DNA of 63,852 bases, the filler included, from Welwitschia mirabilis (Eukaryota), in assembly GCA_051453625.1 (NCBI GenBank). It is 8 parts of one record of this genome, joined end to end, with 100 filler letters (N's around TTAATTAATTAA, not from the genome) between each part and the next. Parts side by side here need not be neighbours in the genome. Positions count along the whole stretch, not along the records: positions 1 to 30,516 come from JBOZIK010000001.1; 7 more parts are not named here. One strand, given 5' to 3'. Each line of letters begins with the position of its first letter. The first letter of the stretch is position 1. Positions 1 through 63,852 of this stretch are shown here, in pieces. The translations under genes were made by a program, and so were the position numbers. Under the pieces are notes generated by a model. The model searched no databases, had not been told where the DNA came from, and worked only from the letters and a program-made list of their open reading frames with translations.

Positions 1-92
1 TAGGTAGAGTCATTAATAGATCCTAATAGATTTAGACTCCTGAATCCTAAATATAAGTAATCCTTTAGATGTCTTTTCTGTTGGAACATCAC

Positions 93-1342
93 TGTTGCAA
101 TGCTAATTTGTAGGAATTTAATAGTGTATTTTAAGTACTTTTGCCATACATTTATATAAGTTTGGATGTAATTCTAATGATTATGAATAATTAATAGGAT
201 GTTTACTAAAAGATGCAATTATTAGTATATTTGAATGCATTTAAAACTTATTTTAATACTTCATACATTAAAGGAACAATAACCATGCAAAAGACTGAGT
301 TCCCTTTGAGCTAGAAGATAAAGAGGCCTGTCATCCCCTTTGTTGTTTCCATGATATATAGAATGATAGTACTATTAACATGAATTAAAGATGAAGATAT
401 AACCATGTGGTCTAATGTTGATGGATTATCTTTTAACATGGAGTATCATCCCCATTGTTGTCTCCATGATAGCCAAGATAATAGTTATTTTATATGGACA
501 GGAAGAATTATATTTGTAATTGGGTTATGTAGCCCATGTGGGTTACTATGGTTTCTTCTCTAAGTTTTAGGGTTGAGCTTCTAGAACATCAATGTAAAAC
601 TATAAATACCCTTCCTTTTCTTTACTTCTGTTTCAATCTTTTATACTAGGTATTCTTGTGATGGAAGGCTGAAGGACAAGGGATCCATCCATTAGCTACA
701 GAGAGATGATTACCTTGGTTTTGGGCTAAGTGTACTTTATTGAGGTGTTACTATTTGTTGTAAGTGGATGTTAAATTGATGATTAATTCAAGAACTCTTT
801 TAAATTCTATATATAAACATCCCTTATTGTTTAAGTGGATTATAGTTTAGTGATAACTTCATAGTTTATTTAGATCATAAAGGCAACCTTTATTAATGTT
901 GAATTTGTTAGTTTAAATATTGCATTGTATTTCATTTTATTATGTTCTCACATTTGCATTATTCATATTCTATTTATAATATCTTATAGTTTCTGTTGAT
1001 TAAGAATAAGTGATGAACTATTCTTAACTGATCTAAGTTATAAGAGATAATTCTTGTGATATGAGGATTAGAATCCAAATAGACTCATTACACTTGCATT
1101 TCATCCATTATACTTCAACATATTTACCTTGCATTACATTGCATTATTGTTTTTCCTATTTACTAAAATAGAAAAGACTAAATGCTTTATGAAATGAATT
1201 ATCTAACTTCTAGCCTAGTGCCTCTAATGGATTATGATATTTAAATAACTCTCATCTATATTAATGTGTGTTTTCTACAAATATTGTGATTTATAGATTT
1301 TTACCTAAGGACTTAAAGATTATATAAGTTCATACAGCAACA
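93..1342 (+). repeat. 5' LTR of an Athila-like Ty3/Gypsy element (LTR family C)
   Basis: Starts TGTTGCAATG and ends CAGCAACA. Similar along its length to 19170-20567, 36418-37720 and 41398-43299. Followed by a PBS-like sequence. Confidence 0.85.
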
Positions 1343-1359
1343 TTTTAGTACTATTGTTG
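1343..1359 (+). other. Left half of a tRNA-Asp-type primer binding site, split by the CACTA insertion
   Basis: ttttagtactattgttg reads as decayed TTTTGGCGCCGTTGCCG. The continuation ccaaggaaggctgtaaggagct is at 29404, matching the unsplit copies after 37720 and 43299. Confidence 0.75.
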
Positions 1360-1382
1360 TACTATAAGAAATATAGACTATA

Positions 1383-1780
1383 AAGGCCTTAAAAAAGGCC
1401 TTAAATGCTTTTAAGGTATTTCTTTGTAAAATGCCTTAAATAGCCTTACCTTATGCTTTTAAGGAGTTTCTAAGTTGTTTAAATAAAACTGCCTCAAAAT
1501 ATTTATTAAGGCATTTCTAAGGTGTTTAAATAAAAATGCTTGAAAATCCCTTTTAAAATGTTTTAGAAAGAAATGCCTCAAAACCCCATTTGAGGTGTTT
1601 ATCTAGAAAATCACCTCAAAAGAAATTTTGAGGCATTTATCTAGGAAAAATGCCTTTAAAGATATTTTGAGACATTTATCTAAAAAAATGCCTCAAATGC
1701 CTAAACACCTATTGAGGCATTTTTTGAAAGAAAAATTTCATTCTTTTAAGAATAAACATCCTAAGAGACCTTTTGAGTGT
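1383..1780. repeat. Left subterminal repeat array of the CACTA element
   Basis: Many direct and inverted copies of aaatgcct(t/c)aaa / ttt(a/g)aggcattt. Confidence 0.8.
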
Positions 1781-2764
1781 TTATTGGTACATGTTTCTGC
1801 AAAAAAATGTTTATCATTTCTCCCATGAAGGATCTTTTCTCTCACTATATTTAATGTAAATTTAATCTTAATTGGATACTTAAAGTTCATGTTTCTTTCT
1901 TATTTTTCTCCAAATTGGTTATACCTCTATGTAAAAAGAAGAACCACCTTATAAACATCCTATGCTTATTACTCTAGTAGAAACTTCAAAATCAACCATG
2001 CCTACTTTTAATTTATAGACCTCATTAAGAATAACTCCATTTGGAAATCTAAATAGAATAAAACATATCCTATCATTAATAGTGGTTTTCTTCCCATGAG
2101 TAGTGCACCTACTATTGTCATTAGCACCTAGCATAATAAATGGTAAAACTCAGAGAACATGGAGAAAATAAAATTTTTCTCTAGTTTATTATTTTTATAA
2201 GAAATAAATCATTTTTTGTTCTTAGCATTGTAAATTTTGTAAACATTAATATATGTTAAAGATGTATTTAATAGAAATAGAATAGATACTTAAAGAGTAG
2301 CTATAGAGACAGATGCTACATGATCTGAAGAAAAGCCTATACAAAGCACAAATTAAAGATTTAATGCTAAAAAACACATCTCATCTAAAATTCCAAATAA
2401 ACTAGTATTCATTCTACTAAGCCTCTTTCCAACACTCTTAATAATTTTTCTAGAATAGAACATCATAGCAGTGATTCCTCCTAATTGTTGGAAAATCATC
2501 AATGACACTAGTCTGAAGAAATATCTAGTTTCTTTACATTAGAAAAAGCATTCTACTAGTTTAAAGAAATGTTTAATTTATCTCACTGCATTTGATATAC
2601 TTTTACTTATCTTAAAATATCAAATCTTTTAGTTATTTAATACATAAAATCCCAAAGATGAAAATCCCAAGGAGTACAACACAAGATTGAAGATAGATCT
2701 CCTTCATCATGTTGGCCATATAGTAATGGAATGATTCCAATTTAAGTCTCTTAGTGTAGAACAA

Positions 2765-3864
2765 TGTTGTAGTATGTATTTATGCAACATTTACATCTTG
2801 AGTATAATCTTATTAGTTATAAATAATATGCACAAACACAACACACTAATATAGATGAGAGTAACCCGAATGTCATAATCCGTTGAAGTCTAAAGTATGG
2901 AAATAAAAGAGTTGCTTTTAAGATAAAAATATAGTAACCCTAACTTACATAAATAATTTGCAATGCATGGAAATCAAATAAAACACACTTATGCAAGACT
3001 AATCTAGGAAAGGAAATAGAAATACACCTAAGCTAACTAAGCACATCCTTGACAAAGGTTGCCCTCATAATCTATATCACAAAAGAAGCTTGTTACTAAA
3101 TCTCAAATAACATAAACTATGAGGGAGAAGATCATTCATACATCTGAACACAAAAGGAAAATAACTTATATTAAAAATGCACATCACATCTGTATTACAA
3201 AGAAGTTGTTCCTCAATAGAGGAAACGATGCCCAACACCAAGGAAATGTCTCTCTAAAATTATAGAATGGTTCTCCGGTCCTTTGATCTCCTGTCACGAG
3301 TATGTCAGGGACTGTCGAAGATGATTAGAAGTCGAGGATAAGACCTTTATTTATAGACTTAAAACAAGAAATGAAACTAATAAAAAGATGCGGGGATAAC
3401 CCTAACCGCCATGCCAAGAGAAGTCAAAATAAGTGGTGAAAGCTTAGGTAATCATTCAGTGCAAGCATTAGAAAACAGTGTCGTCCGTCTAGTCATCCGA
3501 ATGATATATGAAACGATGCTGACTGATAGTTAGATCCTCATCTTCTGCCAGTTCGACTGCCTATGAGACCTGTCATCGACCAGTTGGCATGATCGTCTAT
3601 TCTGTCATCTGGATGATTATGTGGACGATGGTCTTTAATGAATCTTCAATTAATCTAGTTACCTTGTTTTTTGCAGGAAATTATCATCCAAAATATTTTT
3701 AATTAATATTTGCAAAGAATGCTTTTAATTTATCTGGAAATCATATGTTTCCATCCTTTTCATGCTGGTTCTCCATTATCATGAGAATTAAGCATTTATT
3801 TATCAATTACCTGCAAAATAACTCAGAATATCCTATCAAATACATGTAAGTTGGCAGTACAACA
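2765..3864 (-). repeat. 3' LTR
   Basis: TGTTG...ACAACA, followed by taggctcccactt (polypurine tract on the minus strand). Confidence 0.85.
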
Positions 3865-5440
3865 TAGGCTCCCACTTTGCCTTATTAGTCCCTCACAAAA
3901 CTAGTTGGTTGACTACATTTTCGAGCTAACGTTTTAAATAATAAAACAACTCAGATATCTATAGGAATTATCTAAAAAATACTGGAAGAATATTCCTAAA
4001 GATAAATTAAATTTATAAAAAATTCAAAGTTCTAAACATAAATACCTGTGAAGCATTAAGAATTAGTCGTCTGGTACAGTTATCCAGACAATGGAGTTAA
4101 TGATAGAATTATATAAAGGATTTTCAAAATTGGAACCTGTCACAGAAATCAATTTCCTCTGTTAATTAATTAATCATGATAAACAGCTCTCCACTGTGAT
4201 AAACAGTCAAATACAAAGATTTGTCCAAAGTGAAATGCAATTCTTATTATTAAAATCAAAAGATAATCATATAAAAATTAGGCAAAAATAGTACACTATG
4301 CTAAAACGAAATGATATGTCTATATAATAATGAGAGCTTTTAGTACAAAACATGTAGAATGGGAGATACAAAATATAATGTAAACTTACTTCTCTTGTCT
4401 ATGCATCAGATCTACTACTTAACTCTCTGCTCGAAGGCATACAATAGAAAAGCATCAAAATACTGAAAATATGTCCTATCCCACCTAAAATATGCAATGC
4501 ATCTCAAATTGCCTAATCATAAGAAAAGAAATGAAGAAAACTTTTGATCATAATTGAATAATAAGAAAACTACTAAATGATTAAAGTCCTAAAAAGAAAT
4601 AAGAAAATGTAGAAATGACTTTGAAACAAGGGACTCAAAAATAGAAGAAAATCATAGTGAAAAAGGATATAAGTAACAAGAAGAAGATTGTTTACCTATC
4701 ATAAGTACTAACCTAGTAAATTCCCAAGAAAAACATTATAACATCACCTAAGTAAGTATGCATGACAAAATGTATTAACTCCATAAAGTTATTCAAAGAG
4801 GTATTGGTTATGGCGATATCCAAAATTTCAAATGTGTAGAACAATAAATGTCAAAATCAAAAGTTACTTAGAAATGAACTCACCTGCTTTCACCTCATAA
4901 ACTCATCCAAATATTTGAAAGTGAAATGATCAAGTAGGAATACTAAGAGTCTAGGAAATAAGCAATGCCTCTGATGATATCAAAAATACCACTAATCCCT
5001 AACCTCAAAGTTTTTATTTTTTTTCCATAATGAGGGGAGTGAAACCACTATCAGAGGAGTAAGGACTCGTGAAGCATGGATAACTGACCTCCTAATAGAG
5101 TTCCCATAACTACCAACACTACCAAAGGTTCCTTTTGAAAATATTTATGCTAGTGCAGTAGAATATCATGGTGACCATGTATTTTTCTTTAAAGCACAAA
5201 ATACAATAACTCATGGTCATTATTTTTCTTTCTCTCTCTTTTTTAAAATTCCCACATGATCACATACTTAAAAAAGAAGAAGATGAATAAGTGAGATAAA
5301 AGACAGAAAAAAACACTCCCAAACAACCCAAGATTTTAACNNNNNNNNNNNNNNNNNNNNNNNNNNNNNNNNNNNNNNNNNNNNNNNNNNNNNNNNNNNN
5401 NNNNNNNNNNNNNNNNNNNNNNNNNNNNNNNNNNNNNNNN

Positions 5441-6429
5441 AACCCGAAGGTCAGAATTCATTAAAGGCTCAAAATATGGAAATAAGAGAGTTGCTTTCAA
5501 GAGATAAAGACTATAACCTAACCTATGGAAGTAACTTAGAATGCATGAAAATGAAATAAAACACACTTGTAAAAGGATAATCTAGGAAAAGGAAATAAAA
5601 TATACCTAGACTATCCAAGCACAACCTTAACAAAGGTTATCCTTATAACCTATATTATAAGAAAAAAATATCACTAGATCTCAAGCAACATAAGCTATAA
5701 GGAACAAGATCATTCACACATTGAAGCACAAANNNNNNNNNNNNNNNNNNNNNNNNNNNNNNNNNNGTTTTACAAAGTAGTCATATCTCAATGAAGGAAA
5801 TGTTGCTAACCACTAAGGAAACATCTCTTTAAAACTATAGGATGGTTCTCCAAATCTTCGATCTTCTATCATGAGAATGTCGGGTACAAACAAAGACAAA
5901 GAGGAGTCAAGGAGGAGACCTCTATTTATTGACTCAAAACATGAAATAGTATAGACATAAAGATGTGGGTAAACCCTAATAGCCACATAGCAAGGAATCA
6001 GAACAGAAGCGGTAAAAGTTAGGTGAACACTCAGTGTGGGTATTACAACAGTGTCATTTGACTAGTCATCTAAATGATAAAGGAGATGATGCCACCTCAT
6101 GATCAAATCCACATTGGCTGCCAGTAAGACCTTAGTCAACATTTAGTAGATACTATAATCCATCTTGTCATCTAAATAATGAGGTTGATGATGGCCTTTA
6201 ATAAATTTTCAATTTGTGCATTATCCTTATTATTTACAAGAAGTCATTATCAGAAATACCGATTATTCATATTTGCTCAGAATACTTGTAATTTATCATG
6301 GATATTGCATATTTCCATTCTTTTTATCCTAGCTCTCCATTATCATGAAAACTAGGCATTTACCTATCTATTTACCTATAAAACAACTCAGAATACCCTA
6401 TCAAATATATGTAAGTTGGAAGCATAACA
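5441..6429 (-). repeat. LTR (left end lost in a gap)
   Basis: Colinear with 13869-14955. Ends ATAACA and is followed by tagccccccactt (PPT on the minus strand). Confidence 0.85.
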
Positions 6430-9400
6430 TAGCCCCCCACTTAGCCTTATAAGTCCCTAAAAAAACTAGGCATTAAACCACTTGTGAGCTAACTTATTAA
6501 ACAATAAAAACAACTAGAATACCTAAAAAAATTATTTTGAAAAGATTTGCAAAAAATTTTGTAAATAGAACTAAATTTTTAAAAAATTAAAAATACTGAA
6601 TAGAACACCTATGAAGCATAAGAAGTTTGTCATCTGAGTCATCGTCCAGATGATGAAGGGGATGATAGGCTCACAAAAGGTTCTTAAAAACTAGAACCTA
6701 TAATAAAAATTGATTTTCTTAGATAATTAGTTAGTCATAATAAATAGCCCTCCACTAAGATAAACAATCAAATATAAAATATTTTCCCAAGTATAGTCAA
6801 ATCCTCATCATAAAAATTGAAAGAGGATCATATAAAAATCAGGAAGAAATAGTACACCATTCTGAAAGAAATGATATATTTATATAATGAAGAGATTTTT
6901 TAGTATAAAAAAGTTGTAAAAGGGAAGATACAAAATGCAAAATCACTCCTCTTGTCTATGCAGGATGAACTATGATTCGATAACTAGCTCAAGAGTAGGG
7001 GGAGAAGAAGGAGAATGTTCAGGATCTATGGGGAGATAGATATCAAGAGATGCTATAATAGACCTAACTGTCTTATCATCTTAGATATGTACTAACTCTA
7101 GAATATCTACAATTACATTCTACTAGATAGAGATAATATGTTAACACATGTCCACCATCTAATACTCTATGTGTTGTACTCTCTTCTCGATGGATAGAAT
7201 CCTCTACACAACTATCTACTCAAAGGTCTAGATCATTTGATCAAGTGCCTAAATACCAATGTCCACAAAACCTCTAATGGTCTTGGTAGTCTTAACTAGA
7301 AGGGCCTAGATCTTCTCTAATAAAGCTCCAACTGTGGATCTCTGTACCTAAGATGTCTTTACCTCTTTTGGTACCTATATGTCTATATCCTATAAATAGC
7401 ATGCAGAAGTCTGAATATGTGAGGTACACTACTTACTTATGGGCTTTGGTGTTCCAAATTATTTGAAAAAAGCTAAGAGGAGGAATGGATAACTAAGTGT
7501 CTATAGATGTAGTGCCTCAATTAGAGCCCTCAGTATCCTCCAAATAAAGGTAGGTAAGTCCATCTGCTTCCCCTAATGAAAAGATGCTAGAATCTATAGG
7601 TGTGCCATCATAGTGTAACTATAATAAAATATGGAATAATATTATGATTAGTTCTCTGTGCAAAACTCTATATGTGGGGATAAGCTATGTAACATGTGCT
7701 CCTTATTGATCAGTGATTAAATTAGTTGAAATATCTAAGATCGTACCATAGGCTCGACACCCTTCTATCCCACCAGATGAATGAATATGCATGCTTTAAA
7801 GTCCTATAAGATTTATGATTACTACAATGTGGGGTGGGAGGATAACTATCTCATGGTTTCAAATGTAAGAAATGATCATATCCTAGAGCTAACCACGAGC
7901 ATCTTGTCACCTCTCTATATGCATAGTATCATAAAACTCTCTTATCTTAGAAGTATAATATAAACTATGCACATTTGTGATTCATCTAAGACATAATATT
8001 TTCAATCTCTGATCAACCTCTATCTCTATGAGGCTCATGAAATCTCCAAAATGTCTCTCGACATGAATTCTAGCTATTTNNNNNNNNNNNNNNNNNNNNN
8101 NNNNNNNNNNNNNNNNNNNNNNNNNNNNNNNNNNNNNNNNNNNNNNNNNNNNNNNNNNNNNNNNNNNNNNNNNNNNNNNNNNNNNNNNNNNNNNNNNNNN
8201 NNNNNNNNNNNNNNNNNNNNNNNNNNNNNNNNNNNNNNNNNNNNNNNNNNNNNNNNNNNNNNNNNNNNNNNNNNNNNNNNNNNNNNNNNNNNNNNNNNNN
8301 NNNNNNNAAATTAGCAAAAATATTGACAATATGTCCTTGTCCCTCTAAAAGATGTAATGCATTCTAAATTACCTAAATTGAGAAAGAAATGGAGAAAAAT
8401 GAGAAAAGTACAAAAGCTATGTATGTAGTGGGCATACATGTAGTGAAAATTTAAAGTACTTAAATAAAAAATCTAATCTAGTAAAGTCATATAGCATATT
8501 AAAGTGACTAATTTTTCAAAAAGATCTACTACAATTCAACCTACTGTTTGTGAGAAGATGAGTGCGAAAGGTAAAAACCTAGAAATATGTTATAATATGC
8601 AAAAGTAATCATAACTCAAAAAATATGCTATGAAATTCAAATCTATAAGTCCCAAAATACAGAGTGCCAAAAATTAAACAATATATATGAAAATTACATG
8701 TTGAAAGGCTGAAAAATAGGAGGAGGGAGAAACATATCTCATTTTTGCAAATTTGAAGAGATATCGCAATTTGGCAATGAAATCAGTTGGACAAGTCCTA
8801 AAATTCTAGTACTAGCTAGAGGAGTCACCATCTATCAAATAAATGAAGGAAAATAACGAGAAAATAAGTGAAAATAAGGAAAAAGGGTAGACTACAGTTT
8901 TATTGCACTATCGTCCGGTTGCATCATTCGGATGACTGCCATAGGATGAATCTAAAAAAAGATTAGACCATCATCCATCACAACATCATCTGGATGATTA
9001 GGTAGATGACAGGGCATCAAAAAGATTTTCAAAAAAAAATGTAAGCCATGAAAATTAGGCTAAGATAGGATCATTTAAGTGATAGTTCTGAAAAGAAAAA
9101 AAAAACAAAAAATAGAAAATCACACAAAAAAATATGAAAAATTAGGAAAACCAAAGGAAAAAGATTAAACACACATAAAAGAAAAAACTATAACTAAAGA
9201 AAATAGACTATCTAGGTTAAAAACTTGTAATAAAGACTACATGAATGTGCCTGAATAGAAAATGAAAGCATGACAGACGTAGGACTCAAGTACCTATAAG
9301 AGAATGCATAAAGATTATGGAAAAGATGTTCTTTTATAAGTTTTTCTGAAAAATGCATTTTTAGAAAAATGTTTTATTATGATAAAATAGCAAGAAAACT

Positions 9401-10289
9401 ACTAAATGATTAAGGCCCTAAGAAAAAAGAAGAAAATGTGAAAATGACTTTAAAATCCTAAACTAAAAAACTAAAGAAATACAGAGTGAAAATAGACATA
9501 AAAAATAAGGAAAAGATTATTTATCTATCCTAAATACTAACCTAGCAAGCTCCAAAGGAAAACATCATAACATCATCTAAGTAGATAAGCCTGACAAAAT
9601 GTATTAACTTTATAAGTTTTATATGAAAAGGTAGTGGTTATGGCAATAGTCAAGGCTTCAAGTATGTAGAATAATAAATGTCAAAACCAAAAGTTATCTA
9701 GAAATGAAATCACCTATTTCCATCCCACAAACTCACCCAAATCTCCAAAAGTAAAATGATCAAGTGGAAATACTAAGAGTCTAGGAAATAAGAAATGCCT
9801 CTGATGATACTAGAAGCATCACTAATCCCTAACCTCAAATTTTTTATTTCTTGTACCATGATGAGGGGATTGAAACCACTCTCAAGTAAGTAAGGACCTA
9901 TGAAGCATGGCAAACTAACCCCTCAGTGGAGTTCTTACAACTACCAACACTGCCAAAGGTTTCTTTTTGAAATATTTACCCTAGTGTGGTAGGACATCAT
10001 GGTGACTATGTATTTCTCTTTAAAGCCCAAAATACAAGAACTTATAATCATTNNNNNNNNNNNNNNNNNNNNNNNNNNNNNNNNNNNNNNNNNNNNNNNN
10101 NNNNNNNNNNNNNNNNNNNNNNNNNNNNNNNNNNNNNNNNNNNNNNNNNNNNGTCCTCAGTGGCAATGCAAACCTAATTATAATTATTATAATCATCAAG
10201 GAAATAGTGAAAATAATAACTTGAATCCTATTAAGAATCTAATTATAAAAATGTAAAAGATAGCAATATTTTTTGGTTATCTCATTTAG

Positions 10290-13224
10290 TTTTTGGAAGT
10301 CTATACATATATATCATTTATTACCATTTTTAGGTACTACTATCAAGGGGCTAACACACTCATTATTAGTAATGGAGCAAATGATTTCAATATCTATAAG
10401 TCTTATGATTTCATATTTTAGGACTAGAGTGAGTCTATTGGAGTTACCTCTAGTTTTAGCATTTTCTTTGAGGTAGATTTTATGTTTCATAATGGAAGTG
10501 GATATGGCTATCAAATCATTATAGGACCAAGTAAATGCATGAACCTTTGATTCAAAAGAGAGATAAGACTAGATTCTTATTAAGAGGAAAGATTTTTGTT
10601 GATAATCAATGGTTTGTTCAGATCTCTATTCAAAAAATGTATTTCAATCCACTGTCTAAGGGTTTTAGGTTCAGGTTTAGGTTTAGACTTTTGGTTTTAG
10701 GAAAATTCTCAAAAAAATTAATTATTTTCTTAGCTTATCATTTGGACATTGGTAGTGGATGACTGCCCTCAAAATAAGAAATCTTAAGCTTACTAATTTC
10801 TTACACTTTAGCACAGTTTATAGACTTAGGTTCACTACTCCCCAAATTAGAAAACTTAAGTGGTAGATGGTTATATTTAAGTTGATCGTTAAGCACATAA
10901 AGGTAGTCTACTTTTGATTTATTGTTAAACAAGATTAACTCATGAAACATGGACTGTCTTTCCTCAAGTGGACGGTGCTGTAAAAATAGGATTGGATTAA
11001 TTTCCTCCTCTAAACTTAAATCATTACCTAAATTATTTTTTGCTGCATCAAACACTATTATCAAAAATTGTTTATTTTCAAAATGGGTTCATCAATCTGG
11101 TTCTTTTATCTATACTGCAATGAGCTATTACATAGAAAGCTCTACCTAGAAGTAAGTGATATTCACCATGAAGCTCAACTTCTAAAACAACTACATCGAT
11201 GGATTAGAAGAATTCCTCTATCTGACTGACTAAGTTCTTGATCACACCTAACCATTTCTTTATAAACGTGTCTGTTAACCCCAAAATAATGCATGCGGTT
11301 TCTGTTCTTTCTTCCAAATCAAGATGTTGACAAATGTGCAATGACATAATGTTGATACTAGCTTCAATATCTGTCAAGGATTTCTTTATTATATGGTTTC
11401 CATTTAAAGTGACACTCACAGTTACCACATCTGGATCTTTAAACTTTGGACATTTTTGGCATACCATGTTGCTAATAGATTAAGCTAGGAAAACTTTACT
11501 AGGTATGTTCATTTTTATTTCCTTTTTATTAAGTATTTCTATAGCTTAGAGTATCTTGGATTTTCTTGTAAAATTTTCTAATAAGATAAGTTAATGCTTA
11601 TATTTTGCATTAAGGCTTCAAATAATTATCAAAAATGGGTTTGTGTTAAGCCTATTAATCCATGAGGTAGTAGGTTTCTTCTGTGAAGGATCTTTCTTTT
11701 TATTGCTAAGTGAGAAAGAAAAGGAATTGTTTTCTAGTATTTATATGTCCTCTTCCTCATCATTCTTGTTACTTTGTGAAGTTGAAGTCTTATGAATAGA
11801 ATGAGTTGTGTTACTTCAACTTCTTATCATCACCTTACAATTTTTTTTTACTTCATTAGGGTTTGGTAAAGGTTGAGTGGTAAGAGACCCTAGTGGTATT
11901 TGGTTGACAAGCATGGTTTATTGTACAATACTTACAACATTTAATATGTTGGTGTTTATCTTTTCTTAGGTTTTTCTCAACTCCTCAATAGAATTCTTAA
12001 GAGGATCACTATGGTTTTGAGAGTTGGAAGAGCTTGCCAAGTTGTTTAAGTTGTTGGATTAAAAGTTTAAGTGCTTAAATCTATTTCTCAAAGGTTGGGA
12101 GCTAGGATGATGTGTTTGAAAATTTCTAGAATTTGATTATTCACTCATCCTATGTTGAAAGTTGTGATTTTGGACTTATCTTTGGTTGTGATTTTGAATG
12201 TAGTTCAAAGGTATTTGGTTAAAGGCATAAAATTCCTCATAGATGTTCTTTTTATAGGTAGCAAGCAAGGGATAATATTCTATAATATGATAGCTATCTT
12301 TACACAAATCACATGTTAAAACTACAACTTCACTCTTTTCAGTTGCTACTTTAGCATTAAGAATCATAGGGACATATTTCTCTAAGGTAGAAGTGAAATC
12401 CTTAATGATACTAGTTGGTTTATTTTCGGTTTTGGTCTCATTCTTCTCATGTTTTACCTCTTTTATATGCTTAATGATTTGGTCTACTGTTTAATTTTCT
12501 CTAGATGAGGGTTTATATCAATTTTATCTTACTTCCACCAAATCCTCTAATACCTTTTAAGCATCTTCTAGGATTTGGTTTAATAAGTTACCTCTACATA
12601 AAAAATTTATAGGTTACTTGATATGAATGTTTAACCCACTATAAAAATAGTCAACTAACTCTACCTATAACAAGGCATCTATAGGATTTGAATGTAAAGT
12701 AACAAAGAATTTCTTATATATAGAGGCATAATCTTTGTTAGGCATTTGCTAGAAGTTGGTGACTTTTTTCTTACATTTTTAGATAGTGGTTTCATTCATG
12801 AATCTCTTAATGAAGGATTATTAAACTTGGCTTTAGGATTTAAGAATTTTATGAGAAATCATTCTAAACTAATGTTTTGCTTTATCTCTCAAAGTAATAG
12901 AAAAGATAACCATGTAGGTTCTATTATTTATTCATTTCTTATCATTTCCAAAAGTAAGGACAAGAGGTTCTATATTGGCGATGTGTTGTAAAGGATCCTT
13001 ATCAGGTTCTCTACTAAAGATAGAATAAGTGTTTAAGTTATAGAATTCTACATCATCACTGGAAGGTAAATCAAAAGGAGTTTGGATTTCACGTTTTTTA
13101 TTTGCTATAATATCTCTAAGAGTAACATAGGTACTAGTTTGAGAAGGATTAGAAGTAGGGGTTCTAATGACAAGAGGTGGATTTAGAGAGATAAGTTATT
13201 TAAGCTTTTGGTTAAGGTTGACAT
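10290..13224 (-). pseudogene. Decayed gag-protease-RT(N-terminus) polyprotein
   Basis: ORF fragments CPKFKDP..KSLTDIEASINIMS (Athila protease DxGASxN motif), CDLC..H knuckle relic, and EIIRLIDIEIICSITNNECVSPLIVVPKNG (RT start, cf. KLLDAGIIYPISDSxWVSPVxVVPKKGG). Many stops and frameshifts. Confidence 0.85.
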
Positions 13225-13868
13225 GATAGCAAAATCAGACTCTACAGAAATAAAAGTGGAAATTACAAGAAATTGAAAATCTTGCATACCTTCATTTTTT
13301 TACCTATTTCTATTTCAAGATTTATCAAACCTTATCTAATATTTTTAGTAATCAATAGCTGCTCTCTATACTATTTTTCTTTTTTACCAAATTTAATCAG
13401 TCATGCTCGATCTTGGATCTTTGAAAGTATTATTACTATCATTGTCCAGACGATATTTTGAATGACAAAAATACATAAACCCAAGAAAAGAAAAAGTAAA
13501 AAATAGAAATGAAAAACTGACTCTTAATAGGAAAACTTAGAAGATAGACTATCTTTTACCTGAGTCATCTAAACAAATAAGGAAATGATGGAACTAACTT
13601 GAAAAAAATCTAAAACAAAAATGCATAGCATAGAGGCTATCATTGCCACTCATCATTTAGATGATATAGTAGATGATGAACTTTTATTTCAAAATATAAA
13701 AAAGGACTTTGATTTGAAAAATAGAAAACTAACTATACAAAAATAGGAAACTATGCTACTATAGGTATTGTTACACCACTATTGTAGTAAGAATCCAAAC
13801 TAAAACACTTAATAAAGCAATGATAACTCTTGAAATCTAAGAAGCCTTTCCTGGAAATGATACTAAGA

Positions 13869-14955
13869 TGTTACGGTGTGTATTTACATAATTTATTTTT
13901 CCTAAGTAGAATCATATTAATCATAAATAACATGCATAAATACAACACACTAAAATAGATGGGAGTAACCCAAATGTCATAATCCGTCAATAGCCCAAAA
14001 TATGGAAATAAGAGAGTTTCTTTAAAGAGAGAAAAACTATAGCCTAATCTATAAAAATAACTTATAATGCATTAAAATGAAATAAAACATACTTGTGCAA
14101 GGCTAATCTAGGAAAAGAAAATAATAATGCACCTAAACTATTTAAGCACAACCTTGAAAAGGTTGCCCTCATAACCTCTATCACAAAATAAACTGTCATC
14201 GAATCTCAAGCAACATAAGCTTTGAGGGAGAATATCATTCATACATTAAAGCATAAAAATGAATGTTTTATATTAGAAATCATATTACATTTATGTTACA
14301 ATGTAGCCGCACCTCAATGGAGGAAATGCTATCCAACACCAAGGAAACATTTCTCTAAAACTATAGGATGGTTCTCTAGTCCTTCAATCTCTTGTCATAA
14401 GAATATCAGATGCAAACAAAGACAAGGAGGAGTCAAGGAAGATACCTCTATTTATTAACTCAAAACATAAAATGGTACATATAGAAAGATGCAGGTAAAT
14501 TCTAATGGCCGCGTAAAAAGAAAACAGAATACAAGTGGTGAAAGTTAGGTGAACATTTAATGTGGGCATTATAACAGGGTCATTTATATGATCATCTAGC
14601 TAATAAAGGAGATGATGTTACCTCATGATCAAATCTGCATTGGATACTAGTTAGTTCTTAGTTATCATCCAGTTAGCATAGTCATCCATCCTATCATCCA
14701 GACGATGAGGTGGACAATGTCCTTAAATAAATCTTTAATTAGTGTATCAGCCTTATTATTTGTAGGAAGTTATAATTATAAATATAGATTATTCATATTT
14801 TCTTAAAATGCTTGTAATTTATCATGGAAATTGCATATTTTCATCCTTTTTATCCTAGCTCTCCATTATCATGAAAACTAAGCATTTACTTGTCTATTTA
14901 CCTACAAAATAACTCAAAAAAAACTATCAAATATATGTAAGTTGGTAGCACAACA
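13869..14955 (-). repeat. 5' LTR
   Basis: TGTTA...ACAACA, adjacent to the reverse-complement PBS gcctttcctggaaatgatactaaga. Confidence 0.85.
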
Positions 14956-15729
14956 AATAATCATGACACAAGGAAGTACACACTACCATATAACTATAAT
15001 TTGTAGGAATACCAAATTACAGATTAAGTCCACTTAACATTCTTTGAATATGTAGATCAAATAAACCTAGTTCTTATGTATCAAGATGTACACAAGCATG
15101 AATAAGTTCAATATTCTCTTTACATGATAATATTTTAGATGAATTCAAAAAAATAGAAGGGTTATAGTATATTCCATCTTTAAAGGCCCTCGTTACTCTT
15201 AAATCTAGTACCTTTAAAGGCACTAGAGGACAAACTTGATAGCATAATAACTTTATTAACTTTTAAAATATTTTTGAAAAAGAAGGTGTCCATCAATAAG
15301 AGACTCTTTAAGGATTAGCAAGTTGTTTTTATTAATTATTTAGGGCTTCCTTTATCATCTTTCTCTCTTGTAAATATAAGCATTAGAGCCAATGCAAATA
15401 GAAGTAGTGGAGGCTTCCATGGTAAATACCCTTTGGAGGTGAGCATAAAGAAAAAGAATGAAAAAACATATGATGGAACTATTATTGTTGTTACTTATGG
15501 TATTTCTATCTAGATTATTATTTTAAAATTTCTCTACTTTGTTTGACCATGGAGTTAATAAATCATGATAAACAACATTGTTTAAATCTTTACAATGACA
15601 AGAATTAAATAAAATAAATGCAGTTTCCTAAACTTCTCTAGAATAAAATCAAGCAAGAGTAGTTTACTTATTTCTAGAGGACAAATTAGCTAGAAACCCT
15701 ATTTTCCTAGTCATACTTTCACTGCTTAA

Positions 15730-17655
15730 ATGTTTAAGACAATTAAGTCCATTGATGTGTCTTAAAATGATAAAGGATGAGATAACCCTTTTTACAAATA
15801 TAATACATATTAATTATTTGAAAATCATATAAAAACTTATATTAAGAAGATACATATGTATCACCACAAAAAAAGGGAAATGAGATAAAAAAGTAAATTA
15901 CCTATTAAATGAGAGGCACTGCAATAGAAGATGGACTTTTTAGGAAATAAGATTATTGTTAACTTCAAACTAATTTTGTACATTTGTCCATTAGCATCTG
16001 TTGTATTCTTCTTAATATAATAATTTATCAGTATTTAAATGAAAAAGTTTCTAAGACTTTGATTATAAAAAACTACTAAAGAATTGAAATAGGATAAAAC
16101 ATGAAACAAAACTTTGTTTACAAGTTGTTCAAACTATTAAATATTTTCAAAACATGCTTAGTATAATTTTCATTTTAATTGATTCATTTGTTATTAGCTA
16201 TACTATTAATTATATGATTCATTTGCATTCATATCTTAATGTTGGTATTACTCAAGCTTAGAGAAAATGTGCACTTTTTGTAAGATATCACAAAACAAAC
16301 ATACTTATGGGATGCAAAAAATAAAATTATAAATATATCCTTTAAAAGATTGATTTTTATTATATTGAATAGTTCCTAATGCTTAGTGATCAAGTTCAGT
16401 ATTAGAATCCATGATACTCTTGCTCTTGTAAAATTTAGTATCATTTAAAGAAAGAAATATAATGTCAGAGAAATCGTGGTGTAAAAACAACTCTTAAATT
16501 TTCAATTAGACATCCTTGTCATAAATCCAAAACACCCATGTTATAAAACCTTGTAGGATTCTCAACTAATTGGTCAACTCATATGAATGGGTAAAAAGGC
16601 ATTCATGATNNNNNNNNNNNNNNNNNNNNNNNNNNNNNNNNNNNNNNNNNNNNNNNNNNNNNNNNNNNNNNNNNNNNNNNNNNNNNNNNNNNNNNNNNNN
16701 NNNNNNNNNNNNNNNNNNNNNNNNNNNNNNNNNNNNNNNNNNNNNNNNNNNNNNNNNNNNNNNNNNNNNNNNNNNNNNTATATGTTTAAGACAATCAAGT
16801 TCATTAATTAGGCTTGAAATGATAAAGGTTGAGATAACCATTTCTACAAATATAATACAGCTTACTTGTTTGAATATCCTCTAAATAACTTATACTAAGC
16901 AGATATGTATGTTAACCAAAAAAATAGGAAATGAGATGAAAATCAAATTATAAGAGGCACTGTAATAGAAGATGGACTTTCAAGACATAAAATTATTATC
17001 AACTTCAAACAAATTATTTGCATCTATCCATTGGCATATGTTATATGTTGCTCAATATAATAATTTATTAGTATTTAAATGAAAAGTTTTTTAAGACGTT
17101 GGTTGTAATGAACTACTATAGAATAAAAATAGGATAAAACTTCAAAAAAATTATGTTTATAAGCTATTTAAACTATTAAATCTTTTTAAAACATGCTTAG
17201 GATAACTCTCATTTCATTTGATTCATTTGTTATTAGTAGATTACTAATTATATGATTCATATGCATTTGCATTTTGATGTTGGTATTGCTTAAGCTTACA
17301 GAAAATGTGCACTCTTTGCAAGATATCAGAAATAAATATACTTGTGAAATGTAGAAAATAAAATTACAAACATATCCTCCAAAAGCTTAATTTTTATTAT
17401 TTTGAATAGTTTCTAATGCTTGGTGATCAAGTTCAGTATCAAAATATATGGTACTCTTGTTCTTGTAAAATTTAGTAGCCTTTAAAGAAAGAAATATAAT
17501 GTCAGAGNNNNNNNNNNTATGGTGTTAAAATAACTCTTAAATTTTCAATCAAATATCCTTGCCATAAATTCAAAACAACAAAGCTATAAAATTTTGTGGG
17601 ATTCTCTATTGATTGGTCAATCCCATATGGATGGGTAAAAAAGACACTAATGATG
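15730..17655 (+). repeat. Diverged direct duplication of ~0.88 kb (15730-16609 and 16779-17655) inside the CACTA element
   Basis: The two segments align end to end by eye with many transitions. They are separated by an N gap. Confidence 0.85.
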
Positions 17656-19169
17656 ATATATATAATTTGATAATCACATATTTACAAGAGTTGTTTTATA
17701 AGTTCTCTTTGTAGAGTATAATACATCTTAAATGCACATTAAATGCTAAGATTATCCAAGTAATACTCTATATTTTCATGTACACTATTTAGCTATTTAT
17801 GTAATAACCTTATGTATTCTTCATGGTTCTTGAACTCCAAATTTAGACTACAAGTATCATGACTATACCTTTTATGCTGAAAGAATTTCAAGAAATAATA
17901 AGAATTATTTTAGAAAATATTTCAATATATATAAGCAGAAGCATAGAGTAGAAACAATTTTATAAGTAATATCATCCTCAACCTTCTCTGTTAATGAACC
18001 TAATACGTCCTTCAGATTCTTGAAATCAAAGAAATGTCAATCATTATACATAGTGTTTATTTAGAATAAGGTAAGTAAGGTTCTAGATCATGCCTACTGT
18101 TTAACATATTAACTTATTTAGATACATCAAAACACAAAATAAGATAAGGATCACATTCTTATGGGTATGCGTTTAATAAAACACAGAATCAATTAGTTAA
18201 ATAAATTATGCAAGCACCTTTGATTTGAATTTTTAAACACATGTTCAGGTTTTACTATTTGGTCTTCATAACATCTCTTGAAGATGCAATTAGCATAATG
18301 TTTTCATAGATTAAATAAATAATTAAGTCTTACAACTCCTTAGAAAAGTACTTGTAGAGGATGGAAGGTCATGTACTTTTTGAAGCATTAAAAATTAAAC
18401 AATAAAAAACTAAACATTAATTTTGGATAATATGGATAGTGGATTAAATACAGATATTTGAGTAATAGGTAAATAATACAACTTGGATATAGCTATACCC
18501 ATGCTACTATCACAGGTAGTAAATAATTTAAAGGATATAGTTAGAATAATTTATGGATCTGATATGAGAGCAAAATTAAGATTACATAAAAGTAGAGTCC
18601 ATAGATCTTTGAGCCATAGTAGATAACAAACTAAATTATGCTATTAAATGATACTATGGTTCATAACCCCTCTACCATGATAGTGCCTAATAATCAATAT
18701 TATAGCCAGTACATTTAGAAAATGTACTTTAAAAGATCATTTAAAACATCATGTTTTACCATTTCAACCATTTCTTTTGCAAGTTGTATGCCTGCAATTT
18801 TATATCTGCTTGTGTTATACTTCATCTTAATGATAGTATTTTATACCTATATAAGAATAACCATATACAAAATATCTTATGAAAGTCCCATATAGTACAA
18901 ACATTCAAAAGAAATTAAGAACCAAAAGACCAATCTAGATGTACATGAAGGAACTTATGTCTTACCTTCAAGATTGAAGAACTTCACTTTGATAAATTTA
19001 TGAGAAATAGGCTTTGAATAGACTTTAAGCATGTGAGTGATTTTTAAATAATCAATCTATGACTTGAACTCTACATTCTCCATGTCACCGACATATAGAA
19101 ATTATGGAAAAATATTATGTGGGCAATGGAGATATGAGAATGTTAGAATCGAATGATTTCATAAAGATG

Positions 19170-20567
19170 TGTTGCGATGCTAATTTATGGGAATTTAATG
19201 TTGTATTTTGAGTACTTTTGTAGGACATTCATATAAGTTTTGATACAATACTAATGGCTATGAAGATGTGATAGGATGATTAGCGAAACATGTGATATCT
19301 AGCATTTTTGACAATTTCTCAGGCTTAGTCTGATACTGCAGAATTAGAAGAAGGACTGTATGATGCAAAAAATAATTTACCTTGGAGAAAAGAATAAAAA
19401 AAGATTGTCATCCCAACAGTCATCCCCATGACACCTAGGATGACTAGACTTCTAATATGGACAGAAGCGTGCAGTGCTGATAGTGGCACATGATTCACAT
19501 GTTGATAGGGCATTGTCTGCATAGTCATCCAAACAATAAATAGGATGACAGCACTAAGACTATGCACAGGTAATCCATGGGGCTGATGGTAGTACATGGC
19601 ACACTGCCTAAGCTATTAAGGTGGCATCGTCCCCCTTGTCGTGTGGATGACATACTCGACAATAATTATTTTACACTGTAGAAATAAATTCTATTGTAAA
19701 TGGGATCAGATAACCCATGTGGGTCATTAGGGTTTCTGTTTCCTACATTTAGGCTTTTTTTCCAAATCCCTCTTTTGAAAATCTATAAATATTCTTCTCC
19801 TCCTTCATTTCCCTTCCATATTTTGTATCCAATACTTGTGATGGAAGCTTGAAGGGCGAGAGATCCATTCCATGCTGCAATAAAGGAGTCTTCCTGGTGT
19901 CAAGTTGGGTTCCTCTCATTGAGATGCTACTGTTTTGATGTTGTAAGTGGATGTTATTCTGATTTGATTAGATTAATACAATTTCTTCCTTCATCTCATT
20001 ATTGTGCATATTCCTTATGATTTAAGTTGATCTTAGTTAGTGATAAGCTTTGATTTATTTAGATCATAAGGAGAATATTTCTTAAGGTTGACCTTGTTTA
20101 GTAGAATAGATTTGCATTATTTATTTCTTTCTTTTCATACTGCATTTAAAGTCTTACTTTGGTAAATCTCATAGCTTATATTGATTAAGAACTAGTCAAT
20201 ACTCTTCTTCTTTGATATAAGTTATAGAGAAGTAGTCTTTGTGATAGAAAGACTGAGATCTAAGTAGGACCTATTAGATCTCCCATTTCTATCCCATTTC
20301 CATTACATCTGCATTCCATATCCATTCACTTGCATTCCATTTCTATTTAAGCATTGCATTTACTTTAATTATTTCCTTTGAATTTTTGTAAATATAAAAG
20401 AATTAAAATACATTAGCAAAATCAATTCTCTAACTCTAAGCCTAGTGTCTTCATTGGATTATGACATTTGGATGAACTACCATCTATACTAAAGTGTGTT
20501 TTCTACATTCTATATGATCTACAAGTTATCTAAGGGTTTTTAGATTGCATAAATTCACATCACAACA
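19170..20567 (+). mobile_element. Solo LTR (family C)
   Basis: TGTTGCGATG...CACAACA with a perfect AGATG target-site duplication on both sides. No PBS or PPT flanks. Confidence 0.92.
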
Positions 20568-23500
20568 AGATGAATGAATAAATATAGGCTAAAGAAAAAT
20601 TAATAGTAGTATGCTTTAAAATATGAACCACATTTATTCAAAATTATAAAACAAAATCTTTAGGTTGGTTATAGTAGCATATAATATCTAAAATAATGTG
20701 ATAATACAATACTAGTAAAACTTTTTATTCTACTACCTCTGATGGATAAACTAATGCCATTTATTCTTACTTGATGATTAGAAATGAATATTACCTAGAG
20801 AAACTTGAGAATGTAAAAAATTCATCATCATCATCTATAAAAACTGCATGTAAATCATAAAAAATAAGATTTAGAGTTCTTTCAACAAATTAATGGTACT
20901 AGTAGATTCAGCAAAATTCTTACCTTTTTGTTTCTTTAATCACTTCATGTCTTTATGATTAACTTTTGTAGTGTTTCACCAAGAACTTAAAGGTTGTAAA
21001 TCCTTTATACTAGATTACAGTAAAACACTACATGAATCAAATGAGATTAAGGGTAGGAAAAGATCTAATAAGGAATAGGTAAAATCTAGATCATCATAAG
21101 ATAAGCCTATTGTAAGTAGGTAATAGGCAAGCAATTATAGATACTTGTCACATGAAATTACAGATAAGGAATGTGTGTAGATAGAATAAAATCCTCCTTA
21201 TTAAATTCACATCAAAACCTTGGCTTCATAAACATTGATTCTCATAAATAAAAATGCAATGTGGAAAACTACTCTAGTTCATATTTCTATTACATAATAA
21301 AGGACTCAATGTTGTTGTCTTAATGTTTAGTTAGAGAAAGCATGTCTAAAATAAGGTTAAGATATTTAGGCATAATGTTGTTAATTCTATATTAAAAGAA
21401 GCCATACTAAAAGGAAGAACATGAAGTCAGTGTTAATTACTCTCGACTAGAAAAAATTCACAAAGGAAATGCAAGGATTTTGAAGTAGTTTACCTCTATT
21501 AAATTCTAATTTATCCAAAGTGAATAAGATACTAAAGAAGTAGGCTAGAAGTAGATATTTCTCTAGTCAATCTTTTTTTAGTTATCCTTCCATTGCTTGT
21601 GTGCTGCCTTCAATTGTTCACTTGTCCTATTTGGCTACCTTCCTGTTTTAACATTGCACTTCCCTTGAATTCTATTCCTACATTTAAGTGTTAGTCTCTC
21701 TTCCTCTCCTAGTCTCAAGTTGATGGTCTTAGTATTTCTATAATTTACTCAGCAATTGTTTAATATATAGTTAGAGAGCCTTCATGTCAAGTTAATAAGT
21801 GAGCATTAAAAGGTAGATTCTTCTCAGCTCTCAAATGGTTGCTAAGAGACATAATAATTCATAAAATTATGCTTCTTATTAAAGACTAGGCTTTTGTCTT
21901 CTAATTTTCTTTAAACAAGACAATAATATACAATTTTAGATTTCCATGGACATGGCCAGACATTGTTATATCTAATCAATAGGGAATAAATAGCCATCCA
22001 AGTTTAACTTTTTGAGGATATCTTCAAATAGAAATTCAATATGTTTTCTCAGAGGGTAGATTTCAATCTTCACTTTTAAAGAGTTTTTTTAATGATAATA
22101 TGCTTGGTTTTCATTTAAGAGGAGATACAAAGGTTTAAAGCTAGATTGCTAAATTCTTCCTATTTTTGTTAGTCCCTCTCAAACTTGTAGATAGATTACA
22201 GTATACATTACGACCCCATGTGAGACAAAATTTATGCTCTACCAAATGTACATGAGATAATACATGAATATTTTTCTAGGAAAACATATAATTTTTATTA
22301 ATGTTTTTTAAATTTACATAAGGAGGGTTGAAAAATAATTGGCTTGTTTAAACAGTAGCACCAAGTTAATATTTGATGTAAAATTTGTCAAATATAGAGA
22401 GGTGCTACAATGGCGAAGGTTGAATAAGTGTTTGTCAGGGAGTGAAGGTAGATATTTATGGAAGTGCTACATTAAGAATTTTGGAGAAAAAAGAACATGC
22501 ATCATTTTATATTATGGATGACTTCAATACCAATATGGTCATTAAAAGTTCTCCTTGTGTATTACCTTCATCCAAATTAACACCCACAATGTAGAGTCAG
22601 TGTTTGCAAAAGATATAAAATTATTAATACTTGTAATATATGCTAAGTTACAGTCTCTTATAATCATAATAGGTATAAAACTATAGATCCTTTGATTTAT
22701 AATTAAAGTTGTAAGCATTACATATATCTTCCTTAATGGTTAATGCCATAAAAGTTGAGAGAGATTATGCTATGATGGTAGCCAAAAGAAATGGAATGTT
22801 AGAATATCCATCGATGGCTAAATGCTCTCACCCTTAAAGCATAAAACATAAAGACTATAGATCTTATTATAATAAGATACAAAGGGTTTATCAAAGTCAT
22901 TAATCTCCCTATTGACTTCATAAAATTAGGTTTTGGATTTCTTTCTTTCCTTTTTTATTTTTGAATTGCCTTCAATCTTCCTGGATTAACATGAGATTGG
23001 CCCTTAGTAAAACCTTAAATTGGCTTATTTGTGTTAAATTTAATATTTGGCACATCAAGAAAAGGGAATTTCACTCACCCTTTACCAACTACATCTAGTT
23101 ATCCATCTTGTTTGAGGTCGAATCTGATCTAGGGCCTCTGAGATCACATAGATGTAGAGCCCTAATAATGCAATCTTTGGATGATAAAGTGAGAGGACTA
23201 TAGTGCAAAAACAAGAGTAGTAAATGGATGGATGTTTATCCACTAAGCAATGCAATTGTGATCAATACTAGAAATTAGTTGAAGGTTATTTCCAATGGCA
23301 AGTACAAAAGTGCATGGTAGAGGATTACTACAATTAAAGATGATAATAGGATGTTTGTCTACTACAATCCATCTTTGGAGACATTGGTATGGCCTATAAG
23401 TGTGCTCCTATAATTCAATTCTGAGATTAATGGTGATGGTGATAGATCTTAAGTTATCTAAACTATTTATTTGGGAAGTACATGAATGTTTATGCCAAAT

Positions 23501-26500
23501 AGAAGTTTCTTGCTAAGGAGCCTTATTTATAAGTAGCTGCCAAAAGCACAGCTTTGTAAAAATAATATTTGCTAGTATTTTTATTATGATAAGGCCTTGA
23601 AAGTCTTGTGAATTGCCTTGCATTAAAATTATAGTTTTATCTAATCTTATATCATATATTTTATTAGAGGTATCAGTATTTTCTAGCTTTAAATAAAAAT
23701 TATTCACAACTAGCTCTATATTAATGTAAGAACCTTATCGTTTTGCTGTTTATGGAGTATCAGAAATGCAATGCCCTTGTTTTTAAACACATTAGTTACA
23801 TAAAAAGGGGGTATTTCCTTGGTGCCATGAAAAACATGGACAAAGTTAAGAGAATTTGAATTACTAAGTGATAATAAAGTAAAACTTGGAAAGAGGTTTT
23901 ATTAACAATTATCAAACATAATTGTTTATTTAATTTTCATGTTAAAATTGAGAGGCCCGCATCAAATACTTTATAGAATTTATGTTTTTAAATAATAGCT
24001 TAGACCTACTAGAAGGAATAAATCTTTAGAGTGTTGAAACCCAAGCATAAGAGACATCCTATCAATCCCAGAAATCATCTTATGATTAAATGTTTCTTGG
24101 CCATACCGGCTCAAGCCATTTAAAGAATTTTGTCAACCATCCTAAGAATTTTATTATTAGAAATGGCATTTTTCTTATTAACATGGTTGACAACATTATA
24201 AAACTACTATGATCAATTATTGTGTATTTCTTTTGACCCCAAATCCATAATATGTGCTAAGATATTAGGTGACATTACAGTGTAGTCAATTAAAGTAATT
24301 ATTTGAATCCTTGAAAGCCTTGGAGGCCTGTGAATTATCTCATTTAAAAATAATAGTTTCTACACACTTTTAATATTATTATATATTTTTCTATAAAGGC
24401 CTAAACCTAAACTAGGTAGTCATATAGAATACTAGGGTAATAGACGAAAAAAGTTTCTTCCTAATATTTTAAGGTCAAGTATTCAAAGATTTCCACTTAT
24501 TTTTAAAAGCATGAAAATCTTTCATATCTACTTCAAATTTGGAATTATAGAAAAACCATAAGAATGGAAGATCTGTATTATGTACTACAATATAATTATA
24601 CCTTTACCAACTACACCTAATGTTTGCACTTTAATTTTGAGTACATTCTTCTTTTTGTTACTTTGCCTTAGCCAAAAGTCCATTTTCATTTTGTTTGTAC
24701 TAGGTAAATTGATTATTTCCTTCTATTATCTACAATATTCACCCTTGATAGTAAAAACACTAGGTGATATCTCACTTATGATTACATTGTTCATAGTAGA
24801 AGGAGCTGCAGATACTAGCAATATGTTTCTTCTTAACAAGGTAGTTCCTTGCTTTTCATTCTTGTTTAAGAATCTAGCATAATGCCAAATAAGATCCAAC
24901 ATCTTCTAAAGATAGAGTATAAGTTCTAGAATTTACTAGGATTTTTATATCCTTCATAGTAATTAAGGAATCTAATATCTCTAATTCACTAAGATTACTG
25001 TCAACATGAAATTAGGTGTACTGTCTAGCACATTCAATGCCTCCATGGTAAGATGTTTAGGGGGATAATATTTTTATCTTCATAATAAAAGGGAATAACA
25101 AGGTAAATGCCTTTACATGGAATGAAAATAACAAAGGATGATTATGAACTTACATAATAAATTTAGCCCAGATATACCCATCTCTATGCTCTAGCATGCT
25201 ACTTAGTATCTTCAAACCCAGACTTATCAGTTTGGTAGATAGATTGAGGTAAGCATCATCCCTTTCATATAATATTTACATTGTATCTATACTGTTAGAT
25301 TAGTTCATGCATTAGAATAAATGAAATGGAATGTCTATGTAAGTTTCTACATATCTTTACGAGCATTTATCCTTATGTATGAAGATCCTAAACAATATCT
25401 AGGAAGGACTTTTCTCCTTTAAGAATCTCTGTCTCCATTAACTAGCTTGTTCCTTGCATCTACTCCTCCTCTAGTAGTTTCTTATAATTGTTATTTGTAA
25501 TCTAAAAAACATCTAGAAGCAAAATTAAGATCTCTTAAATTGAAAAAATGAAAATGTAAATGGATCTGGGGATTGTTGTAAAGTCGTGATAAAATATGAT
25601 AAATTTGATAATTTTAATTTTATTATTTATTGGGTGGGCATTATTCTTATTTTTTCTGCTTCTACTTCTATTATTCAATATTTTTTAGGAGCATCATGTA
25701 TTGTATAGTCTACTTAAGTAAGGTGTATATACTATAATTTGTAAAATAAAATGAATAGAAATCAGATAAGAAATACATCATTGAAGAACAGGACGTACTT
25801 ATTAAGAGTTCTACATGAAACTATGCCACTAATTCATATTTCCATAAGTAAAAAATAATGAAAAGTGAATAATAGAGTTTCAGAATGAAAGATTTCCAGC
25901 ATTGGGTACTATGACCCCTTGTTCCTGAAGGCTTATTTGGATTCATTACAAGTCCTTAGAGGTTGACTTATTTAACCCATTTCTTCTCTTCCTTCTTGCA
26001 GAATATTTCTTCTGGTTTTCTTCCTTTGCATGAATGCCCTTAGATGGATCCTGCCTTTTCCTTTTACATAAAGTAATTATTATGTTAACTAATTCTCTTC
26101 CTCCTCCCTCTTCTAGATTTTGATGATATCCAAGAAAAAATGACTCATGTGTCAAATCTATAATAAGGCATGCATTCTTATTGTAAAAACATATTTCTTT
26201 CTATAAGAGAATCTATGCATTTTTTAAAAAAGAAATGGCTAACTTTTAACTTTCTTAAAAGAGTCATCCTAGAAAGAGATATCCCATATGCTTTAAATTT
26301 TCACTTTATTTTAGAGTTGATGCCACTGAATCAAAAACACATAGCTCTGATGTAAAAGAAAAATGAAAACCCAAAAAAGAATTGTTCTCTTATTTAAAAA
26401 ACAAATCAAGAGATAACTCTTCATCATTTAACTCAGTGATTATTAATGTAAAAATATTAATTTTGTTAGAAGAGTAGTTTGAATCTTGTTGGTTTTCTTT

Positions 26501-27344
26501 CATAGAAGAGAAGAATGTGCTAAAATGTTCCCTCTACACAAGAAATTCATCTACAAAGAGATCTAAATAATTACTTTAAGCTACTTTTAAAAGCTTCTAA
26601 GATGGTTTAACTGCATTAATTAATTCTTGAGTAAAGGATGTGCTTACAGAGATAGATGATGGGTAATGCTAATTTCGTCTTAGGGTTCTTATACATCAGA
26701 GGTAAGTCTTTAGGCTGATTACCATCCTCAATTCCAACCTTCTTTGGATTTAAAGGGGACTATTAACTTGGATGATTGCTGGATTTTTTTAAGTTACAGT
26801 TTCTTCTGGTCTCTAAGTTAAGGTATCATGTTTCACTTCCTATCAATCAGAAGATGAGACTGGAGTACCTTTTTTTTAGAAACCTTTTACTATTGCTCAG
26901 AATTAATGTCTTGTAATATAGGTGTATTTATATCATTTATGGTAACTTTAAGAAGTGATTTATCATTTCAATCCTTAACAACATGTATGACTTTATCCTT
27001 TGGTAGATTATTAGGTTTTAAAATTCTCATCCAAAAGCCACACATTAGTCTTGTTGCATTGGAATCCTTTGCAATTAGGATGGTCAGTGTTTACATTAGG
27101 CCAAAACTAGTTATTACACTTAATGAAGGGTCTTCTAATACTAATATTGTAAATAAGGCCATGAAATGAATTGTTGTGAAACTCCAAAACATGAAAATTA
27201 CATAAGAGCTATTTAATAAAGTTATTTTTATAAGAATTAAATTGGTGAATCTTTATAATTATGAAGAAAGGTAAATCCATGCCATGACAGAGCCACATGA
27301 GAATATGATCTTTTCACCAGCAAGGATTACAATTCTCTCTAATG

Positions 27345-27715
27345 GATAACTGGTCAATGGCATACAAAAATTGGAAACTGCTAATCATGATTTATCTACT
27401 CAATTTCATTTTGCATCAAGAATGCAAATTGTATGGTTAGACATTCATTGATATTAAATCCTTAAGTAACCATTATCTTGAGATCCATAAGAAAAAGTGC
27501 TAATCATGGTTTATCTACTCAATTTCATTTTGTACCAAGAATGCAAGTTGTATTATCAAATATTCACTAATCTTAAATCCTTAAGAAATCATTATCATAA
27601 GGTCCATAGGAAGGAAGTTAAATGGCCTTTCAAAGGATATTCATGTAAACATTACACTAGTTCATTTACTAATAAGAAAGGTATTAAAAGGCAGATATAC
27701 CATTTACTCTTTTTG
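27345..27715 (+). pseudogene. Decayed C2H2 zinc-finger array (three fingers; 119-bp tandem duplication)
   Basis: CKLYG*TFIDIKSLSNHYLEIH, CKLYYQIFTNLKSLRNHYHKVH and CKHYTSSFTNKKGIKRQ fit C-x2-C-x3-F-x5-L-x2-H-x4-H, with the second Cys as Tyr. Repeat units start at 27379 and 27498. Confidence 0.65.
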
Positions 27716-27799
27716 TAATCATCCTTAACTAGTCAAATAAGCCTTTTCACATGCCAAATTTAATAGAAAAATATAGAGTACTTATCATAAATGTCCTTG

Positions 27800-28730
27800 A
27801 TAATAGACTTTCATGCTTCCAATTGCTCCTTTGTCCAAAATCCTAAAGTGGATGGGTACATACAAAATAGATAAGATGTTCTTCTTCAATAAAATGGATA
27901 GAGGAAGAGTATCAAGCCATATTTAGATTTGAGAGAATACTCCTTAGTAATATCAAAGATTCCAATAGCTTTACTAATAAGAAGGTATCCATGATTGGTT
28001 CTCTATAAGTAATACAAGACAACATGAGGTTGTAGAACATTTCCATAAGATCTAATTCTCGTCAATGGCATCAACTCAATTCTATAAAATCATCATTAAT
28101 CTCATTTAGCTTCTATTCTATATATTCTAAAAAATGAATTACTAGAATTCATAAGATATTACTTATGAGAGATTCTAAAGGAGCCCATTTAGTAAGGGTT
28201 GAAGATAGTATTATGGTTATTTTCATCATTCATCTAAATCCACAGATTATAACCCTGATCCTGTTATATTGTGTTATGATGTAAAGACATTTTATAGTTC
28301 TGATCCTATTATGTTTGGCAAATCTGGATGGCACAAAAGAATGAAACCTTTATTTGTAAACTAGATGATGACTCTCTCTTTTATAATAAACATGTAGATT
28401 ATGAAAACATCAAACATTTCAGGAGTAGAATGATTGAGTTTATTTACCTCTACATCTATAGTAATCACAATGAGGATTTAGTGGTTGTAGAATGTTTTCC
28501 TTAATAATGAAGAGGTTAACAATATTTAAAGAATTAATCTAGAGTGTAGATACCAGAAGCACATTCCTTTAATATTGTAATGATCACACTCTTTATAAAC
28601 CTTAAGAAAGTCATGAATATTATCACGAAAGGCTCTGTGATGATTTACAGGGTAGCCATATTCATTGAAGGTGTGGAACTAGAAGGCTGTATCCACTCTT
28701 ATGCGCTTCTTGTAGGCTTCTATAAATACA
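27800..28730 (-). pseudogene. MS1/MMD1-family PHD-finger protein pseudogene (N-terminal part)
   Basis: Minus-strand translation gives FHTFNEYGYPVNHHRAFRDNIHDFL..YNIKGMCFW, LFIIKENILQPLNPHCDYYRCR, a GT..AG intron at ~28447-28378, SHHLVYK*RFHSFVP, and later GIFDITKEY..WLDTLPLSIL. These are colinear with recalled MMD1/MS1 motifs (FG..GFP...GAFRD.IR.FL; IVEE.V.....YCDHCRC.GWS.H.V.KR.YHFIIP; GSFGVT). Confidence 0.75.
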
Positions 28731-29149
28731 ATGATTTGTCTTTATTTGTGCCTAAATATACCTTTCATTAGATCTCTTCCTTACTCATCCATACAAAGGA
28801 AGCATCAAAGGTTAAACATTGATATCCTACATTACTATATTCTCCTAATTTCATTAAATTAAACTAAAACAACATAGTATCAGAGATGGAAGAAAACACT
28901 ATGCTACCTACAAAGATTTTATAACAACATTTTTCAAAAGAAAAAGGCCTAATAAGCTAGACTTCAGTAGGAACCTTAGGCATGCATCCATTGGATCTGC
29001 ACTGATTAACATCATGGACATGTAAAATGATAGCTTTAAAAGCCTCATTTTTCCATTACCTTTTCCCCCAAATGAACTTACAAAAAAACCATGTTATTAT
29101 GCAATTTTGTTTAGTACCTTCATTTAGTTTATTTCTTTAATAAATTTTA

Positions 29150-29390
29150 TATGCTCCTAAAAAGACTAAATCATTTTTTTCCTTAAAAAACTCAAATTAT
29201 TTAAGGTGTTTATTTGAATAAAATCCTTAAAATCTTTATTATAATTTACACCTAATAAGGCGTTCTTTTTATAAACACCTTAACAAAAATTTGAAAAAGG
29301 ACTTTTAAGGCCTTTGTTTAAAAAATGCCTTAAAAACATTTTATTAGATCATTTAAGGCATTTATTTTAATAAACATCTTAAAAGATTAT
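29150..29390. repeat. Right subterminal repeat array of the CACTA element
   Basis: Same aaatgccttaaa / ttaaggcattt / aaacaccttaa motifs as the left end. Confidence 0.75.
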
Positions 29391-29403
29391 ATTTCTAGTA
29401 GTT

Positions 29404-30517
29404 CCAAGGAAGGCTGTAAGGAGCTAGAGGATTTTTACTATCTAGATAAGTACCTCAAATTTTAGTTTAGGTTCTTTATTTGAAATAGTATTATATTTCT
29501 ATTATAGTTTAGTATGTTTATTATGGCAATTTTAATTTCCCATAGTTTAAAAATTCACTATCATCGTTTCTATCATCCCCATGACACTGGAAATGATAGT
29601 CTACATTTTTGAATTTATTTTTCATAAATTTTTATTCTATTAGTAATAGTAATAAAAGTATTGTTGTCTTATTTTTTATTCTCATGACAAGCTGGATAAT
29701 AGTATATTTAATTAGTTATAGTAAGTTTTCTCTAATTTCAGTTTTCTACTATTGTGCTCATCATTCCTCCTATTCTCTTAATGACTAGATGGATGACTAT
29801 TAGTTATTTTTTATTTTTGTTTTTACTTACTATCTAAAGTACATAGAAACATAGTGAATTCTAGTAGAAAGACAAAATATTAGAGGGAGCAAAACTTGAT
29901 TGAAAAATATATAAAAAAGAGATTATTTAACTTTGAATAAAATCCAGGGATGCACATTCCAGGTATGCACATTTCAATAATTGAAGAAGAGGATTTTCTA
30001 ATTTTATTATTTTAGAGTCAAATTTTATAAAAGAAAGTTGTAAAAATAATAGCAGAAATGAAAGTCATGTCATTTTTATTTCTATGTCAAAATCCTTACA
30101 ACAATAAAAATAAGTTGCTTCATCTAATATGCCAATCATGATAGGAGCTTAGAATTAGAATGCAAATGTTACACATAGAGATTTAATTACTAATAGAAAA
30201 GGTAAAATCCAAGATCCTTTCGATTTACCTATTGGTGATGATATAGAATTAAGAAACTTGAGTTCCTATCTAACATTTTTGGGGAAATCTGAGGAAGACC
30301 CTTTCCAACATCTAGTCGACATTAAACAACTTATACTTACCTCAAGAAATGGGAAGAAATGCCTTAGTGGTCATACCTACATAATTATCTTTTTAGTCAC
30401 ACTTAGAGAAAAGGAAAAACTTTAGCTTAAAACCATTCCATACAAGAGTCTTAAATTATAGAGTCAAGTGTAAGAAGTTTTTATTAAAAGATTTCTAAGT
30501 GAAAGTATCATAAGAAN
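29404..30517 (+). mobile_element. Continuation of the host Athila-like element (rest of PBS, 5' leader, gag start at ~30084)
   Basis: Leader similar to 37740 onward. Translation RDLITNRKGKIQDPFDLPIGDDIELRNL..EEDPFQHLVDIKQLILTSRNGKK is homologous to ORF 48830-49117. Confidence 0.85.
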
Positions 30518-30616
30518 NNNNNNNNNNNNNNNNNNNNNNNNNNNNNNNNNNNNNNNNNNNTTAATTAATTAANNNNNNNNNNNNNNNNNNNNNNNNNNNN
30601 NNNNNNNNNNNNNNNN

Positions 30617-33600
30617 TTCCTTTCTTCTCTCTCTTTTTTTTTTTAATAAAATGATAATTCCTATAAGATTACACACTTAAGAAGACTAAAGTAAATAAGT
30701 AAAGTAAAATACAGAAAAGAAAACTCCTTAATATCTTTATATTTAATCACCATTAAAAAAAATAACACAAGAAACAAGGTATCTTTCTGTTAATATAGTC
30801 CATAGGCATGGGAATGTCTCAAGATTGGGTAAATCCAATCTTACCACTTATAAATGCCAAAGTATAAGCTAATCATAATACTTTATAAAGTAATACACAT
30901 GTCAGGTTAAAAGATGATCAAGTAAAGTCATAATGTTTAACTAAGGAAGTAAGCTAAGAAAGAATTTAGGTAGGAAACAAATGCTTCTACTATGTTCACT
31001 GTTGCATCTAAAATTCCTCATGTCATTTCAATATTTTTATATATGTGCATATCATTTTTCATCCATAATATTTATGATTTGTTCTTTTATANNNNNNNNN
31101 NNNNNNNNNNNNNNNNNNNNNNNNNNNNNNNNNNNNNNNNNNNNNNNNNNNNNNNNNNNNNNNNNNNNNNNNNNNNNNNNNNNNNNNNNNNNNNNNNNNN
31201 NNNNNNNNNNNNNNNNNNNNNNNNNNNNNNNNNNNNNNNNNNNAGTGTCTATAATACAATGAGCAGTTGCATAAAAAGCTCTACCTAGAAGAAGGGGATA
31301 TCCATTTTGATGCTCAACTTCTAAAACAACTACATCTATGGGGTAGAAAGCTTCTTCGATCTGAATGATCAAGTTTTTTATCAAACCTAAAGGTTTCTTA
31401 ATAGATAAATCAGCTAACTCTAAGATAATTTCCATAGGTTCTATTCTCTCTTCTAATCCTAAACATTTACAAATGTGTAAGGGTATAATGTTAACACTAG
31501 CTTCTATATCAATCAAGGCTTTCTTAATTTTTCAGTTCCCCTCTAGTATAACACTAACAGTTGTTGCCCCCATATCTTTAAATTTTGGACACTTCTTAGA
31601 AACTAAATTGCTAGTAGATTGGTCTAGGAAGACTCTACTAGGAATAGTTTATTTTTATTTTCTTCTGATTAGGTCTTTCCATATCTTAAAGTATTTAAGG
31701 TTTTCTTGCAAAAGTTTCTAGAAGGGTAAGTTAATGCTTACATTCTACATTAAGGATTTTAAGTGATTGACAAAGACAGGGTTTTTGTTAAGCCTATAAA
31801 GCCATAGGGTTGTAGTTTTCTTTTGTGATAAATTTTTCTTTTTATTACTAAGGGATAAAGGAAAGGAATGGTTTTCTAAGATTTTTATATCTTCTTCTTC
31901 ATCGTTCTTATTATTATGGGATGTTGAAGCCTTATAAGTAGGGGGAGTTATGTCATTTTTAATCCTTGTCACCACCTTATAATCTTTTTGTACTTCATTA
32001 GGGTTTGGTAAAGGTTGAGTGGCAAGGGTCCCTTATGGTCTTTGGTTGGCAAGCATAGTTTGTTATAAGATGTTCACAAGATGTTTGCATTAGTCTTCTC
32101 TTGGATTTTCCTCAACTCCTCAATAGAATTCCTAAGAGGATCACTATAGTTTTGGCAGTTGGAAGGGCTTGCCATATTATTTTGCTAGTTAAATTAAAAG
32201 TTTTAATATTCTAATCTATTTTGGTAAGGTTGGGAGTTAGGGTAATGTGTTTGAAAATTTTTATGTTGTTCATTCATCCTATGTTGAGAATTATGATTGG
32301 GTGCTTATCCTTGATTATAATTTTGAGTGTAGTTAGAGGGTTCTTGATTCAAAGCATAAACTTCTTCATAAATTCTCTCTTTGAATGTACGAAGTAAAGG
32401 ACACTCCTTCGTGATGTGATACCTATTCTTGCATAAATCGCAAGTTGAAATAATGAATTGACTTTTCTCAATTATCAATTTAGCATCAAGGATCATCTGA
32501 GTGTATTTCTCTAAAGTAGATGTGAAATCCTTAATGATGCTGGTTGGTTCATGTTCTATTTTGGTTTCAGTTTTCTCATGTTTGACTTCTTTAAGGTCTT
32601 TGATGATTTAGTCTACTATTCTATTTTCTCTAGATGAGGGTTTTGGTCAAGTTTGACTTACTTCCACTAAGTCTTCTAACATCTTCCATGCATCTTATAA
32701 AGTTTGATTTAAGAAGTTGCTTCCACAAGAGAAATCTACAAGTTACTTAGTATGACTGTTTAACCCACTATAGAAATAGTTTATTAATTTTACCTCAGAA
32801 AAGGTGTCTACTGGGTTTGAGTGTAAAGCTATAAAGAATCTCTCATAAGAAGAAGCATAGTTTTCGTTAGGTAGTTGTTGAAAGTTTGTAACTTCTTTCT
32901 TACATTTCCAGATGATGGTTTCGTTTATAAGTCTTTTGATAAAGGATTTTTGAACTTGACTCCAAGATTTTAGGCTCTTATCTAATATCATTATAAGCTA
33001 AAGTTTAGCCTTATCTCATAATTTCCTAAGAAAAATAACCATATAGGTTCTATCAGTTATGCACTTTTTACCATTTTCAGAAGTAAGAATGAGTTGTTTA
33101 ATTTCAGCAATTTATTGTAAGGGGTCTTCATCAGGGTCTCCCCTAAAGGTAGGATAAGCATTTAAGTTTTTAAGTTCCACATCGTTACCTAGAGGTAAGT
33201 CAAAGGGTTTTGAATTTCAATTCATTTATTCACTATGAGATCTCTCAGAGTTGCACGAGGAGTAGGAGTAATGGTTCCAATGATAAGGGTTGAATTCAGT
33301 GAGATAGATTGTTTTTGGTAAGAGGTCAACATGGTAGTAAATTTTTCAAAGTTAAAATTAGAATCTTTTGTAGAATTAAAATTAGAAATTTTAGGAAATT
33401 CTAAAGTTTACATACCTGTGCTATTTTGATTTTCAAATTCAAAATTTAGCAAACCTTCTCAAATATTTTGTGCAATGAATTACCTCTCTTTCTAGTATTT
33501 TTCACCTTTTCCTATTTTTACCATTCAGTTTTAGTTCTCAGAAGTGGTCGTCCTGTATGTCATCCAAATGATAAGTTAGATGACAGAGACAAAAAACACA

Positions 33601-34927
33601 GATAACCATAAAATAAGGGAAACTAGAAAAGGGAGTAGTCATTTGACTGTGACGTCTAGACAACGAAAGAGATGTTAGTGGTTAGTAAAAAGTTAAAACT
33701 GAAATAAAATACTTATAGAGTATTGGTAAACTGATGATGCAGTAAACATTTGGAATATCCACTGAAGCAATGACAACTCTCGATTTCCAAGCAGCCTTTC
33801 CCAGCAATGGCTCTAATTTGTTACGATACAAATTTATGTAATGTTTTACCCCTTGATTAATCTTGTTAATTACAAATAAGATGCACAAATATAGCACGCT
33901 AGTATAGATGGAGTGATCTAAATGTCATAATTCCATCGAAGGCTAATAGTATGGATAATGAAGAGTTGATTTCAAGAAAGAAATATGTAACCTTAATCTA
34001 CTGAATTAAACTGTAATGCATGAAATTGAAATAATGATGCAAAACTAATATATGAAAAGAAATAGTAATGCACTTAATTTAATCAAGATCAACCTTAATA
34101 AAGGTTGTCCTCATAATCTGTATAACTAAAGAAACCTGTCATGAATCTTAAACAACATAAACTATGAGGGATAAGTTCCTACAATTACTGATAAAAAGGA
34201 TAATTCATATTAAAAAGTATAAAATATATCTATATCACAAAGTAGTCATTCCTCAATGGAGGATACACTGCCCAACACCAAGGCAAGGTCTCTCTGGATT
34301 ACAAGATGGTTCTTCAGTCCCAAGATCTTCTATCATGAGAATATTAGGTACTATCGAAGATGATTAGGAATCAAGGGGGAGACCTTTATTTATAGTCAAA
34401 AAAGAAAGGAAACTGACAAAAAAGTAAAGACGAAACCCTAGCTAATATGCATAATAAAGTTGCAATAAAGAGGTGACAACTCGAGAAACATTCTGTAAAA
34501 CCATAGGAGAACAATGTCGTCTCAATGGTTTTCTGAACAAAGTAGGGGATGGTAAGGATCGATAATTTAAACTCTAGTTCTAATTCAGTTTAACTTCTTA
34601 TCTAACTATATGCAAACTATTGTCAACTGGTTCTCGAGATATCATCCACTAGTGTCGTCTGGATGATTAGGGAAACAATGGTGTTTAGTACAGAAATCTT
34701 CAGTTTGTCTGGAAGTTATCTAGAAAGAAGTCTATTTGTTACTCAATTGGAATTGTCCTCCTGATTGTCGTATGGATGATAGAGGGGACAATAAGCTTTT
34801 CTTCATCTTTAGTCAGTGTGATTGCTTTGTCTTCTATAGAATCATGATCCAAAAATGATATTCTTCTATATTTATACTAATTACTTGTATTTTATCTGAT
34901 AATTTCATATTTTTATCTTGTACTCCT
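30617..34927 (-). mobile_element. Non-autonomous Athila-like element (5' LTR 33819-34927, PBS, gag-protease)
   Basis: LTR starts TGTTAC at 33819 next to a reverse-complement PBS. Colinear with the 44356-51433 element. Confidence 0.85.
31244..33332 (-). pseudogene. Decayed gag-protease
   Basis: ORFs 32743-32991 (retrotransposon gag-like), 32305-32496 (CDLC..H..C knuckle) and 31052-31516 (DIEASVNIIP..LELAD.SIKKPLG..PLLLGRAF, Athila protease). Confidence 0.88.
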
Positions 34928-36317
34928 TGTTGCGGTGTGAATTTATGCAATCTTGAAATCCTTAGGTAAAACTGTAAATGATATAACTTGCAAAAAGACA
35001 CACGCTAGTATAGACGGGAGTTCATCCAAATGTCATAATCCCAATGAAGGCACTAGGCTCAAAGTTAGAGAATTGATTTTCAAAGGTAGTTTTTAGTATT
35101 TTATCTTTTACTTAACTGAAAGTAAATAGTAAAGTAAATGAAATGAAAATGAATGAAGATAAAATACAAGTGAATGAAAATGAAAATGAGATTCTACTTT
35201 AATCCTAATCCATTTATCACAAGGACTAGTATCTAGTCTTTCTGTTATAAATACTATCTTTTATATAATTCATATCAATTAAGAAGAGCATTTAACTAGT
35301 TCTTATCTAACATAAACTATAAGATCCACCAAGTAGAATAGAAAATGTAATATAAAAATGGAATGGAAATGCAATGCAAACCTACTACTAACTAAGGTTA
35401 ACCTTAACAAAGATTACCCTCATGATCTAAATAAATCATAGAACTTTCACTTAACTATGATTAACTAAAAGCATAAGGGACATTCACAGGATTGAAATAA
35501 AAGAGTAATTGTATTAATCAAAGAAGCTTTACATCCACTTACAATAGAATAATAGCTCCTCAATGGAAGAGACACAGCCTAACACCAAGTAAACCCCTTT
35601 CTGTAGCTATTGGATGGACCTCCTACCTTCAAGCTTCTGTCACAAGCATATCAAATATAAAAGATCATTTGGAAGTTAAGAAGGAAAGGGTATTTATAGT
35701 TTTACAATGAACCATAACCCTAGACATTCTTTAAGAAAACCCTAGTCACCAACATGACCAATTTGACACTCTTTATAGATATTATCCTGTACGTTGTCCA
35801 AATGATAATGGGGACAATACCGCCTTCTTGCCTTGGGTTGCATGCCCATGTGATACCATTAGCTCCATGGGTTCCCTATGCATGTTACTAAGGTTATCAT
35901 CCTATATGTCGTTCACGTGACATAGGGGACGATGCATTGGATTACATACCCATATGCTACTGTTAGCCCCATGGGTTGTATCCATTGTCTTGAATGTTAT
36001 CTAGACGAACTAGGGGATGATGCCCTATCATCATGTTCTACTGTCCAAGTGTTATCCATGTGTTGTTCCTGTATAACTGCCTTAATGAGTTGTTGCCCCC
36101 TCTATCATGGGGACAACAGTGGGGATGACAGTCTTCCTAGCTCCTCAAGTAGCAAAAATTGGTCTTCTTCACCTTTAGTCCTCCTGTAATATGCTAAGTA
36201 TCATAACATTTCTGGAATGCCTCCAATCATGTCACCAATGACATGTTTTCATGATCATCTTGTCATCTCTCCATAATTAGCAGAATTGCATCTAAACCTG
36301 TATAAATGTCCTGCAAA
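34928..36317 (-). repeat. Family C LTR inserted into the preceding LTR
   Basis: Begins TGTTGCGGTGTGAATTTATGCAATC, the reverse complement of the family C 3' end. Runs into a gap. Confidence 0.85.
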
Positions 36318-36417
36318 NNNNNNNNNNNNNNNNNNNNNNNNNNNNNNNNNNNNNNNNNNNNTTAATTAATTAANNNNNNNNNNNNNNNNNNNNNNNNNNN
36401 NNNNNNNNNNNNNNNNN

Positions 36418-39400
36418 TGATACTTAGCATATTAAAGGAGGATTAAAGATGAAGAAGACTAATTTACACTATTTGAGGAGTTTGAGAAGAGTGTCATCCT
36501 CACTGTTGGCCCCACGATAAAGGGGACAATAGCTCATTAACATAGCTACACAGGAGCAGCACTTTGGCAACACTTGGACAACAGCACATGGTGATGGGGA
36601 ATCGTCCTTTAGGTCATCTGGATGAACGGAAAGATGATAGATGTGAGAACAACCTATGGGGCTGACAATAGTACATGGACATGTAATCCAAGGCATCGTC
36701 TACTCTGTCATGTGGATGACAAACAAGATGATAGCATCGGTAACATGTGTAGGAAATCCACAAGAGCATAGGCATATAACCCAAGCTGTTAAGGTGGCAT
36801 CGTCCCCTATCTCATATGGACGACAGATAGGATGACAACTGTTTTTACACTGCGACAGTAAATTTTATATAAAGAGGGCAAAACGGGCCATGTGGGTGGC
36901 TAGGATTTCCTTAACGAATGTCTAGGGCTATGGTTCATTATAAAACTATAAATACCCATTTCCCCTTTACTTTTAGGACCATCTTTTGTACTTTATATGC
37001 TTGTGATAGAAGCTTGAAGGTAGGAGGTCCATCCAATAACTGTAGAAATGGGTTTCCTTGCTGTTAGGCTATGTCTTTTCCATTGAGGGGCTATTATTCT
37101 ATTGTAAGTGGATGTAAAATGCTTTTAATTAATATAATTACTCTTTTCATTTCAATTATTTGAATGTTCCTTATGGTTTAAGTTGATCTTAGTTAGTGAA
37201 AGACTTGGATTTATTTAGATTTTGAGGGTAACCTTTGTTAAGGTTGACCTTAGTTAGTAGTAAGTCTGCATTACATTTTGATTTCATTTCATATTGCATT
37301 TCATGTTCTACTTGGTAGATCTTATAGTTGATATTAGTTAAGAATTAGTTAAACAATTTTCTTAATTAATATGAATTATAGAGAAAGTAGTCTTTATGAT
37401 AAAAAGGCTAGAAGCTAGTCCTTATGATAGAAGGACTAGGATCTAAGTAGAATCTCATTTCATTTCCACTTCCATGTACTTTCATTTTATCTTTATTAAT
37501 TTTCATTGCATTTACCTTATTATTTACTTTTAGTTAATAAAAGATAAAAGATCAAAACTAACTTTGAAAATCAATTCTCTAACTCTAAGGCTAGTGCCTT
37601 CATTGGGATTACGACATTCAGGTGAACTCTTGTCTATACTAGCATGTGTATTTTTGTAAGTTATATGATTTATAGGTTTATCTAAAGGACTTCAAGATTG
37701 CATAAATTCACACTACAACATTTTAATTCCATTATCGGGGAAGGCTGTAAGGAGCTAAGAGGATTGTCATTAACTAGATAAGTACCTTAAATCTTTTTGT
37801 TCATGTTATTTATTTGAACTAATGACGTATTTTAGTGTATTTTAAGGTAGATTTATTTCTACAAAATTTTGTTTTTTATAAGTTTTAGAGGCTCTATCAT
37901 TCTCTCTGTCATCCAGATGATACAAGGCATGATAATTCTAAAATTTTAAATTTAGTTTCTGTTTTCACAATTTTTCTTCTATTCACAGCTTAGTAAAACT
38001 ATCATCCTATTAGTCATCCACATGATAGTAAGGATAAGAGTCTTAGTTTTAGTAATTTTCTTTTTATAGTTTCTAGAGTTCTATTATTTTTAGAGTTTAG
38101 TTTTTCTATGATTTTCGTCCTACCCGTCGTTCCCATGATAAGGTGGATGACAATCTAGTGTATTTGATTATAGTTTTTATTTACTGTTTGTACATGCAAA
38201 GATACAAAGAATTCTAGTAGAAAGACGAAAAATCAGCTAGTGAAAAACTAGATTAATAGAAATATCATTTGGCTTCAAAATAAAAATTTAGATACACATA
38301 ACATAGGTATGCAAATTCCGAAATCTCTTTTTTCTATTTTCAAATTAGATTTTCTTTATTTCTTTGTAGTTAGTTAGTAATAATAATTTCACATCTTTTG
38401 AGTGTTAAAAAATAGCAAACTTAAATGATAAACTATCTAATAACCTTAATCTTTATTGTGTACCTATCTTCTTTGCCATTCTGAAACTAAACTCTCTACT
38501 TCTATTCTTCTTGCTTATTTCAATGAATCATAATAGAAAAACCATTGTAGAACTTCTTTCTAAAAGGAGAAGAAAGTTGCAAAATGATGAGTACATTGGT
38601 AAGAAAACACTTTGAGAAATCTTTGCCGAAAGAGGGAGATCATCAGAAAACCATGTTGAAAATAGGAATGGGGTCCATTTTTCTTTTTAATCTAATTATT
38701 CTTTTCACTCTTCTTTTCAAACCACACATTAATATAATGACGAAGATTCCCTATATTTTAGGAATTCCACCTCATTTAGACAAACCTCTAGCAATCATTA
38801 TTTTCAATCCCAATAATCTTCCATGCTTTGCTACTAAGAAGAACCATCTTTCATCAACTACCATGAAGAAGAAAAAGATCCATTAGGAGAAATTATTGGT
38901 AAAATAATGAAGAACCAAAAAAACACCAATAAAAACTTAGAAATATTGGTTGAAATCTTGCAACAAAACCTATTATAGATTCAAGGATCTTTCACAATAC
39001 AACATCCTCACAACTATTTCACTCCATCCTACCTTGAGGAAAATAAAGAAAATTAGAAATTACTGATGATAAAGATTCTTGCTTTTAAATTGAATATGGA
39101 TTTGTAAATCAAACTTCAACATTCTACTAATTATGAGATAAGAAAAAGGGAGAAAATAATAATGTAATTCAATATTTCAACAATTGGGGAAAATATTACC
39201 ATTCATTAGATGATGATATTAAGATACTAGATTATATCCCTGCCATTCATTTACTGCTAGACAATCAAGATGAGGAATCCAATCATGGGAAAACTAAAAA
39301 TCCTTTAATCAATGATGAAGATAATGCTTTTATTTCTCTTGATAATCTTTTTGATGAATCTAATCATTTAGAGAATGGAAGCAGTATTTAACAAAAGAAG

Positions 39401-40100
39401 GAAGACATAGGCACAACCAATGAAGATGAAAGTACAATCCAACCAACTAATGATATGGATACTAGTGAAGAAATTAAAAGTAATAAAGGACTTTTACAGA
39501 TTCATTCCAACTTCATAGAGAATACACTTATTCATTATATCCATTTTTCTACATTTTTCCGATCCATGCCTTTATATTCAATTGCAAATTACATCCTTTC
39601 CTCCACTCCTCATTCCATTTCTATTTTCACCCTTACATTACCTCATAATCTTGATAATGATAATCTTTCTCCATCCCTGTCAATTACACCTTCATATCAT
39701 TCTCAAGGCCATGTTCCTTTCCTTAACTCTTATAACATCCACCACTTTGAAGAGTCTGTTTCTTTTATCTCTCAATCTCTTATTTCTACACCTTCATGCG
39801 ATCATCAAAGTAACATTCATTCTTTTTATATCAAGTCTACTGTACCTTGTAATTTTAATGATTATTCTTTTTAAAAGTTTGACTTGGAATATCTTGGAAT
39901 GTTACATTGGGAAAAGTATTATCTTCTTGATGGTAATCCATGCTTAGAGTTGAATCTTAACGAGCTTCTCAATCTTATAAAACATTTTTAAAAACCCTCT
40001 AAGATTTCTTGGATCCATTCTTTGAGTAGTACTTTGAAAGAATTATCTAATAATAATCATACTTTATATTATCTTCATAAGAGATTATTTATTAATGAAA
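36418..40100 (+). mobile_element. Family C 5' LTR (to 37720), PBS and internal region with an atypical decayed ORF
   Basis: LTR ends CTACAACA followed by ttttaattccattatcggggaaggc. Internal ORF fragments are homologous to 51434-52900 on the minus strand. Confidence 0.82.
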
Positions 40101-40200
40101 NNNNNNNNNNNNNNNNNNNNNNNNNNNNNNNNNNNNNNNNNNNNTTAATTAATTAANNNNNNNNNNNNNNNNNNNNNNNNNNNNNNNNNNNNNNNNNNNN

Positions 40201-43200
40201 TCTATATCATAATTAGAACCTGATCATTTGGTAGCTCTTTAGCTGTCTTTTATTTTCACTCATAGGTTTTCTTTATAAGGGTTATTTTTCTTTTTTACAC
40301 TATTAATTGATGCATTTTTTCACCTTGATTGATGTGATCTTTTTGTACTAATGTTTGTGTTGTGTGATTTTGTGGTTTTGCATTCGTCCACTTATAGATT
40401 TTGTTACATTCATGGATTCCAGACCACATTGGAGGAATACTTATGAGAATTCCTATAATTAATGCATAACTATGATCTCATCAGTTTCTTTCTCCTTGAT
40501 TCTGTTTTTAAAGATTAATTCTTCATATTTTTCTTCCTTCTATTTTTTTGTTATGTCTCCAGTACTTGCTTACTGTCAAATTTTTCCAAAATTTTTTCTA
40601 AATAATTAAAACAAGTTATTTTATAAACTGTTGTCTCAGTATGTCATCCACACGATAGAGGGGATGATAGTCATCCTTTTTTCTTTGTGCAATCTGGAAC
40701 ATCTTGCTTTTCTTGTGGAGGTAACAGGACGAGGAGAGGGGGAGAGGGGGGGGCGGGCAGGATACCTNNNNNNNNNNNNNNNNNNNNNNNNNNNNNNNNN
40801 NNNNNNNNNNNNNNNNNNNNNNNNNNNNNNNNNNNGAGTACATTTCATGAAATTTATTTAGCAGGAACAGGTAGCCCTCACTGATTTTTCACAAAGCTAT
40901 GTTTCTGATTATTTAAAATAAAGCCATGATTACTCATGTCCTTTGCCCTTGTAGAAAATATTAATGAGCTTTTTATGCATTATTCTTTGAGATTATTACT
41001 ACTTAAGCTTACATATCAATTTTAACATTATGTATACACATTATCAATTTTTCTGAACTATCACTCTGATTTATTATGTGTATGACATGTATTTGGACTA
41101 TTGTGATAAGTTTAAGTAGGGGGCTTATAACTATATCAGNNNNNNNNNNNNNNNNNNNNNNNNNNNNNNNNNNNNNNNNNNNNNNNNNNNNNNNNNNNNN
41201 NNNNNNNNNNNNNNNNNNNNNNNNNNNNNNNNNNNNNNNATCAGTAATTGCATTAATGAATTATTATCATTTATTTCTGCATAATAAATAGAACTCAAAT
41301 TCCATTTCTTTAGTTGATGATTATCTTAGTAAAATTAGCTTGCAATCTAGTTGATTACCTACTTTGTAAGGGACTGACAAGGTTAAGTAGGGGGTTATAT
41401 TGCAATGCCAATTTGTAGGAATTTGATGGTGTATTTGGAGTACTTTTGTAAGACATTTATATAGCTTTAGATGCAATTCTACTNNNNNNNNNNCTTGGCA
41501 TAATTGGAGGCATTTTAGGCATGTTCTGATATTTAGCATATTGAAGGAAGACTAAAGGTGAAGAAGACCAATTTACACTATTTGGGGAGCTTGAGAAGAG
41601 TTTCGTCTCCACTATCATCCCCACGCTAGAGGATGATAGCTCATTAACATAGCTACATAGGAGTAGCATATGAGCAACACTTGGAGAGCAACACATGGTG
41701 ATGGGGCATCATCCTCTAGGTCATCTGAATAATAGGCAAGATGATGGATGTAAGTACAACCCACAGGGCTGATAGTAGCACATGAACATGCAATCCAAGG
41801 CATCATCCACTTTGTCGTGTGGACGACAGATAGGAGGACAGCATCGATAACATGCACAAACAACCCATGGAGCATAGGTACACAACCCAAGCTATTAAGA
41901 TGGTGTCGTCCCCTATGTCGTGTGGACGACAGATAGGACAATAACTTTTTTTACACTACGATAGTAAATTTCATTATAAAGAGTGCTAAACAGGCCATGT
42001 GGATGGAAACTTAATGAATGTCTAGGGTTACGGTTCATTGTAAAACTATAAATACCCATTCCCCCTTCACTTTGAAGACCATCTTTAGTACTTAATATGA
42101 TTGTGATGTAAACGTGAAGGTAGGAGATCCATTCAATAGCTGCAGAAAGGGGTTTATTTAGTGTTAGGCTATTTCTCTTCCATTAAGGAGTTGTTATTCT
42201 CTTGTAAGTGGATGTAAAGTTCTTTTGATTAATATAATTACTCTTTTCATTTCAATTAAATGAATTTTTCTTATGATTTAATTTGATCTTAGTTAGTGAT
42301 AAACTTGGATTTATTTAGATCATGAGGGCAACCTTTGTTAAGGTTAACCTTGGTTAGTAGTAGGTCTACATTGCATTTTCATTTCATTCCATATTGTATT
42401 TCATGTTCTACTTGATAGATCTTATAGTTAATATTGGTTAAGAACTAGTTAAATGCTCTTCTTAATNNNNNNNNNNNNNNNNNNNNNNNNNNNNNNNNNN
42501 NNNNNNNNNNNNNNNNNNNNNNNNNNNNNNNNNNNNNNNNNNNNNNNNNNNNNNNNNNNNNNNNNNNNNNNNNNNNNNNNNNNNNNNNNNNNNNNNNNNN
42601 NNNNNNNNNNNNNNNNNNNNNNNNNNNNNNNNNNNNNNNNNNNNNNNNNNNNNNNNNNNNNNNNNNNNNNNNNNNNNNNNNNNNNNNNNNNNNNNNNNNN
42701 NNNNNNNNNNNNNNNNNNNNNNNNNNNNNNNNNNNNNNNNNNNNNNNNNNNNNNNNNNNNNNNNNNNNNNNNNNNNNNNNNNNNNNNNNNNNNNNNNNNN
42801 NNNNNNNNNNNNNNNNNNNNNNNNNNNNNNNNNNNNNNNNNNNNNNNNNNNNNNNNNNNNNNNNNNNNNNNNNNNNNNNNNNNNNNNNNNNNNNNNNNNN
42901 NNNNNNNNNNNNNNNNNNNNNNNNNNNNNNNNNNNNNNNNNNNNNNNNNNNNNNNNNNNNNNNNNNNNNNNNNNNNNNNNNNNNNNNNNNNNNNNNNNNN
43001 NNNNNNNNNNNNNNNNNNNNNNNNNNNNNNNNNNNNNNNNNNNNNNNNNNNNNNNNNNNNNNNNNNNNNNNNNNNNNNNNNNNNNNNNNNNNNNNNNNNN
43101 NNNNNNNNNNNNNNNNNNNNNNNNNNNNNNNNNNNNNNNNNNNNNNNNNNNNNNNNNNNNNNNNNNNNNNNNNNNNNNNNNNNNNNNNNNNNNNNNNNNN

Positions 43201-43849
43201 NNNNNNNNNNNNNNNNNNNNNNNNNNNNNNNNNNNNNNNNNNNNNNNNNNNNNNNNNNNNNNAAAAGACTTCAAGATTGCATAAATTTACACTGCAACAT
43301 TTTGGTACCATTGTCAAGGAAGGCCATAAGGAGCTAAGAGAATTATCATTAACCAAATAAGTACCTTAAATCTTTTTGTTCATGTTATTTATTTAAATTA
43401 ATGATGTATTTCTATTATATTTTAAGGTAGATTTATTTTTGCAAAATTTTGTTTTCTATAATTTTTAGGAACCCTGTCATTCTCTCTGTCGTCCAGATGA
43501 CACATGGCATAATAGTTCTGAAATTTTAAATTTAGTTTCTATTTTTGCAATTTTTCTTCTGTTCACAGCTTAGTAAAACTGTCATCCTATTAGTCGTCAA
43601 GACGATAGTAAGGATGACAGTCTTAGTTTTAGTAATTTCTTTCTATAGTTTCTAGAGTTTTATTATTTTTAGAGTTTAGTTTTTCTATGATTGTCATCCT
43701 ACCCATCGTTTCTATGACAAGATGGATGATAGTCCATTATATTTGATTTTGATTTTTATTTACTGTTTGTACATGCAGGGATACAAGGAATTTTGGTAGA
43801 AAGATGAAAAGTTAGTCGGTGAAAAACTGGATTAATAAAATATCATTTG
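40201..43849 (+). mobile_element. 3' internal region, PPT, family C LTR (41398-43299), then PBS and leader
   Basis: aagtaggggg PPT precedes 41398. CTGCAACA plus ttttggtaccattgtcaaggaagg at 43299. 43300-43849 closely matches 37721-38270. Confidence 0.8.
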
Positions 43850-44355
43850 NNNNNNNNNNNNNNNNNNNNNNNNNNNNNNNNNNNNNNNNNNNNTTAATTA
43901 ATTAANNNNNNNNNNNNNNNNNNNNNNNNNNNNNNNNNNNNNNNNNNNNAATTTTCAGTATCTTAGGTATCCTTATAAAAGACATGTTAAAAGGGACTCA
44001 AAGAAAGTTACCAATATGATTTTGAAGGATTTCTAAAATGTCTTCTATTATTTTATTTAGAACATGAATTTTTAGGAAGACAAGGCTTTTTCAAATGAGC
44101 ACATGATAATTTACTTCCATAAGAATTAAAGTGAGAGATAAAAAATTCATACAACTCATGGAAAAATAATTTCTTATCAAACTTATGAAATAAAGGATTT
44201 GAAATATAAATTGCATTCAGAGCTTAATATTGAATATGAAAGGCTTTGTTTAATATTCAATAATTTGTAAGAAACTTCCTAGCATAAGAGATTAGGCTAG
44301 GCTTTATGTACATAAGAAGCTCTTTGAATTTTAATTCAAAAAAATGGATTTGGAT

Positions 44356-47300
44356 TATTGTGGTGCATATTTATGCAATGTTTCATGCCTTTATCTAATT
44401 CTTATTAATTATAAATAAGATACACAAACACAGCATACTAGTATAGTTGGGAGTGGTCCGAATGTCGTAATTCCATCGAAGACCAATAGTATAGAAAAAA
44501 AAGAGTTGCTTTCATAAGAAAATAATGTAACCCTAATCTACTGAAATAAATTACAATCTATGGAATTGAAATAAAACATTCTTATGAAAAACTAATCTAG
44601 GAAAAGAAACAATAATGCATCTAAACTAATCAAGCTCAACCTTGACAAAGGCTGCCTTCATAATCTATATAATAGAAGAAACCTATTATGAATCTTAAAT
44701 AACATAGACTATGAGGGAGAAGTTCCTAGAATTATTGAACATAAAAGAACATAATTTATATTAAAAGCATAAAAGGCATCTATATCAGAAAGTAGTCATT
44801 CCTCAATGGAGGAAACACCACCCAATACCAAGGTAACATCTTTCTAGATTACAAAATGGTTCTCTAGCCCCAAGATCTCCTATCACTAGTATGTCAAGTA
44901 CTATCGAAGATGATTAGGAATCAAGGGGAAGACTTTTATTTATAGACAAAAAAGAAAAGGGAAGTGACAGAAAAGCATGGAGAAAACCCTAGCTAACAGG
45001 CAAAGTAAAGTTGCAATAAAGTATCAACAACTCAGGAAAACATTCGGTAAAAGTATGAGAGAATAGCATCATCCTTTTAATCGTCCAGGTGAAGGAGGAG
45101 ATGGCGAAGACTAATAATTGGAACTCTTGATCTAATCTAGTTTAATTGCTTATCTGACTACATGTAAAGTATTTTTAACTAGTTAGACATGTCATCTGAT
45201 ACTAACGTCCAGATGATGTGATGAATGATAGGCTTGTATCAATCTTTAATCAGTTTGATCACTTATTATTTATAGGAACTATTATCCAAAATATCATTTA
45301 TCCATATCTACATAAAATGCTTGTAATTTATCTAGAAACTGTATGTTTTCATTCTTTTCATTTCGGTTCTTAATTATCATAAAAACTAAGCATTTATCTA
45401 TTAATTTACCTGTAAAACAACTCATAATACCTTATCAAATACACATAAGTTGGTGGTACAACATAGCCCCCCACTTAGCATTGTCAGTTCCTGATAAAAC
45501 TAGGTGGTAAAGCATATTTATGAGCTAACTTTTAGATAATAAAAACAACTAGGATGTTTAAAGAAAGAATCTGAAAAAGATTTCCAATATATATTAACAA
45601 TTCTCTCACACTTTTGGAGAATTTAAAAACTGAATAAAAATACCTATAAAGCATCACTAAAAGCAATTGTCTGGTATGTCATTCAGATGATAATGGGGAC
45701 AACAAGCTCCTAAAAAGATTTTTAAAACTAGAACCTATGATAGAAATCAAATATTTTGTTAATTAAATTAATTAACCCCTTACTATGATAAACAGTCAAA
45801 TATAAAGATAATTATGTAAAAAGCAATAAATCCTATTTCAGTAGCTAGCTCAAAAGAAGAACCTATAATAATGATTTCTTATAAGTGAAAAAATTGTATC
45901 AGAAAAACTGAAAATATGTGTATCCTGCCTCCCACTTAAAATATGTAATGCATCCCAAATTACCTAAACTAATGAAAAGGGAAAATATTAAGGAAAAAGA
46001 AAAAAAATATGAGAATAACTATAAAATAGCAGACATGAAAACAGAATAAAAGTAGAGGGAAAATGAATGCAAGAAATAAGGAGAAGATTGTTAACCTATT
46101 CTAAGTACGAATCTAGCAAACTCCCATAAAAAACATTAGAACATCACTTGAGTAAAGATGTATGATAAAATATATTAACTTCATAAAGTTCATTCGAAAA
46201 GGCAATGGTCATGACAATATCTAAGGTTTTAAGTATGTTGAACAATAAAAGTTAAAATCAAAAGTATCTGAGAAATGAATGCACCTGCTTCTACCTACAA
46301 ACTCATTGAAATCTTCAAAATTGAAATGATCAAGTGGGAATATCAAAAGTTTTATTTCCTTTTCCATGATGAGGGGATTGTAACCACTATCAGAGGAGTA
46401 AGAACCCATGAAGCAAGACGAACTGACCCCCTAGTAGAGTTCCCATAGCTACCGTATTACTTTGCCAAAGGCTCCTCTTGGAAGTATTTACCCTAGTGTA
46501 CTTGTGGTAGGACATGAGGCTTTTCACTTTTATTTTTTATATTTTTAACATAAAATATAATTCCCACATGATCACATACTTTAAGAAAGAGAAAGATAAT
46601 TAAGTAAGATAAAAGACAAAAAAGAACACTCCTTGATAACTTAAGATTTAACCTCCATTGAAAAAAACAACATAAGAAATAAGGTATCTTCTTGTAAATA
46701 CAGACCATAGACATGGGAATGTATCAAGATTGGGTGAATCTAATCTTACCACTTATAAATGCCCAAGTATAAAACTAAATATGATACTTTATAAAGTAAT
46801 ACACAAGTTAAGTTAAAANNNNNNNNNNNNNNNNNNNNNNNNNNNNNNNNNNNNNNNNNNNNNNNNNNNNNNNNNNNNNNNNNNNNNNNNNNNNNNNNNN
46901 NNNNNNNNNNNNNNNNNNNNNNNNNNNNNNNNNNNNNNNNNNNNNNNNNNNNNNNNNNNNNNNNNNNNNNNNNNNNNNNNNNNNNNNNNNNNNNNNNNNN
47001 NNNNNNNNNNNNNNNNNNNNNNNNNNNNNNNNNNNNNNNNNNNNNNNNNNNNNNNNNNNNNNNNNNNNNNNNNNNNNNNNNNNNNNNNNNNNNNNNNNNN
47101 NNNNNNNNNNNNNNNNNNNNNNNNNNNNNNNNNNNNNNNNNNNNNNNNNNNNNNNNNNNNNNNNNNNNNNNNNNNNNNNNNNNNNNNNNNNNNNNNNNNN
47201 NNNNNNNNNNNNNNNNNNNNNNNNNNNNNNNNNNNNNNNNNNNNNNNNNNNNNNNNNNNNNNNNNNNNNNNNNNNNNNNNNNNNNNNNNNNNNNNNNNNN

Positions 47301-50300
47301 NNNNNNNNNNNNNNNNNNNNNNNNNNNNNNNNNNTACCACTTATAAATGCCCAAGTATAAAACTAAATATGATACTTTATAAAGTAATACACAAGTTAAG
47401 TTAAAAAATGATCAAATGAAGTCACAATGTTTAATCAAAGGAGTAGGCTAAGAAAAAACTTAGACAGGAAACAGATGCTTCTATGATGTTCACAATTTTG
47501 TCTAAAAATTCACATGTCATTTCAATCATTTTTTATGTGCATACAACATTTTTCACTCATAAGTTTTATGATTTTATCTTTTTCCATTTGCTTTAGGATT
47601 GGATGGTGCTATAAAAATAAGGTTTTTTTTATATCTTCCTCTAATCCTAAATCATTAACTAAATCTTTTTCTGCTACATTAAACACTTTTATTGAAAATC
47701 ATTTGTTTTCAAAGTGACATTTCATCAATCTAGTACTTGTGTCTATGATGCAATGGGCTATTACATAGAAAGCTCTACCTAGAAGTAGGGGATATCCACC
47801 TTGATTCTCAACTACTAAAACAACTACATTAATGGGGTAAAAAGCTTCCTCTATCTGAATGACCAAGTCCTTGATCATACCTAAGGGTCTCTTTATAGAT
47901 GAATCGACTAACTCCAAGATAATTTGTGTTGGTTCTATTCTCTCTTCCAAACTAAGACATTGACAAATATGCAAGGGCATAATATTAAAAATGGCTCCTA
48001 TATGTATTAAGGCTTTCTTAATTCTACGATTTCCTTCTAAAGTGACACTAATAGTTGCTGCCCCTGGATATTTAAATTTTGGTCACTTTTTGGAAACTAA
48101 GTTGCTAATAGACTGGGCTAGAAAGACTTTACTAAGGATGGTTCAGTTTTATTTTCTTCTTATTAGGTCTTTTCATAGCTTAGAGTATTTAGGGTTTTCT
48201 TGCAAAAGTTTCCAAAAAGAAAAGTCGATGCTTACATTTTGCATTAAGACTTTCAAATGATTGTCAAAGATGGGGTTTATGTTAAGTCTAGTAAGCCATA
48301 AGGTAGCAAGTTTCTTTTGGGATTGATCTTTCTTTTTATTACTAATTGAAAAAGAGAAGGAATGGNNNNNNNNNNNNNNNNNNNNNNNNNNNNNNNNNNN
48401 NNNNNNNNNTTAATTAATTAANNNNNNNNNNNNNNNNNNNNNNNNNNNNNNNNNNNNNNNNNNNNCTAAGGTTTGGTTTAATAGGTTGCCTCCACAAGAG
48501 AAATCTACAAGTTACTTGGTATGATTGTTTAACCCACTATAAAAATAGTCTATTAATTTAACCTCAGAAAAGGTATCTATAGGGTTTGAATGTAAAGCAA
48601 CAAAGAATCGCTCATAGGCAAAGGCATAATCCTAGTTAGATAACTGTTGGAAGTTTGTAACTTCTTTCTTATGTTTTCGGATGGTGGTCGCATTCATAAA
48701 TCTTTTTATAAAGGCTTCTTAAACTTGACTCTAATATTTCAAACTCTTATAAGGAATTGTTATAAGCTAAAGTTTAGCCTTATCTCAGAATGTAATGGGA
48801 AAAATGACCATGTAATTTCTATCAGTTATTTACTTTTTACCGTTTCTAGAAGTAAGAATGAGTTGTTCAATTTCGGTGATGTGTTGTAAGGGGTCTTCAT
48901 CAGGTTCTCCTTGAAAGTTAGGATAAGCATTCAAGTTTTTAGGTTCTAGATCATCACCAGAAAGTAAGTTGAAGGGATTTTGGATTTCAAGTCTTTTATT
49001 TACTATGAGATCTCTCAAAATAGTAAGGGTATTGGTTTGCAAAAGAGTAGAAGTAATGATTCCAATGACAGGGGGTAGATTCGAAGAGATAGGTTGTTTT
49101 TGGTGAGAGGTCGACATGGTATTAGACTCTATAGAATTAAAATCAAAAATTTTAAGAAATTGTAAATCTTACATACCTGGGCTCTTTTCATTTGTTTCCA
49201 TTTCAAAATTTAGTAAAAATTCTTTGATATTTTCTGTAATGAACTAATTCTCTCTTTGGTATTTTTTTTTTCTTTTTCAATCTTAACCATTGAAGTATTG
49301 TCTTGTTTGTCGCCTAGACGATAATCTAGATGACAAAGACATAAACAACCACAAAAAATAGGAAAAGCAGAAAAGGGACAGTTATCAAACTGTGACATAT
49401 GAACGATGAAGGGGACATCCGAGGTTAGTAAAAATAAAAACTAAAACAAAAAACTTACAGAGTACTAGTACATCACTGCTATAGCAAACATCTAGAATAT
49501 CCATCGAAGCAATGATAACTCTTAATTTCTAAGTAACCTTCCCTAGCAATGACTCCAATTTGTTGTGGTGCATATTTATGCAATGTTTTATGTCTTAACC
49601 TAATTCCTGTTAATTATAAACAAGATATAGAAATACAATACGCTAGTATAGTCAGGAGTGATCTGAATGTCGTAATTCTGTCAAAGGCCAAAGTATGGAA
49701 AATAAAGAGTTGCTTTCAAAAGAAAATTATGTAACCCTAATTTACTGGAATAAATTGTAATGCATGGAATTGAAATAAAACATATTTATGAAAAACTAAT
49801 CTAGGAAAAGAAATAATGATGCACCTANNNNNNNNNNNNNNNNNNNNNNNNNNNNNNNNNNNNNNNNNNNNNNNNNNNNNNNNNNNNNNNNNNNNNNNNN
49901 NNNNNNNNNNNNNNNNNNNNNNNNNNNNNNNNNNNNNNNNNNNNNNNNNNNNNNNNNNNNNNNNNNNNNNNNNNNNNNNNNNNNNNNNNNNNNNNNNNNN
50001 NNNNNNNNNNNNNNNNNNNNNNNNNNNNNNNNNNNNNNNNNNNNNNNNNNNNNNNNNNNNNNNNNNNNNNNNNNNNNNNNNNNNNNNNNNNNNNNNNNNN
50101 NNNNNNNNNNNNNNNNNNNNNNNNNNNNNNNNNNNNNNNNNNNNNNNNNNNNNNNNNNNNNNNNNNNNNNNNNNNNNNNNNNNNNNNNNNNNNNNNNNNN
50201 NNNNNNNNNNNNNNNNNNNNNNNNNNNNNNNNNNNNNNNNNNNNNNNNNNNNNNNNNNNNNNNNNNNNNNNNNNNNNNNNNNNNNNNNNNNNNNNNNNNN

Positions 50301-51433
50301 NNNNNNNNNNNNNNNNNNNNNNNNNNNNNNNNNNNNNNNNNNNNNNNNNNNNNNNNNNNNNNNNNNNNNNNNNNNNNNNNNNNNNNNNNNNNNNNNNNNN
50401 NNNNNNNNNNNNNNNNNNNNNNNNNNNNNNNNNNNNNNNNNNNNNNNNNNNNNNNNNNNNNNNNNNNNNNNNNNNNGTTGCTTTCAAAAGAAAATTGTGT
50501 AACCCTAATTTACTGAAATAAATTGCAATGCATGGAATTAAAATAAAACATATTTATGCAAAACTAATCTATGAAAAAAACAATGATGCACCTAAACTAA
50601 TCAAGCTTAACCTTGACAAAGGCTGCCCTCATAATTTATTTAATAGAAGAAACCTGTCATGAATCTTAAATTGCATAAACTATGAGAGAGAAGTTCCTAT
50701 AATTATTAAACATAAAAGAAGATAATTTATATTAAAATCATAAAAGGCATCTATATCACAAAGTAGTCATTCCTCAATGGAGGAAACACTACCCAACACC
50801 AAGGTAATGTCTCTCTGGATTACAAGATGGTTCTTTGGTCCCAAGATCTCCTATCATGGGTATGTTAAGTACTATTAAAGATGATTAGGAATCAAGGGGG
50901 AGACATTTATTTATAGAAAAAAAGAAAAGGAATTTAACAAAAAAGCATGAAGAAAACCCTAGCTAACATGTAAAGTAAAGTCGCAATAAAGTAGCGACAA
51001 CTCAGGAAAACATTTAGTAAAAGTATAAGAGAATAATATTGTCCTTATAGTCATCCAGACGAAGGAGGAGATGATGAAGACTGATAATTAGAACTCTTGA
51101 TATGCTCTAGTTTAACTGCTTATCCGAATGCATACAAAGTGTTATCAACCAGTTAGAGATGTCATCCGATACTGATGTCCAGATGATATGATTGATGAAT
51201 GGCTTATGTCAATCTTTAGTCAATTTTATTACTTGTTGTTTGTAGGAATTATTATTCAAAATATCATTTATTTATATTTGCATAAAATGCTTGTAATTTA
51301 TTTAAAAACTATATGTTTTTATTCTCTTCATTTTAATTCTCGATTATCATAAGAACTAAGCATTTATTTGTTAATTTACCTACAAAACAACTCATAATAC
51401 CCTGTCAAATACACATAAGTTGGTGGTGCAAGA
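44356..51433 (-). mobile_element. Two-LTR non-autonomous Athila-like element (gag-protease only)
   Basis: LTRs 44356-45463 and 49561-51433, PPT at 45464, PBS at ~49535-49560. TSD TGGAT/GGGAT. Flanks rejoin into one reading frame. Confidence 0.88.
47600..49117 (-). pseudogene. Decayed gag-protease
   Basis: ORF 48830-49117 (gag N-terminus, PNFQGEPDEDPLQHI) and ORF 47699-47980 (protease, YPLLLGRAF). Confidence 0.88.
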
Positions 51434-54400
51434 GGGATCAATAAGATAAGGTTTTTCCTAATTAATAATTTCAAAACATTCCAAATCTTGTTTTGGAAAA
51501 GAATGATCAATGAAATTACATGGTAAAGTTGATTTTGTAAATTATAAAAAGATAGTACTTTTTGCACATGAAGTAATTAAGGAAAGAGGTTAGGAGATTT
51601 TTGAACTCAAGTCCTCTAGATAATGAAGTTTATTATCTTTAGGAACAAGAATGTGATTTGTAGAGGTACTTGTTTGAATAATTTCTTTATTTCTTATATC
51701 TCTCCCTTCTTTATGATTGATTATTACTTGTTTTTCATTTTCATTTTGTTTAGGATTATTATTCTCTTATAACTTGGTGGATTCCTCAAAAAGATAAAAA
51801 GAAAAGATCCCATTATTTGATGAAAGATAATCTAATATTTCTTGGCTTAATTCCTCTTTCTCTCTAAATAACTCCATTATCTTAAAACTGTAATCCTCAT
51901 CTAAGTTGAGTTTATCATCTTCCATTGATTCAATTTCAATGATCATCTCCATTAATTTTAAAAGTTGAATTTCATATATTGTTGAAACTCCTTCATCCTT
52001 ATAAAACATATGAAAATTTGGGATATGATCTAAAATTTCAATGACATCTTCTTCCTCTTCTCCTTCAATATTCTTGTCATCTTGTTGCATGTTGTGGTTT
52101 TCATTAGAAGGAAAAATTTGATCATCATAGTTTTACTCTTGAATATAATCCTCATCATCATTATTCAAATAGCCATCCTTATCTTCATTATTGAAAGATG
52201 TAGTCAAGTTATCATTATCTCCCCTTTTCTTATCTCCTAATGAATAGAATGATGAAGTGTGATTTAAAATTTTATTCTCAACTTGGAAGTAAGGATTATA
52301 ACCATTCATTCTTAAGTTATTTTAATTTTTTTCAAGGTAAGATATAGAAGAATAGATTTGAGGATTTTGCATTTACAAAGATAGGAGATTTTATTGAAGA
52401 ATGGCAACCAAGTTTTCTAATTTTTTATTGGTGTTTTCCATATGTTTGTTGATATCCTCTTATTGCCTTACTGTGTTCCTTAATTCTTCTATTAAATCAT
52501 TTTCTACTTCATAATAGTTTATGGAAGATGGATGGAATGGATAAAAGCGATTGTATGAAGTTGAATTCCTAAGATATTCTTCATTATTTCCATATTGATT
52601 TTGAAAAGGAAAGGGGGAATAATAAGGTTATTAGAAAAAGGAATGGACCCTATCCCTAATCTCAACATTTCTTTGTGTTGGTCTTTCTTTTTTTGCCAAG
52701 ATCTCCCTAAGTGTTTTTTTACCATTTTCCTCAAATTCTTTTCTTCCTTTTATTCAAAAAGCTCTGTAAGTATTTTTGTACAATTTTCCTTAGATTCTCT
52801 TCTCCTTTTCTTAGTAATAAGCTCCCAAACTATTTTTTTATTTTTTCCTTTAAGGTAGTTTTTACATGTTCCAAGATTTTTTTAATTGGTAATTCTATCG
52901 CTATCCATTTTTTAGAAGAATAAGAGGAAGATAATTTTTAGTTTAAGATGAAGGTAGGTACTAAAAAAAAAAAAAGAGCTTGGAAAAATAATGTATCAAC
53001 CTAGAGTTTGTGCTCTTATTCTTCTTAAATACCTTTCTTCTATCAGTAACCCTTTTTTTCTCTGATAATCATTTTTCTGAACTGACCACACCATAGTTTT
53101 TGCAAGAAGAAAACAATAGAAAATAAAGAAAAAACAATAGACTATCATCCTTTCTATCATGGGGTTAATAGAGGAGATAACACACACAAAAATAGAAAAA
53201 GCAAAAATAGAATTAAAACTAAAACTAAAAGTAGAAAATATAGAAAAACCCCTGTCATCCTCTTGGTCGTTCATATGTCATAGGAGATGATAAAAACTAA
53301 ATTTTTGCAGAAAAATCAAAATCTGAAAATAAAAACTAAAGACAAAAATAATACACTATTGTGCTGACTACCATGAGGATGATAGAGGGGATTATCATAC
53401 TTTTCTACAAAAAACCAAAATCTGAAAAACTAAAACTGAAATATAACACATAAAAAACCTAAAGCTCCTAATAAAATATAATGACACAGAGATAGAGATT
53501 GATATATTTATCTAAATGATGACAACTTGTATACTTTTTGATAGCCTTCCTCAGCAACAACACTAATTTGTTGCAGTGTGTAATTGTGCATGTATTTATG
53601 TTCAAATAGATTCTATCATTAATAATTAAAATATATATTATGCATAATACATCATACTAGTATAATGGAAGTGACCCAAAATATTGTATCTCATTGAAGT
53701 CTTCCAGTATGAGACTTAAGTTGCTTTTGCAAATTAACTTAGAAACCAGAAATAATAGAGAATAATGCAAGAAAATAAACTACCATGCAAAGTGAAAAAT
53801 GCAAACTAAACTAACATGTCATACAAATAATCCTAACCTTACTTGCTTTTCATCTTTAATAAAGGATACCCTTGATAATCTATATCACCCATGAAATTGT
53901 TACTAAATCAAGGAAAACATTAGATTATAAGGGTCACAAGAAGATATAACATGTAAATATGAAAATGAAACAAAGATTTATATTAAAATGATAACATTCA
54001 TCTGGGTTACAAAATAGTTGGGTCTCAATGGAAGATACTCAACCCTCCACCATGTGTACATCTTTTTGCAACTCACATAGATGGATCTCTCGCTTTTCAC
54101 TCTCCTATCATGAGAATCTCTAGTACATCAAAGATGATAAGAAGAGTCGAAGGGAAACTTATTTATAAGGAATATAAAGCAGATAAGGATAGACAGTTGG
54201 TATGGTTAGGCATGCTTATCGTGACTCAAAAGTGGATGAAACAGTCAAGGGAATCTTATTTAAGTTAGTTACATGGGAGTATCATCTAGGCTATCATCCA
54301 GACAACTATGGGAATGATAGTATGTTATAGAATTTCTCANNNNNNNNNNTCAAAATGTTATAGTATCGTCCTATATATCATGTGAATGATGAAGTGGACA

Positions 54401-54636
54401 ATGATCTTCTTTAATTATTTTCTTGAGAAGAAACTAGAATTTTATCAATAATCATTCTTCAAAGCTCTGTGCATCCAAAAATGTCTTTAATGCATCAAAT
54501 TTGGATAAGAATTGCACTTTTCCAAGATTTCTTCTTGTATCTCCTAAATCCTCAGAATTACACATAAACTAGTATAAAAGTCCTACAAAATAGCTCATGA
54601 AACCCCATCAAATAACCTTAAATTGGGTGCACAACA

Positions 54637-54842
54637 ATGAGTTACAAAAATTTAAAAGAAGTATTGTATAAAATCTTGTCAAAATATCNNNNNNNNNNTG
54701 TCATTGGAACTAAGTATATCTTTAAGAATAAATGTGATGAGGAAAATAAATTTATCAAAAAAAACAAAAGAGATTAGTAATAGATAGTTACAACCAAATC
54801 AAAGGCATTAATATAGGTGATATGTTTACTCACAAAGAAAGA
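54637..54842 (+). pseudogene. Ty1/Copia reverse transcriptase, N-terminal fragment
   Basis: ELQKFKRSIV*NLV..VIGTKYIFKNKCDE..RLVIDSYNQIKGIN matches the copia consensus VIGTKWVFKNK..KARLVAQGY.Q.EGID. Confidence 0.85.
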
Positions 54843-55764
54843 AAAAGGCTCTAAGAGTCATTAGACTCGAACTGATGATCTTTACCATGTCAAGGTAACA
54901 CTTTTCCATTGAGTCATATTCCTTTCCTCATCTAGGAAGAGAATAGATCTGAATATTCTATGGACTACTTTGTACTTCGTGCACTAAAATCCCGTAAAAA
55001 TTTTGAACCTTTATTTAAAATATCTTTTCATTTTTGAAGTTCTTTAAAGTTCTAATGTATTTTCACACTTAAACCTTGTGATTTTATTTTCTTACAAATG
55101 TAGATGAGTTTCATCACTAGAAAAAAGAGAATGGTAACATTGCCAAAACCCATCTTATCTTTGATTGATTGAACCTCTACTTTCTCATGGTACAAGCTTC
55201 TTCCTACCCTTACTTTTCTAAAAACATGTTTTTTTTAAAAAAAAAAAAGATATACTAAGGATTTTCTATGACTTATTAGTTCACTTACATATTCCTTTAT
55301 GTAAGATTTGGATGATTTAATCTAGCCCTAGATAACCAATCAATATCAATACTCCAATAATCTATTTTTATTTATAATAGATTTTATATTTATTTCATAT
55401 ATCACGATAAGTGCTCATAAGATAAATATCTACTTATAAACTATACCTCACCTAGTATACTCATGTAATAGGTTGCTTCCTGATCCTAGTGGTCTAGTGA
55501 CCTATGCTTCCTGCCTAGGTGAGGGTAACTATAGGTGGAAAATGATCTAACCCATTAGCCTAGTTATCCATCATATGTACCCTGCAGGGAACCATAACCT
55601 TATGATTCTATGCTATCTTACTTCACCCTTCAGGTCTTGTAGTTACCGTAATATCAATTACCTAGGTTTAGATTAGACTAAGGTAAGGAACACTCCCATC
55701 ATATGAATCATTCCCAGGGGACACTCCCATCCTATGAATCATTCTAATCTACATGTATTTATGG

Positions 55765-55870
55765 ATGTGGACATCATTTCAAGCTTCTAAAGCTACTATA
55801 AAAGCTATGCCTATAATCAAGTAGGTGATTTTGATTTAGATCTTAGGATTTTAGGCTTCTGTTATGCTCA
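55765..55870 (+). pseudogene. nad5: Mitochondrial nad5-derived fragment (NUMT)
   Basis: aaagctactataaaagctatgcctataatcaagtaggtgattttgatttagatcttaggatt resembles plant nad5 [21 protein letters not shown], with one indel. Confidence 0.7.
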
Positions 55871-57373
55871 TTATGGTTATATTTATAAGTAGCTTGGTTT
55901 ATCTCTATTCTATTCATATATGTTCAAGGATCCACATGGCCCTTGATTAGGCAGGTTATATATGTGGGGTGATAGTTGACCATCTGAAAGTTATGAATTG
56001 AGTGTCACATAACATTGAGAGAGGATGGATCTTTCACTAAAAGAACTGAATGCAACATCAAGATGTGATGTGACTATGCACTAGTGTGTGATGGATACTT
56101 GTATAATAATAAAAACATTATATCAACCACTAGTTAATGCTTTAGGAAGTGTTGCAAATAGTAACCATATGTCATTGGACTTCCTTCCTACATTGGACAT
56201 CTGGTAATAGTACCTCATATGGACAATATGCCTCAGTACAAATAATGTTCTATTGGTATGACTATTATGTAAGTAATGTTCACAAGCATAAGTATGTTAT
56301 ATAAGATAACAAACTAGGTAATCAAGTAGTATATACCTCACATGAGTAGATTTCAAATATCTATATACAATGAGTACTCCAAGCAATTGTCAATGATCTA
56401 TATATGCATGACTATATGCCAGCAACATTCAAAAATAAGCAAACATATGTACTACCTTACATAGCTAGAAACACCACATATATGAATTGCCAATAATGTA
56501 TTTATTCATAGTAATGTTTTTCTTGCTTGATAGTTCTATAGAAGGTGCTTTCAGGTGTTTTCTAGGTTTAGAAGACACTGCCATAGTAACCACCACATGC
56601 ATTTCAATTTCTTCTATCTTATCCTACTTCAAAGTAGCAAATCCAAATAAAAAACAATCCTAGTGAAGCTACAAGTACTAGTTTATGACCTTCTCATCCA
56701 TTATTAAGTCTTATGTAAATGTAATTTGTAAAAATTAAATAGGTAGATAGTGTTCAAATTTCTTTAGAATCCCAACTCCAATATGAACCCCATGCTTTGT
56801 TAGCTCATACTACTCTAGAAATAATACCAATGGAGCAGCAACACATATACATCATTTTGTTAACCCAATTCTAGTTCCATAAGACAACAGAGAAAAATGA
56901 AGACATTTGATGTAGTTTGCACCCTTTTATATAGCTAGCTACTTTATCAGGGTTAGTTGTTACATGCCTACCAATAGCTGGTCATCTGTTTATTTGAAGT
57001 TGAAGCCACTAAGTAGACTAATGTCTAGTCATAACCTAGTCTAAGAATGAATGCAAGATTACCTAATCCTTCATGGGATAGTAAAAACAGGATTAATCTT
57101 TTTTCCTCTAAAACATACTTCACTAACATAGATATATCTCCATCTTTTATCCGATTATTTGGATTTTCTAAAAATAGAAATAAAACAAGTGTATTAATAT
57201 GGTAATAATAAAACCTATACTTTTGAATAGTTTCTATGGATATAGATATAGATATAGATGGAAAAAGATGGAANNNNNNNNNNNNNNNNNNNNNNNNNNN
57301 NNNNNNNNNNNNNNNNNTTAATTAATTAANNNNNNNNNNNNNNNNNNNNNNNNNNNNNNNNNNNNNNNNNNNN

Positions 57374-57697
57374 GTCATCCAGGTAATCGTCTGAACGATG
57401 GAGGAGACAACAAGATTTTATAATGATTTATTTAGTTTGCTTTCAGTTTAACTATTTATGATTTTCATGCAAACTGTTGTTGACTGATATTGGAGATGTC
57501 ACTCACGAGTGTCTTCTAAACGATGAGGTGGACGATGGAGTATGATGAGAAGATGTTTAGTTCAATATACAAGTCATCTGGAATTAAGTCTATCATATGT
57601 CCAATTAGGGTTGTTTTCCTAACTATCGTCTAGACGAAATAGGAGATGACAGTCTTCTACTCATCCTTTATTAGTGTAATATTTGGTTATTTATAAG
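57374..57697 (-). repeat. LTR fragment between gaps
   Basis: Colinear with 34520-34830 of the 33819-34927 LTR. Confidence 0.7.
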
Positions 57698-58574
57698 NNN
57701 NNNNNNNNNNNNNNNNNNNNNNNNNNNNNNNNNNNNNNNNNNNNNNNNNNNNNNNNNNNNNNNNNNNNNNNNNNNNNNNNNNNNNNNNNNNNNNNNNNNN
57801 NNNNNNNNNNNNNNNNNNNNNNNNNNNNNNNNNNNNNNNNNNNNNNNNNNNNNNNNNNNNNNNNNNNNNNNNNNNNNNNNNNNNNNNNNNNNNNNNNNNN
57901 NNNNNNNNNNNNNNNNNNNNNNNNNNNNNNNNNNNNNNNNNNNNNNNNNNNNNNNNNNNNNNNNNNNNNNNNNNNNNNNNNNNNNNNNNNNNNNNNNNNN
58001 NNNNNNNNNNNNNNNNNNNNNNNNNNNNNNNNNNNNNNNNNNNNNNNNNNNNNNNNNNNNNNNNNNNNNNNNNNNNNNNNNNNNNNNNNNNNNNNNNNNN
58101 NNNNNNNNNNNNNNNNNNNNNNNNNNNNNNNNNNNNNNNNNNNNNNNNNNNNNNNNNNNNNNNNNNNNNNNNNNNNNNNNNNNNNNNNNNNNNNNNNNNN
58201 NNNNNNNNNNNNNNNNNNNNNNNNNNNNNNNNNNNNNNNNNNNNNNNNNNNNNNNNNNNNNNNNNNNNNNNNNNNNNNNNNNNNNNCAAAAGTGGTACAT
58301 AGGAGTGAGTTATTCATCTTTCAATTTACACCTAGTACCCTAATCCACATATGATGTCCTCATATGGACTGCTGAATAGGCTAGGATAAATGAATCCCAT
58401 ATGATTCTAGTTTATAATGCTTTAACAACTAGCTAGGCTAGCCAAATCTTAAGGATGGATATGAGGTAATGATTAAACGTATATCACAAGATTGATTTGT
58501 AGTTGATATAATCCTCTAAGACTAGTACTTTTTATTTTGAAGGATGATTTTATTAAGGTGGATTAGCCATTGAC

Positions 58575-59830
58575 AAAAAACCCTAATGTTAAAATGTTTT
58601 TATCTTTTGTAGCCTTTAATAATATTAAAGTGTATCAAATGGATGTAAAGAGTACATTTTTAAATGGAACTCTAAATGAATAAGTGTATGTAGCACAATC
58701 ACAAGGGTTTATAAATCCTCATAAATACAATTATGTATACAGGCTTAAGAAGGCTTTGTACAAATTCAATAAATCTCTAAGAGCTTAGTATGAAAAGTTA
58801 GTCACATTTATAAATGAAAATAGTTATATTTGTGGAATAGAAGATAAAATTTTATTTGTTAAAAACTTTAAAAAAATCTATCATTATACAAATTTATGTT
58901 GATGATATCATATTTAGTACCTCTAGCAAAGTTTTAGCAAAAGAATTTACAAGTATCATGAAAAACATTTTGATATGAATACACTTGGTGAAGTAAAAAT
59001 ATTTCCTGAATTAAAGATTAAGTAATTAAAGAATGGAATTTTTATTTTTCAATCTAAATATATAGAGGATTTGATCAAATAATTTAGATTGTAGAATGTT
59101 AAAATAACTAACACACCTATATCAAATTATTACAAAGTGAGTCTAGATGAAAATGGAAAATAAGTAGATCAGAATCTTTATAGGAGTATGATAGGAAGCT
59201 TGTTATATCTAACTATAATTATACTTGATATTATGTTTAGTATTTATGGGTTTTGGATGTATGTGTAAGATACCAAATCCAACTAAAAGAATAATTAGAT
59301 ATGTAAAGGGCATATGTGATTATGGTTTATTATATCCTATAAAGACATCTTTTGAGATTATAGGTTCAGTGATGTAGATTGGGTTGAGTGTAAGGATGAT
59401 TGAAAAAGCATAAGTGGTAATTATTCTCTATTAAAATCATGATTAATGAAATGTTCTAGTAAAAATCAAAACTCAGTATTCCTTTCAATAGTAGAAGCTG
59501 AGTATATTATAGTAGGGAGTTGTTATGCTCATCTCTTTTAGATGAAGGAAATGCTAAAGGACTTTAGAATAGTTTTTAAATAGCTTTCTATTTTCTGTGA
59601 TAATACTAGTGTAATAAATATTTTTAAAAATTTTAGTCAACATTCTAAAACTAAACATATTAAACTAAGATTTTATTATTTAATAGATCAAGTTGAAAAA
59701 GGAAATATTTATATAAAGTTTACTAGTATATATTATTAACTTACTAATATCTTTACCAAACCTATAAATTTTAATAATTTTCTTTATCTTTTGAAATGAC
59801 TGGGAGTCATCTCTCCATTCTTTAGCTGAT
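58575..59830 (+). pseudogene. Ty1/Copia RT-RNaseH relic (continuation of 54637-54842)
   Basis: VYQMDVKSTFLNG, VYRLKKALY, QIYVDDIIF (YVDD at 58895-58906), YRSMIGSLLYLT, SDVDW, KNQNSVFLSIVEAEY, FCDNTS, QHSKTKHI. Confidence 0.93.
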
Positions 59831-60389
59831 TGCAGGATGGTCGACTAGATCTATATGGTTGATTTATTAGACTAAAAACCCAATTGCCCAAACCCAAAAG
59901 TATTGTGACTTGCATCTCAATGGGTTAACCAGATCGCAAACTAGTCAACTGAATTTGTAAGGTTATAGTATGGTAGAGCTATCAATGGATCTGATTTATT
60001 TATCAAATCATACCTAATTGACCTTCTTTTTAAAAGTGAATGAAGGCTAAACTCTTTTCAATATCTTCTAGTCACCTGTCTCCTTTATATCTAGTGTCTC
60101 TTTTAGATTTTTCTTGTCTTCATGATCCTATCACATGGTTGCAATGGTTAAGAATCCCTTTAAAATGTAGTAAAATGAGGTTGTTAATAGAGATTCTTCA
60201 TATATTTACTAGAGAATATCTGAAGATTCTTCAAATAGGTTCAATGAAAAGTTTAAAAAGATGTTAGTGTGCAAGAAAAGGATTATTGCCACTTTAGAGC
60301 TAAGAAAGCTTAGATATGTGATCCAACTTTTGCAATATCTAGATCTTTCTTATTTTCTTGATTTTTATGTTGAATTATGTTTTGTTAAT

Positions 60390-60812
60390 TGTTGCGATGC
60401 ATATTTGTCCTTCTAAGTCCAATATTCTAAAGATCAAATTTGACTTGCAACATCTAAAAAGCTAAATGTCTAATTGCACACAATACACATTTATATAGTG
60501 GGATCATCTAAATTATCGTACACTTAGAGAAGACTATCAAAAGAGAATATGAAAAATTTCTTTTATAAAGATAAGAATAAATATTTTGGACTTTTTCTTT
60601 AAAGGAAATAAAATTAAACAACGTAAAGATGAAGATGAAATGTAATGCAATGCAATGGAGTAAAATGCAATTTAATGAATGTAATTCTAATGCAATGAAT
60701 TTAATTAAACTTCCAATTTATTATCATCTATATTGGTCCTTATAACCTATTTCAATTACAAATTCATATCACTTAAATTTTAATTAAGATAAGCTATAAG
60801 AAAGAATAATAA
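60390..60812 (-). repeat. Probable Athila-like LTR fragment
   Basis: Starts TGTTGCGATGC. Has the cacaatacac..tatag..tcatctaaat..cgta block and (aatgc/aatgt)n tract seen in the other LTRs. Confidence 0.55.
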
Positions 60813-61397
60813 NNNNNNNNNNNNNNNNNNNNNNNNNNNNNNNNNNNNNNNNNNNNTTAATTAATTAANNNNNNNNNNNNNNNNNNNNNNNNNNNNNNNN
60901 NNNNNNNNNNNNCCTAAGAAACAGCACAAGAGTGGTAAAGGGTTCGGTAAGAGATATGATTGTGACTTAAGTTAAAATCATAATGAAAACATACAATAAG
61001 GACTCAAGAAATAAAAATCAAATACCATTTGGTGGGCAACTAAAAAAAAAACTAAAGGATATGTAGATAATTTAAGTATAACTAAGAAAATTCTAATTAA
61101 AGTACATTACTAATAATATTCTCCTACTTATCCATAAATATTTAATTAAATGGATTAAAGTTCTACCTTAAATGAGTTGTCAATGTATAACGTCCTAGGA
61201 AAATTTTATAATCAAGAATTTTATTAACTAAATTTTTATGAGTTTTATGATATTGGCCATGGAGATTATCTAATTACATGCATTTCTAAGCGATGACTTA
61301 TAGTATTTCTAATGGTATTATTTAATGTCTTAGCCAAAGAATTAAATTGATGCACATAACTAGGTGGAAAAAGGGCTAAAAGGGCGTGTTCAATATT

Positions 61398-61463
61398 CCA
61401 TAAGGATTCAAACCTATGACCCTGCTCCTTCTATTCCTAGGGATTAACCAATACACTAAGGCA
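61398..61463 (-). other. tRNA-derived (SINE head or tRNA pseudogene) relic
   Basis: Minus strand gccttagtgtattggtt...ggtcataggtttgaatcc gives A-box-like and B-box-like (GGTTCGAATCC) motifs at tRNA-like spacing. Confidence 0.5.
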
Positions 61464-63225
61464 TGTCGAACCGAAATAAATTAGTAGCAAACAAAGACAG
61501 AGTATTAGGTGAATAATGAAATACTATCTAAGTTTTTAATTGGCTTAGAACATTAGGATGAGTAGATTGTAATTTATTCTGATTATGCATGCCTATGTAA
61601 AAGAACCTGATCATGTTTTACTAGACCACAGAGTTAAGGAATGGAAAGAATAGAAGCAAATGAAGAGGCAAAAATGCGGTATATTTTATAGACAAGAAGA
61701 TGGTTTAAATAGATTCTATAAAAGAAACAATCTATAAAATGGATTTCACCTAACTACTATACAGTTTAGCAATAGAAGAAATGTGAACTAGTGAAGTTGC
61801 GCTCAGAAAAGTAAGGTTAGAGAGCTTGTATGATTTGAAAACCTGGGGTGACAAAAACATGGACTTGAAGGAATGCGATGGAAATGGATGAGCGATCAAT
61901 TGATTAAATAATGGCTAAAGCTCTAGTAGGGTTTATGAAATGACTTTCTTCAAATTTTTAAAAATTAATAAACAATGGATTAATGTGAGGAGAGAGAGAG
62001 AGAATTAAGAAAACATAAAGAATGAAGAGTTTTTAAGACATTACAAACATTCAATCTAAGCATACTTTTTAATTATTAAGGGTCCATTCTAAAAACGCAT
62101 TTGACGCCTTTGAATGTGATGTTGAGAGATGACTAAGGAATGGTAGGATATCTTTCCTACACACCTGAGGCATTCTTCTTAACATCACTACATAATAACG
62201 CAGCGAGATAGGTCATTCCAATAATCGAATGAAGGTAAGGGGTTTTATGAAAAGGGTGAAAGAGGGCATTAAGACTAAAATGTCTATTCTCATGGTACCA
62301 TCCCTTATCAACATAGGCACTTTTCTCTAGCCACTAGGTAGATTCACAGTTTAAAATTTGCACCCAATCTTGGCCTCTCACTTGCGAGCACTGTGCTTGC
62401 CTAATGGAGAATTCAGTCACGCATACCCATGGACATTAATAAAGATGAGGACTCAAATACACCATTCAACTTGAAATGGCATGCTACTATGCTTCCAAAT
62501 GCCTAGCTCTCAGACCCTGAAATGACATGCTGGGTAGCTTTTTATGGATTTTTTTGAAACATCTAATACTCAAGTCCCTTCTATGTAGAAAACATGCACA
62601 ATTGTCATTTTCTTTTGAATTACTACATACAGGCTCAACATAGGCAACATACTCCATTACCATCAATTAACTAGTAGTGTAACGGTTAGGGCGGTATGCA
62701 TTATAAGATAAGTTGGCAGTTCAACTTCCTGTGAAAATGTTAAACCTTTTAACATTCAGGCCCAACAACCCTTCAACTCAAGCCCTATGCTATAAATGGG
62801 GATTCTCACAGTGCCCTCCATGTGGACCTCCTTCTTTTAAAACATATCCCTCCTTTAAAATGCTCTCCCCTCAAAGAATTATAAGGCAATAAATTATATT
62901 TTTATTTAATTATTTTTTTTATTTTATTGTTATTATTATTTTTTGAAAACCCCTAACCTACAAGCTCTTTAAATAAGTTATTATTATCATTATTATTTTT
63001 ATAGTACTAAACAACTAACATTGTCCTTCACCATTTAAACCTTACTATAATTTGGCCGAGAGGCCATCCCCAGCCACTGAATTATCTGAGATGGCATTAC
63101 TCATTCTTTTTTTATATTTTTAATTTATAAAAAATGGTTCTTGAAGGGTACACAATATGTAGTTTAATATATAAACTATTACATTTTTGACGAGTACACA
63201 ATTTGGTGTAAATGTAAACCACTAC

Positions 63226-63310
63226 AAAACATGTGGGGGATCGTTTTTTTTTTAATAATTTTTAATACAAAACATATGAGGGACCATTTTATTTTTTAAT
63301 AATTTTTAAT
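63226..63310 (+). repeat. Two-copy ~42-bp tandem repeat
   Basis: acaaaacatgtgggggatcg..tttaataatttttaat and acaaaacatatgagggacca..tttaataatttttaat. Confidence 0.7.
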
Positions 63311-63852
63311 TTTGAAGGAAAAGCAAAAATAGTAAGTGTTCACTTGCGATAGGCGACAACGTTGCTTTGTATTACAGAGAAAGAGATGAATCATCCAGTT
63401 TACAGTAACTTTATTTTTGTCTGAATCTTTGCCTCTTTTCCTTTTCTTCAAGGCTTTTCACTTTCAGAGAATGTTGCATCTTACAGCTAATAAAAAATAA
63501 TATATAAGAGAGAAAAAGGGGTCAGTAAGATTCTGGAGAGCAACCAAACGTTTATGGGATGTGATGGTAGCGGAGGGCATTAGATTAGACAGAGAGTTTG
63601 TTTTGAGGTGCCGCAAGTAGGACATCTGCTTGATACTCATAAGATTAGGCTTCAACAGCCATGTTTTGAATGCTATGATGAAGGAAGATGAATTACCGCC
63701 AAGAATGTATTTGCTATGCATGAATTGAACCCACTAGGTAAAGGCAGCAGGCATGAAATGAACGGTACCACCTCGTCAATAATTAAAAGGAATTATAACA
63801 TCTAAATAACTTAATTATGTAGATGACTAAACAAAAACCATGATTATTGAAA

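Follow-up and report, generated by a model that had tools for sequence, protein, structure and literature searches.

Autonomous En/Spm of maize has CACTA ends, subterminal repeats clustered in both orientations and a presumed cut-and-paste mode of movement. Tgm-Express and Tpn1, the soybean and morning glory CACTAs that carry gene fragments, are non-autonomous, contain exon-intron pieces of several host genes and represent recent, active insertions in pigment genes. CACTAs with gene fragments from these two plants are mentioned in general terms in PMC6379663. The Pack-CACTA (Pack-TYPE) elements treated there and in PMC8903248 include Arabidopsis Pack-CACTA1a and the maize and rice Pack-CACTAs found via packFinder, and in their accounts of copy number these papers report low values for most CACTA Pack-TYPE clusters. 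Rice Pack-MULEs, as outlined in the same sources (PMC6379663, PMC8903248), likewise capture and shuffle host gene fragments by means of a non-autonomous DNA transposon.

The DNA analyzed here is a 63,852-nucleotide window from Welwitschia mirabilis (GCA_051453625.1) that consists of eight parts of one record joined with filler, not necessarily neighbours in the genome. Positions 1360-29403 of this window are probably a dead element, non-autonomous and similar to Pack-CACTAs, that belongs to a large CACTA (En/Spm-type) family and carries fragments captured from several unrelated host genes. It resembles maize En/Spm in its type of end, in having subterminal repeats clustered in direct and inverted orientation, and in its presumed movement by cut-and-paste, but no relic of TnpD/TnpA coding sequence was found in it. 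Like the soybean and morning glory elements, it appears to be non-autonomous and to contain exon-intron pieces of several host genes; unlike them, it is ancient, nested and silent.

The resemblance to Pack-CACTAs, as these are portrayed in PMC6379663 and PMC8903248, extends to the CACTA-type ends (each end matches 6 of the 8 letters of the Arabidopsis end CACTACAA given in these papers), the absence of a transposase match, an interior that matches host coding genes of several loci, and low copy number. The element differs from them in being much longer (14.4 kb of its own sequence, or 28 kb when the nested elements are counted), in that only ~1-1.5 kb was identified as genic, in the unrecoverable 3-bp duplication, and in being heavily decayed and immobile. 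Pack-MULEs, in the same accounts, belong to another superfamily, with long terminal inverted repeats (TIRs) and a 9-bp duplication, neither of which is seen here.

Borders of the element and nested insertions

The empty-site comparison within the window shows a single insertion in a host LTR retrotransposon. Two uninterrupted copies of this retrotransposon (36935-37733 continued at 37739-38265, and 43263-43538) run from the left flank (589-1355) straight into the right flank (29405/29408-29912), and 1360 and 29403 are the real borders of the element, in agreement with the first-pass annotation, which had proposed a CACTA-ended element at this position. The 3-bp target duplication was not recovered: TTG (1357-1359) on the left faces CCA (29404-29406) on the right. 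Given that the empty sites read ...ATTGTCAAGG..., both triplets could derive from TCA via three transitions. DNA contigs also contain joints from 20567 to 29409..29418, in which the LTR end is connected to the right flank via 21-29 letters.

Two nested insertions entered the element later (Table 1). The LTR-retrotransposon complex is flanked by a 5-bp duplication (AACAA/AATAA), and its LTRs are 73.7% and 77.5% identical, with an excess of transitions; RT- and protease-like relics were read by eye in translations of its minus strand. The solo LTR reaches a summed depth of up to ~53,000-63,000 in the DNA runs. Excision of both leaves 1405 + 4209 + 8831 = 14,445 bp, including 179 N, close to the ~14.5 kb estimated at first, and at 14.4 kb the size of the element is unexceptional. 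The tandem duplication at 15727-17654 has no TG..CA ends.

Six runs of N lie between the ends (5341-5440, 5733-5766, 8080-8307, 10053-10152, 16610-16778 and 17508-17517), and these, together with nested repeats of very high copy number, could indicate that the ends of different elements were joined over assembly gaps. Such a scaffolding artefact is scarcely credible, considering that both flanks meet at one and the same position in the host retrotransposon, that the nested complex is flanked by matching pentamers across the gaps, and that contigs labelled as two different organisms reproduce stretches of the interior with 0-3 differences.

Table 1. Features of the insertion and its flanks (window coordinates)
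Feature	Position	Strand	Description
Left flank	589-1359	+	3' part of LTR (ends CAACA at 1343) and 16 bp of host LTR retrotransposon
Left terminal inverted repeat	1360-1375	+	TACTATAAGAAATATA; decayed CACTA-type end; border set by empty-site paralogs
Left subterminal repeat region	1376-1760	+	7 of the 10 GCCTYAAA sites of the window
Sugar (MFS) transporter fragment	2245-2559	-	Pfam Sugar_tr, profile positions 241-336 of 452
Nested LTR-retrotransposon complex	2765-14955	-	Three LTR copies (2765-3864, ~5441-6429, 13868-14955); contains assembly gaps
ALE2 receptor-like-kinase N-terminal domain fragment	15193-15351	+	Pfam ALE2_N, E 2e-6 / 2.2e-7; profile positions 71-120 of 120
Tandem duplication, ~0.9-1.05 kb	15727-17654	+	15727-16609 and 16779-17654, 81% alike; 169-N gap between
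Candidate cobalamin-independent methionine synthase fragment	18376-18576	+	PDB phmmer E 0.047 (weak); residues 609-672 of 1u1h_A
SLC13-type carrier resemblance (lead only)	18666-18863	+	PDB phmmer E 0.47 (very weak)
Nested solo LTR	19170-20567	+	Same family as host retrotransposon; perfect 5-bp duplication AGATG (19165-19169, 20568-20572)
ACC-oxidase (2OG-Fe(II) oxygenase) fragment	23138-23425	+	Residues 177-274 of 5gj9_A; PDB E 3.3e-13
119-bp tandem repeat	27375-27612	+	2 copies, 84% alike; carries both decayed C2H2-like motifs
OPR (12-oxophytodienoate reductase) fragment, two blocks	27739-28092	-	PDB phmmer 1vji_A, E 4.5e-14
Right subterminal repeat region	29150-29387	-	GCCTTAAA sites at 29304, 29327, 29352
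Right terminal inverted repeat	29388-29403	-	Reverse complement AACTACTAGAAATATA
Right flank	29404-29912	+	Internal region of host LTR retrotransposon; continues left flank directly in paralogs

Terminal and subterminal repeats

The TIRs agree at 13 of 16 letters, a score reached by just 2 of the 59,250 16-mers in the window, and at 14 of 19 over a longer stretch. The left end reads TACTA, with a C>T change in the first letter of CACTA, and the right end reads ...TAGTT, which matches TAGTG at 4 of 5 letters, the last being a transversion. All 10 GCCTYAAA sites of the window, in both orientations, lie at 1386-1697 and 29304-29359, that is, no farther than ~340 bp from the left end or 100 bp from the right one. 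The left subterminal region additionally contains 3.3 copies of a 38-bp tandem unit (1571-1697) together with a hairpin pair (1558-1651), and an inverted match links the two subterminal regions (1429-1469 / 29323-29363). When decay is tolerated, motif density is 29.9 per kb at the left end and 20 per kb at the right, compared to 2.0 per kb in the interior, and clustered subterminal repeats are restricted, within the window, to the ends of the element. Judged by its sequence, the element, with decayed CACTA ends, short TIRs and clustered subterminal repeats, appears to belong to the CACTA (En/Spm) superfamily.

Copies in the genome

In public DNA runs, 191 contigs (run X1) and 159 contigs (run X5) match the last ~50 bp of the element up to 29402 and are unlike it beyond (agreement 0.4), and summed depth climbs to ~1,000-10,000 in the right subterminal region. 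The ends are those of a family whose termini number roughly 200 in the genome.

The interior is a low-copy repeat. Over 20919-28841, summed depth is 20.8-86.2 compared to 3.2-8.2 for single listed contigs (3-14x), and the same other letter recurs in 2-18 contigs per listed variant site, which implies that at least most of the interior is present in several copies. Among the listed X1 pieces of paralogous interiors, 7 of 8 are 79-85% alike; the contigs are too short to link interior with termini in other copies. The interior, initially considered unique, is so within the window but not in the genome, where these diverged paralogs cover it.

The great excess of termini (~200 contigs) over interior copies, along with the lowest interior depth in the ACC-oxidase bin (20.8 and 22.6), would fit a composite in which two small CACTA-family elements bracketing genomic DNA moved together once, so that no family with this interior exists; this corresponds to the acquisition step proposed for Pack-CACTAs in PMC6379663. 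We consider such a one-off event very unlikely, given that the entire 20919-28841 interval stands at 3-14x the depth of a single contig and that its variants recur among contigs.

Captured host-gene fragments

The recognisable cargo consists of partial, stop-riddled pieces of four or more unrelated host genes on both strands (Table 1). The ACC-oxidase piece is also recognised by Pfam (2OG-FeII_Oxy, E 9.3e-8 and 4.3e-9 in two scans), and its homology to an expressed parent mRNA reaches ~23522. The OPR piece comprises two blocks, 27937-28092 (residues 23-74) and 27739-27858 (residues 74-113; 1vji_A, OPR1 match), separated by a 78-bp pyrimidine-rich, intron-like insert. The Sugar_tr match scored E 1.5e-4 in one scan (21.3 bits, under the 22.3 cut-off) and 5.8e-5 in another, and PDB gave nothing for 2245-2559 at E<=1. 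By eye, an additional exon-like block was read beside this piece, near 2062-2130. The alignment of the methionine synthase candidate retains a CY.H...II block. The PDB comparison covered all six frames of 20573-29403, the plus frames of 14961-19169 and one of the six frames of 1360-2764; 15663-18470 was scanned in long frames only.

Among the 27 ORFs of >=50 aa in 20573-29403, the longest stop-free frame is 106 aa and shows low protein-likeness in the Atlas (recognition 1003). The initial description of the interior as coding-like on both strands holds only for ~1-1.5 kb of host-gene fragments. In having no transposase match and containing matches to host coding genes, the element resembles the Pack-TYPE class as PMC8903248 sets it out; members of that class also cluster with other copies instead of being singletons. 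Of the readings offered in the first-pass annotation, a giant Pack-CACTA is the one that fits, with CACTA-type ends, subterminal repeats, no transposase domain and at least four host-gene fragments on both strands.

The bolder reading of the same annotation is most improbable; it envisages a divergent CACTA-ended family whose transposase is non-canonical and whose passenger genes are of zinc-finger or chromatin-binding type. It could draw on the failure to find a canonical transposase, on the conservation of the interior among paralogs, on a Cys/His-rich stretch of a translated plus frame near 24.99 kb, and on two decayed C2H2-like motifs (27423 and 27542). Both motifs are located in the 119-bp tandem repeat, the period of which is not divisible by three, and the pattern scan that found them detected no intact C2H2 and no PHD core. 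Pfam reported no family on 27250-27800 even at E<=10, and a PDB sequence search with the six frames of 20573-29403 matched neither zinc-finger nor PHD entries at E<=1. Furthermore, the longest ORF is the short, poorly protein-like frame described above, and this copy yields no RNA. Neither the multi-gene zinc-finger cargo nor the MS1-like (PHD) gene suggested at first is supported, with no zinc-finger, PHD or MS1 match in Pfam or PDB.

Search for a transposase

No Transposase_21, DUF4218 / TnpD or TnpA-type domain was detected in long six-frame Pfam scans (E<=0.1), and none of 102 short element windows (42 + 60) matched a transposase family at E<=1. One 467-aa frame had no match among 1.84 billion proteins, transposase motifs were matched 44 times compared to 32-57 times in shuffles, and no 10-15-residue motif reached 80% in a decay-aware scan. 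The original statement that TnpD/TnpA is not recognisable is thus upheld at the sensitivity of Pfam profiles, which were used in place of BLAST against transposases. This sensitivity is limited because a control failed: the RT-, YxDD- and protease-like relics that can be read by eye within the nested LTR retrotransposon went unreported in 6 long frames and 6 short windows. In addition, the OPR piece, with E 4.5e-14 against a plant OPR, reached only E 0.065 in Pfam (Oxidored_FMN), so that a frameshifted transposase relic could be missed.

These considerations lend some weight to an alternative that we regard as unlikely, namely that the element was formerly autonomous, with TnpD/TnpA, probably at 23.4-27.7 kb, decayed and frameshifted beyond recognition, and also took up host fragments. 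The own length of 14.4 kb is in keeping with autonomous CACTA elements. No gene piece was recognised in ~4.3 kb (23426-27738) and 2.6 kb (20573-23137), stretches that are conserved in paralogs and long enough for a transposase gene. Diverged RNA reads map to 24672-25088 and 25923-26339, and a plus frame near 25.86-26.05 kb loosely resembles, by eye, the start of a TnpD domain; a single transposase motif also fits there if 2 changes are allowed (listed at 25962-25965). Against this reading stand the empty Pfam scans, the chance-level motif counts and the lack of any match for the TnpD-resembling frame among the 1.84 billion proteins. Moreover, since host fragments of 50-100 aa are still detectable in the same copy, a plant-specific domain of 200 aa and the same age ought to be recognisable as well.

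Expression and decay

RNA reads at least 95% alike to 18000-30500 are absent from both RNA runs (0 of 1095 and 0 of 318). In the RNA peak at 23004-23837 the loose ends of the reads agree with one another at 0.95-1.0 and are GC-rich at 23179-23522. In run X13 the reads carry G where the window has A at 154 places and C where it has T at 175, compared to 59 and 51 in the reverse direction. The reads of this peak stem from a diverged, GC-richer parent ACC-oxidase gene that is expressed from another place in the genome, and the element copy is silent. Together with the lack of long ORFs and of zinc-finger, PHD or MS1 matches, the absence of reads at the 95% level speaks against a divergent family with its own transposase and chromatin-binding passengers. 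Small peaks of diverged RNA comprise ~5-8 reads at 24672-25088 and ~2 reads at 25923-26339. In the element's own sequence, the observed/expected ratio of CpG is 0.08.

Origin and significance

The Pack-CACTA-like element probably would have moved by cut-and-paste in trans, as suggested by the behaviour of En/Spm and by the model presented in PMC6379663. A TnpA-like protein of an autonomous relative may have bound the subterminal repeats, with the ends cleaved by a TnpD-like transposase. Pieces of genes may have been taken up as genomic DNA between neighbouring elements, or in repair, and have been copied along with the element from then on. Methylation of the inserted element would have been followed by decay through C>T/G>A change. 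The locus is probably an old, silent element of a known kind that has been split by retrotransposon insertions, and not a new zinc-finger gene carrier.

Borders, termini and insertion site

The interval 1360-29403 is occupied by a decayed, silent, probably non-autonomous CACTA element that carries several captured host-gene fragments and sits in an LTR retrotransposon while itself hosting two LTR insertions. The borders were read from the self-comparison of the window (68 pairs; coordinates of all features are collected in the table). At both paralogous places the left and right flanks of the element adjoin directly, the joined flanks reading as the LTR end CAACA, about 17 letters and then AAGGAAGGC. 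Because the flanks are contiguous in the paralogs, approximately 1360-29403 represents one insertion, located a few letters 3' of the LTR of an LTR retrotransposon. The uninterrupted form recurs many times among the public DNA contigs (joints from 20567 to 29409-29418, with 21-29 letters between). A 3-bp target duplication was not recovered (TTG against CCA); the TCA of the empty site could give rise to both through three transitions. The LTR family concerned reaches a summed depth of about 30,000-60,000 in the DNA runs. One of its members received the CACTA element, and another lies within that element as a solo LTR.

Coordinates of the features discussed, in window positions
Feature	Position	Strand	Remarks
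Left flank	589-1355		Matches 36935-37733 (self-comparison)
Right flank	29408-29912		Matches 37739-38265 (self-comparison)
Right flank, second match	29405-29621		Matches 43315-43538 (self-comparison)
LTR family of the host	1-1343, 19170-20567, 34926-35710 (minus), 36418-37733, 41400-42466		One family, at least five occurrences
38-bp tandem unit	1571-1697
LTR-element complex	2765-14955		Three LTR copies; flanks AACAA/AATAA
Internal region, retrotransposon family of the nested element	11109-13403, 31248-33527, 47600-49271		Three copies, 73-81% alike
Solo LTR	19170-20567		Perfect AGATG duplication
12-oxophytodienoate reductase (OPR) fragment	27739-28092	minus	1vji_A, E 4.5e-14 (PDB)
Spacers (seven, 100 bp each)	30517-30616, 36318-36417, 40101-40200, 43850-43949, 48366-48465, 57274-57373, 60813-60912		N44-TTAATTAATTAA-N44

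Compared with the right end in reverse complement, AACTACTAGAAATATAATC, the left end, TACTATAAGAAATATAGAC, has 13 of 16 letters in common (14 of 19), a score attained by only 2 of the 59,250 16-mers of the window. Each end also matches 6 of the 8 letters of CACTACAA, given in passages of PMC8903248 and PMC6379663 as the terminus of Arabidopsis CACTA1 and of Pack-CACTAs. The motif GCCTYAAA occurs at 10 sites in the window against 4.3 expected (at least 10 in 3 of 100 shuffles), and every one of them falls within 1386-1697 or 29304-29359, with both orientations represented. In two public DNA runs, X1 and X5, 191 and 159 contigs respectively follow the element as far as 29402, beyond which their sequences no longer resemble one another (agreement 0.4), and about 200 further contigs share only 29352-29402; this pattern is the signature of a transposon terminus from a large family. 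The coordinates given in the first-pass annotation were right.

Nested insertions and sequence decay

Removal of the two nested insertions leaves 14,445 bp, including 179 N, and the element contains six internal N runs. The LTRs of the larger insertion, the complex at 2765-14955, are 73.7% and 77.5% identical, with transition to transversion counts of 171:84 and 130:51, and an internal block is repeated (4535-5221 matches 9363-10052). The complex is either one recombinant with the tandem structure LTR-internal-LTR-internal-LTR or a pair of elements. On its minus strand, relics of coding sequence were seen by eye; they are frameshifted and comprise a protease-like region and a reverse transcriptase (RT) with a YxDD-like box. 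A tandem pair at 15727-17654, considered as a further LTR pair, lacks TG..CA ends and was ruled out. Three insertion layers are directly readable: the host LTR element, the CACTA element within it, and the two LTR insertions within the latter.

With a GC content of 0.16-0.35 per 2 kb, the window is very rich in AT, and its depletion in CpG is extreme. The observed to expected ratio of CpG is 0.19 for the whole window, 0.08 for the element's own sequence and 0.00-0.10 inside the CACTA segments; CWG is also depleted (0.58-0.67), and repeat pairs in the window show an excess of transitions. These features are consistent with long-term methylation-driven deamination. Since spacers recur from 30517 onward, the single scaffold comprises only 1-30516. 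The TTAATTAATTAA of the spacers is a six-frame-stop linker; beyond 30516 the window consists of separate contigs, and neighbourhood across the spacers is meaningless.

Captured host-gene fragments

Between 20573 and 29403 there are 27 open reading frames of at least 50 aa, the longest of 106 aa and none of them long. Pfam was run on six-frame read-through translations with X at stops, in long frames and then in short windows. Three families were credible, namely ALE2_N (E 2e-6, improving to 2.2e-7 in short windows), 2OG-FeII_Oxy (9.3e-8, improving to 4.3e-9) and Sugar_tr (1.5e-4, improving to 5.8e-5, slightly below the curated cut-off); these scans of the element yielded no other credible family. 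Weak rows (IG_AIR9 0.039, FlhC 0.0077, CID 0.035 and others) are attributable to chance given the 108 sequences scanned. Sequence comparison with the PDB, which covered all six frames of 20573-29403 and some frames of the two smaller segments, was more sensitive than Pfam. It identified the 2OG piece as part of an ACC oxidase (5gj9_A residues 177-274, E 3.3e-13) and revealed the OPR fragment, in which residues 23-74 and 74-113 adjoin in the protein and are separated in the DNA by 78 pyrimidine-rich bases. Judged from its sequence, this insert resembles a retained short intron, which would make the capture genomic rather than from cDNA. Two further matches are weaker leads, to methionine synthase (E 0.047) and to an SLC13-type carrier (E 0.47). 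In 20573-29403 the four remaining frames had no PDB match at E<=1, and the sugar-transporter frame gave none. A word-indexed search of longer proteins with the ACC-oxidase piece, using a tool ill-suited to decayed short pieces, returned 41 candidates, none at E<=0.001, and the 106-aa frame (24562-24879) had no usable match in the ESM Atlas (recognition 1003). Every host match covers only part of a domain; the gene families involved are unrelated, and both strands are represented.

The zinc-finger and MS1-like cargo proposed in the first-pass annotation found no support. A pattern scan of the element detected no intact C2H2 or PHD cores, and the two decayed C2H2-like motifs (27423 and 27542) are two copies of one 119-bp tandem repeat. 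At this region Pfam gave nothing even at E<=10 and the PDB, which is rich in zinc fingers, gave no match; nor was there a match for the Cys/His-rich stretch near 24.99 kb.

Copy number and transcription

Reads were compared with 18000-30500 at 80% likeness. The summed depth of the interior (20919-28841) is 20.8-86.2, against 3.2-8.2 for single listed contigs, each listed variant site has the same other letter in 2-18 contigs, and 7 of the 8 X1 pieces listed have a likeness of 79-85%. The interior, previously taken as unique, is therefore a low-copy repeat in the DNA runs. Depth climbs to about 1,000-10,000 in the last 500 bp of the element. At 23038-23691 a contig from a run labelled organism B shows no differences and the best run of organism A shows three; both labels have this locus, insertion included.

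No RNA read was at least 95% alike (0 of 1095 and 0 of 318 in two libraries, 18000-30500), so there is no detectable transcript from this copy in those libraries. RNA reads form a peak at 23004-23837 (about 65 and 11 per strand); they are less than 95% alike, their loose ends are GC-rich and agree very closely, and they derive from a relative of the ACC-oxidase piece that is expressed. Reads of the RNA run X13 carry G for the window's A at 154 places and C for its T at 175, against 59 and 51 in reverse; hence it is the element's copy that has decayed. Lesser RNA peaks were recorded at 21336-22169, 24672-25088, 25923-26339 and 27591-28007, of which the last overlaps the OPR piece.

Two short blocks stand out. 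A 52-bp block, 21727-21779, is matched by 36-42 oligo-dT RNA reads, the flanks of which are consistent on both sides (agreement 0.97-0.99) and unlike the window; it is a short segment shared with some abundant transcript. A 520-bp block, 24539-25058, recurs in 7-10 paralogous contigs at about 84% likeness. In each of the two RNA runs 5-8 diverged reads per strand cover it, all with the same three differences (24868, 24917 and 24997); the block may represent a small repeat carried by an expressed transcript, or else a family-gene exon.

Transposase and classification

The absence of recognisable TnpD/TnpA, noted in the first-pass annotation, held in every search, within limited sensitivity. Pfam scans of the element in long frames and short windows (15663-18470 in long frames only) found no transposase, and phmmer with the plus-strand frame 25488-26890 (467 aa) found no match among 1.84 billion representative proteins. 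Two motif scans were uninformative: transposase motifs matched 44 times against 32-57 in 20 shuffles, and a decay-aware scan gave 340 matches where 30 shuffles averaged 247, a result driven by motifs of 5-8 residues, with none for 10-15-residue motifs at 80%. Resemblances to TnpD blocks noted by eye on the two strands were non-collinear and were rejected as evidence.

As a control, Pfam on the nested LTR element recognised no family in six long frames or six short windows, missing the RT, YxDD and protease relics seen by eye, and the OPR piece scored only 0.065 in Pfam against E 4.5e-14 in the PDB; the sensitivity of the transposase search is thus limited. Yet host pieces of 50-100 aa are still detectable, so that a 200-aa plant-specific domain of equal or younger age would usually be detectable too. 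The transposase gene is probably absent from this copy. The stretches 20573-23137 and 23426-27738 are conserved at about 80-85% among several paralogous copies, and diverged RNA reads overlap them at a low level. It is very unlikely that they specify a transposition protein that differs from TnpD/TnpA or has diverged beyond the reach of current profiles; if they did, the long members of the family would represent a new type of autonomous CACTA-ended lineage.

Of the two readings offered earlier, the Pack-CACTA fits; the other, a divergent family with a non-canonical transposase and chromatin-binding passenger genes, found no support. The Pack-CACTA or Pack-TYPE class, as set out in passages of PMC8903248, lacks a transposase match and has coding-gene matches from several loci, as does this element, which also fits the acquisition model outlined in PMC6379663.

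Its value is modest. For annotation, the decayed ACC oxidase, OPR, sugar-transporter and receptor-kinase pieces are open to being mistaken for pseudogenes or genes, and RNA reads of the genuine parent genes map onto them when stringency is relaxed. With decayed transposon genes, profile searches can miss what pairwise comparison with a close relative finds. The element offers a clean worked example of CACTA gene-fragment capture in a very AT-rich, CpG-depleted plant genome.

Follow-up and report, generated by a model that had tools for sequence, protein, structure and literature searches.

A decayed MALE MEIOCYTE DEATH 1 family exon 1, probably captured by an old non-autonomous CACTA element, in Welwitschia mirabilis

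The stretch of DNA analysed here, referred to below as the window, comprises 63,852 nucleotides, filler included, from the Welwitschia mirabilis assembly GCA_051453625.1. It is AT-rich (approximately 22-33% GC per 2 kb), filled with repeats, and broken by 30 runs of N. Similarity to the MS1/MMD1 family of plant proteins is confined within it to a single minus-strand region of about 300 bp, 28741-28446, which corresponds to residues ~1-99 of the family and hence to exon 1. This region lies near the right end of a sequence, 1360-29403, that has the architecture of a CACTA transposon. The two proteins that give the family its name, MMD1/DUET and MS1, are PHD-finger proteins of male meiosis and the tapetum. 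The PHD finger is the defining, chromatin-reading part of the family.

A tblastn search with 81 proteins against the window placed MMD1-type residues 3-62 at 28732(41)-28553 in frame -3, with about 45% identity and about 53-54 bits, and residues 73-99 at 28523-28446 in frame -2. A family hidden Markov model built from 75 full-length MMD1 proteins was then compared with all 4574 stop-to-stop pieces from the six frames of the whole window. Its best match was 28678-28529 (profile positions 21-63, E 6.9e-9) and its second was 28538-28443 (positions 73-99, E 0.0022). The piece ranked third, on the other strand and elsewhere in the window, reached an E-value of 4.1, and just two of the 4574 pieces had an E-value below 1. 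Translation of 28717-28529 on the minus strand gives 63 residues with one TAG; this read-through, with the TAG read as X, served as a phmmer query against 1.84 billion (1.84e9) representative proteins. Three proteins were found at E<=0.001 (4.1e-5 to 2.5e-4), and all three are short, exon-1-only models of an MMD1-type N-terminus. The first 99 residues of one of these models, P0002, recur unchanged in a protein of 701 residues. The 78 longer relatives are 630-830 residues long, many are named PHD finger protein MALE MEIOCYTE DEATH 1, and their precomputed Pfam lists include a C-terminal PHD finger (PF00628 plus other domains).

On the minus strand, the first part of the exon (residues ~1-63; tblastn, HMM E 6.9e-9, phmmer E 4.1e-5) occupies 28550-28741 and the second (profile positions 73-99; HMM E 0.0022, tblastn), shifted by one frame, occupies 28446-28526. 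The donor would be a member of the MS1/MMD1 family closest to MALE MEIOCYTE DEATH 1, where the choice of MMD1 over MS1 follows the names of the nearest matches in a protein set that held no MS1. Pfam found no family above its cut-off in six short minus-strand ORFs of 27785-28678, and a RICTOR_V match in those ORFs, which scored 16.3 bits where 27 are required, was treated as chance. A word-indexed homologue search with a 50-residue piece of the fragment returned no candidate. A reading made from the sequence alone, before these searches, had described a decayed minus-strand MS1/MMD1-like frame at 27800-28730 and had proposed tblastn against MMD1 proteins as a check. That check gives significant alignments over residues 3-62 and 73-99, and the family HMM and phmmer bear out the identification as well. 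The extent has to be redrawn: the similarity holds at 28741-28446, whereas tblastn and the HMM detect none in 27800-28440, and the fragment measures about 300 rather than 930 bp.

Comparison of P0002, an exon-1 read-through model, with the full-length protein P0004 helps to define the end of the fragment. The two come from one species and are identical for exactly 99 residues, to ...CDHCRCTG, and then part; P0002 reads into unrelated sequence while P0004 goes on WSNH.... The point at which they split marks the exon-1/intron-1 junction. Homology in the window breaks off at that residue too; its last letters are CDYYRCRG, against CDHCRCTG in the family, and GTAAAT follows. The GT, at 28447-28446 on the minus strand, therefore stands at the conserved donor position of intron 1, as located by the P0002/P0004 comparison and the end of homology in the window. 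Retention of the donor side of intron 1 argues that the capture was from genomic DNA and not from mRNA, and the preserved boundary thus supports the sequence-only reading in its proposal of capture at the DNA level. That reading had relied on a retained GT-AG intron, of which the GT donor stands; neither exon 2 nor an AG acceptor could be placed in the window.

The remainder of the gene was searched for with the same tools. For profile positions 100-688, which run from the start of exon 2 through the middle domains to the PHD finger, neither tblastn nor the HMM found anything above chance anywhere in the window. Approximately 590 of the ~690 MMD1 residues have no counterpart, and only ~99 codons are present. 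No piece from 27800-28440 is among the 40 best matches to the family HMM, a list that extends to an E-value of 79. When the tblastn HSPs for query positions >=95 are sorted into 150-bp bins, the best one per bin has at most 27 bits throughout the 25 bins with most hits, and these bins are scattered over both strands. Pfam found no domain, PHD finger included, in 24400-29400. Three blocks picked out by eye, a putative exon-2 start at 28349-28230, an HG..H.NGFGHL block at ~28150 and an LMD.WDRLC block at 28061-27912, were supported neither by tblastn nor by the family HMM and were rejected, as were tblastn alignments extended with gaps to residue ~116 (near 28329), which gained no score over the 26-residue core. 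Since nothing past exon 1 is detectable in this copy, even as decayed similarity, the ancestral cargo was most likely exon 1 only.

What is present of exon 1 is heavily damaged. There is no ATG where the family Met aligns, a TAA lies two codons upstream, and an in-frame TAG occurs at 28681-28679 on the minus strand. Between 28550 and 28526 (minus strand) the frame changes, and in the shifted or repaired frame there is a second TAG at 28541-28539. The frameshift maps to a 1-nt deletion at 28544-28545 (minus strand), recognized from contigs of other copies that carry an extra base behind 28544: four contigs of DNA run X1 (depth 17.5 of 36) and three of run X5 (17.7 of 36.8), or about half of the depth. 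With this base restored, both exon-1 blocks share one frame, and the spacing from the conserved W to IV equals the family's 10 residues. The frameshift is therefore a deletion that arose within the transposon family after capture. In the alignment of 75 proteins, the fragment covers 31 columns that are at least 90% conserved; it keeps 19 and has changed 12, including the start M and two C, and its identity to the column majority is 38/94. Conserved Cys and His residues are among the losses. The copy in the window, having no start, a stop, a frameshift and no PHD finger, is a dead pseudogene fragment, non-coding junk.

CACTA (En/Spm) elements are recognized by short terminal inverted repeats (TIRs) that read 5'-CACTA...TAGTG-3', by a 3-bp target-site duplication, and by subterminal repeat arrays; only autonomous members encode transposase. 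In the window, the left TIR, TACTATAAGAAATATAG..., lies at 1360-1384 on the plus strand and the right TIR, AACTACTAGAAATATAA..., at 29379-29403 on the minus strand. They match at 18 of 25 bases, a score equalled by 13 of 200,000 random 25-mers from the window, one of which is possibly a self-match. The first base is mutated at each end, and the termini read TACTA... and ...TAGTT. Inside the left TIR, subterminal repeats at 1385-1760 (plus strand) consist of GCCTTAAA and AAGGC units and of tandem 37-39 bp units, the latter at 1518-1697. Inside the right TIR, a subterminal region of very high copy, as seen from summed contig depth, extends over 29150-29378 (minus strand) and again contains GCCTTAAA units. 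This motif occurs six times in the window, always at 1386-1440 or 29304-29359 and so within ~100 bp of the ends. A candidate left TIR at 23263 was discarded; it has no subterminal repeats and falls inside a 2OG-oxygenase fragment.

Self-comparison of the window shows what the site looks like when uninterrupted. The flanks of the element adjoin each other in paralogous repeat copies, where 589-1355 matches 36935-37733 and 29408-29912 matches 37739-38265. A second empty-site paralogue lies at ~43312, with 29405-29621 matching 43315-43538. Relative to the uninterrupted sites, which have TCA or TCG, the flanks of the element carry exactly three bases more: TTG at 1357-1359 on the left and CCA at 29404-29406 on the right. 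These two degenerate triplets are identical neither to each other nor to the TCA/TCG of the empty sites; the three-base excess nevertheless has the size of a CACTA target-site duplication, whose copies would since have diverged. Because the duplication copies are mismatched and the terminal bases mutated, the reading as a single insertion rests on the three-base excess and on flanks that are just 66-72% similar to their paralogues. Contigs from other copies supply a further view of the right end. In X1 and X5, respectively, 154 and 159 contigs cease to match behind 29402; they next have a G and are mutually unlike beyond it (agreement 0.4). That G at 29403 is a C on the minus strand and completes the CACTA. 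About 100 further contigs in each run read the host repeat across the site, with a loose end before 29418 and an agreement of 0.71-0.72. We conclude that 1360-29403, whose flanks are contiguous in the paralogous empty sites, is one non-autonomous CACTA insertion of 28,044 bp, nested repeats included.

The insertion site is itself a high-copy repeat, with at least four more copies in the window, at 19472-20569, 34928-38265 and 41496-43538, and to the right of 29448 both DNA runs reach contig depths of thousands to tens of thousands. Repeat copies in the window also share paired 44-base N runs set 12 bases apart. Seven such pairs occur, at 30517-30616, 36318-36417, 40101-40200, 43850-43949, 48366-48465, 57274-57373 and 60813-60912; they recur at matching spots and look like a masked recurring motif rather than assembly gaps.

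The placement of the fragment inside a CACTA element, claimed from the sequence alone, is upheld by the terminal and subterminal repeats, by the empty-site paralogues, and by other copies that end at 29402/3 with CACTA. So is its position, given as ~0.7 kb inside the right TIR and reading inward: the distance to the terminus at 29379-29403 is ~0.66 kb, and ~400 bp of sequence without an assignment separate the fragment from the right subterminal repeats.

No transposase family was detected at E<=0.1 in six read-through frames, with stops translated as X, over 24.5 of the 28 kb (1360-11360 and 14900-29400); 11360-14900, which resembles a retroelement, lay outside this Pfam scan. The absence of a detectable transposase indicates that the element is non-autonomous or fully decayed. 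Pfam did recognize two pieces of host genes, both on the plus strand. A decayed 2OG-Fe(II) oxygenase domain fragment lies at 23138-23356 (PF03171, E 6.5e-8, 33.3 bits, positions 22-94 of 101), and the receptor-like kinase ALE2 is represented at 15193-15351 by a piece of its N-terminal domain, ALE2_N (PF23180, E 2.2e-6, 28.2 bits where the cut-off is 27). Such a juxtaposition of unrelated 2OG-oxygenase and ALE2_N fragments with the MMD1 piece is the pattern that passive Pack-type capture would be expected to leave.

Self-comparison further shows nested repeats in the element at 2764-6962, 9363-14955, 15727-17654 and 19172-20569. A tandem duplication of 0.88 kb, 15727-16609 and 16779-17654, has 81% identity and surrounds a 169-base N run. 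Some ~0.8 kb downstream of the MMD1 fragment, at 27375-27612, a 119-bp unit is tandemly duplicated with 84% identity, and 27371-27693 partially matches RNA reads from other loci at less than 95% likeness. No Rfam family was found in 20000-30500. Retrotransposon-like ORFs, with 73-81% DNA similarity, occur on the minus strand at 10314-13195, 31052-31531 and 47699-48082. They look like aspartic protease, the start of a reverse transcriptase, and gag, and Pfam did not recognize the copy at 10314-11360.

The stretch is present in public DNA runs of two organism labels, at 0.85 and 0.68 of sampled words, and no RNA run is listed among the public runs that contain it. Contigs of DNA runs X1 and X5, which are at most 660 nt long over the fragment region, were aligned to the window at >=80% likeness. 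Over 26500-29179 there are several diverged contigs, 3-18 per listed variable site in the two runs. Among the pieces listed over 28145-28882, identity to the window is 83-86%, a difference of ~14-17%. Several copies of the fragment-bearing region, 80-90% alike, therefore exist under the two organism labels. A single copy was named in the sequence-only reading as a finding that would weaken its case, and the fragment is not single-copy. Summed word depth is 23-166 over 26500-29179, at 2-8 per listed contig; because summed depth is not a copy number, we claim no more than that there are several copies, perhaps about ten. In the terminal ~250 bp, summed depth rises to 2,800-24,000, compared with 40-130 further inside, which indicates that the termini are common to a much larger family than is the cargo-bearing interior. 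Since the base missing here is present in about half of the other copies, some of them may keep an open exon-1 frame.

MMD1-type expression would be limited to meiocytes. In two RNA-seq runs of the same species label, with about one quarter of each read and the tissue not stated, zero reads covered 27974-28777. Reads elsewhere were few, less than 95% alike, and mostly ran into unlike sequence. At 27808-27858 and 28804-28886 there are 5-14 reads at 80-95% likeness, with sharp and highly consistent loose ends on both sides, a pattern suggesting that the element's interior has exon-sized stretches in common with genes expressed from other loci.

The explanation we favor, at a probability of roughly 0.8, is that the locus is an old non-autonomous CACTA element, swollen by nested repeats, which passively captured a functionless piece of an MMD1 gene consisting of exon 1 and the start of intron 1. 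The element would have acquired, as chromosomal DNA, exon 1 together with, at a minimum, the opening bases of the intron, which the preserved boundary indicates. By analogy with Pack-CACTA elements (PMC6379663; PMC13317346), the pick-up would have been by transduplication. Amplification, of which the other copies are the product, would have gone by passive copying with transposase supplied in trans. The copy in the window landed in the high-copy repeat and then gathered the point mutations, the 1-nt deletion and the nested insertions seen in it, presumably in a course of neutral decay with no function for host or transposon. Nothing points to a protein function of the fragment.

The MMD1 fragment might instead have travelled apart from the CACTA element, through segmental duplication, on a nested carrier of Helitron or MULE type, or as an old MMD1 paralogue locus. 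Although no contig, at lengths of up to 660 nt, bridges the fragment and the terminus in another copy, and although summed depth between the two dips to 23-41 at 28912-29045, the multi-copy similarity runs unbroken between 26500 and the terminus, and 3-6 contigs still cover 28979-29109. One listed contig loses its match at 28743, immediately upstream of the fragment, and the interior has plainly received insertions (2764-6962, 9363-14955, 19172-20569), but no convincing inverted repeats or transposon ends surround the fragment, and such arms as occur in 22500-30200 are weak (71-87%). Exon 1 by itself is, moreover, a better fit to capture than to the decay of a whole gene. Separate travel is therefore judged unlikely. 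Another reading grants the fragment a role as RNA or as a regulatory module, whether through small or antisense RNA acting on the donor gene, through "camouflage", or as a meiocyte promoter that drives transcription inward. The fragment is indeed the 5' end of a gene, faces inward ~400 bp before the subterminal repeats, and exists in several copies, and effects of siRNA from captured fragments on donor genes are described in a review (PMC13317346). Yet the two RNA-seq runs have no read over 27974-28777, the window has a single MMD1-like piece with no hairpin and no Rfam match, and there is no transposase in the element for a promoter to serve. Protein identity to the family, at ~40-45%, implies a nucleotide identity to the donor that is probably too low for siRNA targeting. 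We regard a role of this kind as very unlikely.

The sequence-only reading went further and presented the locus as a chromatin regulator, a germline-directed effector of the transposon. In its strongest form the family would stably carry a working effector similar to VANC or KAONASHI, intact elsewhere, of which the window holds a dead copy. The fragment is multi-copy under two organism labels, and about half of the other copies do keep the base whose loss shifts the frame here; the peptide they could encode would still be an exon-1 peptide without a PHD finger, as nothing beyond exon 1 is found in the window copy, even as decayed similarity. With 12 of 31 conserved residues lost, stop and frameshift lesions in place, no RNA reads, and scraps of unrelated genes in the same element, the claim of an effector is not sustained for this copy, and a working form elsewhere in the family is extremely improbable. 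Passive capture and decay of MMD1 exon 1 by the CACTA element remains the reading we prefer.

The packFinder procedure discards singletons, and a Pack-TYPE family consists of copies that share both termini and cargo. Of the Welwitschia element, several diverged copies of 26500-29179 are seen and the terminus recurs in the thousands, with no contig that joins the two in another copy. In Gisby & Catoni 2022 (PMC8903248), Pack-TYPE elements are non-autonomous class II elements with captured fragments of coding genes between their TIRs. By that definition the Welwitschia element would class as Pack-TYPE, and as Pack-CACTA-like: it is bounded by TIRs, transposase was not found in it, and it holds MMD1, 2OG-FeII_Oxy and ALE2_N pieces. 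Pack-CACTA elements, according to Catoni et al. 2019 (PMC6379663), have a 3-bp target-site duplication and exon-sized captured stretches of ~73% identity, and captured fragments are characterized in a review as "usually non-functional pseudogenes" (PMC13317346). The Welwitschia element resembles Pack-CACTA1/2 of Arabidopsis (PMC6379663; PMC8903248) in its CACTA-type termini, non-autonomy, putative target duplication of 3-bp size, multiple copies, and exon-sized, diverged fragments of unlinked genes between the TIRs. It differs from them in being much larger (28 kb), because of its nested repeats, in the degeneracy of its termini and target-site duplication, and in being known so far from sequence, with cargo and terminus seen together in this copy.

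Gene fragments in a soybean element are, going by the title of a report, said to be spliced into novel transcripts; for the Welwitschia fragment, in contrast, no transcript was seen in two RNA-seq runs. That Tgm-Express1-type element (Zabala & Vodkin 2007, as cited in PMC13317346) is alike in CACTA type, subterminal repeats, and several host fragments that include introns. With the MMD1/DUET and MS1 proteins themselves, the fragment shares homology over the N-terminal ~99 residues and the same exon-1 donor position; it lacks ~590 residues, has stops and a frameshift, and is a fragment pseudogene rather than a member gene. VANC of VANDAL elements and KAONASHI of KI-MULEs likewise represent host-derived sequence inside a DNA transposon. 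They are genes that are intact and expressed and for which anti-silencing activity has been demonstrated or proposed (PMC13317346), whereas the Welwitschia cargo is a broken single exon with no RNA reads in either of two runs.

Gene-fragment capture by CACTA elements is already well described, and MMD1 exon 1 is a further instance. Across titles and the opening parts of abstracts, a view that leaves supplementary lists of captured genes outside, we found no report of an MMD1 or MS1 fragment as transposon cargo. One conjecture would give the locus wider reach, although we consider it very improbable: a CACTA subfamily may have spread the promoter-proximal region and exon 1 of MMD1, with open frames or small or antisense RNA in some copies that lead to modulation of host MMD1 or to transcription timed to meiocytes. 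If true, this would be a regulatory hijack aimed at the germline and not junk. The finding would become more significant only if expression or conservation in male meiocytes were established for other copies of the family. As it stands, the locus adds one more case of exon capture at the DNA level by a CACTA element, with scraps of three unrelated genes in a single element, and a match to MMD1/MS1 at this position should be masked as an exon-1 pseudogene borne by a transposon, to be annotated neither as a PHD-finger gene nor as a candidate locus for fertility or meiosis.
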